Notes: generated from the letters alone by a model not told the origin. Shown: positions 1 to 36,055, numbered from the stretch's first letter. The stretch: DNA of 36,055 nucleotides from an uncultured bacterium (GCA_964534375.1 CAZHPN010000046.1:1-36055); one strand, 5' to 3'. Numbers and translations: made by a program.

Positions 1-54
1 CAACGACGACAACGACGACAACGACGACAACGACGACAACGACGACAACGACGA
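1..54 (+). repeat. Coding 9-bp tandem repeat (CAACGACGA)x6 encoding (NDD)n, truncated by the window edge
   Basis: Six exact copies read directly from the sequence. Confidence 0.95.
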
Positions 55-712
55 TTCGGCTTTCACTTGCGGAAGCGACACGCAACTTGCGGCGAACGCT
101 CCCGACCCGGCGTCTGACGCCGGCTCGATCATTTCGGAATCGTTCGCAACGGACGGCAGCGGCCTGACCGCGTATACGGCCCAGAGCTTTGTCGTTCCGA
201 CCGGTGCGTCCTGGACCATCGACACCGTGTACATTCCGGGCGACGGCTGGACGTGGAGCGCGACGACCCCTCCGGGCGTGTTCTCGTCGTTGGCCAACGT
301 GACTTCGCTCGATTGCTACATCTACACGGATGCATCCGGCGCGCCGAGCGGCGTGCCGGGCGGCGCGGGCACACCGACCTGGACTCAGTCGAGTGCTCCG
401 GATTCGGCGAACATCACGCTTTATATGACTCATGACCCGATTAACGGCAGCAACTGGCTGTCGAGCTTCGCGATGACGGTCACCAGTCCGCCGACCCTCA
501 CGGCCGGCACGTACTGGCTCGAGTGCAACGCGGCGTCGGCGACGTACGCCGCTGGCCCGTGGGGCCCGTTCTTGTCGACCACCGCGGTGGGTTCGGCATC
601 GTTGATCAACCCGCCGGGCGGCTTTGGCGACGGGACGTCATGGATCCCGCTCAGCGAACTCGGCACCGTGGACGCTACGACCGCCTACACCCTGTGCGGC
701 AGCAGCAGCTAG
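1..712 (+). CDS. 5'-truncated secreted/surface protein: Asn-Asp-Asp repeat linker followed by a Ser/Thr/Gly-rich, probably beta-rich domain
   Basis: The frame is open from base 2 (NDDNDD...DSAFTCGSDTQLAANAPD...) and continues into the 227..712 ORF; TAG at 710-712 is followed by a terminator. No family recognised. Confidence 0.7.
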   Translation, partial: NDDNDDNDDNDDNDDNDDSAFTCGSDTQLAANAPDPASDAGSIISESFATDGSGLTAYTAQSFVVPTGASWTIDTVYIPGDGWTWSATTPPGVFSSLANVTSLDCYIYTDASGAPSGVPGGAGTPTWTQSSAPDSANITLYMTHDPINGSNWLSSFAMTVTSPPTLTAGTYWLECNAASATYAAGPWGPFLSTTAVGSASLINPPGGFGDGTSWIPLSELGTVDATTAYTLCGSSS

Positions 713-733
713 TCATTCGTTCGAGTACGCAGG

Positions 734-766
734 AAAAAGGGCGCGGTTCGCCGCGCCCTTTTTTTT
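734..766 (+). terminator. Rho-independent terminator, possibly bidirectional
   Basis: AAAAA-GGGCGCGG-TTCG-CCGCGCCC-TTTTTTTT: perfect 8-bp GC stem, 4-nt loop, T8 tail and upstream A-tract. Confidence 0.9.
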
Positions 767-999
767 CGTTGCGTCCGGCCGGGCGCTTTTATTGGCCCGA
801 CGAACCGATCTGCCGAATGCGGAATCGTAGGGACGGCAGCGTGGGAATACGGTGGAGGAAACCACTTCTCCTACCCGGCTTAACGCGCTCGCGCGTCCGC
901 CGGCCGCTTGACCATTCGGCTGCCGAGCTTATGTTATTTTCGCGTGCATTTCTATCTGCTGCCGGCGCGGCTCGTCGCCGCCGTCGCGAAGAAGGCCGG

Positions 1000-3738
1000 A
1001 TGAGCCAGGATCTATCCCTCGGATATTCCTTCGACAAGTTGGACCGCGATCTCGACTACCTGATGCGCTGTTTTCGGGAAACGCTGGCCGAATTGCACGA
1101 GGAGGCATTGTCGCGCGCGCTGCCGTGGATCGGCGAGCAATCCGCGGCGCCCGACTTGGGCGCGGAGGCCGGTCTGCAGGCGTTTTCGCTTTCGTTCCAA
1201 TTGCTCAACATGGTCGAGGAAAACGCGTCGGCGCAGGCCCGGCGGCAGGTCGAGCGCCGGGGCGACTCCGCCGCCGAACCCGGCCTGTGGGGGCAGCGGC
1301 TCGGCGAACTGCGCGAGCGCGGATACGCGCTGGCGCTAATCGCCGCCGCGCTGCCGGCGATTTGGGTCGAGCCCGTGTTGACCGCCCACCCGACCGAGGC
1401 CAAGCGCACCTCGATTCTCGAACAGCACCGCCAATTGTACCTGCTGCTGTTCAAGCGCGAGAACCAAATCTGGACGCCGGGCGAACAGGACGCGATTCGC
1501 GAACAGATCAAGGCCGCGCTCGAAAAAATCTGGCGCACCGGCGAAATCCGGCCGGAAAAGCCCGATGTCGCGTCCGAGCGGCGCGGCGTGCTGTATTTTT
1601 TGCGCGACGTTTTCCCCGAGGTGCTGCCGCGGCTCGACGGCCGGCTGCAACAGGCCTGGCGCGACGCCGGCGGCGACCCGACAGCGCTGGCCGGTCTCGG
1701 CAAAATGCCGCGGCTCACCTTCGGCGTCTGGGTCGGCGGCGACCGCGACGGCCACCGGCAGGTGACGGCGAAGGTCACCGAAGAAACGTTGGTCGCGTTC
1801 CGGCAGGCGGCGCTGACGGTGCACGACCGGAACCTGCTCGTTCTGGCGCAACGGCTGAGCCTGACTTCGATGCGGCAGGAGCCGCCGCCGGCGCTGGCGA
1901 AGGCGATTCGCGAGTCCGCCGACCGCATGGGCGAGGCTGGCCGGCGCGCGGTGCAGCGCAATCCGGACCAGCCGTGGCGGCAGTTTCTCAATCTCGTACG
2001 GGCCAAACTGCCGCAGCCCGAGGCGTGCACGATCGGCCTCGACCCTTACCAATACCGCCGGCCCGCGGAGTTTCTCGCCGATCTGCGGCTGCTCTACGAA
2101 TCGCTGATCGAGATCGGCGCACCGCGGCTGGCCGAACAGGAAGCGGCGCCGGTCATGCGCGCGGCGGAGGTTTTCGGCTTTCACCTTGCCGCCCTCGACA
2201 TCCGCCAGAACAGCGCTTTTCACGACCGGGCGCTGGCCCAATTGCTCAATGCGGCGGGCCGCAGCGGCGCCGAATATCTCGCGTGGCCGGCGGACAAGCG
2301 CCTCGCCTGGCTGACGCGCGAACTCGAAATGCCGCGGCCCCTCGCGCCCGGCGCGGTTGACCTCGGGCCGGAGGCTAAAGAGACGCTCGACTGTTTCCGC
2401 CTGCTGGCCAGCCACGGCGAGGAATACGGCTACGACGGCCTAGGCTCCTTGATCGTCAGCATGACGCGATCCGCCGCGGATTTGCTGACGGTCTACCTTT
2501 TGGCGCGCGAGGCCGGACTCGTGCGGCCGACGCCAGCGGGGCCGGCGTGCCGGCTGCCGGTGACGCCCCTGTTCGAGACCGTCGAGGATCTGCAAGCCGC
2601 GCCGGCGATTCTGCGCGAGTTCCTGCGTTGCCCATTGACGAAGAACAGCCACGTTTCGCTCGATGGCCGGCCCGTGCAGCAGGTGATGCTGGGTTACAGC
2701 GACAGCGCCAAAGCGGCGGGCCTGTTGTCGGGGCAGTGGGCGCTGCACCAGGCGCAGGAGACGCTGCACGAGGTGGCGCGCGCCGAGGGCGTGGGGCTGC
2801 GCTTTTTTCACGGCCGCGGCGGGACGATCAGCCGCGGGGCGGGGCCGACGCACCGTTTTCTGGAGGCGTTGCCGCACGGTTCGCTGGGCGGAGCGTTTCG
2901 CGTCACGGAGCAGGGCGAGACGATCAGCCAGAAGTACGCCAACCTGAACACCGCCGCGTACAATCTCGAACTGCTGCTCGCCGGGGTGACGGCGACCACG
3001 CTGGCGCATGCGCAGCCGCCGCCCGACGACGGCGAATTGGCGGGCGCGGTGCAAGAGTTGGCGACGCGCAGCCAGGCGGCGTACGCGGCGCTGCTCGACG
3101 AGCCGGGGTTCATGACTTTTTTCGGCGAGGCGACGCCGATCGACGCAATCGAGGAAGCGCGCATCGGTTCGCGGCCGTCGCGCCGCACGGGCCAGCGGAC
3201 GCTCGGCGATCTGCGCGCGATTCCGTGGGTCTTCAGTTGGCACCAGGCGCGGTTTTATCTGCCGGGCTGGTGGGGCGTCGGGACGGCGCTCGAAGAATTG
3301 TCGCGGCGCGAGCCGGCGGTTTTCGCGCGCCTCGCTGAAAAATCGCGGACGTGGCCGGTCTGGCGGTATTTGCTGATCAACATCGAAACCAACTTGATGT
3401 CCGCCGACCTCGAGGTGATGCAGGAGTATGCCGCGCTGGTGAAAGACGACGAAATCCGCCGTGGCTTCATGGACAAGATCGCAGACGAATTCCGCAGCGC
3501 CGGCCGGATGCTCGAACGCGTGCTTGGCGGCGGCTTCGAAGCCCGCCGGCCGCGGCTGTGGGGCACGCTGGTGCGGCGGGCGCCGGCTTTGCGCGCGCTG
3601 CACACTACCCAGATCGCCCTGCTGACCGAGTGGCGCGGCCTCCTCGCCGCCGGCGACGCCGCGGCCGCCGCGGAGAGGCTGTCGCGCGTGCAGCTTTCGA
3701 TCAACGCGATCGCCAGCGGGCTGCGCACGACGGGATAA
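1000..3738 (+). CDS. ppc: Phosphoenolpyruvate carboxylase (bacterial type), about 912 aa
   Basis: Motifs VLTAHPTE, GGDRDG, QQVMLGYSDSAK, FHGRGGTISRG, LRAIPWVF and C-terminal GLRTTG. Start placed at ATG 1000 (MSQDLS); the upstream extension crosses a terminator. Confidence 0.96.
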   Translation: MSQDLSLGYSFDKLDRDLDYLMRCFRETLAELHEEALSRALPWIGEQSAAPDLGAEAGLQAFSLSFQLLNMVEENASAQARRQVERRGDSAAEPGLWGQRLGELRERGYALALIAAALPAIWVEPVLTAHPTEAKRTSILEQHRQLYLLLFKRENQIWTPGEQDAIREQIKAALEKIWRTGEIRPEKPDVASERRGVLYFLRDVFPEVLPRLDGRLQQAWRDAGGDPTALAGLGKMPRLTFGVWVGGDRDGHRQVTAKVTEETLVAFRQAALTVHDRNLLVLAQRLSLTSMRQEPPPALAKAIRESADRMGEAGRRAVQRNPDQPWRQFLNLVRAKLPQPEACTIGLDPYQYRRPAEFLADLRLLYESLIEIGAPRLAEQEAAPVMRAAEVFGFHLAALDIRQNSAFHDRALAQLLNAAGRSGAEYLAWPADKRLAWLTRELEMPRPLAPGAVDLGPEAKETLDCFRLLASHGEEYGYDGLGSLIVSMTRSAADLLTVYLLAREAGLVRPTPAGPACRLPVTPLFETVEDLQAAPAILREFLRCPLTKNSHVSLDGRPVQQVMLGYSDSAKAAGLLSGQWALHQAQETLHEVARAEGVGLRFFHGRGGTISRGAGPTHRFLEALPHGSLGGAFRVTEQGETISQKYANLNTAAYNLELLLAGVTATTLAHAQPPPDDGELAGAVQELATRSQAAYAALLDEPGFMTFFGEATPIDAIEEARIGSRPSRRTGQRTLGDLRAIPWVFSWHQARFYLPGWWGVGTALEELSRREPAVFARLAEKSRTWPVWRYLLINIETNLMSADLEVMQEYAALVKDDEIRRGFMDKIADEFRSAGRMLERVLGGGFEARRPRLWGTLVRRAPALRALHTTQIALLTEWRGLLAAGDAAAAAERLSRVQLSINAIASGLRTTG

Positions 3739-3896
3739 GGAAGAAGGAAAAAGTAAAAAGGAAAAAGGAAAAAGTAAGACAAAGCAGACGCGCGGTTCCC
3801 GACTTGGGCGCTGGCCGATTCGGCAAGGCGCAGGCGACGGCGCCGCCCCACGTAGTAGCTTACGCCCGGCAATTTTTCCTTTTTCCTTGTTCCTTC
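3736..3896. repeat. Heptamer array (AAAGGAA-like x6, 3736-3777) with inverted arm (TTCCTTn x3, 3876-3896)
   Basis: TAAGGAA GAAGGAA AAAGTAA AAAGGAA AAAGGAA AAAGTAA ... TTCCTTT TTCCTTG TTCCTTC; the first unit contains the ppc stop codon. Confidence 0.85.
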
Positions 3897-3960
3897 TCGC
3901 GTGCGCGAGGGTGCGAATTTCGTTGAAAATGCTTGCGCGCACGTTTAGTATCCGCTCCCG

Positions 3961-4950
3961 ATGACGCACCGTATTTCCCCGCGATGGTGGCCCTTGTTGG
4001 CGGTCGGTTCCCCGGTCTTGGCGCCGTGGCTGGCCGTGCAAACCGTCCGGTTCCAAACGGGCGTGCGCGAGGCCGCGGCGCGGAACGCCAAACGGCTGCG
4101 CAAGGCGAAGCGTCTGGATTTGCCGGAACTGCAAAATCTCGAAATGACCGTCGTTGTCGAAGAGCGGCACAGCGAGGGATTCATCGGCGACGCCGCGGTT
4201 TCCTACCTCTTGCGCAACGAAAACGGCGGGATGCTGATGGACCTCGGGTTCGGCGCGGACCGACCGGCGTTCCGCAACAACGCGGCGCGGCTCGGCATCG
4301 GCCCGGGCGATTGGGGCGCGGTGTTCGTCTCGCACCTGCATCCGGACCACATGGGCGGGCTGAAGGCAGCGCGCCGCAAGACGATCGATTTTCCGCGCTC
4401 GTTGGCGCCGAAGCCGCGAATCCCGTGTTACACGCCGGCGCCGTGCGCCGCGACGAACCTGATCGTCGACGAGGCGACGGCGGCGCGCGTCTTGCCCAAC
4501 GGCTTCGCCACGACCGGGCCGCTGGCGCGCATGCTGTGCTTCACCGGTGTCACCGAAGAGCAGGCGGTCGTGGCGCGGCTCAAGGACAAGGGTCTGGTCG
4601 TGATCCTGGGGTGCGGCCATCCGACCGTCGAACTCGTGCTGCGCATGGTGCGGCGGCTGTCGGACGCGCCGATTTACGCGGTGGCCGGCGGGTTGCACCT
4701 GCCAATCGTCGAGTCGCGCGGCGCGCGCTTCGGCATCCAATTCCAACAGATCGTCGGGACGGGCAAACCCTGGTGGCGGAAGATCGGCGACGACGATCTG
4801 GACCGCACGATCCGCGCGCTCAATGAATCCGGCGCAAAACGGCTGCTGCTTTCGGCGCACGACTCCTGCGACTACGCGCTGGAACGGATCGCCGACGCCG
4901 CGACCGCGCGAGTCGACGTGCTGACGGCTGGGGTCACGTATTGCTTGTGA
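3961..4950 (+). CDS. MBL-fold metallo-hydrolase (COG1237-like) with hydrophobic N-terminus
   Basis: SHLHPDHMGGL (HxHxDH) motif plus GCGHP, GGLHL and SAHD. Confidence 0.85.
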   Translation: MTHRISPRWWPLLAVGSPVLAPWLAVQTVRFQTGVREAAARNAKRLRKAKRLDLPELQNLEMTVVVEERHSEGFIGDAAVSYLLRNENGGMLMDLGFGADRPAFRNNAARLGIGPGDWGAVFVSHLHPDHMGGLKAARRKTIDFPRSLAPKPRIPCYTPAPCAATNLIVDEATAARVLPNGFATTGPLARMLCFTGVTEEQAVVARLKDKGLVVILGCGHPTVELVLRMVRRLSDAPIYAVAGGLHLPIVESRGARFGIQFQQIVGTGKPWWRKIGDDDLDRTIRALNESGAKRLLLSAHDSCDYALERIADAATARVDVLTAGVTYCL

Positions 4951-5008
4951 TTCTCCGCGCGGCGCGTGGAACCCGACGCCGGCCATGGATGAACGGGAAG
5001 AGCAGGCC

Positions 5009-5090
5009 TCACGCGGAGACGCGGAGTTCGCGGAGAATCCGAGCAACGCAGCCGCTGGCAATCCTCCGCGCCGTCCGCGTCTCCGCGTGA
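5009..5090. repeat. 30-bp inverted repeat built from CGCGGAG units (8-9 nt period)
   Basis: TCACGCGGAGACGCGGAGTTCGCGGAGAAT (5009-5038) matches the reverse complement of 5061-5090 at 26/30 positions. Confidence 0.9.
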
Positions 5091-5222
5091 AACTCTCAAT
5101 CTTCAAATCAATCTCTGCGTGAGCCTTTCCCTGGGCTCGTGACAACCCTCGCGCGTTTCTGTAAAAAGGTCGCATAGCATTTTGTGCGAGGCGAATTCGC
5201 GACCGAGGAAAAGAGGACGGCG

Positions 5223-7394
5223 ATGGCATACCAGTTTTTCTCGATCGAGCGTCGCGCCGACGGCGTGGCGCTCGTCTGGATCGACTATCCGGGCGAAAAG
5301 ATCAACAAGGCATCGACGAAGGTGACCGCCGAGTTCGACGACGTGCTCGTCGAGTTGGCGGCCGACGCGCAGGTCAAGGCCGTCGTCGTGATCAGCAAGA
5401 AGGCCGACAACTTTATCGCCGGCGCCGACATCGAGGAATTCCGCGCGATGACCGCGGCGTCGCAGGCCTTGGATCTCTCCCGGCATTCGCAGCAGACCCT
5501 CGATCGCGTGCGGAACATCGGCAAGCCAGTGGTGGCGGCGATTCACGGACTGTGCATCGGCGGCGGCCTCGAGGTCGCGCTCGCCTGCCATTACCGCATC
5601 GCGACCGATCATCCGAAGACGCAACTCGGCGCGCCGGAGGTGAAGCTCGGCCTGATTCCGGCCGCCGCGGGCACGCAACGCCTGCCGCAATTGATCGGTT
5701 TGCAGGCCGGGCTCGACATGTTGCTGACCGGCAAGAACGTACACGCGCGGAAGGCGAAAAAAATGGGCCTCGTCGACGAGGTCGTCGCGCCGTACGGTCT
5801 CGCCGACCAGGCGGCGTCGGTCGCGCTGCGGTTGGCCGCAACCGTGGGGCCGGCGCCGCGCCGCCGGCGGCCGTTGCGCGAGCGGTTGATCGAAGGCTTC
5901 GGGCCGGCGCGGCGCCTGGCGTTTCGCAAGGCGCGCGAGATGGTGATGAAGCAAACCAAGGGCAACTATCCGGCGCCGCTGGCGATCCTCGAGTGCGTGC
6001 AAACGGGCTTCGAGCAGGGCATCCCGGCGGGCCTGGCGAAAGAATCCGAGATGTTCGGTCCGCTGATGGTCTCGCCGGAATCGCGCAGCTTGCTGGGCCT
6101 CTTCATGGCGATGAACGAACGGCGGAAGCTGCCGCTCGCTCAGGGCACGGCCAAACCCGAACGTATCGCCGTCGTCGGCGCCGGCCTGATGGGCGCGGGC
6201 GTGGCGCTGGTGTCGGTCACCCAGGCCGAGACGCCGACGATTTTGAAAGACATCTCCGCGGCGGCCGTCGCGGCGGGCGAGAAGTACGTCGCCAAAGACC
6301 TCGACAAGCGCGTCGCGAAAGGGCGCATCCGCGGCGCCGAACGCGATCGCATTTTCTCGCGCCTCGACGCCCGCGCCGACTATCACGGCTTCGAGCGCGC
6401 GAACCTCGTGATCGAGGCCGTGTTCGAAAATCTCGATCTGAAGCGTCGCGTGCTCGCCGAGGTCGAGGCGCTGGTTGGCGACGACTGCGTCTACGCGTCC
6501 AACACCTCCGCGCTGCCGATCGCCGAAATCGCCGCCGGCGCCCGCCGGCCGGAGAACGTGCTAGGCATGCACTACTTTTCGCCCGTGCCGTCGATGCCGC
6601 TGCTGGAAATCATCGTCGCGCCGCAGACGGCGGAACGCGCGGCGAAAGTCGCCGCCGCGGCCGGCGTGGCGCAGGGCCGCACGATCATCGTCGTCAAAGA
6701 CGGCCCGGGTTTTTACACGACGCGCATCCTCGTGCCGTACCTCAACGAGCTGGGCCTGCTGCTCGAAGACGGCGCGACGATCGAGGAGATCGACGCCGCG
6801 TTGACCGCGTTCGGGTTCCCGATCGGGCCGGCGTTGCTTCTGGACGAAGTGGGCCTCGACGTCGGCGCGCACGTGGGCGAGTTCCTCGGCCGCACGATTT
6901 TTGCCGATCGCGGCGTGCGCCAGGCGACAGGCATCGCGAAGATGTTCGCCGCGGGTTTTCTCGGCCGCAAGAACAAACGCGGTTTCTACCAATACGACGC
7001 GCCGTCCGGCCCGGCGTGGAAAACCAAGCTGGGGTTCCGGCCGAAAAAAAAGAAACTGTCCAACCCGGACGTTTATCAATATTTCGGCGCCGAACGCCGG
7101 CCGCCCGAACGCGAGGTCGTGCAACTGCGCGCGGCGTTGGCGATGGTCAACGAGGCGGCGCAATGCCTGCAAGACGGCGTGATCGCATCGCCGACCGACG
7201 GCGACCTCGGCGCGATCCTCGGCCTGGGCTTCCCGCCGTTCCGTGGCGGGCCGTTCCGCTTCATTGACACGTACGGCGCCGGCAAGTTGACCGCGAAGCT
7301 CGAAGAATACGCCGCCCAATTCGGCGCACAGTTCAAGCCGGCGGCGATTTTGGTCGAGCACGCGCAGCAGGAAAAGAAATTTCACGAGAAATAG
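5223..7394 (+). CDS. fadJ: Fatty acid oxidation complex alpha subunit (enoyl-CoA hydratase / 3-hydroxyacyl-CoA dehydrogenase), FadJ-like, about 723 aa
   Basis: FIAGADI, GGGLE, PEVKLG (crotonase); GAGLMG, VIEAVFE, SNTS, MHYFSP (dehydrogenase); GAGGA RBS before ATG 5223. Confidence 0.92.
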   Translation: MAYQFFSIERRADGVALVWIDYPGEKINKASTKVTAEFDDVLVELAADAQVKAVVVISKKADNFIAGADIEEFRAMTAASQALDLSRHSQQTLDRVRNIGKPVVAAIHGLCIGGGLEVALACHYRIATDHPKTQLGAPEVKLGLIPAAAGTQRLPQLIGLQAGLDMLLTGKNVHARKAKKMGLVDEVVAPYGLADQAASVALRLAATVGPAPRRRRPLRERLIEGFGPARRLAFRKAREMVMKQTKGNYPAPLAILECVQTGFEQGIPAGLAKESEMFGPLMVSPESRSLLGLFMAMNERRKLPLAQGTAKPERIAVVGAGLMGAGVALVSVTQAETPTILKDISAAAVAAGEKYVAKDLDKRVAKGRIRGAERDRIFSRLDARADYHGFERANLVIEAVFENLDLKRRVLAEVEALVGDDCVYASNTSALPIAEIAAGARRPENVLGMHYFSPVPSMPLLEIIVAPQTAERAAKVAAAAGVAQGRTIIVVKDGPGFYTTRILVPYLNELGLLLEDGATIEEIDAALTAFGFPIGPALLLDEVGLDVGAHVGEFLGRTIFADRGVRQATGIAKMFAAGFLGRKNKRGFYQYDAPSGPAWKTKLGFRPKKKKLSNPDVYQYFGAERRPPEREVVQLRAALAMVNEAAQCLQDGVIASPTDGDLGAILGLGFPPFRGGPFRFIDTYGAGKLTAKLEEYAAQFGAQFKPAAILVEHAQQEKKFHEK

Positions 7395-7460
7395 AACCGC
7401 GCCGCGCCGAACCGAGCAAACTCTCGGAACCGTGCCGGAGCACCGGCGGATGAGAAACTG

Positions 7461-8774
7461 ATGTTGGTCGGACGCCGTTTGCGGCTCGCCTTGGGCGTTG
7501 CCGCCCTGTTCGCGCTCGGCGTAATCTTCGCGTTTTCCGGCTGCGAAAAAGTTTCGCCGCGACCGCCGGCGCCGCCAGCCGCGGCGCCGGAAGGGTCGCC
7601 GCCGGCCGCGGCCGACGTCGCGGCGCCCGAGTGGTCGCCCGAGCCGCCGGCGCCGACGCCGGCGGGGTCGCCGATCGAGCACGTCGTGCAAGGCGGCGAC
7701 ACGCTCGCGACGGCGCTGGCCGGGACCGGGCTGGCGGCGGCCGAAATCGCCCGCGTGACCGCCGCGCTGGAACGCGTGCGTTTTCCGTTTCAGAAAATCA
7801 AGAAAGACCAGGAGTTCACGCTTTGGCTCGACGACGCCGGCGCGTGCGTCGGGTTCGACTACCGCTTTTCGCCGGCGCTGACGTACGAGGCGCGCGTCAA
7901 AGAGGGCGAACTCGTCGCGCAAAAAGTCGAACTGCCGACAGCCGTGCGGATCGTGAAGTTCGGCGCGCGCGTCGAAAGCAGCGTCTACGAAGCCATTTTG
8001 CAGCACGGCGAAACCGACGGACTGGCGTCGCTCGTTTCCAACCTGTTCGCGTGCGACATCGATTTTTACGCCGATCCGCGCAAGGGCGACGGCTTCAAGT
8101 TGATTTTCGAAAAGGCGTATTTGCCCGACGGCCGGGCGCGCGGTTACGGCCGCCTGCTCGCCGCGGAGTACGACGGCGCCGTCACCGGCCGTCAACGCGG
8201 TTTCTGGCTGGAGCACGATAGCGAAGACGTCCGCGGTTTCTACGACGAACGCGGCCGGATGCTGCGCAAGACGTTTCTGGCGGCGCCGCTCGACACGATG
8301 CGCGTCACCAGCGCCTTCGGCATGCGTCGCCACCCCGTGCTCGGCCGGGCGATGATGCACAACGGCGTCGACTATGGCGCCCCGGTGGGCACGCCCGTCT
8401 GGGCGGTCGCCGACGGCGTCGTACTGTCGGCGGGCGGCGCCGGCGCGGCCGGCAACCTGATCAAGATTTTTCACGGCAACGGCCTGGTGACGATGTACAT
8501 GCACTTGTCGCGGGTGATGGTGCGGCAGGGTCAGCGCGTCCGCCAGCGGCAGATGATCGGCCGCGTGGGCGCGACGGGCCGCGTCACCGGGGCGCATCTC
8601 GATTTCCGCGTGCAGAAAGACAACCATTTTCTCAATCCGCAGCGGTTGAAAATGATCGCGACGTCGCTGCGCAACGTGCCCGAAGCCGAGCGTCCGCGCT
8701 TCGACAAAATCATGGCGGAAATGCAGGCGCAGTTGGAAACGATCGAGATCGACGCGCCGGCGAAAGTCGAGTGA
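7461..8774 (+). CDS. M23 family peptidoglycan DD-metalloendopeptidase (MepM/OapA-like), probable lipoprotein
   Basis: Signal peptide ending FSGC, Pro/Ala linker, LysM-like VQGGDTL segment, HNGVDY and HLDF zinc motifs. Confidence 0.9.
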   Translation: MLVGRRLRLALGVAALFALGVIFAFSGCEKVSPRPPAPPAAAPEGSPPAAADVAAPEWSPEPPAPTPAGSPIEHVVQGGDTLATALAGTGLAAAEIARVTAALERVRFPFQKIKKDQEFTLWLDDAGACVGFDYRFSPALTYEARVKEGELVAQKVELPTAVRIVKFGARVESSVYEAILQHGETDGLASLVSNLFACDIDFYADPRKGDGFKLIFEKAYLPDGRARGYGRLLAAEYDGAVTGRQRGFWLEHDSEDVRGFYDERGRMLRKTFLAAPLDTMRVTSAFGMRRHPVLGRAMMHNGVDYGAPVGTPVWAVADGVVLSAGGAGAAGNLIKIFHGNGLVTMYMHLSRVMVRQGQRVRQRQMIGRVGATGRVTGAHLDFRVQKDNHFLNPQRLKMIATSLRNVPEAERPRFDKIMAEMQAQLETIEIDAPAKVE

Positions 8775-8791
8775 ACGGGCCCGGGGAGTAG

Positions 8792-8917
8792 TGCGGAATG
8801 CGGACTGCGGAATGCAGAATGCGGAATGTGGAACGCGGAACGCTGAGTGCAGAATGCGGAGTGCGCAGCGAACTGGCGACGCGGATTCACTCCGCATTCG
8901 CCATTTGCCATTCCGCA
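8792..8917. repeat. Heptamer array (TGCGGAA-like x11, 8792-8868) with inverted arm (TTCCGCA-like x4, 8890-8917) between convergent genes
   Basis: Units read directly; the inverted arm abuts the pgm stop codon (8918-8920). Confidence 0.92.
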
Positions 8918-10726
8918 TTATTTCAGCAGTTCCTGCTCGATTCTCTTCATGTCGGCTTCGACGCGCGCGGCGTCCTGATCGACCTGGGCGCGAGCGGCGA
9001 AATCGCCGTGGTGCGCAATGTAGTGTTTGATCTTGGGCTCGGTGCCGGAGGGGCGAATCGTCACGCTGCTCAGGCCGTCGTCGCCGAGAACGAACGCCAG
9101 CACGTTGCTGCGTTCCAGGCCCAGCGGCTTCTTTACGCCTGTTTTTAGATCCCAGTGCGTGTCGGTTTCGCGGTCGACGACCGCCGTCGTGGCCAGGCCG
9201 GCGATGGACCGCGGCGGCTCGCGGCGCAAGTCATCCATCAATTTTCGCATCTGCTCGGCGCCGGCTTCGCCTTCGAGGAACACCGAAAACTGGCGGTCGA
9301 CGAAATATCCGAATTTTGCCCACAACTCGGCCTGCGCCTGCAACAGCGTCTTGCCGCGGGCCTTCCAGTAGGCGGCGAGTTGCGCGACGCCGGCCGCGCC
9401 GGCCCCGCTGTCTTTGTCGCGCACTTCGGCCGTCAGCATATAGCCGATCGATTCCTCGCAGGCCATGACCATGGAGGTCGGCGGCTGCCCGGCCATTTCG
9501 CGCCGGTGGATCTCCGCCGCGATGTTCTTGAAGCCGACGAGCAGGTCATCGACGATCTCGACGCCGTGCGCTGCGGCGATGCGGCGCAGCATTCTGGTCG
9601 TCACCTGCGTGGTCAGGACATAGGCGTCGGCGGGCAGGGCGCCGCGTTCGCGCCGGCGCGTCAGCACGAAATCGAGGAGCAGCGCCTGGACTTCGTTGCC
9701 GGTCAGGTGCGCGAAGTTCCCGCGGCCGTCGGGCGCGGCGACGCCCAGGCGATCGGCGTCGGGGTCGCTGGCGATCGCCAGGTCGCCCCCGATTTCCTTG
9801 GCGAGCGCAATGGCGATATCCAGCACCGCCGGCATTTCCGGATTGGGATAATTGCGCGGTACGGTCGGGAAATGGCCGTCCATCGCGGCCTGTTGCGGAG
9901 GCAGGCGCACGTCTTTGAAACCGAGCGCCGCGAGCACCGGCGGCACGACGGTCACGCCCGTGCCGTGCAGCGGCGAGTAGACGATGGTCACGTCGCGTTC
10001 GTCGCAGAGCGGCAGATCGCGGCAACTCATGGCGACGTAGGCGCGATCGACGCGGTCGTCGAGAATCTCGACCAGGCCCTTTTCGATCGCCTCCTTCAGC
10101 GGCAGGCGCCCGATTTTGGCGACCCGTGCGACTTCCTCGAGCACCGCCCCGTCGTGCGGCGCGACCATTTGTCCGCCGTCTTCCCAGTAGGCCTTGAAGC
10201 CGTTGTCCGACGGCGGATTGTGGCTGGCCGTGATGACGGCGCCGGCGATCGCGTGCAGGTTTCGCACCGCGAACGACAGCAGCGGCGTCGCGCGCGGCCC
10301 GTCGAACAGGTACACATGCAGCCCCGCGGCGGCCAGCGTCTCGGCCGTGATGCGCGCGAACTCGGCTGACGAAAGGCGCACGTCGCAGGCGACGACGACG
10401 CCGCGCCGGGCGTAGGAACCGTCGCGATCCTGGCTCTTGATGTAGGCCGCCAGCCCCTGCGCCGACTCGCCGATCGTGCGCGCGTTCATCCGGTTCGAGC
10501 CCACGCCCACCAGGCCGCGCCGGCCGCCGGTGCCGAAGGGGATGATCTGATAGAACGCGTCGATCAGCGGCGTCGGCCGCAGTAAATCGACGACGCCGCC
10601 GCGGAACTCGGCGTAGTCCGGATCGGTCATCCACTTCACGGCTCGGCGGCAGGTCTCGTCGTTGATCGCGCCCGCATCGCGCAGGGCGTCGAGCACTTTC
10701 ACATAGCGGTTCGCGTCATCGGCCAT
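8918..10726 (-). CDS. pgm: Phospho-sugar mutase (phosphoglucomutase/phosphomannomutase, alpha-D-phosphohexomutase family)
   Basis: FGTGGRRG, TASHNP (phosphoserine), SDPDADR (metal), EESIG, RPSGTEPKIK. Confidence 0.93.
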   Translation of the reverse strand: MADDANRYVKVLDALRDAGAINDETCRRAVKWMTDPDYAEFRGGVVDLLRPTPLIDAFYQIIPFGTGGRRGLVGVGSNRMNARTIGESAQGLAAYIKSQDRDGSYARRGVVVACDVRLSSAEFARITAETLAAAGLHVYLFDGPRATPLLSFAVRNLHAIAGAVITASHNPPSDNGFKAYWEDGGQMVAPHDGAVLEEVARVAKIGRLPLKEAIEKGLVEILDDRVDRAYVAMSCRDLPLCDERDVTIVYSPLHGTGVTVVPPVLAALGFKDVRLPPQQAAMDGHFPTVPRNYPNPEMPAVLDIAIALAKEIGGDLAIASDPDADRLGVAAPDGRGNFAHLTGNEVQALLLDFVLTRRRERGALPADAYVLTTQVTTRMLRRIAAAHGVEIVDDLLVGFKNIAAEIHRREMAGQPPTSMVMACEESIGYMLTAEVRDKDSGAGAAGVAQLAAYWKARGKTLLQAQAELWAKFGYFVDRQFSVFLEGEAGAEQMRKLMDDLRREPPRSIAGLATTAVVDRETDTHWDLKTGVKKPLGLERSNVLAFVLGDDGLSSVTIRPSGTEPKIKHYIAHHGDFAARAQVDQDAARVEADMKRIEQELLK

Positions 10727-11417
10727 CGGCGACTCCCAATTTTTTCAACACGTCGTGCGTATCGGCGAAATTTTCGAACGCGATGTCGGCGCCGAGCGCG
10801 GTCAGTTGGGCGGCCGTGAAATTGAGCGTGCCGACGCCCACGGCGGTGCAACCGTTTTCTTTGGCGGTCCAGACGTCGCGATCGGTGTCGCCCACAACAT
10901 AAACATCGGCGCCCGGCGACGCCACGCGGCCCAGCAGCCGCGACGCCCGCTCCAGCGCGATCGGCACCAGCGCCGGCCGATGCTCGTGATCGTCGCCGAA
11001 CGCGCCAAACGGGAAAAAGCGCCAGAGATCGAAATGCAAGAGTTTGATCCGCGCGCCGCCGCGGACGTTGCCGGTCAGCAGACCGATCGAGACGTCGTCG
11101 CGGCCGCTCAGCGCTTCGAGCAATTCGCGGACGCCGGGGTAAAGCACGGCGTTCGTGCTTTTTGGCATCTCTTCGGCGAGGCGCTCGATGTAAATCTCGA
11201 CGAGCCGCGCGATTTCGGCGTCGACATCGGGGAAGGTCAGGCGGTGGCAGGCCAACGCTTCGCGGAAGATCGCCGGATCAATTTTGCCTTGAAACTGAAA
11301 GCCGTCGAAGGCGTCGGCGACGCCGTAGCGTTCGGCAAAAACGCGGGCCATCGCCCGCAGGCCGGCCCCGCCGGAGAGCATGAGCGTGCCGTCGATGTCA
11401 AAGAGGACGAACTTCAT
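10716..11417 (-). CDS. HAD-family hydrolase (phosphoglycolate phosphatase-like)
   Basis: LFDIDGTL motif I, LLTGN motif II, VGDTDRD motif IV; overlaps the pgm start by 11 nt. Confidence 0.9.
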   Translation of the reverse strand: MKFVLFDIDGTLMLSGGAGLRAMARVFAERYGVADAFDGFQFQGKIDPAIFREALACHRLTFPDVDAEIARLVEIYIERLAEEMPKSTNAVLYPGVRELLEALSGRDDVSIGLLTGNVRGGARIKLLHFDLWRFFPFGAFGDDHEHRPALVPIALERASRLLGRVASPGADVYVVGDTDRDVWTAKENGCTAVGVGTLNFTAAQLTALGADIAFENFADTHDVLKKLGVADGR

Positions 11418-11432
11418 GGGGCGAAGCCAGTT

Positions 11433-11708
11433 GATTGCGGATTGCGGATTGCGGATTGCGGAATGAAGAAAAGAGGCCGCGGGCGGGCTCGGCGGGCGCG
11501 CCGATAGGACCTATAGGTCGTATAGGTCCTATAAGACCTATAGGCCGGTCGCCGTCGGGAGTTTGCCCCGGACCCCGAACCTGCCTGCGCCAAGGCTACG
11601 GCAAGCAGGCCTCGAATCCTGAATCTCGAGCGCGGATTGTCGCTCGGCCGCGGAAATCTGTGAAATCTGTGAAATCTGTGGATGCCCGAACCCCGAACCC
11701 CGAACCCC
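11433..11708. repeat. Mosaic of short tandem arrays: (GATTGCG)x4, (ATAGGACCT-like)x4.5, CCCGAAC-like units split by a 30-bp palindrome, (GAAATCTGT)x3, (CCCGAAC)x3
   Basis: Modules at 11433-11460, 11504-11544, about 11567-11630 (palindrome 11580-11609), 11653-11679 and 11685-11705. Confidence 0.92.
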
Positions 11709-11719
11709 GTCATCGCGCG

Positions 11720-12244
11720 CTAGCGATACGTGCGTTCGAGCCGGGCGAGGACCGGCGCGATACTCTTGAGTTGATTGCGGTCGGCGATGACCATCACGTC
11801 GAGGTTTTCCAGGACGCGCTGATCGGGCCCGAACTTCGAGGGCAGAATCTTGCCGAGGTATTCCGCCGCTTCGCCCGCGTCGACGCTCGAGAGGCCGATG
11901 CCGGGCAGGGGGAGTGCGAAATGCGTCACCTGCAGCTTGCGCAGGGCGTCGCACGCTTGGTTGACGATCGAGCGGTACAAATCGAAATCGAATTTCGCCG
12001 TCGGCCCGAGGCCGATCAGCAGGATTTTCTGGCAGGCCATGCGGCGGGCGGCGGGCATCAGCAGAGGTTCGCCAAATTTGCCGTCGACGAAGCGGGCCAT
12101 AATCAGTTTCGAAAGCCGGCCGCACATGTGCCAATCGGACATGCCGGCCGTGCCTTTGAGCGGGCGTTCATCCTGAAAAAAGGACAGCACCAGAGCGTCG
12201 GTCTGGATTTGGTCGACTTCCTGACTGACGCCGCGCAACTTCAT
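11720..12244 (-). CDS. Stand-alone leucyl aminopeptidase (M17) N-terminal-like domain protein, about 174 aa
   Basis: DALVLSFFQDERPLKG..DW...GRLS, FxGKFGEPLL, KILLIGLG pattern; ATGA overlap with the nusB stop. Confidence 0.7.
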   Translation of the reverse strand: MKLRGVSQEVDQIQTDALVLSFFQDERPLKGTAGMSDWHMCGRLSKLIMARFVDGKFGEPLLMPAARRMACQKILLIGLGPTAKFDFDLYRSIVNQACDALRKLQVTHFALPLPGIGLSSVDAGEAAEYLGKILPSKFGPDQRVLENLDVMVIADRNQLKSIAPVLARLERTYR

Positions 12245-12681
12245 TCGGCTTCTTTCTCGATTTCGCCGTCGGCGGACCGTTTGCAGTCGCGGGCAATCTT
12301 GTCGATGATTCCGTTGATGAAGGCCCCCGAGTCTTCGGTGCCGAAACGTTTGCCGATTTCCACCGCCTCGTTGATCGTCACGTTCTTCGGAATCTCCTCG
12401 CAACACAGAATCTCGTACGTCGCGATCCGCAAGACATTGCGGTCGACCCCGTTCATCCGTTCCAGGCTCCAGTTCTCGGAGTATTGCGCGAGCAATTCGT
12501 CGATCTGCTTGCGGTGCGCCAGCACACCGTACACGAGCCGGCAGCAGAAATCGTACACTTCCCGCGGGACCTGGATGTCGCGCCAGAACAACTGAATCGC
12601 TTCCTCGATCGGCGTTTCCACCATATCGTGCTGATACAGGATCTGGAGCGTAAATTCGCGCGCTTTATGTCGGTTGCCCAT
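12241..12681 (-). CDS. nusB: Transcription antitermination factor NusB
   Basis: RHKAREFTLQILY, WSLERM, DRNVLR, INEAVEIGKRFG, FINGIID; downstream of ribH. Confidence 0.97.
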   Translation of the reverse strand: MGNRHKAREFTLQILYQHDMVETPIEEAIQLFWRDIQVPREVYDFCCRLVYGVLAHRKQIDELLAQYSENWSLERMNGVDRNVLRIATYEILCCEEIPKNVTINEAVEIGKRFGTEDSGAFINGIIDKIARDCKRSADGEIEKEAE

Positions 12682-12687
12682 GATTCT

Positions 12688-13149
12688 CTACAATTGCTCG
12701 TACAAGCTGATCATTTCCATCGCCGCCGTCGCGGCCTCGGCGCCCTTGTTGCCCGCTTTCGCCCCCGCGCGCTCAATGGCCTGCTCGATCGTGTCGGTGG
12801 TCAACACGCCGAAAATCACCGGCGTCTTGCCTTCCATCGCCACCTGCGCCACGCCCTTGCTGACCTCGGCCGCGATGTACTCGAAATGGGGCGTGCCGCC
12901 GCGGATGACGCAGCCGAGCGCGAGGATCGCGTCGAACTGGCCGCTCTGCGCCATCCGGCGGGCGACGGCCGGCAATTCGAAGGCGCCGGGCGCCCAGACG
13001 ACCGTGATCTTCTCGCGCTCGCCGTCGTGCCGCACGATCGCATCGACCGCGCCGTCGAGCAATTTGGTCGTGATGAAGCTGTTCCAGCGCGACACGGCGA
13101 CGCCGAACCGGTATCCCGTGGCGACGATTTTCCCCTCAATTACCTTCAT
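12688..13149 (-). CDS. ribH: 6,7-dimethyl-8-ribityllumazine synthase
   Basis: [41 protein letters not shown]. Confidence 0.97.
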
Positions 13150-14383
13150 TTTCCGCCTCTTCGCAGCAGTCGTCGAGATGCGTCAAGTGGTGCCCGAGCT
13201 TTTCCTTTTTCGTACGCATATAATCGATGTTTTCGCGCCGATACGCGACCTCAATCTGTACCCGATCGACGACGTTGAGTCCATAGCCCGACAACCCGTG
13301 GATTTTCTTCGGGTTGTTGGTCAGCAAGCGCAGATCGCGCACGCCCAGCGCGACCAGAATCTGCGCGCCGACGCCGTAATCCCGCAGGTCCGCTTTGAAG
13401 CCGAGCTGCCGGTTGGCCTCGACGGTGTCCAGACCCTGCTCCTGCAAGGCGTACGCTTTGATCTTGTTGCCCAGGCCGATGCCGCGCCCTTCCTGGTTCA
13501 TGTACAGCAGCACGCCGCGGCCTTCCGCCTCAATCATCTTCATCGCCTTGTGCAACTGGTCGCCGCAGTCGCACCGCAACGAACCCAGCACGTCGCCCGT
13601 CAGGCAACTCGAATGCACGCGAACGAGCGGCGGCGGGCCTTTGCTGACGTCCCCTTTGATCAACGCGACGTGCTCCAAACCCTTGGCCTCGACGTCCGAG
13701 ACAAACACCTTCGCCGTGAACTCGCCGCCGAAGTGGGTCGGCAGGCGGGCCTCGGCGACGCACTGCACGTGCAATTCCTGCCGCATGCGGTGCTCGATGA
13801 TCTCGGCGATCGTGCAAATCATCAGGCCGTGTTCGGCCGCGAATTTTTCAAGGTCCGGCATGCGGGCCATCGTGCCGTCTTCCTTCATCACTTCGCAAAT
13901 GACGGCCATCGGCTTCAACCCGGCCAGCTTCATCAGGTCGACGCTGCCTTCGGTCTGGCCGGTGCGCAGCAGCACGCCGCCCTTGGCGGCGCGCAGCGGA
14001 AACACGTGGCCGGGCCGCGCCAAGTCGGCGGGCCGCGTTTTTTCGTCGACGGCAGTCAGGATGGTAGTCGCCCGATCCTGCGCTGAAATGCCGGTCGTGA
14101 CGCCCTGCCGCGCTTCGATGCTGATGGTGAACGCCGTGCCGAAACGGCTGGTGTTGTCGGTGACCATCGGCGGCAAGTGCAACTGATCGGCGCGCTCTTC
14201 GGTCATTGGCAGGCAGACCAAGCCGCGGGCCTTGGTGATCATGAAATTGATAGCCGCCGGCGTCACCAGTTCCGCGGCCATGCACAAGTCGCCTTCGTTT
14301 TCGCGGTCTTCATCGTCGACAAGAATGACCATCTTGCCCTGGCGCAGGGTCTCGATGATCTCGGGCAGTTTCGCCAATTGCAT
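13136..14383 (-). CDS. ribBA: Bifunctional DHBP synthase / GTP cyclohydrolase II, about 415 aa
   Basis: [50 protein letters not shown]; start ATG 14383. Confidence 0.97.
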
Positions 14384-14391
14384 TTTCGGAC

Positions 14392-15045
14392 CTACTTCAA
14401 AAAGCCGTGTTCGGCCAGAAAGCGCTCGTTGAGCGTCGTTTTCTCCGCGCCGGCGGAGCGCGCGGCGAGCAGTTTTTCCACGTATTTGCCGAGCAAATCC
14501 GCCTCCAGATTGACCTTCGATCCGGGCCGCCGTTCGTGCAGCGTCGTCGCCGCCCAGGTGTGCGGGATGATGCCCACTTCGAAGCCCGACTCGTCCACCG
14601 CGTTGAGCGTCAAACTGACGCCGTCGAGCGCGATCGAACCCTTGGGCACGCAATAACGCAGCACGTCCGCCGGCGCCGCGACGCGCAGCCGCACGAAACC
14701 CGCGGTCTCTTTGACCTCGACGACCTCGCCCACGGCGTCGACGTGCCCCGCAACCACGTGTCCGCCGAGGCGATCGCTCAGGCGCAGCGACCGCTCGAGA
14801 TTCAGGCGATCGCCGACGCGCCGCGCGCCCGCCGTGGTGCGCTCGACCTTTTCCGGACTGACCTCGACGTCGAAGACGGCGCCGTCGGCGGCGACGACGG
14901 TCTGGCAATAGCCGTCCAGCGAAATCGACTCGCCGAGCGCCAAGTCGGTCCACGCCGGTTCCGGCAGCACGCCGAAAACCAAGTTCACGCCGCGGCGTCT
15001 CACCGCCGTCAGCCGGCCGACGCGCTCGATCAGGCCAGTAAACAT
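14392..15045 (-). CDS. ribE: Riboflavin synthase (alpha chain)
   Basis: Diagnostic N-terminus [35 protein letters not shown]. Confidence 0.96.
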
Positions 15046-16190
15046 TCGCCGATGTCCTCGAGGTAGCCTTCGACCAGCAAGTCTTGCCCGAGCGTGCGCG
15101 GCCGCAGGTTGCGCACCGCTCGCGCCTCGCGCATGACCTGGGCCAGTTCGCCGCCGACCCACGAGATCGCCCCGGACCCGCCGATGATTTTCGGCGCCAG
15201 CGCCAAGGCCAGCTTGTCGGCCATTCGGCGGCGCAGGAACGACGCGTGTACCCGTCCGCCGCCCTCGACGAGCACGCTGCCGATCTCGCGGGCGTGGAGA
15301 TGACGCAACAGCGCCACTACATCCACATCCCCCGCATCGTCGGCGGGGAATATTTCCACCTTAACGCCAGGTTTGGCAAGGCGGATGCGCGCGGCGGCCG
15401 GCGCGAGCTCCGTCGCGGCGATGAGCGTCTCGCCCGGCAGGTCGCCGGAAGCGACCCGGCACGACGGCAGCGTGCGCAAGCGCGAATCCAAGATGACCCG
15501 CAACGGCTGGCGATACGGCCGATCGTTCGGCAGCCGGCACGTCAAACTGGGATCGTCGGCCAGGACCGTGTTAACGCCGACCAGGATCGCATCGTACACA
15601 TGCCGCAGCCAGTGAACGTATCGCAGGGCCGGCGGGCCGCTGACCCAGCGGCTGTCGCCGTTGGCGGCGGCGATTTTGCCGTCGAGCGTGATCGCCGCCT
15701 TGAGCGTGACGAACGGGCGGCCGGCGCAGATGTAGCGGCAATAGATTTCGTTGAGCGCGATCGCCTCCACGCCGTACGGCCCGATCTCGACCGGAATCCC
15801 CGCGGCCGCAAGGCGGCGGATGCCCGCGCCGTTGACCTTTGGGTTTGGGTCCTGGTGGGCGATGATCACCCGCGCGATGCGCGCTTCGACGATCGCGTCG
15901 GTGCAGGGCGGGGTGCGGCCGAAGTGGTCGCAGGGTTCGAGATTGACGACCATCGTCGCGCCGGCCGGGTCCTCGCCGCGGGCGCGGCAGTCGTCGAGCG
16001 CGGCGCGTTCGGCGTGCGCCTGCCCGACGCGGGCATGATGCCCTTCGCCGATCACGCGGCCATTCTTTAGAATTACGCACCCGACCAGCGGATTGGGGCT
16101 GGTCCAACCCCGGCCGCGGGCCGCCAGGCGCAACGCGCGGCGCATAGCTTGCGCAACCAGTTCGGCCTCGGGCGCGGCGTCATCGTTCAT
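15030..16190 (-). CDS. ribD: Bifunctional diaminohydroxyphosphoribosylaminopyrimidine deaminase / reductase
   Basis: [35 protein letters not shown]. Confidence 0.96.
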
Positions 16191-16635
16191 TCAGAATCTC
16201 TTTGAGTTCCGACATGAAATCGTCGACGTCTTTGAACGAGCGGTAGACGGACGCGAAGCGCACGTAGGCGACGGGGTTCAAATCCCGCAGTTGCTTGACG
16301 ACGTATTCGCCGATCTCGGCGCTGGAGATTTCGCGTTCGCCCGATTCGGAGAAATGCCGCTCGATGTCGGTGACGAGTTCCTCCATCCGGTCGATGGAGA
16401 TGGGCAGTTTCTCGCAGGCGCGGCTGATGCCGTTGAAGATTTTCTGGCGTTCGAATGGCTCGCGGCGGCCGTCCTTTTTCACGACGTGCGGCAGGTTTTC
16501 CTCGATGCGTTCATAGGTCGTGAACCGCCGGGCGCACTTGAGGCATTCGCGCCGGCGGCGGATCACGTTTCCTTCCTTGCGGAAACGCGAATCCATCACT
16601 TTGCTTTGATCGGAACCGCAATACGGACAACGCAT
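16180..16635 (-). CDS. nrdR: Transcriptional repressor NrdR
   Basis: [24 protein letters not shown]-cone [28 protein letters not shown] spacing favours ATG 16635 over 16641. Confidence 0.97.
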
Positions 16636-16651
16636 CGGCATGCTCCTTAAA

Positions 16652-16737
16652 TGGGGAAAGCACGAACAAGAAACAGAGAAGTTGGCCGGTCGCCCCGGGC
16701 CTTTTTCCTTTTTCCTTTTTACTTCTTCCCTTCTTCC
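16652..16737. repeat. Second copy of the AAAGGAA heptamer array (minus strand, overlapping the rpiB stop) with a degenerate pyrimidine counter-arm
   Basis: Minus strand GGAAGAAGGGAAGAAGTAAAAAGGAAAAAGGAAAAAG shares AAGTAAAAAGGAAAAAGGAAAAAG exactly with the array after ppc. Confidence 0.75.
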
Positions 16738-17165
16738 AGGGCGGCGATCTTCGCCACTCGTTTCGCGTGCCGCCCACCGTCAAAAGGCGTCTCCAGAAAG
16801 ATGCGCACGATATCCCGCGCGAGGTCGGGCCCGAGCACGCGCCCGCCGAGCGCCAGCACATTGGCGTCGTTGTGCCGCCGCGCCATCCGCGCCATGTACT
16901 CGTTGGTGCATAGGGCGCACCGCACGCCGGGGACCTTGTTGGCGACGATGCTCATGCCGATGCCCGAGCCGCAGACCAGCACGCCGAACTCGGCCTCGCC
17001 GCCGGCGACCATTTCGGCCGTCAGTTTGCCGAAGTCGGGATAATCGACGCTTTCGTCCGTGTGCGTGCCGAGATCCGTCACCTCGCCGCCGAACTCGACG
17101 ATGTAGTCTTTCAGCATTTCCTTGAGCGCCAACCCGCCATGGTCGCAACCGATGACGATTTTCAT
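16719..17165 (-). CDS. rpiB: Ribose 5-phosphate isomerase B
   Basis: [47 protein letters not shown]. Confidence 0.97.
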
Positions 17166-17195
17166 TTTCTGTTCTCCCGTCGCCAACCCTGGAAT

Positions 17196-17243
17196 TTACC
17201 ACATATTATAGCCCGCAGGCTCCACCAGCGCAATATTTGGTGT
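17196..17243. promoter_or_regulatory. Candidate tandem NrdR boxes overlapping the -10 and -35 elements
   Basis: TTACCACATATTATAG (17196-17211) and GCGCAATATTTGGTGT (17228-17243), 32 bp apart; resemble the acaCwAtATaTwGtgt consensus (9/16 and 12/16). Confidence 0.5.
17205..17233 (-). promoter_or_regulatory. Sigma70-type promoter of the rpiB-nrdR-rib-nusB operon
   Basis: Minus strand TTGCGC (17233-17228), 17-nt spacer, TATAAT (17210-17205), about 40 nt upstream of the rpiB ATG. Confidence 0.75.
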
Positions 17244-17292
17244 AGGTCGCGCGTGATGTCAATTGGTTAACCGCTTGGCGGCGACGCCGCGG

Positions 17293-18156
17293 TCACGCGA
17301 TCCGGATCGCCTCGGCGACCGCCGCGGCGAGACCCGGCGCGCCGGCGGCGGCGCGGGCGAGCACGTCGGCGTGCGTCAGGCGCTCGCGCCGCGAGCCGTC
17401 GTCGCCCTTGTTGACGACCAGCGCCAGCGCCGCGACTTCGAGGCCGGCGTAGCGGGCGTAAAGCGCCTCGGGGACGGTGCTCATGCAGACCGCGTCGGCG
17501 CCGAGCGTGCGGAGCAGGCGGACCTCGGCGGGCGTTTCGTAGTTTGGGCCGGGCATCGCCGCGAGCACGCCGAGGTGCAAGCGCACGTCCAACGGCTCGA
17601 GCGCGCGACGCAACGGCTCGTATAGGTCGGAGCGGTACAACCCGGCGAGATCGACGAACGGCGTGGCCTCGCCCGGGGCGAACGGGTTGGCGTCGCGGGC
17701 CATGGCAAAGAGCGGATTGGGCTGCGTCAGGTTGATGTGGTCGGCAACCAGCAGCAGATCGCCCGGTTCATAGGCGGGATTGATGGCGCCCACCGAACTG
17801 GTCAGCGCCATCAGCCGCGCGCCAAGGCCCGCCGCAAGCTGCACCGGCAGCGTGACCTGCGCGCCCGACGCGCCTTCATACAAATGAAACCGGCCTGCGA
17901 ACACCGCCGTGCGTTTGCCGCCCATGCGGCCGACGACCAGCTTGCCCGGATGGCCCGGAATGATCGTCGGCGGGAAACCGTCGATCGCGGCGTACGGCAG
18001 TTCGCGTTCGACCTCCAACTGCGCGGCGACGCCGGCCAGGCCGCTGCCCGCGAGCACCGCCGCGTCGATCGCGTCGACGCCGTGGCGGGCGAGGCTCGCC
18101 AGAATCCGCTCGCGGTCGGGGTGGTGCAGTGTCAAACGGGGGGCCGCCGGGGTCAT
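17293..18156 (-). CDS. punA: Purine-nucleoside phosphorylase (trimeric PNP/MTAP family)
   Basis: GSGL, PGHPG, GRFHLYEG, DHIN, GPNYETPAE, GADAVCMSTVPE, VVN. Confidence 0.9.
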   Translation of the reverse strand: MTPAAPRLTLHHPDRERILASLARHGVDAIDAAVLAGSGLAGVAAQLEVERELPYAAIDGFPPTIIPGHPGKLVVGRMGGKRTAVFAGRFHLYEGASGAQVTLPVQLAAGLGARLMALTSSVGAINPAYEPGDLLLVADHINLTQPNPLFAMARDANPFAPGEATPFVDLAGLYRSDLYEPLRRALEPLDVRLHLGVLAAMPGPNYETPAEVRLLRTLGADAVCMSTVPEALYARYAGLEVAALALVVNKGDDGSRRERLTHADVLARAAAGAPGLAAAVAEAIRIA

Positions 18157-18175
18157 CGCGTCGCCGGCGCGGCGT

Positions 18176-18937
18176 TCATTGAAAGAGGCCGAGCAAGTCG
18201 TCCGCGCGGGCGCCGAATTCGCCGTGCGGGTCGAGCTGCTTGACGTGCTTCCACAATTCCGCCGCCTGCGATTTCTTGCCGATCTTGAAGTAGACCAGCC
18301 CGAGGTCGAGCATCGCGTCGGGGAAAAGCGGCTTCAGTTCCAGCGCCCGTTCGAGCACGCCGCGCGCGTCCTCGAAACGTTCGAGCGCGAGGTAGACCTT
18401 GCCGAGGTTGCCGTAGGCCATGAAATACAGGCGGTCATAGTCGATGCACATGCGCAACGTCTGTTCGGCCTTCAGGTAGTCGCGTTTCTTGTAATAGCAG
18501 TAGCCGAGGGCGTTCAGCGTTTGCGCGCGATTGCGATACAGATCGTTGTCGAGGGCCTTCTTGAATTCCTCGATCGCCGGGTCGAACCGGCCTTGCGTCA
18601 GAAAAAGATGACCCAGATTGTGATGCGCATCGGAGTGGTGGGGATCCAGTTCGATCGCCTTTTGAAAATGCGTAATGGCCTTGTCGAATTTTTCCTTGGA
18701 ATAATAAACGAGGCCCAGCGCGTTTTCGATTTCCGGGTCGAACGGATTGAGAGCGGTCGCCTTCAGCAATTGGTCGAGCGCGCCGGTGGCGTCGCCGCCG
18801 TTCATGTACGCCACGGCCATTTCGAAGTAGCCGGTGGCTTTCTTCTGGTCGTCATCGCTCACCTTGTTCTTCGAGCATGCGGTCGCGAACAGGCCGACGG
18901 CGAGCAGAAAAATCACGGACAGGCGGAACAAACGCAT
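18176..18937 (-). CDS. TPR-repeat lipoprotein, PilF/PilW/Tgl (type IV pilus secretin pilotin)-like
   Basis: Lipobox ATAC followed by successive TPRs (ENALGLVY, HHNLGHLF, LNALGYCY, YGNLGKVY, LDLGLVY). Confidence 0.75.
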   Translation of the reverse strand: MRLFRLSVIFLLAVGLFATACSKNKVSDDDQKKATGYFEMAVAYMNGGDATGALDQLLKATALNPFDPEIENALGLVYYSKEKFDKAITHFQKAIELDPHHSDAHHNLGHLFLTQGRFDPAIEEFKKALDNDLYRNRAQTLNALGYCYYKKRDYLKAEQTLRMCIDYDRLYFMAYGNLGKVYLALERFEDARGVLERALELKPLFPDAMLDLGLVYFKIGKKSQAAELWKHVKQLDPHGEFGARADDLLGLFQ

Positions 18938-18968
18938 CAAAATTGACCCCGGCTAATGCCGGTCGGAA

Positions 18969-18997
18969 CTGTTAGCATCGCCTACGTGGAGTGTCAA
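18969..18997 (-). promoter_or_regulatory. Probable sigma70 promoter for the TPR-PNP genes
   Basis: TTGACA, 17-nt spacer ending in TGC (extended -10), then TAACAG. Confidence 0.5.
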
Positions 18998-19003
18998 GGT
19001 AAC

Positions 19004-19089
19004 GATTGCCAATTGCCGATTGCGGATCGCGGATTTTTTCGGCGCAGACATGCAGCACAATCCGCAATCCACAATCCGAAATCGGCAAT
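19004..19089. repeat. Inverted heptamer arrays (GATTGCS-like x4.5 / CAATCCG-like x4.5)
   Basis: 19004-19035 and 19058-19089; same unit family as the array at 11433; ends 5 nt from the glyA-gcvT stop. Confidence 0.9.
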
Positions 19090-19094
19090 ATTCG

Positions 19095-22000
19095 TTATCG
19101 GCCCGGCCAACGTTTGATGATTTCCGCCGCCACCGGCAGCGGCAGGCGATCGCCGGCTTTCATTTCATCCGCCGCCTTCTTGCCGGCGGCCGACGGCACG
19201 ATCAGGATCGGCCCGAGCTTGCCCTTCTTGATCTGCACGTAGGCCTGACCGATCAACAGGCCTTCGCCGTCGGTCGCGCAACTGGTCACCCAACCGAAGC
19301 ACGCGCCGGTGGCGTCGATGATCGGGTCGCCGGCCTTCAGCGGCCGGGCGCCCTTTGTCGGGACCTTGAAGCGCACGACCTTCATCTCGCGTTTGGCGGT
19401 CTTGGCGCGATACGCCGCTTTGCCGACGAAGAACGGCTTGTGCATCTTGACGAACGTCGCGAAGCCGGCGCTCGTCGGCATGATGTCGTGCGGCCCGGCG
19501 AGTTCGTGGCCGTAGAGCGGCAGCCCGGCCTCCAGACGCAGCGAATCGCGCGCGCCCAAGCCGATTGGTTTCACGCCGAGGTCGGCGCCGGCGGCGAGGA
19601 TCGCGCGCCAAAGGTCCGGCGCTTGGTCGGGGTGGACGAAGATTTCGAAGCTAAGCGGCTCGCCCGTGTAGCCCGTGCGCGAAAGGCCGACGTCGAGGCC
19701 GGCGATCCGCGCGTACATGCAGTGGAACCGTTTGAGCGCTTGCAGCTTCGCGCGGTCGCGTTCGTCGACCAGCTTGAGCAACGTCGGGCGCGACTGCGGG
19801 CCCTGCAGCGCCACGTCGACGCGCCGCTCGTCGCCCCAGCGCGCGTCCTTCAAGTTGCGCAATATCGCCGGCTTGGCGAGACCGCGCTGCGGGGCCGCCT
19901 CGTCGAGCAGCGCGCGTCCTTCGTTCACCGCGCACAGCCACGCCCAATCCTTGGCCTCGTTGGCGGCGTTGACGACGATCAGGTACCGCTGCGCTTCGAA
20001 ACGATAGACGAGCAGGTCGTCGAGCAGATTGGCGGCGTGGTCGAAGAAGTGGTTGTACTGGGATTCGCCGACCGTCAAATCGCCGACGTAATTGCCGCAC
20101 ACGAGATCGACGAAGTTTCGCGCCTGCGGACCGCAAACGTCAAAGCAGCCCATGTGCGTCACGTCGAAAATGCCCGCCGCTTTGCGCACGGCGTTGTGCT
20201 CTTCGATCGTCGATGTATACCGCACGGGCATCTCGTGGCCGGCGAAGGGGACGATTTTCGCGCCGAGCTTCTGATGTTCCGCGAATAGCGTCGTCCGCTT
20301 GAGCGGCTCTTCCTTTTCCTCCCAAACAAAAGGCGTCTTTTTCGGCGCCGGCGCCTTTTTGCACAGCGCCGCCTGGCCGATGAAATACGGCCGCGCCAAG
20401 TCGATGCGGTCGAGCAGTTCGGCGCCCGAGCGGCCGATCAGCGCCGGGTCGGGGTTTGGCAGTTTGGCGTCTTGTTCGCGGCAGAAATCGCAGTCGGCGT
20501 TGAGTTGCTCGACAATCACCGGGCCTTCGATTTTCGCGGTGACGTCGTTCGGCTCAAACAGCGTGTAGCCATCAGCCAGACCGCGCAGCCACCGCAGCAG
20601 CGCCTTGAGATTCGCGACCGGCGCCTTCAGCAGATAGCCGTCGCGGCGCGATTCGCCCTTGACCGGCAACGTGGTGACGACCAGCGGCGAAATGACCTTG
20701 CCGGCGCCATCGAGCGCGACGGTCTCGATCATGTCGCCCTCGCCCAGCTCGCTGAGATCGGCGGCCACGACATCTTGCAGAAATGCGCGCGCTTTGGGGC
20801 CGAGGATCTTGAACAAATGCGAGCCCTCGGCGCGGTCGAGGTACGGGTAATCCGGGTAGCCCGACAGCTTGGGCGCCGTGACCGCCAGCTTGCGGCAGAA
20901 CGCGTCCACGTCTTCGCTGACCGCGTTCAGTACGGCCGGATCGATCTTGCCGCGCGGCAACGGGCGCGTCTCGCCGTCGTACGCGAACGGCTCGACGGCG
21001 ACGAGGATGCGCTGGATCAGCCGCGCCACCTCGCGTGCTTCCGCCTCGCCGGCGCCGCGCTGCGTGATCCACGGCGTGCCCAGTCGCAGGCCGGTCGCCA
21101 GCGGCGTCTCTTTGTCGCCGGGAATCGTGTTCTTGTTGAGGATGATGCCGGCCATTTCGAGAATCTGCGCCGCCGGATCGCCGTACAGCATCGCGCCGTT
21201 TTTCTTCGCGAACGGTTTGAGGTCGATCAGCAACTTGTGCGTATCGGTGCCGCCGTACGCGAGCCGCACGCCGAGTTTCTGGAATTCGTCGACCATCGCC
21301 TTGGCGTTGGCGGCGATCTGCCGCTGCACTTGTTTGAACGCGTCGGTCTGCGCCAGCTTGAACGCCACGGCAAGCGCCGCGATCGTATTCATGTGCGGGC
21401 CGCCCTGCTCGCCGGGGAAGACGGCCGCGTCGATCTTCTTCGCCCTTTCCTCGTCGTGGGTCAGGATCACCGCGCTGCGCGGGCCCATTAGCGTCTTGTG
21501 CGTGGTGAAGGTGACAACGTCGCACCAGTCGATCGGGTTCGGGTAAAGGCCGGCGATCACCAGGCCGGCCGGATGCGCGATGTCGGCCATCAGAATCGCG
21601 CCGACCTCATCGGCGATCGCGCGGAATTTCGCGAAGTCGGGCGCCCACGGATACGACGTGTAGCCGGCGATGATCATCTTCGGCTTGGTTTCCTTCGCCA
21701 GCTTCATGATCGCGTCGTAGTCGAGCAGTTCGGTTTTCGGATCGACGCTGTAGGCGACGATGTTGTAGCGCTTGCCCGTCATGTGGAATTTGCTGCCGTG
21801 CGACAGGTGGCCGCCTTCCATTAGCGACAACCCCATCACCGTGCCGCCCATCGGCACGAACGCCTCGTAGACGGCGATGTTCGCGGCGGCGCCCGAGAGC
21901 GGCTGGACGTTCGCGTAAATCTTCTCTGCCGGCGTCTTCGCTGTGGCGAAACATTCCGCGGCGCGGCGGCGGCACAGCGACTCGATCAAGTTGACGTAGG

Positions 22001-22304
22001 CGTTACCCTTGTAAAACCGGCGGTCGCCGTAACGGCGATACGCGGCCAGGCGCTGCGGCAAGTCGGCCAGATCGGCCGTGCTCATCAGCGTGTTTTCGCT
22101 GGGCGGGTAGCCCTCCGCGTAGAGGTTGGTGAACGAACTGTCGAGAACTTTGCGCACCGGCCACGCGCAAATGCTTTCCGACGGGATGAGGATGATGTGC
22201 CGCGCCTGCCGCTCGTCCTCGCGGGCGATCAGGTCGGCGATCAGCGGGTCGGCGGCCGTGAGGTCGTCGTCAAAAAGAAAGTCGCACGGATTCTTCTTCG
22301 GCAT
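19095..22304 (-). CDS. glyA-gcvT: Serine hydroxymethyltransferase - glycine cleavage T-protein (aminomethyltransferase) fusion, about 1069 aa
   Basis: SHMT: YAEGYP, NVQPLSG, GGHLSHG, ADIAH, TTHKTLMGPR, FPGEQGGP, LNKNTIP. GcvT: KRTTL, FDVTHMG, DDLLVY, NAAN, LQGP, SRTGYTGE, GLGARDSLRLEAGLPLYGHE. One uninterrupted frame with GAGGTGGAG RBS. Confidence 0.95.
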   Translation of the reverse strand: MPKKNPCDFLFDDDLTAADPLIADLIAREDERQARHIILIPSESICAWPVRKVLDSSFTNLYAEGYPPSENTLMSTADLADLPQRLAAYRRYGDRRFYKGNAYVNLIESLCRRRAAECFATAKTPAEKIYANVQPLSGAAANIAVYEAFVPMGGTVMGLSLMEGGHLSHGSKFHMTGKRYNIVAYSVDPKTELLDYDAIMKLAKETKPKMIIAGYTSYPWAPDFAKFRAIADEVGAILMADIAHPAGLVIAGLYPNPIDWCDVVTFTTHKTLMGPRSAVILTHDEERAKKIDAAVFPGEQGGPHMNTIAALAVAFKLAQTDAFKQVQRQIAANAKAMVDEFQKLGVRLAYGGTDTHKLLIDLKPFAKKNGAMLYGDPAAQILEMAGIILNKNTIPGDKETPLATGLRLGTPWITQRGAGEAEAREVARLIQRILVAVEPFAYDGETRPLPRGKIDPAVLNAVSEDVDAFCRKLAVTAPKLSGYPDYPYLDRAEGSHLFKILGPKARAFLQDVVAADLSELGEGDMIETVALDGAGKVISPLVVTTLPVKGESRRDGYLLKAPVANLKALLRWLRGLADGYTLFEPNDVTAKIEGPVIVEQLNADCDFCREQDAKLPNPDPALIGRSGAELLDRIDLARPYFIGQAALCKKAPAPKKTPFVWEEKEEPLKRTTLFAEHQKLGAKIVPFAGHEMPVRYTSTIEEHNAVRKAAGIFDVTHMGCFDVCGPQARNFVDLVCGNYVGDLTVGESQYNHFFDHAANLLDDLLVYRFEAQRYLIVVNAANEAKDWAWLCAVNEGRALLDEAAPQRGLAKPAILRNLKDARWGDERRVDVALQGPQSRPTLLKLVDERDRAKLQALKRFHCMYARIAGLDVGLSRTGYTGEPLSFEIFVHPDQAPDLWRAILAAGADLGVKPIGLGARDSLRLEAGLPLYGHELAGPHDIMPTSAGFATFVKMHKPFFVGKAAYRAKTAKREMKVVRFKVPTKGARPLKAGDPIIDATGACFGWVTSCATDGEGLLIGQAYVQIKKGKLGPILIVPSAAGKKAADEMKAGDRLPLPVAAEIIKRWPGR

Positions 22305-22403
22305 CGCTCCACCTCGCGTGGCGCCCGCAAAATCGGCGCATTTTACAAACAGCGCCGTTCTTAACACCACGACCGGGGAAAGTCAATTTTCAAGGGAACC
22401 CTA

Positions 22404-22478
22404 AACACAGAGGCCACACAGGAAAGCACGAAAGCCCGTCATTCCGAATTTCTCTGTGTCCTCTGCGCCCTCTGTGGT
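22404..22478. repeat. Nonamer array (CTCTGTGTC CTCTGCGCC CTCTGTGGT) with a degenerate inverted ACACAGAG arm
   Basis: 22452-22478 versus about 22404-22421, in the divergent spacer between glyA-gcvT and the GNAT gene. Confidence 0.75.
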
Positions 22479-22557
22479 GAAATCCTGCGGTCCGCTCCAC
22501 GCGCCGGTTTGACACGCCGCGGGCGAGGCGGTATCAACCATGGGCGGAGAAGCCGTC

Positions 22558-23121
22558 ATGAACGAACTGCTCGAAATCAAAACCGCGCGGCTGCTGTTGC
22601 GGCCATTCACTCTGGCCGACGCCGTCGATGTGCGGAAGCTGGCCGGCGACAAAGAGATCGCCGCCAACGCGCTCAGCATCCCCTACCCGTATGAAACGAA
22701 CATGGCCGAGGAATGGATCGCCAAGCACCCCGAATGGCGCGCGCGCGGCGAGCAGATCATCTTCGCGACCGTGCGCGCCGCCGACCGGCTTTTGCTCGGC
22801 GCGGTGGGCCTGACCGTGAGCCAACGCCATCAGAGCGCCGAACTGGGGTACTGGATTGGTCGCGCCTATTGGGGGCAGGGCTACGCCTCCGAAGCCGTGG
22901 CCGCGGCGATGCGGCATGCGTTCGGAGCGCTGGCGATCAATCGCGTCCACGCCGCCTGCCTGACGCGCAATCCGGCGTCGGCGCGCGTGCTGGAAAAGGC
23001 GGGGATGGCCCACGAAGGCACGCGCCGCCAGCACGTGCGGCACTGGGGCGTCTTCGAAGACATCGAAGAATACGGCATCTTGCGGAGCGATTATGAAAAA
23101 ACAAGCCGGCCGCAGGAATAG
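22558..23121 (+). CDS. GNAT family N-acetyltransferase (RimJ/RimL-like)
   Basis: TARLLLRPF, AELGYWIG, WGQGYASEA, NPASARVLEKAGM; GGAGA RBS before ATG 22558 (alternative start 22540). Confidence 0.9.
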   Translation: MNELLEIKTARLLLRPFTLADAVDVRKLAGDKEIAANALSIPYPYETNMAEEWIAKHPEWRARGEQIIFATVRAADRLLLGAVGLTVSQRHQSAELGYWIGRAYWGQGYASEAVAAAMRHAFGALAINRVHAACLTRNPASARVLEKAGMAHEGTRRQHVRHWGVFEDIEEYGILRSDYEKTSRPQE

Positions 23122-24687
23122 ATGCGCGGGGCGGCGCCGTCGCCCGCGTCCGGACCGCGGCACGCCTCGCCGGCGGCCGAAGTCGCCCGGTGGGAAAAGC
23201 TATTCGTCCTGGCCGCCTGCCTGGTAGCGGGCCTGCGCGTCTTCGTTTTCAACGCCGCCTGGCCGTTTTTCAACAACAACGACGAACGCGCGCATTTCGA
23301 CCTGATTTACAAATATTCTACCGGCTGGCGGCCGCAATTCGATTCGCGGACGGGCTTCAACGACAACTACAGTCCGCAATCGGCGTTCGACATTTTCTAT
23401 TTCGGGTCGCTCGAATTTTATTTCCCGCCGGCCGCGTACGCCGGCGGCCGCACGCCGCCGCCGGTGTGGCAGTGGCCGCGCGACCAGGCCGCGGCGTACG
23501 TGCGCCAGGAGGTCCACGCCCTGACGGCTCAAGCCAATCACGAAGCGCTGGCGCCGCCGCTTTATTATCTCGTCGCCGGGGCATGGCGCGATCTCGGAGT
23601 CGCGCTCGGTCGGCGCGGCCTGGCGCTTTTGTATTGGATCAAATGGCTGAACGTGTTCGTGTATATGGCGTTGGTCGCACTGGCTTGGCGGTTTTGCCGC
23701 ATGGCGTTTCCCGACGGCAACTATCTACGGCTGGCCGTGCCGCTGGCGCTGGTCACCCTGCCGCAGAGCCTGTACTACTCAATCACCAACGACGTGCCGT
23801 CGCCGCTGGTTTTTCTTGCGGCGCTGACGATGCTCGGCGAGTTGTCGTTCGCTGAGAAATCCTGGCGTTACCACGCCGGCGCGGGGCTGCTCGCGGCGGC
23901 GGCGTTTCTGGTCAAGGAATCGAATATCGCAATTCTGGCGGCGGCGGCGGTCGTCGGCGCGCGCGGGGCGTGGCGGGCGACGTGCGCGAAAACCTGGCGG
24001 CGCGACGGGCCGCGGCTGGCGGCGCTGGGCCTGGGCGCGGCCCTGCCGGTCGCGGCGTGGCTGGCCTATAACCGCGTGGTGTTTGGCGTGTGGCTGATCG
24101 CCGAGGAGAAGGCGCGGATGCTGACATGGCTGCCGCGGCCGGCGAGCCAATGGCTGCACCATCCGATTTTCACGCTCGTAGGGTTGTGGTCGTTCTTCGG
24201 ATTCCTACTCGAAACATTCTGGCGCGGTGAAATGAAATGGCATCGCGCGTTCGTTTCCTTCGCGCCGGCCGATTGGTTCTTTATCATTTCGTCGATCGTC
24301 TTCGCCGCGGCCGCGCTGGTCGGGCTGATCGGCGCGCGGCGGACGGAAAACCCGCGCGCCGTCTACACGATGAAGCTTCTTTGGTTGGCGATCGCGGTGT
24401 CCGTGGCGGCGCTCGTGTTCAAGTCGATCTCGGTCGATTTCAATCAATCGTGGTATCCGTCGCGCGCCTTTCCGTATCTCGCTTCGGGTCGGTTGGTTGC
24501 CGGCCTGCTCGTGCCGTTCCTGACGATTTACGTTTATGGCTTGGAAAAACTACTGTCGCCGTTCCGCCGTTATATCCACCCTCTCTGGGTCGTCGCGCTC
24601 ATCGCCGCGGGGATGTTCGCCTCCGAGGTCATCGCGAACCGCGAAGTCTTCGCCAGCCAGTACAATTGGTGGCACATGCCGCGCTGA
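23122..24687 (+). CDS. Multi-pass membrane protein, GT-C / DUF2142-like glycosyltransferase
   Basis: DERAH after the first TM helix, PPLYY, TND, LVKES, GRL, and roughly ten hydrophobic segments. Confidence 0.65.
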   Translation: MRGAAPSPASGPRHASPAAEVARWEKLFVLAACLVAGLRVFVFNAAWPFFNNNDERAHFDLIYKYSTGWRPQFDSRTGFNDNYSPQSAFDIFYFGSLEFYFPPAAYAGGRTPPPVWQWPRDQAAAYVRQEVHALTAQANHEALAPPLYYLVAGAWRDLGVALGRRGLALLYWIKWLNVFVYMALVALAWRFCRMAFPDGNYLRLAVPLALVTLPQSLYYSITNDVPSPLVFLAALTMLGELSFAEKSWRYHAGAGLLAAAAFLVKESNIAILAAAAVVGARGAWRATCAKTWRRDGPRLAALGLGAALPVAAWLAYNRVVFGVWLIAEEKARMLTWLPRPASQWLHHPIFTLVGLWSFFGFLLETFWRGEMKWHRAFVSFAPADWFFIISSIVFAAAALVGLIGARRTENPRAVYTMKLLWLAIAVSVAALVFKSISVDFNQSWYPSRAFPYLASGRLVAGLLVPFLTIYVYGLEKLLSPFRRYIHPLWVVALIAAGMFASEVIANREVFASQYNWWHMPR

Positions 24688-24709
24688 CGCGCGGCTGATC
24701 TTTAAGATC

Positions 24710-24879
24710 TTTGACAGGATCAACGGGATCAAGGGGATCAGCGCGGCTATCTGTTCGAAGCGTTCGCGCCGCGACAAAATATGACGAGCGTATTGGTCGG
24801 GTCACATTGTTCACTGTTCATTGTTCACTGTTCACTGTTCGCTGCTCGCTGATCCCGTTGATCCTGTTGATCCGTCAAA
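24710..24879. repeat. About 33-bp inverted nonamer arms (GGATCAACG-like) enclosing a heptamer array (CAYTGTT x5 plus 2 degenerate units)
   Basis: Left arm 24710-24743, right arm 24847-24879, inner array 24805-24853; lies between convergent genes. Confidence 0.92.
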
Positions 24880-24907
24880 AAAACGTCCATTGCCCGCGGA
24901 TATTCGC

Positions 24908-26161
24908 TCAATGCTTGAAGCTGCGCTGCCCGGTGAAGGCCATCGCGGCGCCGTACTCGTTGCAGGCTTCGATCGCTTGATAGTCGTTGATCGAGCCGCC
25001 GGGTTGAATGACCGCCGCGACGCCTTCGCGCAGACCCACCTCGATGCCGTCGCGGAAAGGGAAAAAAGCATCTGAGACCATCACGCTGCCGGGCAGGCCG
25101 CCCTTCTTTTCTTTGACCTCTTCCTCGATCGCCCGTTGGTGGTCTTCATCGGCCAGCGCGCTGAAGATGACGCCGTGGCGTTCGAAGGCGAAGCGGTCGC
25201 ACAATTTGCGATAGGCCTTGTCGCGAGCGATTTCGGCGACGCCGACGCGGTCCTGTTCGCCCGTGCCGATGCCGACGGTCACGCCGTCTTTGACGTAAAT
25301 CACCGAGTTGGACGTTACGCCCGCCTCGACGACCCAGCCGAACAACATGTCGGCGAATTCCCAATCGGTCGGCGCGCGTTCGACGCGGTAGGTTTTGCCC
25401 TTGTAGACGGTTTCGGCGAGCAGCAGGTCTTCCGGCCGGCGGGCGGCCGGCGAGAACGACACCTGCGCAATGACGCCGCCGTCGATCAGCGATTTGAAGT
25501 CGAGGAAGCGTTCGGGCGCGAATGTCTCCAGCCGCGTCATGTTGCCGATTTTCATGATCCGCAGGTTTTTGCGGCGGGCGAGCGTTTCGACCGCGCCATC
25601 CTCGAATTCCGGCGCGATGACCACCTCGGCGTAGCGCTCGGCGATGGCCTCGGCGGTCGCGACGTCGACGGGCCGGTTGAGCGCGATGCAGCCGCCGAAC
25701 GCGGCGACGTGATCCGCGAGATCGGCCTTGAGATACGCTTCGACGAGTCGGTCGGCGATAGCGACGCCCGACGGGTTGTTGTGCTTCATGATCGCGACGG
25801 CCGGCCGGTCGGCGAGATAACGCAAGATGTTGAGCGCGTTGTCGGCGTCGGTCAGGTTGATCTTGCCGGGATGCTTGCCGAATTGCAGCAACTCGGCGTC
25901 GGACACGAGGTAGCGGCCCGGCGCGATGGTCGTCACTTCGCCGAGCGTCAGGTTGCCGTTGGTCAGGCGATAGAGCGCGGCTTCCTGGCCGGGGTTTTCG
26001 CCGTAGCGCAGGCCGAGCCGCTCGCCGTCGATTTCCCAGGCGACCTTCTCGTATTGCAGCGACGTGCGCTCGCCGTCGTCGTCGATGAACGCGATTTCCA
26101 TGCGCGGCGGAAAGTGGTCGTTCACGATCGTGTGATACATCTTTTTGAGGTCGTCGGGCAT
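24908..26161 (-). CDS. purH: Stand-alone AICAR transformylase domain (PurH C-terminal part)
   Basis: LRYGENPGQ, MKHNNPSGVA, AFGG, EVVIAP, SNSV, SDAFFPFRD, QPGGS, TGQRSFKH. Confidence 0.88.
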   Translation of the reverse strand: MPDDLKKMYHTIVNDHFPPRMEIAFIDDDGERTSLQYEKVAWEIDGERLGLRYGENPGQEAALYRLTNGNLTLGEVTTIAPGRYLVSDAELLQFGKHPGKINLTDADNALNILRYLADRPAVAIMKHNNPSGVAIADRLVEAYLKADLADHVAAFGGCIALNRPVDVATAEAIAERYAEVVIAPEFEDGAVETLARRKNLRIMKIGNMTRLETFAPERFLDFKSLIDGGVIAQVSFSPAARRPEDLLLAETVYKGKTYRVERAPTDWEFADMLFGWVVEAGVTSNSVIYVKDGVTVGIGTGEQDRVGVAEIARDKAYRKLCDRFAFERHGVIFSALADEDHQRAIEEEVKEKKGGLPGSVMVSDAFFPFRDGIEVGLREGVAAVIQPGGSINDYQAIEACNEYGAAMAFTGQRSFKH

Positions 26162-26170
26162 CGGCGGCTC

Positions 26171-26857
26171 CTACCGGTTGCGCAACTTGTAGACGTTCGG
26201 GACGGCTTCCGCGTACTGCTTCGCCAGGTAGGCGGAAATGGCGGCGTCGTAGCTCGCCGTAAGGGCGAACGCCTTGCGCGCGTACGCGAAGCGCTCGGCG
26301 AGGGTGAGGGCGCCGCCCCCGGCGCGCAGTTGGTCGAGCAGATGGGGATAATCGTCGGGATCGACGACGGACGCCACGCGGAGGAAGTTTTTCGCCGAGG
26401 CGCGGACCATCGTCGGCCCGCCGATATCAATATTCGCGCGGGCGTGCTCGACCGTCGCGTCCGGCTGCGCGACCGTCGCCGCGAACGGGTACAGATTGAC
26501 GACGATCAGGTCGAACGGCAAGGCGCCGGTGCGCTGCAAGTCCGCCTGGTGGCTGTCGTTGTACGTCTCGGTGAGCAGGCTCAGATAGACCTTGAAGTCG
26601 AGCGTCTTCACCAGGCCGCCTTGCGTTTCCGGCTGGCCGGTGTAAGCGGAAATCTGGCTCAGATGCGTTTTCGCCCGCTGGCCGAGGATCCCCACGAGTT
26701 GCGCGTGCGTGCCGCCGGTCGAATAAAAATGGATATCCGGAATAATATCGAGCAGGCCCGGAATCAACGTTTCCATGCCGCGCTTGTCCGACACGCTCAC
26801 CAACGCACGCTTGATCGCCACGCGGTCGTCCGCCTCGCGCACAATGTTCACCGCCAT
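26171..26857 (-). CDS. purH: Stand-alone IMP cyclohydrolase (MGS-like) domain (PurH N-terminal part)
   Basis: ALVSVSDK, STGGT, GGLVKTL, VVNLYPF, NIDIGGPTMVRASAKNF, KAFALTASYD. Confidence 0.88.
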   Translation of the reverse strand: MAVNIVREADDRVAIKRALVSVSDKRGMETLIPGLLDIIPDIHFYSTGGTHAQLVGILGQRAKTHLSQISAYTGQPETQGGLVKTLDFKVYLSLLTETYNDSHQADLQRTGALPFDLIVVNLYPFAATVAQPDATVEHARANIDIGGPTMVRASAKNFLRVASVVDPDDYPHLLDQLRAGGGALTLAERFAYARKAFALTASYDAAISAYLAKQYAEAVPNVYKLRNR

Positions 26858-26873
26858 CGCCGCCCCCTTTTTC

Positions 26874-27716
26874 TCAGCCGCCGTAAATCTTCGTCAGTTC
26901 GCTGTCCTCGATGCCGAACGAATGCTCCGGCCCCGGGTATTTCCGCGCCTTCACCTCGTCGATGTACTGCTGCACCGCGAGCCGAATCGCCGGCCCCAAT
27001 TGCGCGAATTTCTTCAAAAACTTCGGCGAGAAGCTCTCGTTGAAGCCGAGCATGTCGTGGAGCACAAGCACCTGGCCGTCGCAATGCGGCCCCGCGCCGA
27101 TGCCGATCACCGGAATGTCGATTGCCGCCGCGACCTTCGCCGCCACACGGTCGGGCACGAGTTCCAGCACCAGCATCCACGCGCCGGCCGTCGCGATCTC
27201 GCGCGCCTCGTCGAGGATTTTCTGCGCCGAATCGGCCGTGCGGCCCTGGACGCGATGGCCGCCGACCATGTCCGCCGTCTGCGGCAGCAGGCCGAGGTGG
27301 CCGACCACCGGCACGCCGGCCTCGACCAGCGCGCGGATGACGCCGATCATCTTGCCGCCGCCTTCGAGCTTGACCGCGTCGCAACCGCCTTCTTTCAAGA
27401 ACCGCACGCCGTTGGCGATCGCCTGCTCGGGCGAAATGTTGTAACTGCCGAACGGCATGTCGCCGATCAGCATCGCGTGACGTACGCCGCGCCGCACCGC
27501 CCGGACGAGCACGAGCATCTCGTCCATCGTCACGGGCACGGTGTCGTCGTAGCCGAGCACGACGTTCGCGGCGCTGTCGCCGACGAGAATCGTGTCGACG
27601 CCGGTCTCGTCGAGCAGCCGCGCCATGGGGAAGTCGTAGCAGGTGAGCATGGTGATCGGCTCGCCCGCGGCCTTCTTCTTGCGCAACGCCAGAAGGTCGA
27701 ATTTTTTTTGCGCCAT
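26874..27716 (-). CDS. panB: 3-methyl-2-oxobutanoate hydroxymethyltransferase
   Basis: MLTCYD, ILVGDS, DMPFGSY, VKLEGG, GHLGLLPQ, IGIGAG..CDGQVLV.HDMLG. Confidence 0.97.
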   Translation of the reverse strand: MAQKKFDLLALRKKKAAGEPITMLTCYDFPMARLLDETGVDTILVGDSAANVVLGYDDTVPVTMDEMLVLVRAVRRGVRHAMLIGDMPFGSYNISPEQAIANGVRFLKEGGCDAVKLEGGGKMIGVIRALVEAGVPVVGHLGLLPQTADMVGGHRVQGRTADSAQKILDEAREIATAGAWMLVLELVPDRVAAKVAAAIDIPVIGIGAGPHCDGQVLVLHDMLGFNESFSPKFLKKFAQLGPAIRLAVQQYIDEVKARKYPGPEHSFGIEDSELTKIYGG

Positions 27717-27859
27717 CGGTTCGCCTCGCAACGCCCGTGGAAGGCGACGCCGACCCGCCGGGCCGCGGCCCGCCGGGCGTTCCGGACGCCGGCTTCTGGT
27801 TTGGTTGGGACCCGCAATCGCAGAGCCGACTTTAACCGGAAACATTTCGGCAACGCAAG

Positions 27860-28666
27860 TCAGTCGCCGGCGGCCGGGTCCCGTTTGTTCTTTTCGAGCG
27901 ATGCGTAGGCGTTGTGATTGTGAATGGATTCGAAGTTCTCGGCCTCGATGCTGTACCAGGTGATGTCCGGATGCGCGTCGAGGCGCTGGGCGATGTTGCG
28001 CACCACGTCTTCGACGAACACGGGGTTGGCGTAGGCGCGCTCGGTGACGAACTTTTCGTCCTCGCGCTTGAGCAGCGAGTAGACGGCGCTCGACGCCGAT
28101 TGCTCGGCGATGTCGACAATCTCTTCGATCCAGACCATGCCGCGGAAGCGGAAACCGATGGTCGCCACACCGCGCTGGTTGTGCGCGCCAACGTCGCTGA
28201 TTTCCTTGGAGCAGGGGCAGAGCGTCGACACCGGCGTCGTCACGTAGATGACCATATCCTGCCGCTCGTGCTGCAGCGAGCCGACAATCCGGCAGCGGTA
28301 TTCCATCAGCCCGCGCGCTTTGGAAACGGGCGCTTCCTTCTCGACGAAATAGGGAAACTCGACTTCGACGTGCGCCGATTCCGCTTCGAGCCTCTCGCGA
28401 ATCGCCTGGAGCATTTCGAACAGGCCGTCGACTGATATCTCGCCGCGCCGGTCGTTGAGCACCTCGACGAAGCGGCTCATGTGCGCGCCCTTGAAGCCGT
28501 GCGGCAGGTTCACGTACATGTTGAACGAGCCGACCGTATGCTGTTCTCCCTTCGCCCGGTCGAGCAGCCGGATCGGGTAGCGGATGTCCTTTACGCCCAC
28601 TTTATCAATGGGGATATTGCGGTCGTCGGGCCGGTTTGCGACGTCGGGCAGGTCGTTCTTGTTCAT
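27860..28666 (-). CDS. folE2: GTP cyclohydrolase IB (FolE2)
   Basis: IDKVGVK, KGAHMSRF, LCPCSKEIS..GAHNQR, LKREDEK.VTE.AY.NP.FVED, ENFESIHNHNA; ATGA overlap with folD. Confidence 0.96.
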   Translation of the reverse strand: MNKNDLPDVANRPDDRNIPIDKVGVKDIRYPIRLLDRAKGEQHTVGSFNMYVNLPHGFKGAHMSRFVEVLNDRRGEISVDGLFEMLQAIRERLEAESAHVEVEFPYFVEKEAPVSKARGLMEYRCRIVGSLQHERQDMVIYVTTPVSTLCPCSKEISDVGAHNQRGVATIGFRFRGMVWIEEIVDIAEQSASSAVYSLLKREDEKFVTERAYANPVFVEDVVRNIAQRLDAHPDITWYSIEAENFESIHNHNAYASLEKNKRDPAAGD

Positions 28667-29553
28667 GCCCCGCCTCGCGCCCGCCGCTCGGCCGCGGCCA
28701 GCGTGTTTTTCATCAGCATCGTGATCGTCATCGGGCCGACGCCGCCGGGCACGGGCGTGATCTTGCCGGCGACGGCGAGGGCGGCTTCGAAATCGACGTC
28801 GCCGACCAGTTTCGCCTTGCCGCTCGCGGTCGTGCCGATGCGGTTGACGCCGACGTCGATGACCGTCGCGCCGGGGCGGATCATGTCGGCGGTGATCGCC
28901 TTGGGGCGGCCGGCGGCGACGATCAAGATCTCGGCGCGGCGGGTGTGCGCCGCGAGGTCGCGCGTTCGGGTGTGGCAGATGGTGACGGTGGCGTCGGCGT
29001 GCGGGGCCTTCTGCGCGAGCAGCACGGCGACCGGCTTGCCGACGAGGTTCGAACGGCCAACCACGACCACGTCGGCGCCGGCGATGGGCGTGCCGGCGCG
29101 CACGAGCATTTCCTGGATGCCGGCCGGCGTGCAAGGCGGGAAAATCGCCTGGCCGAGCAGCAACCGGCCGTGGTTGATCGGGTGGACGCCGTCGACATCT
29201 TTGTCCGGGTCGATGGCGCAGATCACCTCGCGCTCGTCGAGCGGCTTGGGCAAGGGCAACTGGACGAGAATGCCATGTACCGCGTCGTCAGCATTGAACG
29301 CGCGTACGAGCGCAATCAGTTCGGCTTGCGGTACGTCCGCCGGCAGGTGGCGCTGGAACGAATTCATGCCAAGTTCGACGCAGGTGCGGTTTTTGCCGGC
29401 GACATACGAAACCGAACCGGGGTCGTCGCCAACCAGGATCGTCGCCAATCCGGGGGCGAAGCCGCGTGCGGCCTTGAAGCGGGCGATTGCCGCGGCCAGT
29501 TCGGCGCGGATGGCGGCCGCGATTTCCTTGCCGCTAATGATCTGGGCGGTCAT
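28663..29553 (-). CDS. folD: Methylene-THF dehydrogenase / methenyl-THF cyclohydrolase
   Basis: YVAGK, GILVQLPLP, KDVDG, PCTP, GRSNLVGKP, IDVG.N, TPVPGGVGPMT; GGAGG RBS. Confidence 0.97.
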   Translation of the reverse strand: MTAQIISGKEIAAAIRAELAAAIARFKAARGFAPGLATILVGDDPGSVSYVAGKNRTCVELGMNSFQRHLPADVPQAELIALVRAFNADDAVHGILVQLPLPKPLDEREVICAIDPDKDVDGVHPINHGRLLLGQAIFPPCTPAGIQEMLVRAGTPIAGADVVVVGRSNLVGKPVAVLLAQKAPHADATVTICHTRTRDLAAHTRRAEILIVAAGRPKAITADMIRPGATVIDVGVNRIGTTASGKAKLVGDVDFEAALAVAGKITPVPGGVGPMTITMLMKNTLAAAERRARGGA

Positions 29554-29788
29554 AACCTGCCTCCTGGTTCGGACTAACGGCGATCGAGCGAGGCTGCCGT
29601 ATACCACGAAAAATCGCGTGGCTCAAAGGCGGCCGGAAGCTTTTTCCGCGGTTTTCGGCCGCGCAACCTTGCAAACGCCCCGAAAAGATTTATTTAATAG
29701 ATGAAAGTCATTGAAAAAATCCCGGAACGTGTGCTTCCGAGCAAGAATTAGCCGCTGGGCGACCATGTTGTAATGAGGAGAAGTGCCA

Positions 29789-30970
29789 ATGCCCGCTAAA
29801 AAGAAGTCCACCCCGGCCAGAGAGCCGGCGACAAAACCGAACGCCGCCGAAGATTTAACCGCCATTGATGACGAGTGCGGTTGTCGCACCCACGACGTGA
29901 TGGTCGTCGGCATCGGGACGATTGGCGAGCCGTTGACGCGGCTGCTGCTCGAACATCGCGACGATCTGGGCATCGGCCACGTGTCGTTCGCCAAGTTCAA
30001 CCCGACCGACCTGGGCGCGGTCAAGTTGCTGAAAGAGGCCGGCGGGCGATTCGTCATCTGGCGCGACACGGAGGCGCACTTCGAACCGGTGTTCAAGCAA
30101 GCCGGCCTGACGGTCGACGGCTACATCGAAGACACCATGAAGACGTCGTGCGTCATCGCCGACTGCACCAACATCGGCAACAAACTGAAGGAAGACTACT
30201 ATTCGCGATCGAGTTACCCGATCGGCTTCCTGGCGCAGGGCAGCGAAGAGGGCTTCGGCCAGCCGTACGCGTTCGGCGTCAACGATTCGACGTTGATGCC
30301 TGGCGAGCAAAAATATCTGCAAGTCGTCTCCTGCAATACGCACAACATCCTGGCCGTGTTGCGTCTGGCGCAAAGCGTCGGCGACGAAATCCTCGACAGC
30401 GATTTCGTGCTGATGCGCCGCATGAACGACATCAGCCAGACCTCCTCGGCCATCGCCTCGCCGAGCGTCGACAAGGTCAAGGCCGAGAAATACCCGGGCT
30501 ACGGCAGCCACCAGGCGTTCGACGCCGCACGCGTCATGCGCACCATGGGCGTCGATCTGCAAGGGCGCATCCACTCGACCGCCCTCAAGCTCGATAACCA
30601 GCTCATGCACCTCAACCGCTTCTACGTCAAAGTGGGCCGCAAGGTCGCGCTGGGCGATGTCGTCGAGGCGATCAAGGCCGACCCGCTGCTGGCGCTGAGC
30701 CAACTGCGCGACATGAACCTCGTCTTCTCGAAGGGCCGCGATCACGGCTTCCACGGACGTATCTTCAATCAGGCCGTTATCATCGCCGATTCGCTTGAAG
30801 TCTCGCCTGACGGCCACGATATCTACGGCGCCTGTTTCACGCCGCAGGACGGCAACAGCCTGCTGAGCAGCGTTGCCGCGATCACGTGGTTCTTCAACCC
30901 GACGAGTTATCGTGAAAAGCTCCAGGTTTTCCACAAATATCTGGATCGCTTCCATACGATCTATGCCTGA
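29789..30970 (+). CDS. Divergent archaeal-type (class II) glyceraldehyde-3-phosphate dehydrogenase-like oxidoreductase, about 393 aa
   Basis: Rossmann GIGTIG, KxxP, IADCT, AQGSE, catalytic-type VVSCNT, RR..D and SHQ..D follow the class II GAPDH motif order; GAGGAG RBS. Confidence 0.75.
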   Translation: MPAKKKSTPAREPATKPNAAEDLTAIDDECGCRTHDVMVVGIGTIGEPLTRLLLEHRDDLGIGHVSFAKFNPTDLGAVKLLKEAGGRFVIWRDTEAHFEPVFKQAGLTVDGYIEDTMKTSCVIADCTNIGNKLKEDYYSRSSYPIGFLAQGSEEGFGQPYAFGVNDSTLMPGEQKYLQVVSCNTHNILAVLRLAQSVGDEILDSDFVLMRRMNDISQTSSAIASPSVDKVKAEKYPGYGSHQAFDAARVMRTMGVDLQGRIHSTALKLDNQLMHLNRFYVKVGRKVALGDVVEAIKADPLLALSQLRDMNLVFSKGRDHGFHGRIFNQAVIIADSLEVSPDGHDIYGACFTPQDGNSLLSSVAAITWFFNPTSYREKLQVFHKYLDRFHTIYA

Positions 30971-31143
30971 CGCTGCCGGCACGCACGCGGTTTCAGCCTG
31001 AAGCGGGCGCCCCTGAGGCATTTCGATAGCTTACATCCGGATTTTCCCGATATGGCTAAAGCTGCGCGATTGGCATGATGCAGTCGGAGAGCCGAGAATG
31101 AAGCCTTGTGAAAGAATTTACCAGAAAGCGTCAGGTGTGCGCC

Positions 31144-31617
31144 ATGAGTGAATTCCCTTGCGACGAATTTCGCCCGGAGACCGCCAGGCTCGATGTGACG
31201 CGGGGCCGGCTTGTGCACCACGACAAACCGGCGATCTTGGTCGTTGACGGCAGCGCGGCGTGGCGGATCAAGATCGCGCAATGTTTGGAAAATATCGGTT
31301 GGCGCGTCTTTCTCGCGCCGGACGGCGGGCGGGGCATCGAGTTGTTCCGCGCGGCGGACGACGCGGTCGCGGCGGCCATTTTGGATTACCACTTGCCCGA
31401 TCTCGACGGCTACCGCGTGCTGTTCGAACTGCGCCGCATCCGCGCCGGCCTGCCGGTGGTGATCTGCGCCAACCACGACGCCAACGAACTGTCGAAACGA
31501 TATCCCGACGAAAGCATCGTGTACTGCCTGCCCAAGCCGTTCACCTGCGATCAACTGGCGACGGCGATTCGCGCGGCCGGCTGCCGGCGGCGGGGCCACG
31601 TCCGGCGCCCGGCGTAA
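31144..31617 (+). CDS. Single-domain response regulator (atypical receiver)
   Basis: ILVVDG, ILDYHLPDLDG, LPKPF; start uncertain. Confidence 0.8.
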   Translation: MSEFPCDEFRPETARLDVTRGRLVHHDKPAILVVDGSAAWRIKIAQCLENIGWRVFLAPDGGRGIELFRAADDAVAAAILDYHLPDLDGYRVLFELRRIRAGLPVVICANHDANELSKRYPDESIVYCLPKPFTCDQLATAIRAAGCRRRGHVRRPA

Positions 31618-31623
31618 AAAATT

Positions 31624-33699
31624 CTATTTCGCGTTTCGATTTTCCACTTCGGCGGCATACGTCGGCGACGGCCGGGGCGCGCCGCCCTTGATTGCGGCGA
31701 TCAGCGCATCGGGCGGGCCGTCTTTTGGCAGGTAGGCGACGGCGCCGGCGGCGGTCATCGCCTTTTCCATTTCCGCGGCCGTGTACATCGACAGGCCGAC
31801 CACGCGGCATTGCGGTTGCTCGGCGGTGATGATCCGCGTGGCCTCGATCCCGTTCATCCGCGGCATAGTGATATCCATGACCATCACGTCGGGGTGCAGC
31901 TTTCGCGCCATCTCCACCGCCTGCAACCCGTCTTGGGCCTGGCCGACGACGGTGATGTCGGGCGTGTCCGCCAGAAGCCGCGCAAAACCCTCGCGGACCA
32001 TGCGGTGATCGTCGACGATGACGGCGCGAATCGTCGACCCGGCCGGCGACGCTGGTTTCGCCACGCTCGTCGCGGGCGCTGGTTCCACGCGCGGTTCCAA
32101 CTGCCGCGGCGCATACAACGTGATGTTTGCGCCTTTGCCCGGCGCCGCGTCGATTTCGACGCTGCCGCCGATTCGCTCCAGTTTTTCGCGCAGGCTGGCA
32201 ATGCCGAAACCGCCGGTCGGTCTCCCGAGGGCCCGCGGCGCGGCCGGATCGAAACCCGCGCCGTGGTCGGTCACAGTAATTCTGAGCAGTTCGTCGCCCG
32301 CTTCCTCCAGCGCCAGTTCCGCCTGGCGGACGCCGGCGTGTTCGGCGACGTTCGACAGCAACTCGCGCGCCGCCTGGAACAGCAACAGCCGCGCGCCGGG
32401 CGACGCTTCGACCCGGTCGTTGATTTGCAGTTCGACCTCCAGCCCGAGCCTGGCCTTCACCCATTGCGCGAGCCAGCGCAGGCTCGCCGGCAGCCCGCCC
32501 TCGAGAATCGGCGGCGAAAGCTCGGCGGTCAGCGAGCGTGAGGCATCGAGCGCCTTGTTCAAATGGTCCTTGATTTTGTCCATCGTCGGCCGATCGTCGG
32601 CGCGCACCGCCTCGATGCTCAGGGTCGCAAAGAGGATTTTGGCGGCGACCAGCAATTGTTGCAGGTTGTCGTGAAGAATTTGCGCCAGGCGCCGGCGCTC
32701 GCGTTCTTCGGCTTGCACCAGTTCGACGGTCATGGCCCGCAGTTGCTCCGCGACGCGCTGGCGTTGGGTCACGTCGCGGGTCGAGGCCTGCAGTTCGACG
32801 ACGGCGCCGCTCTCCGCGTCGCGAATGGCGTGGCTGGTCGTCTCGAGCCAGACGTATTCGCCGTCCTTGCGCCGGTGGCGATAGGTGTCGGTGCGGGCGA
32901 TGGGCGTATCGAGAATGGCGGTGTGCGAATCGGTGATCGCCGGCACATCGTCCGGGTGGAAAAAGTCGTACTCCGATTGCCCGATCAGGTCTTCGGGCTC
33001 GCTCCCGAGCAGGCTGCGGCAGGCGGGCGAGACATATAAGTAGACGCCCTCGGGCGTCAGCCGCGAAATCATGTCCGTGGAACTTTCGGCGAGAAACCGG
33101 AACCGGGCCTCGCTCTGGCGGATCTCGTCTTCGGCGTGTTTGCGTTCGACGTTTTCCTCGAGCAAACGGCGATTGGCGCTGGCCAACTCGGCGGTGCGTT
33201 CAGCGACGCGTTGTTCCAGCGTTTCGTTGAATTGCTGCTGCGTCTCCCGCCAGCGCCGTTTCTCGGTGACATCGTCGAGAAACAGGTATGCGCCGCGGGG
33301 CCGGGCGGCGCCTTCGGCGAACAGCGGCCGGGCGCTCATGTCGATCCAGCGGTATTGGCCGTCGCGCGGATTGAACATGCCGATCGTGACGGTCGGCGTC
33401 GGCCGGCCGGTGCGCAACGCCGCCTCGGACGGCCGATCGAGGAACGGCAATGGCGAGCCGTCCTCGCGGCGCGGCGGATTCTTTTCGTCGTACGACGCGC
33501 CGGCGGCCAACTCCGTCAGACTCCGCCCGAGGATTTCTTCCGCGGCGGGATTGAGCGAAACGACCTTTCCGCCCGCATCGAATTCGACGACGCCCTGCGG
33601 CATGGACTCGAGTAGCAAGCGGCACTTGCGCTCGGAAACCCTCAACTCTTCGTCAACTACGGGCGGCTTCGGCCCGCCGGCGCCTCGCGGTTTTGGCAA
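31624..33699 (-). CDS. Hybrid sensor kinase: PAS-PAS-HisKA_3-HATPase-REC (NarL-type receiver)
   Basis: Two PAS/PAC segments, EERERRRLAQILHD, ELLSNVAEHA, DHGAGF, GFGI, C-terminal VDDH...MDITMPRMNG...YLPK; TTG start with GGAGG RBS. Confidence 0.9.
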   Translation of the reverse strand: MPKPRGAGGPKPPVVDEELRVSERKCRLLLESMPQGVVEFDAGGKVVSLNPAAEEILGRSLTELAAGASYDEKNPPRREDGSPLPFLDRPSEAALRTGRPTPTVTIGMFNPRDGQYRWIDMSARPLFAEGAARPRGAYLFLDDVTEKRRWRETQQQFNETLEQRVAERTAELASANRRLLEENVERKHAEDEIRQSEARFRFLAESSTDMISRLTPEGVYLYVSPACRSLLGSEPEDLIGQSEYDFFHPDDVPAITDSHTAILDTPIARTDTYRHRRKDGEYVWLETTSHAIRDAESGAVVELQASTRDVTQRQRVAEQLRAMTVELVQAEERERRRLAQILHDNLQQLLVAAKILFATLSIEAVRADDRPTMDKIKDHLNKALDASRSLTAELSPPILEGGLPASLRWLAQWVKARLGLEVELQINDRVEASPGARLLLFQAARELLSNVAEHAGVRQAELALEEAGDELLRITVTDHGAGFDPAAPRALGRPTGGFGIASLREKLERIGGSVEIDAAPGKGANITLYAPRQLEPRVEPAPATSVAKPASPAGSTIRAVIVDDHRMVREGFARLLADTPDITVVGQAQDGLQAVEMARKLHPDVMVMDITMPRMNGIEATRIITAEQPQCRVVGLSMYTAAEMEKAMTAAGAVAYLPKDGPPDALIAAIKGGAPRPSPTYAAEVENRNAK

Positions 33700-33895
33700 T
33701 CAACCTCCGATCGCGCCGCACGGGCGCGTCCTGCCTGCGATTCTTGAAAATAATTTAAGCACGGCCGGCGGCGAGGAAACCGGGGCCGCGGATGACGAAG
33801 CCGCCGATCGACCGGCGCGGCGACCGCCAGTCCCGCCCGCCGGATTTGCCGAGCCGCGAGCGTCGTCTTATCTTGCCGGCATAGGAGGACTCACA

Positions 33896-34369
33896 GTGCA
33901 GACGATTACTCCCTTTCTTTGGTTCGACGGCAAAGCCGAAGAGGCCGCGAAGTTCTATACTTCCATTTTCAAGCGTTCGAAGATCACCTCCGTGTCGCGT
34001 TACGGCGAGGCCGGACCCGGGCCGAAGGGCGCCGCGATGTCCGTCACCTTTCAGCTCGACGGGCGCGAATTCGTGGCGTTGAACGGCGGCCCCCAGTTCA
34101 CGTTCTCGCCGGCCATCTCGTTTTTCGTGAATTGCCGGACGCAGCGGGAAATCGACGACCTGTGGCGGAAGCTGTCGCGCGGCGGCAAGAAGCTGCAATG
34201 CGGCTGGCTCACGGACAAGTTCGGCGTGACGTGGCAAATCGTTCCGGAGATCCTGGGCAAGCTGTTGCAAAGCAAAGACGCCAAGAAATCGGCGAATGTC
34301 ATGAAGGCCATGTTGAAGATGATCAGGCTTGACATCAAGAAATTGAAGAAAGCGTACGAACGCGGATGA
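33896..34369 (+). CDS. VOC / PhnB-like (3-demethylubiquinone-9 3-methyltransferase family) protein
   Basis: ITPFLWFD..AEEAA.FY, LNGGP.F.FSPAISF, CGWL.DKFGV.WQ; AGGAGG RBS before GTG 33896. Confidence 0.92.
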   Translation: MQTITPFLWFDGKAEEAAKFYTSIFKRSKITSVSRYGEAGPGPKGAAMSVTFQLDGREFVALNGGPQFTFSPAISFFVNCRTQREIDDLWRKLSRGGKKLQCGWLTDKFGVTWQIVPEILGKLLQSKDAKKSANVMKAMLKMIRLDIKKLKKAYERG

Positions 34370-34372
34370 GTT

Positions 34373-34416
34373 CCTGGGGCGTTGCCCCAGGCTGGGTTAG
34401 TGCGGGCCGTTGGCCC
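34373..34416. repeat. REP-like double hairpin
   Basis: CCTGGGGC-GTT-GCCCCAGG and GGGCC-GTT-GGCCC, both with GTT loops, 3 nt after the VOC stop. Confidence 0.7.
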
Positions 34417-34552
34417 TGCAGCATGTCCGGAGCCGCGCGGCCGCGAAGTCTGCCGGCGTCTCAACCTTTCAGTCTTCCAGCCTTACAGCCTGTTTCCTTG
34501 CCCGCTCCGTTGCGCTATGATTCATTCGTTGTCTTTTCCACGGAGGCGCGGC

Positions 34553-35956
34553 ATGAAACGGCGTTGGGAATTCATCGCTTTGTTGGCCCTGTTGACCGCG
34601 GTCTGCGCGGCGCTCGCCGCGGCCTGCGGCTCTTCATCCTCCAGTTCGAGCGCCTCCAGCGCGGACGACGACGCCTCGCCCAGCGACGACGACGTCTCGC
34701 CGGCCGACGACGATGACGATTCCAGCCCGGCGGCGCCGGTGACGCCGCACCGCGAGGACCGCGGCAAGTACGCCGTGGTCTGGCTGGCCGGCACGCCCTA
34801 CGAGATGGGCCATCAGCACGGCGTGATGCTGCACGACGAACTCGCCGCCGGCATCGACTGGCTCAATTCGATGGACCTCGTGCAGATTCTGGTCCCGATC
34901 GCCAGAGCGCTCGGGCTGCTGCAAATGGCCGAAGACAACACCTACACCGACATCGTGCAGGAGTGCCAGGGTCTGGTCGATGCGGCGGGCGACGTCGGCT
35001 GGACGATGGATGTCTGCCTGCTGCTCAATTTCGGCGACGTGCTGATCGAGTTCCTCACCGATGGCATTCCGCCCGCGACCGACGTGCCGCTCGAACCCGC
35101 GTGCACGCAGGCGGTCGCGACGGGCGCGGCGACGAAGGACGGCCGGCTGTATCACATGCGCAGCCTCGATTGGGGGAATATCCCGTACCTGCTCGACTAC
35201 CCGGTCATTTTCGTGCGGCAGCCGAGCGACGGCATCCCGCACGTGTATATCGGCTTCCCGGGCAACCTCAGCCCGTACAACGGCATCAACGCGGCGGGCC
35301 TGTCGATCGCGTCGAATCAGGCCGAGCCGCACGATCAAAGCCAGCACTCGCGCACCGGCCGCAGCAACGTGCAAATGCTAGGTCAGTTGCTCAAGCTGGC
35401 GCACAATATTGACGAGGCGCAGCAAATGATCGAGACCACGCCGCACATGGCGTGCATCAACATCGTCGTCGCCGACGGCAACGCCCGCGAGGCTGCCGCG
35501 TTCGAAATCACCTCGAAGCAGCTCGGCATTCGCGAGTTGACGGACGACACGGTGTGGGAGACCAATCACTTTGTCGCGTCGAACATGCAAAACGCCGACA
35601 AGCAGCCGCGCGATCCGTCGAGTCTGCTGCGCTACGATCGCGTTTCGCAGTTGGTTCCGCGCGATGGCAAGGATTCCATTTTCGGCAAGATCGATCCGGC
35701 GGCGTTCGTCGGCGTCTTGCGCGACCGCGTCAATCCGTACAACGACACGGTCAGCCCGCCGGTGTTCGACAACGGCGGCATGAGCATCGCGACGAACGCG
35801 GCGATCTACCAAATCGTCTTCGACCCCGAAGCGCTGAACTTCTGGGTCGCCGCCGGCGGCGTTCCCGTGCCGTCGCAGCCGTTCGAAGGTTTTTCGTTGA
35901 GCGAGCTGCTGGATTGGCCGAACTCGACGCCGGTCGTTCCGGGCGTGATCCAGTGA
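34553..35956 (+). CDS. Lipoprotein, peptidase C45 / Ntn-hydrolase (acyl-CoA:6-APA acyltransferase-like), about 467 aa
   Basis: Lipobox LAAAC, Ser/Asp linker, GTPYEMG.QHG, internal A-C-T nucleophile site, RSLDW, GINAAGL, TNHF, S..RY; GGAGG RBS. Confidence 0.82.
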   Translation: MKRRWEFIALLALLTAVCAALAAACGSSSSSSSASSADDDASPSDDDVSPADDDDDSSPAAPVTPHREDRGKYAVVWLAGTPYEMGHQHGVMLHDELAAGIDWLNSMDLVQILVPIARALGLLQMAEDNTYTDIVQECQGLVDAAGDVGWTMDVCLLLNFGDVLIEFLTDGIPPATDVPLEPACTQAVATGAATKDGRLYHMRSLDWGNIPYLLDYPVIFVRQPSDGIPHVYIGFPGNLSPYNGINAAGLSIASNQAEPHDQSQHSRTGRSNVQMLGQLLKLAHNIDEAQQMIETTPHMACINIVVADGNAREAAAFEITSKQLGIRELTDDTVWETNHFVASNMQNADKQPRDPSSLLRYDRVSQLVPRDGKDSIFGKIDPAAFVGVLRDRVNPYNDTVSPPVFDNGGMSIATNAAIYQIVFDPEALNFWVAAGGVPVPSQPFEGFSLSELLDWPNSTPVVPGVIQ

Positions 35957-36055
35957 TGATTTAAACCGAAGTTCCCGGAAGTATTAAGGCGTTGAACCGA
36001 GATATCTCTTTGCTAAGGCAGGAGATTTTCCTGCAAGAATCGCGCTAAATGTACC

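Follow-up and report, generated by a model that had tools for sequence, protein, structure and literature searches.

STRR is the name given to the intergenic heptamer repeats of heterocystous cyanobacteria. Other intergenic heptamer repeats include GGGAATC in Xanthomonas and GGGGAYT in Nostoc (PMC4692102), heptanucleotide elements with four and five copies in Geobacter metallireducens (PMC2700814), and the TAACTGA repeats of Beggiatoaceae (PMC4679880), all of them examples of a long-noted excess of heptamers in bacteria. In the excerpts available from these papers, one or a few units are treated, and G-quadruplexes, regulators, or slippage are proposed (PMC4692102, PMC2700814, PMC4679880). A second described system is Coxiella burnetii's intervening sequence (IVS) in 23S rRNA helix 45, which, as the excerpted source has it, encodes S23p (PF05635/TIGR02436), forms a 28-bp stem cut by RNase III, and carries tandem heptamers beside the S23p ORF, an ORF that is itself decaying (PMC4990558). 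In an excerpt of a further paper PF05635 is called Avd-like (PMC10053308), Avd being the accessory protein of diversity-generating retroelements. Our literature search found no paper on a link between a gene family and repeat arrays.

Here we analyzed a 36,055-nucleotide stretch of contig C46 from an uncultured bacterium (hereafter the window), together with its genome and relatives. As in the repeats just named, so far as the excerpted papers describe them, tandem 7-nt units occur here in intergenic DNA, in few to tens of copies and at many dispersed loci, and inverted pairs are found among some of those repeats too. Unlike them, the present genome has 9- and 10-mers besides about 100 heptamer families, and its arrays follow a polarity rule, keep a constant arm length, and have periods linked to particular gene families. 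With the Coxiella IVS, as excerpted, they have in common complementary ends, a stem of ~28 bp, heptamers by a four-helix-bundle ORF, and apparent selfishness, and this genome's own TIGR02436-family genes are enclosed by heptamer arms; in contrast, the window elements lie between protein-coding genes, lack an ORF, belong to a population of hundreds, and use many units, and RNase III cleavage is a feature of Coxiella. The TIGR02436 proteins of this genome also resemble Avd, with weak matches to model NF033474 (E = 7.5e-6 to 6e-4), but they score 20–26 bits against an Avd cut-off of 80. On balance we lean toward the view that the arrays are gene-less, insertion-derived relatives of small-gene cassettes, built like the stems of 23S rRNA intervening sequences.

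Repeat arrays in the window and across the genome

Tandem arrays were called with TRF and arm pairs with an inverted-repeat search. The window arrays are confirmed as real, and they often stand as mirror-image pairs between ordinary genes, a Pfam scan of 29 window proteins having returned housekeeping families only. An earlier note on this DNA had named nine array-bearing spacers, and TRF arrays are present in eight; the ninth, a doubtful period-8 array at 34465–34491 (TRF score 33, 78% matches), is at chance level, being no better than the shuffled period-8 background (142 real vs. 41 shuffled genome-wide) and folding with z = 0.0. Inverted arm pairs occur at six of the nine sites, five detected by the inverted-repeat search and one a weak pair at 22404–22474, and the RNA folds of the paired elements span z = −2.5 to −6.7.

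The first hairpin consists of a left purine-rich arm (AAGGAAA, 5.4 copies, 3737–3777), whose start falls within the TAA stop codon of a PEP carboxylase gene (from sequence and Pfam), a 95-bp loop without another copy in the genome (3778–3872), and a right pyrimidine-rich arm (TTTTTCC, 3.3 copies, 3873–3895); positions 3730–3759 pair with 3873–3902 (30 nt, 87%), and the fold of 3735–3897 has z = −2.7. At 5009–5090 lies a hairpin of ACGCGGAG-type 8-mers, in which TRF finds ACGCGGAG (5011–5036) paired with CTCCGCGT (5064–5088) and the arms 5009–5038 and 5061–5090 (30 nt, 87%) enclose a 22-nt loop (z = −6.1). The element at 8792–8919, which occupies its convergent spacer entirely, combines a left TGCGGAA array of 10.6 copies (8792–8865) with a right arm of CATTCGC/CATTCCG (CATTCGC at 8895–8913 by TRF) across a loop of ~25 nt, and has an arm pair at 8797–8828/8888–8919 (32 nt, 78%). 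Spacer 11418–11719 departs from the previously described arm-pair layout and holds four solo arrays instead: GATTGCG (4.3 copies, 11433–11462), the near-palindromic 9-mer ATAGGACCT (4.6 copies, 11504–11544), and, within 11653–11709, GAAATCTGT (3.1 copies, 11653–11680) and CCCGAAC (3.6 copies, 11685–11709). No array is present at 16652, where a left arm had been reported; the only array of that spacer spans 16700–16737, with CCTTTTT (4.3 copies, 16700–16729) and two copies of CTTCTTCC, and reaches into the 3′ end of rpiB, adding 3 residues to its protein when set against the relative G004. GATTGCS-type heptamers form a hairpin at 19003–19089 (TRF 19005–19023 with 19058–19089; arms 19012–19035/19066–19089, 24 nt, 88%, loop 30 nt; z = −5.8), and the weak CACAGAG/CTCTGTG(NN) pair at 22404–22474 sits in a divergent spacer (CTCTGCGCC, 2.6 copies, 22452–22474 by TRF; z = −2.5). 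Finally, a composite hairpin at 24717–24873 has outer arms of the 9-mer GGATCAACG (24717–24740 with 24850–24873; arm pair 24717–24743/24847–24873, 27 nt, 93% complementary) around an inner, one-sided CAYTGTT array (TGTTCAC, 5.3 copies, 24808–24844 by TRF), with z = −6.7.

Across the genome, short-unit repeat elements number well over a thousand, these arrays among them, and they come either as solo arms or as arm–loop–arm hairpins. Enrichment was measured in 923 kb of intergenic DNA, delimited by our own crude gene calls, against five dinucleotide shuffles: there are 700 period-7 arrays vs. a shuffle mean of 30.4 (23-fold), 364 vs. 38.2 for period 9 (9.5-fold), 133 vs. 6.6 for period 14, and 64 vs. 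1.2 for period 21. Only intergenic DNA has this excess, with a period-7 density of 74.9 per 100 kb, compared with 5.4 in coding DNA. An inverted partner within 250 bp accompanies 159 of 589 period-7 arrays (control 39) and 59 of 227 period-9 arrays (control 14). Since only about a quarter of the genome's arrays are paired and about three quarters are solo, the description of the layout as usually paired holds for the window and not for the genome. Copy number has a hump at 4–4.7 copies, whereas in coding DNA it decays monotonically.

Nor are the unit sequences unrelated, as had been thought. The 704 heptamer arrays reduce to 104 canonical units, the top nine of which account for 454 arrays, and most of these recurring families have a common core: 63 of the 104 contain GAA or GGA (564 of 704 arrays), vs. 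41 ± 4 when the unit letters are shuffled. In 98 of 104 short-gap pairs (35 of 41 families) it is the purine-rich arm that leads, and arms have a median length of 28 bp at period 7, 26 bp at period 9, and 27 bp at period 10.

Small-gene cassettes with the same build

Arrays of the same kind flank small genes elsewhere in the genome. Specifically, period-7k arrays stand to either side of all five of its TIGR02436 four-helix-bundle genes; of 1534 other small genes, 14 are so flanked (Fisher p = 1.6e-10). Across the class, 27 of 31 TIGR02436 loci share the arrangement. Genes with the TIGR04258 suffix domain adjoin period-9 arrays (3 of 3 in the genome), and the corresponding loci carry period-9k arrays in 6 of 6 cases in the class; of 73 loci drawn from many phyla for which both flanking regions were available, 41 have period-9k arrays, and period-7k arrays there number only 3. 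Both intact GxxExxY copies in the genome adjoin period-10 arrays. The link of TIGR02436 and GxxExxY genes to such arrays, which the earlier note had put forward, is therefore real in this genome and class (5 of 5 and 2 of 2 genes), and it was correctly stated that the window has no such gene: matches to TIGR02436, GxxExxY, or Y1 transposases on its contig number zero, and the gene-less window elements enclose no TIGR02436, TIGR04258, or GxxExxY gene. Window arrays and cassette arms have a common build, in period, arms of 26–28 bp, purine-first order, and unit families; the gene-bearing cassettes of the class are purine-first in 22 cases, opposite in 4, and otherwise arranged in 3.

Several units are common to both forms. 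Same-genome cassettes carry the window units AAGGAAA (locus L004), AATGCGG (L005), and CAGCGAA/CACTGTT (L003), and these, with ATGGGACCC, match units of abundant gene-less families; ATAGGACCT also flanks TIGR04258 suffix-domain genes in other phyla. No gene-bearing cassette was found for the window units GATTGCG, GGATCAACG, GAAATCTGT, ACGCGGAG, and CTCTGTG, and the abundant units GAATGGC, GATTGCG, CGGGATT, and GGATCAACG have no same-unit cassette in the assembly, which is 94% complete and in 381 contigs. Only about 10 such small genes stand against more than 1000 arrays. For N = 29, the identity of the proteins and the distance between their units are correlated (rho = −0.37; 0 of 5000 permutations), as joint descent would equally predict.

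Collectively, these data suggest a model with three cassette families, TIGR02436 with 7-nt units, a four-helix bundle plus TIGR04258 suffix domain with 9-nt units, and GxxExxY with, in this genome, 10-nt units. Gene-less copies would have entered or grown at gene junctions at which relatives lack a spacer, for the most part next to stop codons, and would behave as selfish, lineage-specific DNA rather than as conserved regulators. Once transcribed, paired copies would fold into a predicted stem of ~27 bp, the putative equivalent in design of the stem that RNase III cuts in those 23S rRNA intervening sequences that carry an ORF. We infer that the gene-bearing copies are the source of the gene-less ones or are needed by them and that the small proteins recognize the repeat units; protein binding, processing of the RNA stems, and a mode of movement would likewise belong to the model.

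Comparison with relatives and competing explanations

Filled and empty sites, which had been anticipated, exist at two spacers of the window. In the relative L039 (80.7% identical), genes overlap, spacer-free, where the window has 143 bp (8775–8917), and they also overlap at the counterpart of the 302-bp spacer 11418–11719, which measures 9–20 bp in G004, G003, and G006. At 16642–16718, G004 and G001 have a spacer of similar length without an array, which resembles in-place growth or replacement rather than a clean insertion. The other window sites fall at synteny breaks in relatives, and target-site duplications are unreadable at 70–81% identity. Distribution among relatives is patchy: the GATTGCG three-unit word has 88 matches in this genome, 33 in G006, and 1 each in G009 and G016, and none in 13 other genomes of the class, including G003, which is of the same genus as G006. 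Within the population, neither two other assemblies (0 gaps over 11.7 + 13.7 kb) nor contigs of two further DNA runs reveal any change in array copy number or presence, and thus no current activity is shown.

One alternative, which we regard as unlikely, is that the arrays are regulatory or structural elements of the host, such as sites for a global regulator or mRNA 3′-end stabilizers or terminators, kept for the benefit of the cell. Placement would suit such a role: array density peaks in convergent spacers (2.26 per kb, vs. 1.48 in tandem and 1.0 in divergent ones), and 26% of arrays have a stop codon within 20 bp, compared with 8% that are near starts, our gene starts being imprecise. RNA-library contigs cover four elements, among them 8766–9013, 16634–16879, and 18993–19233, with DNA carry-over possible, and the annotators of G. 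metallireducens, in the excerpted text, listed paired heptanucleotide repeats of four and five copies as putative sites for a global regulator (PMC2700814). However, orthologous sites are empty in L039, G003, G004, and G006, a unit family abundant in one genome is absent from another of the same genus, and operon genes that overlap in relatives are split by arrays. Solo arrays in co-directional spacers have no strand bias (162:158), the window has no Rfam match, and a simple terminator scan stayed near background (35 vs. 24 ± 5 and 33 vs. 23 ± 5), with no match spanning a whole array hairpin. Intrinsic terminators, with a short GC-rich stem, a 3–8-nt loop, and a T run, were rejected as a class for these hairpins, whose loops are 22–113 nt.

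Equally improbable, in our judgment, is an origin in place by replication slippage on 7- or 9-nt units, with no mobile element and no dedicated protein, whereby inverted pairs would persist only since hairpins are tolerated or homogenized. Unique interiors, the prevalence of solo arrays, and the array-less spacer of like length at 16642–16718 agree with it. Polymerase slippage is, moreover, credited with the bacterial heptamer excess in a hypothesis (reference 33) quoted in the excerpted text of PMC4692102, and heptamer copy number varies among Coxiella strains according to the excerpt of PMC4990558. Slippage does not predict, however, the recurrence of ~15 units at hundreds of loci, purine-first polarity, an arm of 26–28 bp that is constant across periods, the hump in copy number, an exclusive tie to three gene families, the 143-bp and 302-bp spacers between genes that overlap in a relative, or the constancy of lengths between population samples. 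The earlier assertion that ordinary slippage does not explain the arrays is upheld, in that it fits poorly because of the fixed polarity, the constant arm length, and the recurring units.

Arms made of tandem units, and fixed periods tied to genes other than transposase genes, are not known as features of REP elements. The arrays do resemble REP/REPIN–RAYT systems and MITEs as dispersed extragenic palindromes in both orientations, at gene ends and with some conserved loops, as in the GAATGGC family (of the 16 listed pairs, 14 have the loop TTCGGGCGGCGTCGGCAATTC or its complement, both orientations occurring), and one IS200-like gene (C324:235-717, NF033573, E = 1.6e-19) is enclosed by AGGCCGC arrays in inverted orientation; even so, spread of REP/REPIN-like palindromes by a Y1 (RAYT or IS200-type) transposase is very improbable, given short-unit tandem arms with periods tied to non-transposase genes, window elements without conserved loops, and no consistent Y1 partner, inverted arrays flanking 1 of 7 Y1_Tnp matches (6 lack a matching pair) and doing so with a rare unit of 5 arrays. 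The suggested RAYT-type association is accordingly not supported, nor is REP/REPIN–RAYT membership.

Turning again to the favored reading, of gene-less cassette relatives, the hairpin interiors of the window have no other copy in the genome, so the elements are not simple multicopy miniature elements; assignment as MITEs, which are conserved in multiple copies over their whole length and have target-site duplications, was rejected. Likewise, a tblastn search of 55 interiors genome-wide with 21 four-helix-bundle proteins gave nothing above a reversed-sequence control, and the proposal that the window arrays are empty or nonautonomous cassettes finds no gene trace in these unique interiors, their derivation being inferred. 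One exception to uniqueness is a small module at ~11568–11630 with up to 3 other matches in the genome. Conserved interiors do occur in some other families, and the composite element at 24717–24873 has sister copies with related interiors at C35:30192, C48:33341, and C240:6371.

Arrays in the window and across the source genome

The window belongs to an assembly of 6.3 Mb in 381 contigs (65% G+C, completeness estimate 94%), in which it is contig C46. An earlier note had placed short-period arrays in nine of its spacers, and TRF recovers them in eight; the array at 34465 is doubtful. By our own gene calls, clear arrays lie in 8 of the 16 window spacers of at least 77 bp. An inverted-repeat search yields five inverted pairs of arms, 24–32 nt long with 78–93% complementarity, and a sixth, weaker pair lies at 22404–22474. 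The paired elements are predicted to fold as RNA far below shuffled sequences (z = −6.7, −6.1, −5.8, −3.4, −2.7, and −2.5), and the solo arrays are not.

For the genome as a whole, genes were called crudely by a codon-usage score (4826 genes, 85% coding, with imprecise starts), TRF was run throughout, and five dinucleotide shuffles of the 923 kb of intergenic segments served as controls. Period-7 arrays reach 74.9 per 100 kb in intergenic DNA vs. 5.4 in coding DNA. The excess over shuffled intergenic DNA, a check proposed in the earlier note, is large: 700 intergenic arrays vs. a shuffle mean of 30.4 for period 7, 364 vs. 38.2 for period 9, 133 vs. 6.6 for period 14, 52 vs. 2.2 for period 18, and 64 vs. 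1.2 for period 21, with periods 8 and 10 about threefold above shuffles. Array density is highest in convergent spacers (2.26 per kb), followed by tandem (1.48) and divergent (1.0) ones, and for 26% of arrays a stop codon is no more than 20 bp away by our own gene calls. An inverted two-unit partner within 250 bp accompanies 159 of 589 period-7 arrays (39 in control flanks) and 59 of 227 period-9 arrays (14 in the control), whereas direct partners hardly exceed controls (61 vs. 38 and 11 vs. 10, respectively). The inverted layout, which had been called usual, is thus real, yet confined to about a quarter of the arrays genome-wide. Canonical terminators do not account for the arrays, as terminator scan counts are near background, and no Rfam family matches the window at gathering score.

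The window units had also been described as unrelated to one another, a view that does not hold: each belongs to a family found repeatedly in the genome. In all, 704 intergenic heptamer arrays reduce to 104 canonical units, the commonest being AAGGAAA (77 arrays), GAATGGC (76), GAATGCG (56), GAACAGT (56), CGGGATT (51), GCGGATT (43), GAAGTCA (30), and GAACAGC (22). Read in the purine-rich sense, 63 of the 104 families, comprising 564 of the 704 arrays, contain GAA or GGA; shuffling the letters of the units gives 41 ± 4 such families and never more than 53 in 1000 trials. The recurrence of window elements is limited to the arrays and does not extend to the hairpin interiors, for which no other genomic copies were found except for a short module at about 11568–11630 with up to three further matches (copies at C16:14455 and C111:327). 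Other families share more. The hairpins with GAATGGC arms (e.g., C74:25602–25674 and C149:732–811) are 52–85 bp long, most of them 65–80 bp, and their conserved loop, TTCGGGCGGCGTCGGCAATTC (about 21 nt), is seen in both orientations. These hairpins are a REP-like multicopy family distinct from the unique-loop elements of the window. Composite elements of GGATCAACG and ACAGGATCA likewise have interiors common to their copies.

Two build rules emerge from the paired arrays. Of 104 inverted pairs (41 unit families, gaps of at most 220 bp), 98 open with a purine-rich arm and 1 with a pyrimidine-rich arm, and 5 are ties; counted by family, the figures are 35, 1, and 5. An inverted pair reads alike on both strands, so this purine-first order reflects a real polarity of the element. 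Arm length is also nearly constant, periods 7, 9, and 10 having median arms of 28, 26, and 27 bp, respectively. The copy number of period-7 arrays peaks at 4.0–4.7 and falls sharply beyond 5, and that of coding-region arrays declines steadily from the detection limit. A match of about five copies to a pentameric protein was considered and dropped, since 9- and 10-mers have about three copies and it is the arm length in base pairs, not the copy number, that stays constant. Recognition of the purine strand as single-stranded RNA was likewise rejected for solo arrays, which show no strand bias in co-directional spacers (162:158).

Empty sites, distribution, and transcription

Orthologous spacers were compared with relatives at 70–81% identity and, as the earlier note had proposed looking for, filled and empty forms are seen at two sites. 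L039, a contig from a metagenome, matches window positions 8988–11402 at 80.7% identity and lacks both adjoining spacers: in place of 11418–11719 (302 bp, four arrays) the stop and next start codons overlap by one base, and in place of 8775–8917 (143 bp) there is an overlap of about 7 bases between convergent genes. Three genomes of the same class (G004, G003, and G006) have just 9–20 bp at 11418–11719. The spacer at 16642–16718 does not look like a clean insertion, as G004 and a further class genome, G001, have an array-less spacer of similar length there, and in four other relatives an additional gene occupies the site. The remaining array sites of the window fall at synteny breaks. Between two array spacers, 22540–24687 (+) encodes a GNAT acetyltransferase and a 521-residue protein without a Pfam match; no DNA match to these genes was found in seven family relatives, and the blocks that flank them lie adjacent in two relatives, G005 and G007.

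The distribution of units is patchy. Three tandem copies of GATTGCG, with one mismatch allowed, have 88 matches in the source genome, 33 in G006, and 1 each in G009 and G016, and none in the 13 other class genomes, including G003, which is of the same genus as G006; the unit read backwards gives no match in any genome. Sequence comparison of this kind, with its empty orthologous sites and patchy occurrence, points to selfish, insertion-derived DNA and not to conserved regulators. No current activity was seen: two further assemblies from this population match it without gaps at 99.99% identity, and the indels listed for contigs from two further DNA runs (X3 and X4) are three small ones, all outside arrays, with poor cover at the arrays because the contigs break there.

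Contigs of two RNA libraries span four window elements, a weak hint of transcription given that DNA carry-over is possible in such libraries. One RNA contig joins 11462 to 11663 with just 22 letters on one side; the joint probably stems from a different locus or organism. Across the DNA runs and the two RNA libraries (X3–X6), summed contig depth rises to 10–524 at 11004–11670 vs. mostly below 15 elsewhere because the GATTGCG array is common to contigs of many contexts; the depth is uninformative on expression of the locus, and the unit is widespread in the wetland community.

Small gene families and the repeat period

The earlier note had mentioned that similar arrays flank TIGR02436-type four-helix-bundle and GxxExxY genes in other uncultured genomes. 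The source genome bears this out: all five TIGR02436 matches beyond E = 1e-20 lie between inverted heptamer arrays (one gene is broken by a TGA), and both intact GxxExxY genes adjoin 10-mer arrays, whose units, CGCGAATGCA and one of the AATCTGCGCC type, represent the chief families that the genome has at period 10. Arrays with a period that is a multiple of 7 (period-7k) stand on both sides of 5/5 TIGR02436 genes vs. 14/1534 other small genes (p = 1.6e-10), and those 14 mostly have unlike units on each side or the opposite polarity. The TIGR04258 suffix domain occurs, together with a weak four-helix-bundle match, in three proteins of about 195 residues, whose genes adjoin arrays of period 9, 18, or 27.

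The same association extends across 17 genomes of the class. Period-7k arrays are the best arrays on both sides at 27 of the 31 TIGR02436 loci; the other four have one on a single side, one of these loci lying at a contig end. Of the 29 loci with two-sided period-7k arrays, 22 are purine-first, 4 have the opposite order, and 3 another. Suffix-domain loci have arrays with periods that are multiples of 9 (period-9k) on at least one side in 6/6 cases and on both sides in 4/6. Beyond the class, a scan of species genomes with a suffix-domain alignment gave more than 588 relatives, of which the 80 kept are 55–78% identical and come from many phyla. At the 73 of these loci with both flanks, period-9k arrays occur within 300 bp in 41 and no array in 19, and only 3 period-7k arrays are present. 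Their units center on ATAGGACCT, ATGGGACCC, and AAAGGACCC, the first of which is also the unit of the window array at 11504–11544. The gene-less arrays are linked to the gene-bearing cassettes by their common period, units, polarity, and arm length.

Relatives of the suffix-domain four-helix-bundle proteins are found in Verrucomicrobiota, Planctomycetota, Acidobacteriota, Nitrospirota, Desulfuromonadales, Chloroflexota, and Bacteroidota. Identities of 55–78% between this lineage and those groups are unusually high for the distance and suggest that the suffix-domain proteins have spread horizontally.

No function is known to us for the four-helix-bundle family or the GxxExxY family, both of them large. 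We regard it as possible, though not probable, that the arrays are recognition sites of such small, sequence-specific proteins, whose architecture would fix the period and which would each form, with their repeat, a self-propagating pair without a recognizable transposase. On this model a plain four-helix bundle would set a period of 7 nt, one that carries the suffix domain 9 nt, and, in the source genome, GxxExxY 10 nt. A protein–repeat module would seed gene-less arms and hairpins by the hundred at junctions between genes. In a set of 29 class cassettes, protein identity correlates with unit distance (Spearman −0.37, reached in 0 of 5000 permutations), a correlation that would be equally expected from joint descent. 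A simple picture of a cassette and its miniatures is weakened by the uniqueness of the interiors, the large number of solo arrays, and units that lack a resident gene. The interiors do not appear to be decayed four-helix-bundle genes, as tblastn of 21 proteins against 55 interiors gave a best E of 0.048 vs. 0.008 for the reversed control. Nor is a RAYT partner, for which the earlier note had proposed a test, or an IS200 partner a general explanation: inverted arrays flank one of seven Y1 transposase matches, an IS200-like gene (L014, G000:C324:235–717; NF033573, E = 1.6e-19) between AGGCCGC and GGCCTTC heptamer arrays.

By analogy, the nearest described system is the ORF-bearing intervening sequence of 23S rRNA. 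As described in one report, that of Coxiella forms a 28-bp stem which RNase III cuts, and it carries tandem heptamers that vary in number among strains and an S23p ORF, which belongs to the same protein family as the TIGR02436 cassette genes (PMC4990558). Bacterial intergenic heptamers are presented in another as over-represented, noted since at least 2007, and without an accepted cause (PMC4692102), and dispersed heptamer repeats are treated there and elsewhere as known and unexplained (PMC4692102, PMC2700814, PMC4679880). No paper tying heptamer repeats to these gene families was found among open-access papers and preprints. The present genome is an extreme case, with more than 1000 arrays and about 10 such genes. 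It offers simple, testable rules: the period goes with the gene family, the leading arm is the purine-rich one, arms measure about 27 bp, and insertions sit at gene junctions. If the recognition-site reading is true, it would explain together the bacterial heptamer excess and how rRNA intervening sequences arose. A causal link would provide a candidate nucleic-acid target for the four-helix-bundle and GxxExxY orphan families and would point to a kind of mobile or self-spreading element without a transposase.

Other features of the window

The 29 genes scanned in the window are all ordinary housekeeping genes, including those for PEP carboxylase, a fatty-acid oxidation enzyme, phosphoglucomutase, and a HAD hydrolase, a nusB-rib operon, and nrdR, rpiB, purH, panB, folE2, and folD. 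At 19095–22304 (−), a single ORF of 1069 residues contains both a serine hydroxymethyltransferase domain and an aminomethyltransferase domain of the GcvT type, and relatives match along its length. The purH gene at 24908–26857 (−) reads as two ORFs, 24908–26161 matching positions 73–311 of the AICARFT_IMPCHas profile and 26171–26857 matching positions 1–69 plus an MGS domain; this could reflect a frameshift, a stop codon, or a true split. The contig starts with a perfect coding repeat, six copies of CAACGACGA at 1–54, and bases 1–701 are 89% identical to a paralog at C41:4222–4931. At 34370–34420, the first ~50 bp of a spacer hold an inverted repeat, GTTCCTGGGGCG...CCCCAGG, and this stretch occurs at about 4–5 further genomic places independently of tandem arrays. 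The last ~95 bases of the contig (35962–36055) recur at 88–99% identity on at least seven other contigs (C128, C334, C60, C102, C81, C186, and C13) and are probably the end of a dispersed repeat at which the assembly broke.

Follow-up and report, generated by a model that had tools for sequence, protein, structure and literature searches.

One-carbon units enter folate metabolism mainly by two routes, serine hydroxymethyltransferase (SHMT) and the glycine cleavage system. On a 36,055-nucleotide stretch of DNA from an uncultured bacterium (the window), an SHMT and the T-protein of the latter system (GcvT) appear to be joined in one polypeptide. The locus raises the questions of whether this fusion is genuine, whether both halves work, and whether 5,10-methylene-tetrahydrofolate (methylene-THF) is handed directly from one site to the other. 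SHMT and the T-protein are themselves known enzymes; it is their natural fusion for which the full-text literature searched yielded no study, in agreement with the original prediction. We know of no bifunctional folate enzyme that pairs SHMT with a T-protein.

Identification of a single fusion gene

The gene is encoded on the minus strand as a single open reading frame (19095–22304, 1069 amino acids plus the stop codon) that begins with ATG at 22304. Its extent is supported by Pfam and NCBIfam matches and by full-length in-frame matches in relatives. A 1069-residue ORF at this position had been predicted without mention of the strand; read on the plus strand, 19095–22304 contains stops throughout. 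The ORF list extends the frame to 22370 (19095–22370, minus strand), giving 1091 amino acids if translation begins at an upstream GTG. This start was rejected in favor of the ATG based on the ribosome-binding site and on the N-termini of homologues, which align with the ATG start. The Shine-Dalgarno-like sequence GAGGTGGAG (22307–22315, minus strand), read from the sequence, is separated from the ATG by two nucleotides (CG, 22305–22306).

A frameshift, misassembly or missed stop could in principle have joined two adjacent genes. Two relatives carry a stop inside the match (one TGA in genome G006 and one TAA in G002), in three relatives the match is divided over contigs, and several database entries of 500–545 amino acids have unrelated tails after the SHMT part. 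Against this, full-length single-frame matches were identified in nine genomes, including that of the fusion itself, and eight of these lack an internal stop (G006 has its one TGA). Complete fusion loci occur in several phyla in GTDB, and both PF00464 and PF01571 are present in all 120 of the 120 best database matches, which are 1057–1250 amino acids long. Logan contigs from three DNA metagenome runs, one of which may be the source sample, cover 19000–22400 with no insertions, deletions or joints, and both domain junctions are bridged by single contigs (e.g., X1, 20249–21138, and X2, 20298–21419). The original prediction had named reads with a stop or frameshift between the domains as grounds for refutation; the Logan contigs are free of indels, and the domains are in frame in relatives. 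As far as sequence data allow, the fusion is not an artefact, an explanation to which we assign almost no weight.

Domain architecture and conserved residues

The N-terminal SHMT module (aa 1–475; 20880–22304, minus strand) was delineated using PF00464, alignment to solved structures (7V3D and 1KKJ), Foldseek and the secondary structure of an AlphaFold2 (AF2) model. It comprises a PLP-dependent fold-type I enzyme, after which come a C-terminal hairpin and a helix (aa 437–475) that are specific to the family. Scores are far over cut-off for Pfam SHMT (PF00464, 403.6 bits vs. 27) and over cut-off for NCBIfam NF000586 (434.2 bits vs. 335), with PF00464 matching aa 92–430 and about aa 16–68 (the latter mapped from a DNA match at 22101–22259). 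When the fusion model is used as the Foldseek query, SHMT chains rank first (target TM 0.87–0.90, identity 39–43%). The PLP-binding lysine of the TTHKT motif, K270 (codon 21495–21497, minus strand), aligns to K226 of Bacillus stearothermophilus SHMT. Residues matching Y51, E53, Y61, H122, D197, H200, K226 and R357 of that enzyme, which we take to have the corresponding active-site roles, are conserved in the fusion (alignment to 1KKJ and 7V3D). In an alignment of the fusion with 24 family members (25 sequences, identity 46–71%), the SHMT residues Y62, E64, Y98, H166, D241, H244, K270 and R407 are invariant in 25/25 sequences, as are H269, R276 and N392.

Stand-alone GlyA proteins (7V3D from Enterococcus faecium, 1KKJ from B. 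stearothermophilus and 1DFO from Escherichia coli) share the fold and the PLP lysine in TTHKT with this module. The fusion differs from them in a 27-residue insertion after the YAEGYP motif, a 7-residue insertion near aa 122–128, the C-terminal hairpin and helix, and the covalent continuation into about 590 more residues. The larger insertion (aa 68–94; 22023–22103, minus strand) is absent from the aligned solved SHMTs, and the match to 7V3D and 1KKJ splits at this point (query aa 17–67, then aa 95 onward). It ends in the invariant motif RRY.DRRFYKG, with invariant columns in the homologue alignment at L86, R90, R91, Y92 and D94–G100. AF2 confidence in the insertion is low in the monomer model (pLDDT below 50 at aa 59–73 and 87–103); thus, the N-terminal SHMT region and the insertion are badly modelled.

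The C-terminal module (aa 669–1069; 19098–20300, minus strand) is a complete GcvT, with a folate-binding domain and a C-terminal barrel, as judged from PF01571, TIGR00528 and alignments to solved structures. Pfam GCV_T (PF01571) matches aa 674–947 at 266.4 bits (cut-off 25.6), and the NCBIfam gcvT equivalog TIGR00528 matches 668–1036 at 255.2 bits (cut-off 235.85). The scores for NF001567, a GcvT subfamily (289.4 bits vs. 300), and NF010094 (310.9 vs. 735) are below cut-off. The architecture originally proposed, SHMT plus GCV_T plus GCV_T_C, is supported by Pfam for the first two elements; GCV_T_C (PF08669, the C-terminal barrel) has no match in the fusion protein at E ≤ 0.01. Despite this, the TIGR00528 model aligns up to position 343 of 362, beta strands are present at the barrel region of the AF2 model, and PF08669 is present in some homologues. 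The pLDDT of the GcvT module is mostly 86–97.

Among solved structures, the best matches of this module are T-proteins (1YX2, E = 7.6e-52, and 1WOO, E = 4e-51), and it aligns end to end with GcvT from B. subtilis (1YX2), Thermotoga maritima (1WOO) and E. coli (1VLO, 3A8I). The second aspartate of LLDDLLVY, D763 (codon 20016–20018, minus strand), pairs with Asp96 in the alignment to the T. maritima protein (1WOO) and presumably has the same catalytic role. This aspartate, TGYTGE and GLGARDSLRLEAG are all kept. D763 and, for the folate-site motifs NAAN, TGYTGE and GLGARD, the residues N779, G881, E882 and R919 are invariant in 25/25 sequences. Whereas those GcvT proteins are free-standing, at about 365 amino acids, the module is part of a longer chain: it comes after a degenerate paralogous domain (T'), has an insertion of about 25 residues (aa 806–831) after the NAAN motif, and gives no signal with the Pfam barrel model. 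Every motif quoted in the original prediction is present, i.e., TTHKT (K270), DDLLVY (D762 and D763), TGYTGE (877–882) and ARDSLRLEAG. A real single-polypeptide SHMT-GcvT fusion with the catalytic sets of both enzymes intact is supported.

Absent from the original prediction is a third element: a GCV_T copy, partial and degenerate, lies between the two enzymes. The middle region (aa 476–668; 20301–20879, minus strand) consists of linkers and this copy, T', which is what remains of a duplicated T-protein folate domain. T' is a decayed partial copy spanning about aa 497–600, recognized by a partial PF01571 match (profile positions 51–135, E = 8.2e-8, DNA 20538–20813) and by BLASTP of the middle region against the fusion's own T domain (25.7% identity over 144 aa, E = 1.2e-5). 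It carries the conserved motif WLRGLADGY...K.EGP and lacks the segments bearing TGYTGE and GLGARD. In long homologues the T' copy is complete and 36–38% identical to the active T domain. The pLDDT of the middle region is about 75–92. T' is probably what is left of a second T-protein domain, shrunken and without catalytic function, and would most likely serve as a folded spacer that keeps both enzymes in a fixed arrangement. Across the family, the middle domain varies from complete to shrunken or nearly lost.

Genomic context and partner genes

In the genome of the fusion (94.43% complete), neither SHMT nor GCV_T has a match outside the fusion ORF; at this completeness, a second glyA or gcvT could still lie in the unassembled part. 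GCV_T matches are confined to the fusion in 5/5 relatives (92–98% complete), and the fusion is the only SHMT over cut-off in four of these five. In all five, canonical gcvH (144–155 bits) is directly upstream of gcvPA, with gcvT not nearby. The fusion most likely supplies both SHMT and T-protein activities, because it is the sole SHMT and GCV_T in its genome and likewise in four relatives, which keep a gcvH-gcvPA-gcvPB operon that lacks gcvT.

The original prediction placed gcvH and gcvP outside the window. Consistent with this, gcvPA (cut by the contig start) followed by gcvPB was identified at the start of another contig (C33) of the same genome. The gene for lipoamide dehydrogenase (lpdA) is over cut-off in 8/8 family genomes, that of the fusion included. 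Thus, of the components that the original prediction proposed to locate, gcvPA, gcvPB and lpdA are present in the genome, but canonical gcvH and formate-THF ligase (Fhs) were not recovered. The assembly contains five weak GcvH-like matches (46–74 bits) in another context and no canonical gcvH, and we infer that this absence is due to the contig break inside gcvPA. No match to formate-THF ligase (PF01268, Fhs/FTHFS) was detected in the 94.43%-complete genome. The suggested role in the reductive glycine pathway is thus not supported. A phosphoserine-pathway SerA is encoded in all eight family genomes.

On its upstream side the fusion gene has folD, folE2, panB and purH, and on its downstream side rpiB, nrdR, ribD and ribBA. 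This neighborhood is not conserved beyond the lineage: seven fusion loci from other phyla have no flanking genes in common, and none of the flanking genes is for glycine cleavage. A riboswitch or leader was considered and dropped, as the whole window lacks an Rfam match at gathering thresholds (22200–22700 has one chance-level match, CcsR1, 16.5 bits vs. a gathering score of 65.3). A promoter scan of 18800–22700 returned no sites, and the eight terminator-like sites in the same interval (vs. 4.7 ± 2.1 in shuffles) are uninformative. One metatranscriptome run yielded a single 241-nt contig, which covers 19000–19233 only and is no evidence that the gene is transcribed.

Predicted function

Beyond the observed architecture, conserved residues, sole-copy status and partner genes, we predict from sequence, with a probability of roughly 0.8, that the gene product is a bifunctional enzyme and that each of its halves is active. 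The N-terminal module would be the only SHMT of the organism (serine + THF ↔ glycine + 5,10-methylene-THF) and, like all SHMTs, is presumably a dimer. The C-terminal module would be the only T-protein of the glycine cleavage system, converting the aminomethyl group carried on the lipoyl arm of a separate H-protein to methylene-THF and ammonia, with the P (gcvPA/gcvPB), L and H components presumably supplied from other loci. The fusion would set a 1:1 ratio of the two activities and bring the two methylene-THF sites next to each other. In the conversion of two glycine to serine, CO2 and NH3, or the reverse, folate loaded at one site would be unloaded at the other, and the two reactions may be kinetically coupled.

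The T module might instead be a folate-dependent acceptor of one-carbon units from another donor, as in DmdA, TMAO demethylase and the dimethylglycine and sarcosine oxidases, models of which do give sub-threshold matches (TMAO demethylase NF053776, 162.7 bits vs. 1100; soxA, 120.9 vs. 1164; DmdA, 55 vs. 410). We consider this very improbable: these scores are far under the cut-offs whereas the gcvT equivalog is over its own, the closest solved structures are the T-proteins noted above, and the module is the sole GCV_T in genomes that keep gcvH-gcvPA-gcvPB. It is just as improbable, in our estimation, that one half is an inactive pseudoenzyme retained for regulation or scaffolding. The decay of T' demonstrates that domains in this family can decay, and some relatives have T'-T proteins with only a C-terminal piece of SHMT. 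However, every catalytic or binding residue checked in the two outer modules is invariant in 25/25 sequences, and each module is the sole copy of its family in the fusion's genome and in four family relatives.

Possible transfer of methylene-THF between the two sites

Proteins with two folate sites are known (DHFR-TS, FolD and FTCD), and a one-carbon-producing domain is likewise found upstream of a GcvT-family folate domain in dimethylglycine oxidase (1PJ5), the sarcosine oxidase alpha subunit (2GAG), dimethylglycine dehydrogenase (4P9S) and TMAO demethylase (9Q59). This group constitutes weaker matches of the T module in the PDB (E = 4e-22 to 3e-13). In dimethylglycine oxidase and sarcosine oxidase, the one-carbon intermediate is channelled to the GcvT-like folate site through an internal cavity. 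Upstream domains in the group as a whole are flavoenzymes or metalloenzymes, with an iminium or formaldehyde as the intermediate. In contrast, the upstream enzyme of the fusion is itself folate-dependent, so the shared item could be the folate cofactor, and the T module looks like a genuine H-protein-dependent T-protein. The same metabolic logic, two glycine to serine via methylene-THF, operates in photorespiration in plant mitochondria, where glycine decarboxylase and SHMT are separate proteins that are coupled non-covalently. Direct hand-over of methylene-THF in that system has been argued, to our knowledge without a clean experimental system.

Channelling of methylene-THF between the T and SHMT sites without mixing with the bulk pool, either through a tunnel or by an anchored polyglutamylated folate, is possible, with the odds against it. 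Both folate sites are in one chain, and T', the spacer, descends from a folate-binding domain that is still complete in long homologues. The full-length AF2 model (mean pLDDT 81.9, pTM 0.74) and docking of SHMT (aa 41–475) against T'-T (aa 497–1061), which speak for modules that are folded and held in a set arrangement, are also consistent with channelling. The docking score is a weak pass (0.57 vs. 0.00 for the best of three controls); in calibration on 157 solved complexes and 215 mismatched pairs, 116 and 2, respectively, reached the mark, and passes at 0.60 or less comprise just 18 of the 157 solved complexes and both of the passing mismatches. Contact agreement among docking runs is at least 97%, with partner pLDDT of at least 87.

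A more specific and, in our view, unlikely version is that the fusion is a dimeric glycine-to-serine machine. In this machine, a bound polyglutamylated folate, anchored perhaps on T', would act as a quasi-prosthetic arm whose pterin head swings between the T and SHMT sites, and the decayed T' would be the scaffold or tether. If true, it would be the first natural covalent answer to the long-debated coupling of glycine cleavage and SHMT. A tethering role for T' is doubtful here because the segments with TGYTGE and GLGARD are gone. Further, because SerA is encoded in 8/8 family genomes, the main flux may run from serine to glycine, which involves no folate hand-over between the sites. Site-to-site transfer of methylene-THF is confined to the two glycine ↔ serine direction, which limits the channelling idea; when serine is broken down or glycine is made reductively, the same folate species is used at both sites.

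The fusion provides a natural system in which direct one-carbon hand-over between SHMT and T-protein could be tested. Comparison of middle-domain variants and SHMT-less relatives, or of fused and separated halves, would measure the benefit of proximity. A compact fusion could also interest engineers of the serine and glycine steps in synthetic C1 assimilation.

Distribution and annotation of the family

Members of the family are widespread among uncultured Chloroflexota, and further ones come from Planctomycetota, Myxococcota, Bipolaricaulota and the Lernaellota-like lineage of the host. With the middle region alone as query, 60 of the best 150 representatives are at least 1043 amino acids long and match all three modules. 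In a GTDB scan, 17 of the 80 loci kept extend beyond the SHMT module, four phyla among them; 14 of these are complete, running at least to residue 1066, and three are ended by a contig edge, all counts being lower bounds among the matches listed. Some class-level relatives encode T'-T proteins without the SHMT catalytic domain, in which only a C-terminal SHMT piece is kept. Thus, the fusion is not obligatory for T-protein function.

According to the original prediction, similar long fusions in some anaerobes are annotated only as GcvT. Relatives in public sources are indeed mainly labelled as GcvT or T protein, but several are annotated as glycine hydroxymethyltransferase. Thousands of fusion proteins are apparently labelled with one of their two activities only; consequently, when the metabolism of Chloroflexota or other uncultured lineages is reconstructed, glyA or gcvT may be counted as missing by mistake.

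In a quick tree of a small sample, one branch with SH-aLRT support of 100 divides 33 fused SHMT domains from 26 stand-alone domains (three of which carried a stop). Most short matches to the SHMT module are labelled partial or have unrelated tails and appear frameshift-like; a few relatives of 465–502 amino acids may be true stand-alone forms.

A single frame for two folate enzymes

The fusion gene is a single open frame on the minus strand (19095..22370); frame reading of the plus strand between 19095 and 22304 revealed no open frame. Translation from the ATG at 22304, which is preceded by GAGGTGGAG and with which the aligned N-termini of homologues coincide, gives 1069 residues, matching the original prediction, and all of the motifs quoted there are present. 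Pfam matches are to SHMT (403.6 bits) and GCV_T (266.4 bits). In NCBIfam the protein clears the cut-offs of NF000586 (SHMT subfamily) and TIGR00528 (gcvT equivalog), and stays below those of NF001567 and NF010094.

The gene is real, widespread, mis-annotated and unstudied. Full-length matches in a single frame were identified in nine genomes of the class (the source genome included), and in three further class genomes the match is broken by contig ends alone. Stops inside a match are one TGA (G006) and one TAA (G002). All of the best 120 database matches (120/120; 1057-1250 aa) carry both Pfam families. Logan contigs from three wetland-metagenome DNA runs span 19000-22400 with no indel and no joint, and both domain junctions are bridged by single contigs; as one of the runs may derive from the source sample itself, this evidence is not fully independent. 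Full-text literature searches, together with passages of two papers, yielded no description of an SHMT-GcvT fusion (subscription journals and InterPro lay outside the scope of the search), and the passages searched of the paper describing Lernaellota do not mention glycine cleavage or SHMT.

Domain architecture

Although both enzymes do lie in one ORF, the two-part layout originally proposed has to be replaced by one of three parts. The SHMT module (aa 1-475) can be aligned to solved SHMTs over 95 to ~440 plus a separate N-terminal piece (17-67), and has a C-terminal hairpin and helix (437-475) that are folded in an AlphaFold2 (AF2) model. Between the two aligned pieces, after YAEGYP, is an insertion of 27 residues (aa 68-94; 22023-22103, minus strand) that has no counterpart in the solved SHMTs aligned. 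It is poorly modelled; L86, R90, R91, Y92 and D94-G100 are invariant, and it adjoins the active-site Tyr98. The complete T-protein module (aa 669-1069) aligns end to end with the T-proteins of B. subtilis, T. maritima and E. coli, with one insertion of ~25 residues relative to solved structures. The counterparts of catalytic and ligand-binding residues in solved SHMT and T-protein structures, whose roles we take to be those described in the literature, are invariant in 25/25 sequences (46-71% identity). By the tests run, each half would be an ordinary member of its family, the exceptions being that the Pfam barrel model was undetected and one NCBIfam model fell below threshold.

The middle part, T' (aa ~497-600), matches GCV_T profile positions 51-135 (E 8.2e-8) and the fusion's own T domain (25.7% identity over 144 residues, E 1.2e-5). 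Longer homologues (~1220 aa) have an entire second T-protein folate domain at this place, with 36-38% identity to the active T domain (E 1e-60 to 6e-67; 3/3 long forms tested), in which TGYTGE and GLGARD are already altered. The ancestral layout was therefore SHMT-T'-T. Alignment indicates that internal deletions in the Lernaellota-like lineage reduced T' to a remnant, predicted to be folded (pLDDT ~75-92).

Predicted function and the question of channelling

We commit to the prediction that the enzyme is bifunctional, with catalysis in each of the two outer modules. The SHMT part would dimerise, giving a particle with two T modules; the T module would act with free lipoyl-H-protein, and T' would be a structural spacer. 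The full-length AF2 model, built on a cluster representative with 5 substitutions relative to the protein in the window, has a mean pLDDT of 81.9 and a pTM of 0.74. Low confidence is found mainly in the N-terminal part of SHMT, in the 27-residue insertion and in some loops; the low-confidence SHMT regions are presumably those at the dimer interface in SHMTs.

The original prediction also proposed direct channelling of methylene-THF. Only when 2 glycine and serine are interconverted does one site use the folate species that the other has produced. Serine breakdown loads THF at both sites, and reductive synthesis of glycine and serine unloads methylene-THF at both. A folate hand-over is thus confined to one case, and fixed stoichiometry with proximity is the safe reading. 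Docking of SHMT and T'-T as separate chains scored 0.57 against 0.00 for the best control, rated weak support: the mark was passed by 116/157 solved complexes and 2/215 mismatches, and of these, just 18 of the 157 solved complexes, along with both passing mismatches, passed it at 0.60 or under. Contacts agreed between runs (>=97%), with partner pLDDT >=87. The docking hints at a defined arrangement of SHMT and T'-T rather than demonstrating a channel, and we regard true channelling between the two sites as rather unlikely.

In Foldseek searches SHMT structures rank first. The combination resembles TMAO demethylase and the oxidases of dimethylglycine and sarcosine, found as weaker matches in the PDB alignment, in which a C1-generating domain likewise precedes a GcvT-like folate domain; unlike these, the fusion joins two folate enzymes. 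Fusions of pathway neighbours are of a kind often turned up by genomics.

Glycine cleavage and serine metabolism

The sole SHMT and GCV_T matches in the source genome (94.43% complete) are within the fusion ORF. This genome encodes lipoamide dehydrogenase, and gcvPA, truncated by the start of contig C33, followed by gcvPB. A canonical gcvH was not found in this assembly; it most likely lies in unassembled DNA before C33. In 5/5 relatives checked, canonical gcvH (144-155 bits) is directly upstream of gcvPA and no GCV_T was found outside the fusion; no other SHMT over cut-off was found in 4/5. This leaves the fusion as the sole candidate T-protein of a glycine cleavage system that is otherwise probably complete, and as the one SHMT found.

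GcvH-like genes with weak scores (five, 46-74 bits) were identified at 4202-8721 of a locus on contig C138 and 8364-9599 of one on C6, adjoining Fer4_11 and NrfD genes; as called, the ORFs extend 50-85 residues upstream of the GCV_H domain. The canonical gcvH is not among them, and their products look like carriers of the lipoyl or biotinyl type that serve another, possibly sulfur- or quinone-linked, system. Three of the five lie around genes for a 4Fe-4S dicluster protein and a membrane protein similar to NrfD, and the relatives have similar paralogues (about 67-95 bits) as well.

SerA is encoded in 8/8 family genomes and the serine dehydratase alpha chain in 5/8, including the source genome, so both serine-to-glycine and glycine-to-serine-to-pyruvate conversion are possible. 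A formate-fed reductive glycine pathway, which had been raised as a possibility, is not supported: formate-THF ligase was not found in the source genome at its 94.43% completeness.

Gene neighborhood

The fusion gene sits among folate-linked genes. Upstream, in a row on the minus strand (26874-29607), are folD (28663-29607), folE2 (27860-28651 region) and panB (26874-27845), a folate/one-carbon neighborhood, and then a split purH (24908-26857, minus strand). Downstream on the same strand (13136-18156) are genes for a TPR protein and a PNP_UDP_1 phosphorylase, with rpiB, nrdR, ribD and ribBA. Because glyA beside nrdR-ribD is a common bacterial arrangement, the fusion may be in the old glyA position. 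Among 7 fusion loci from other phyla, no two neighborhoods are related. In a Myxococcota MAG, a single case, a gene for the CO dehydrogenase/acetyl-CoA synthase delta subunit (CdhD) is just upstream of the fusion (locus L035, 1653-3128, minus strand).

The purH locus, only a few kb from the SHMT-GcvT fusion, consists of two in-frame genes for IMP-cyclohydrolase (228 aa) and AICAR-transformylase (417 aa). The break (26161-26173: TAG, an AGGAG-like site, ATG) falls inside Pfam AICARFT_IMPCHas (profile 1-69 and 73-311). An identical break point recurs in family relatives, with separate frames in G003, G005 and G002, and the split thus looks like a natural fission of the gene into translationally coupled halves. 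A second AICARFT paralogue is on contig C15.

Distribution and history

Each of the 7 other family genomes carries the fusion, and a database search found 64% similarity to a protein of the named MAG Candidatus Lernaella stagnicola. Together with the taxonomy assignment, this similarity makes Lernaellota the probable phylum of the organism. A sampled one-genome-per-species scan (600 stretches, 80 loci kept) returned at least 17 fusions, all from MAGs; by record title, the 17 include Chloroflexota (12), Planctomycetota (2), Myxococcota (1) and Bipolaricaulota (1). In a quick tree a single branch (SH-aLRT 100) divides 33 fused SHMT domains from 26 stand-alone ones, a small sample, which fits one origin of the fused domains.

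The full fusion is absent in five class-level relatives: in four, a protein matches it only from residue 371-499 on, and in the fifth only the T module is matched. Three of these four, the ORFs of G011 (L025, 1707-5039), G016 (L026, 1674-3863) and G010 (L027, 1036-3327), all on the minus strand, combine T' with an entire GcvT and have a GCV_T match and no SHMT Pfam match; their lengths (1110, 729 and 763 aa) are counted from the first start codon, and the starts may be over-called. The G016 protein aligns from fusion residue 371, the small C-terminal SHMT domain, and all three genomes encode a separate, distant SHMT (~31% identity). Such proteins may have lost the catalytic domain of SHMT secondarily.

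The middle region alone as query matched 163 cluster representatives at E <= 0.001 (46 at E <= 1e-10); among the best 150 of the 163, 60 are at least 1043 aa and match all three modules. Forms like those of the class-level relatives, though many may be fragments, recur among the representatives. Another representative, P0183 (4051 aa), had no match to any of the three module profiles in a profile search; a WLRGLADGY-like stretch of the middle region is matched in it in 8 places (48% identity over 38 residues).
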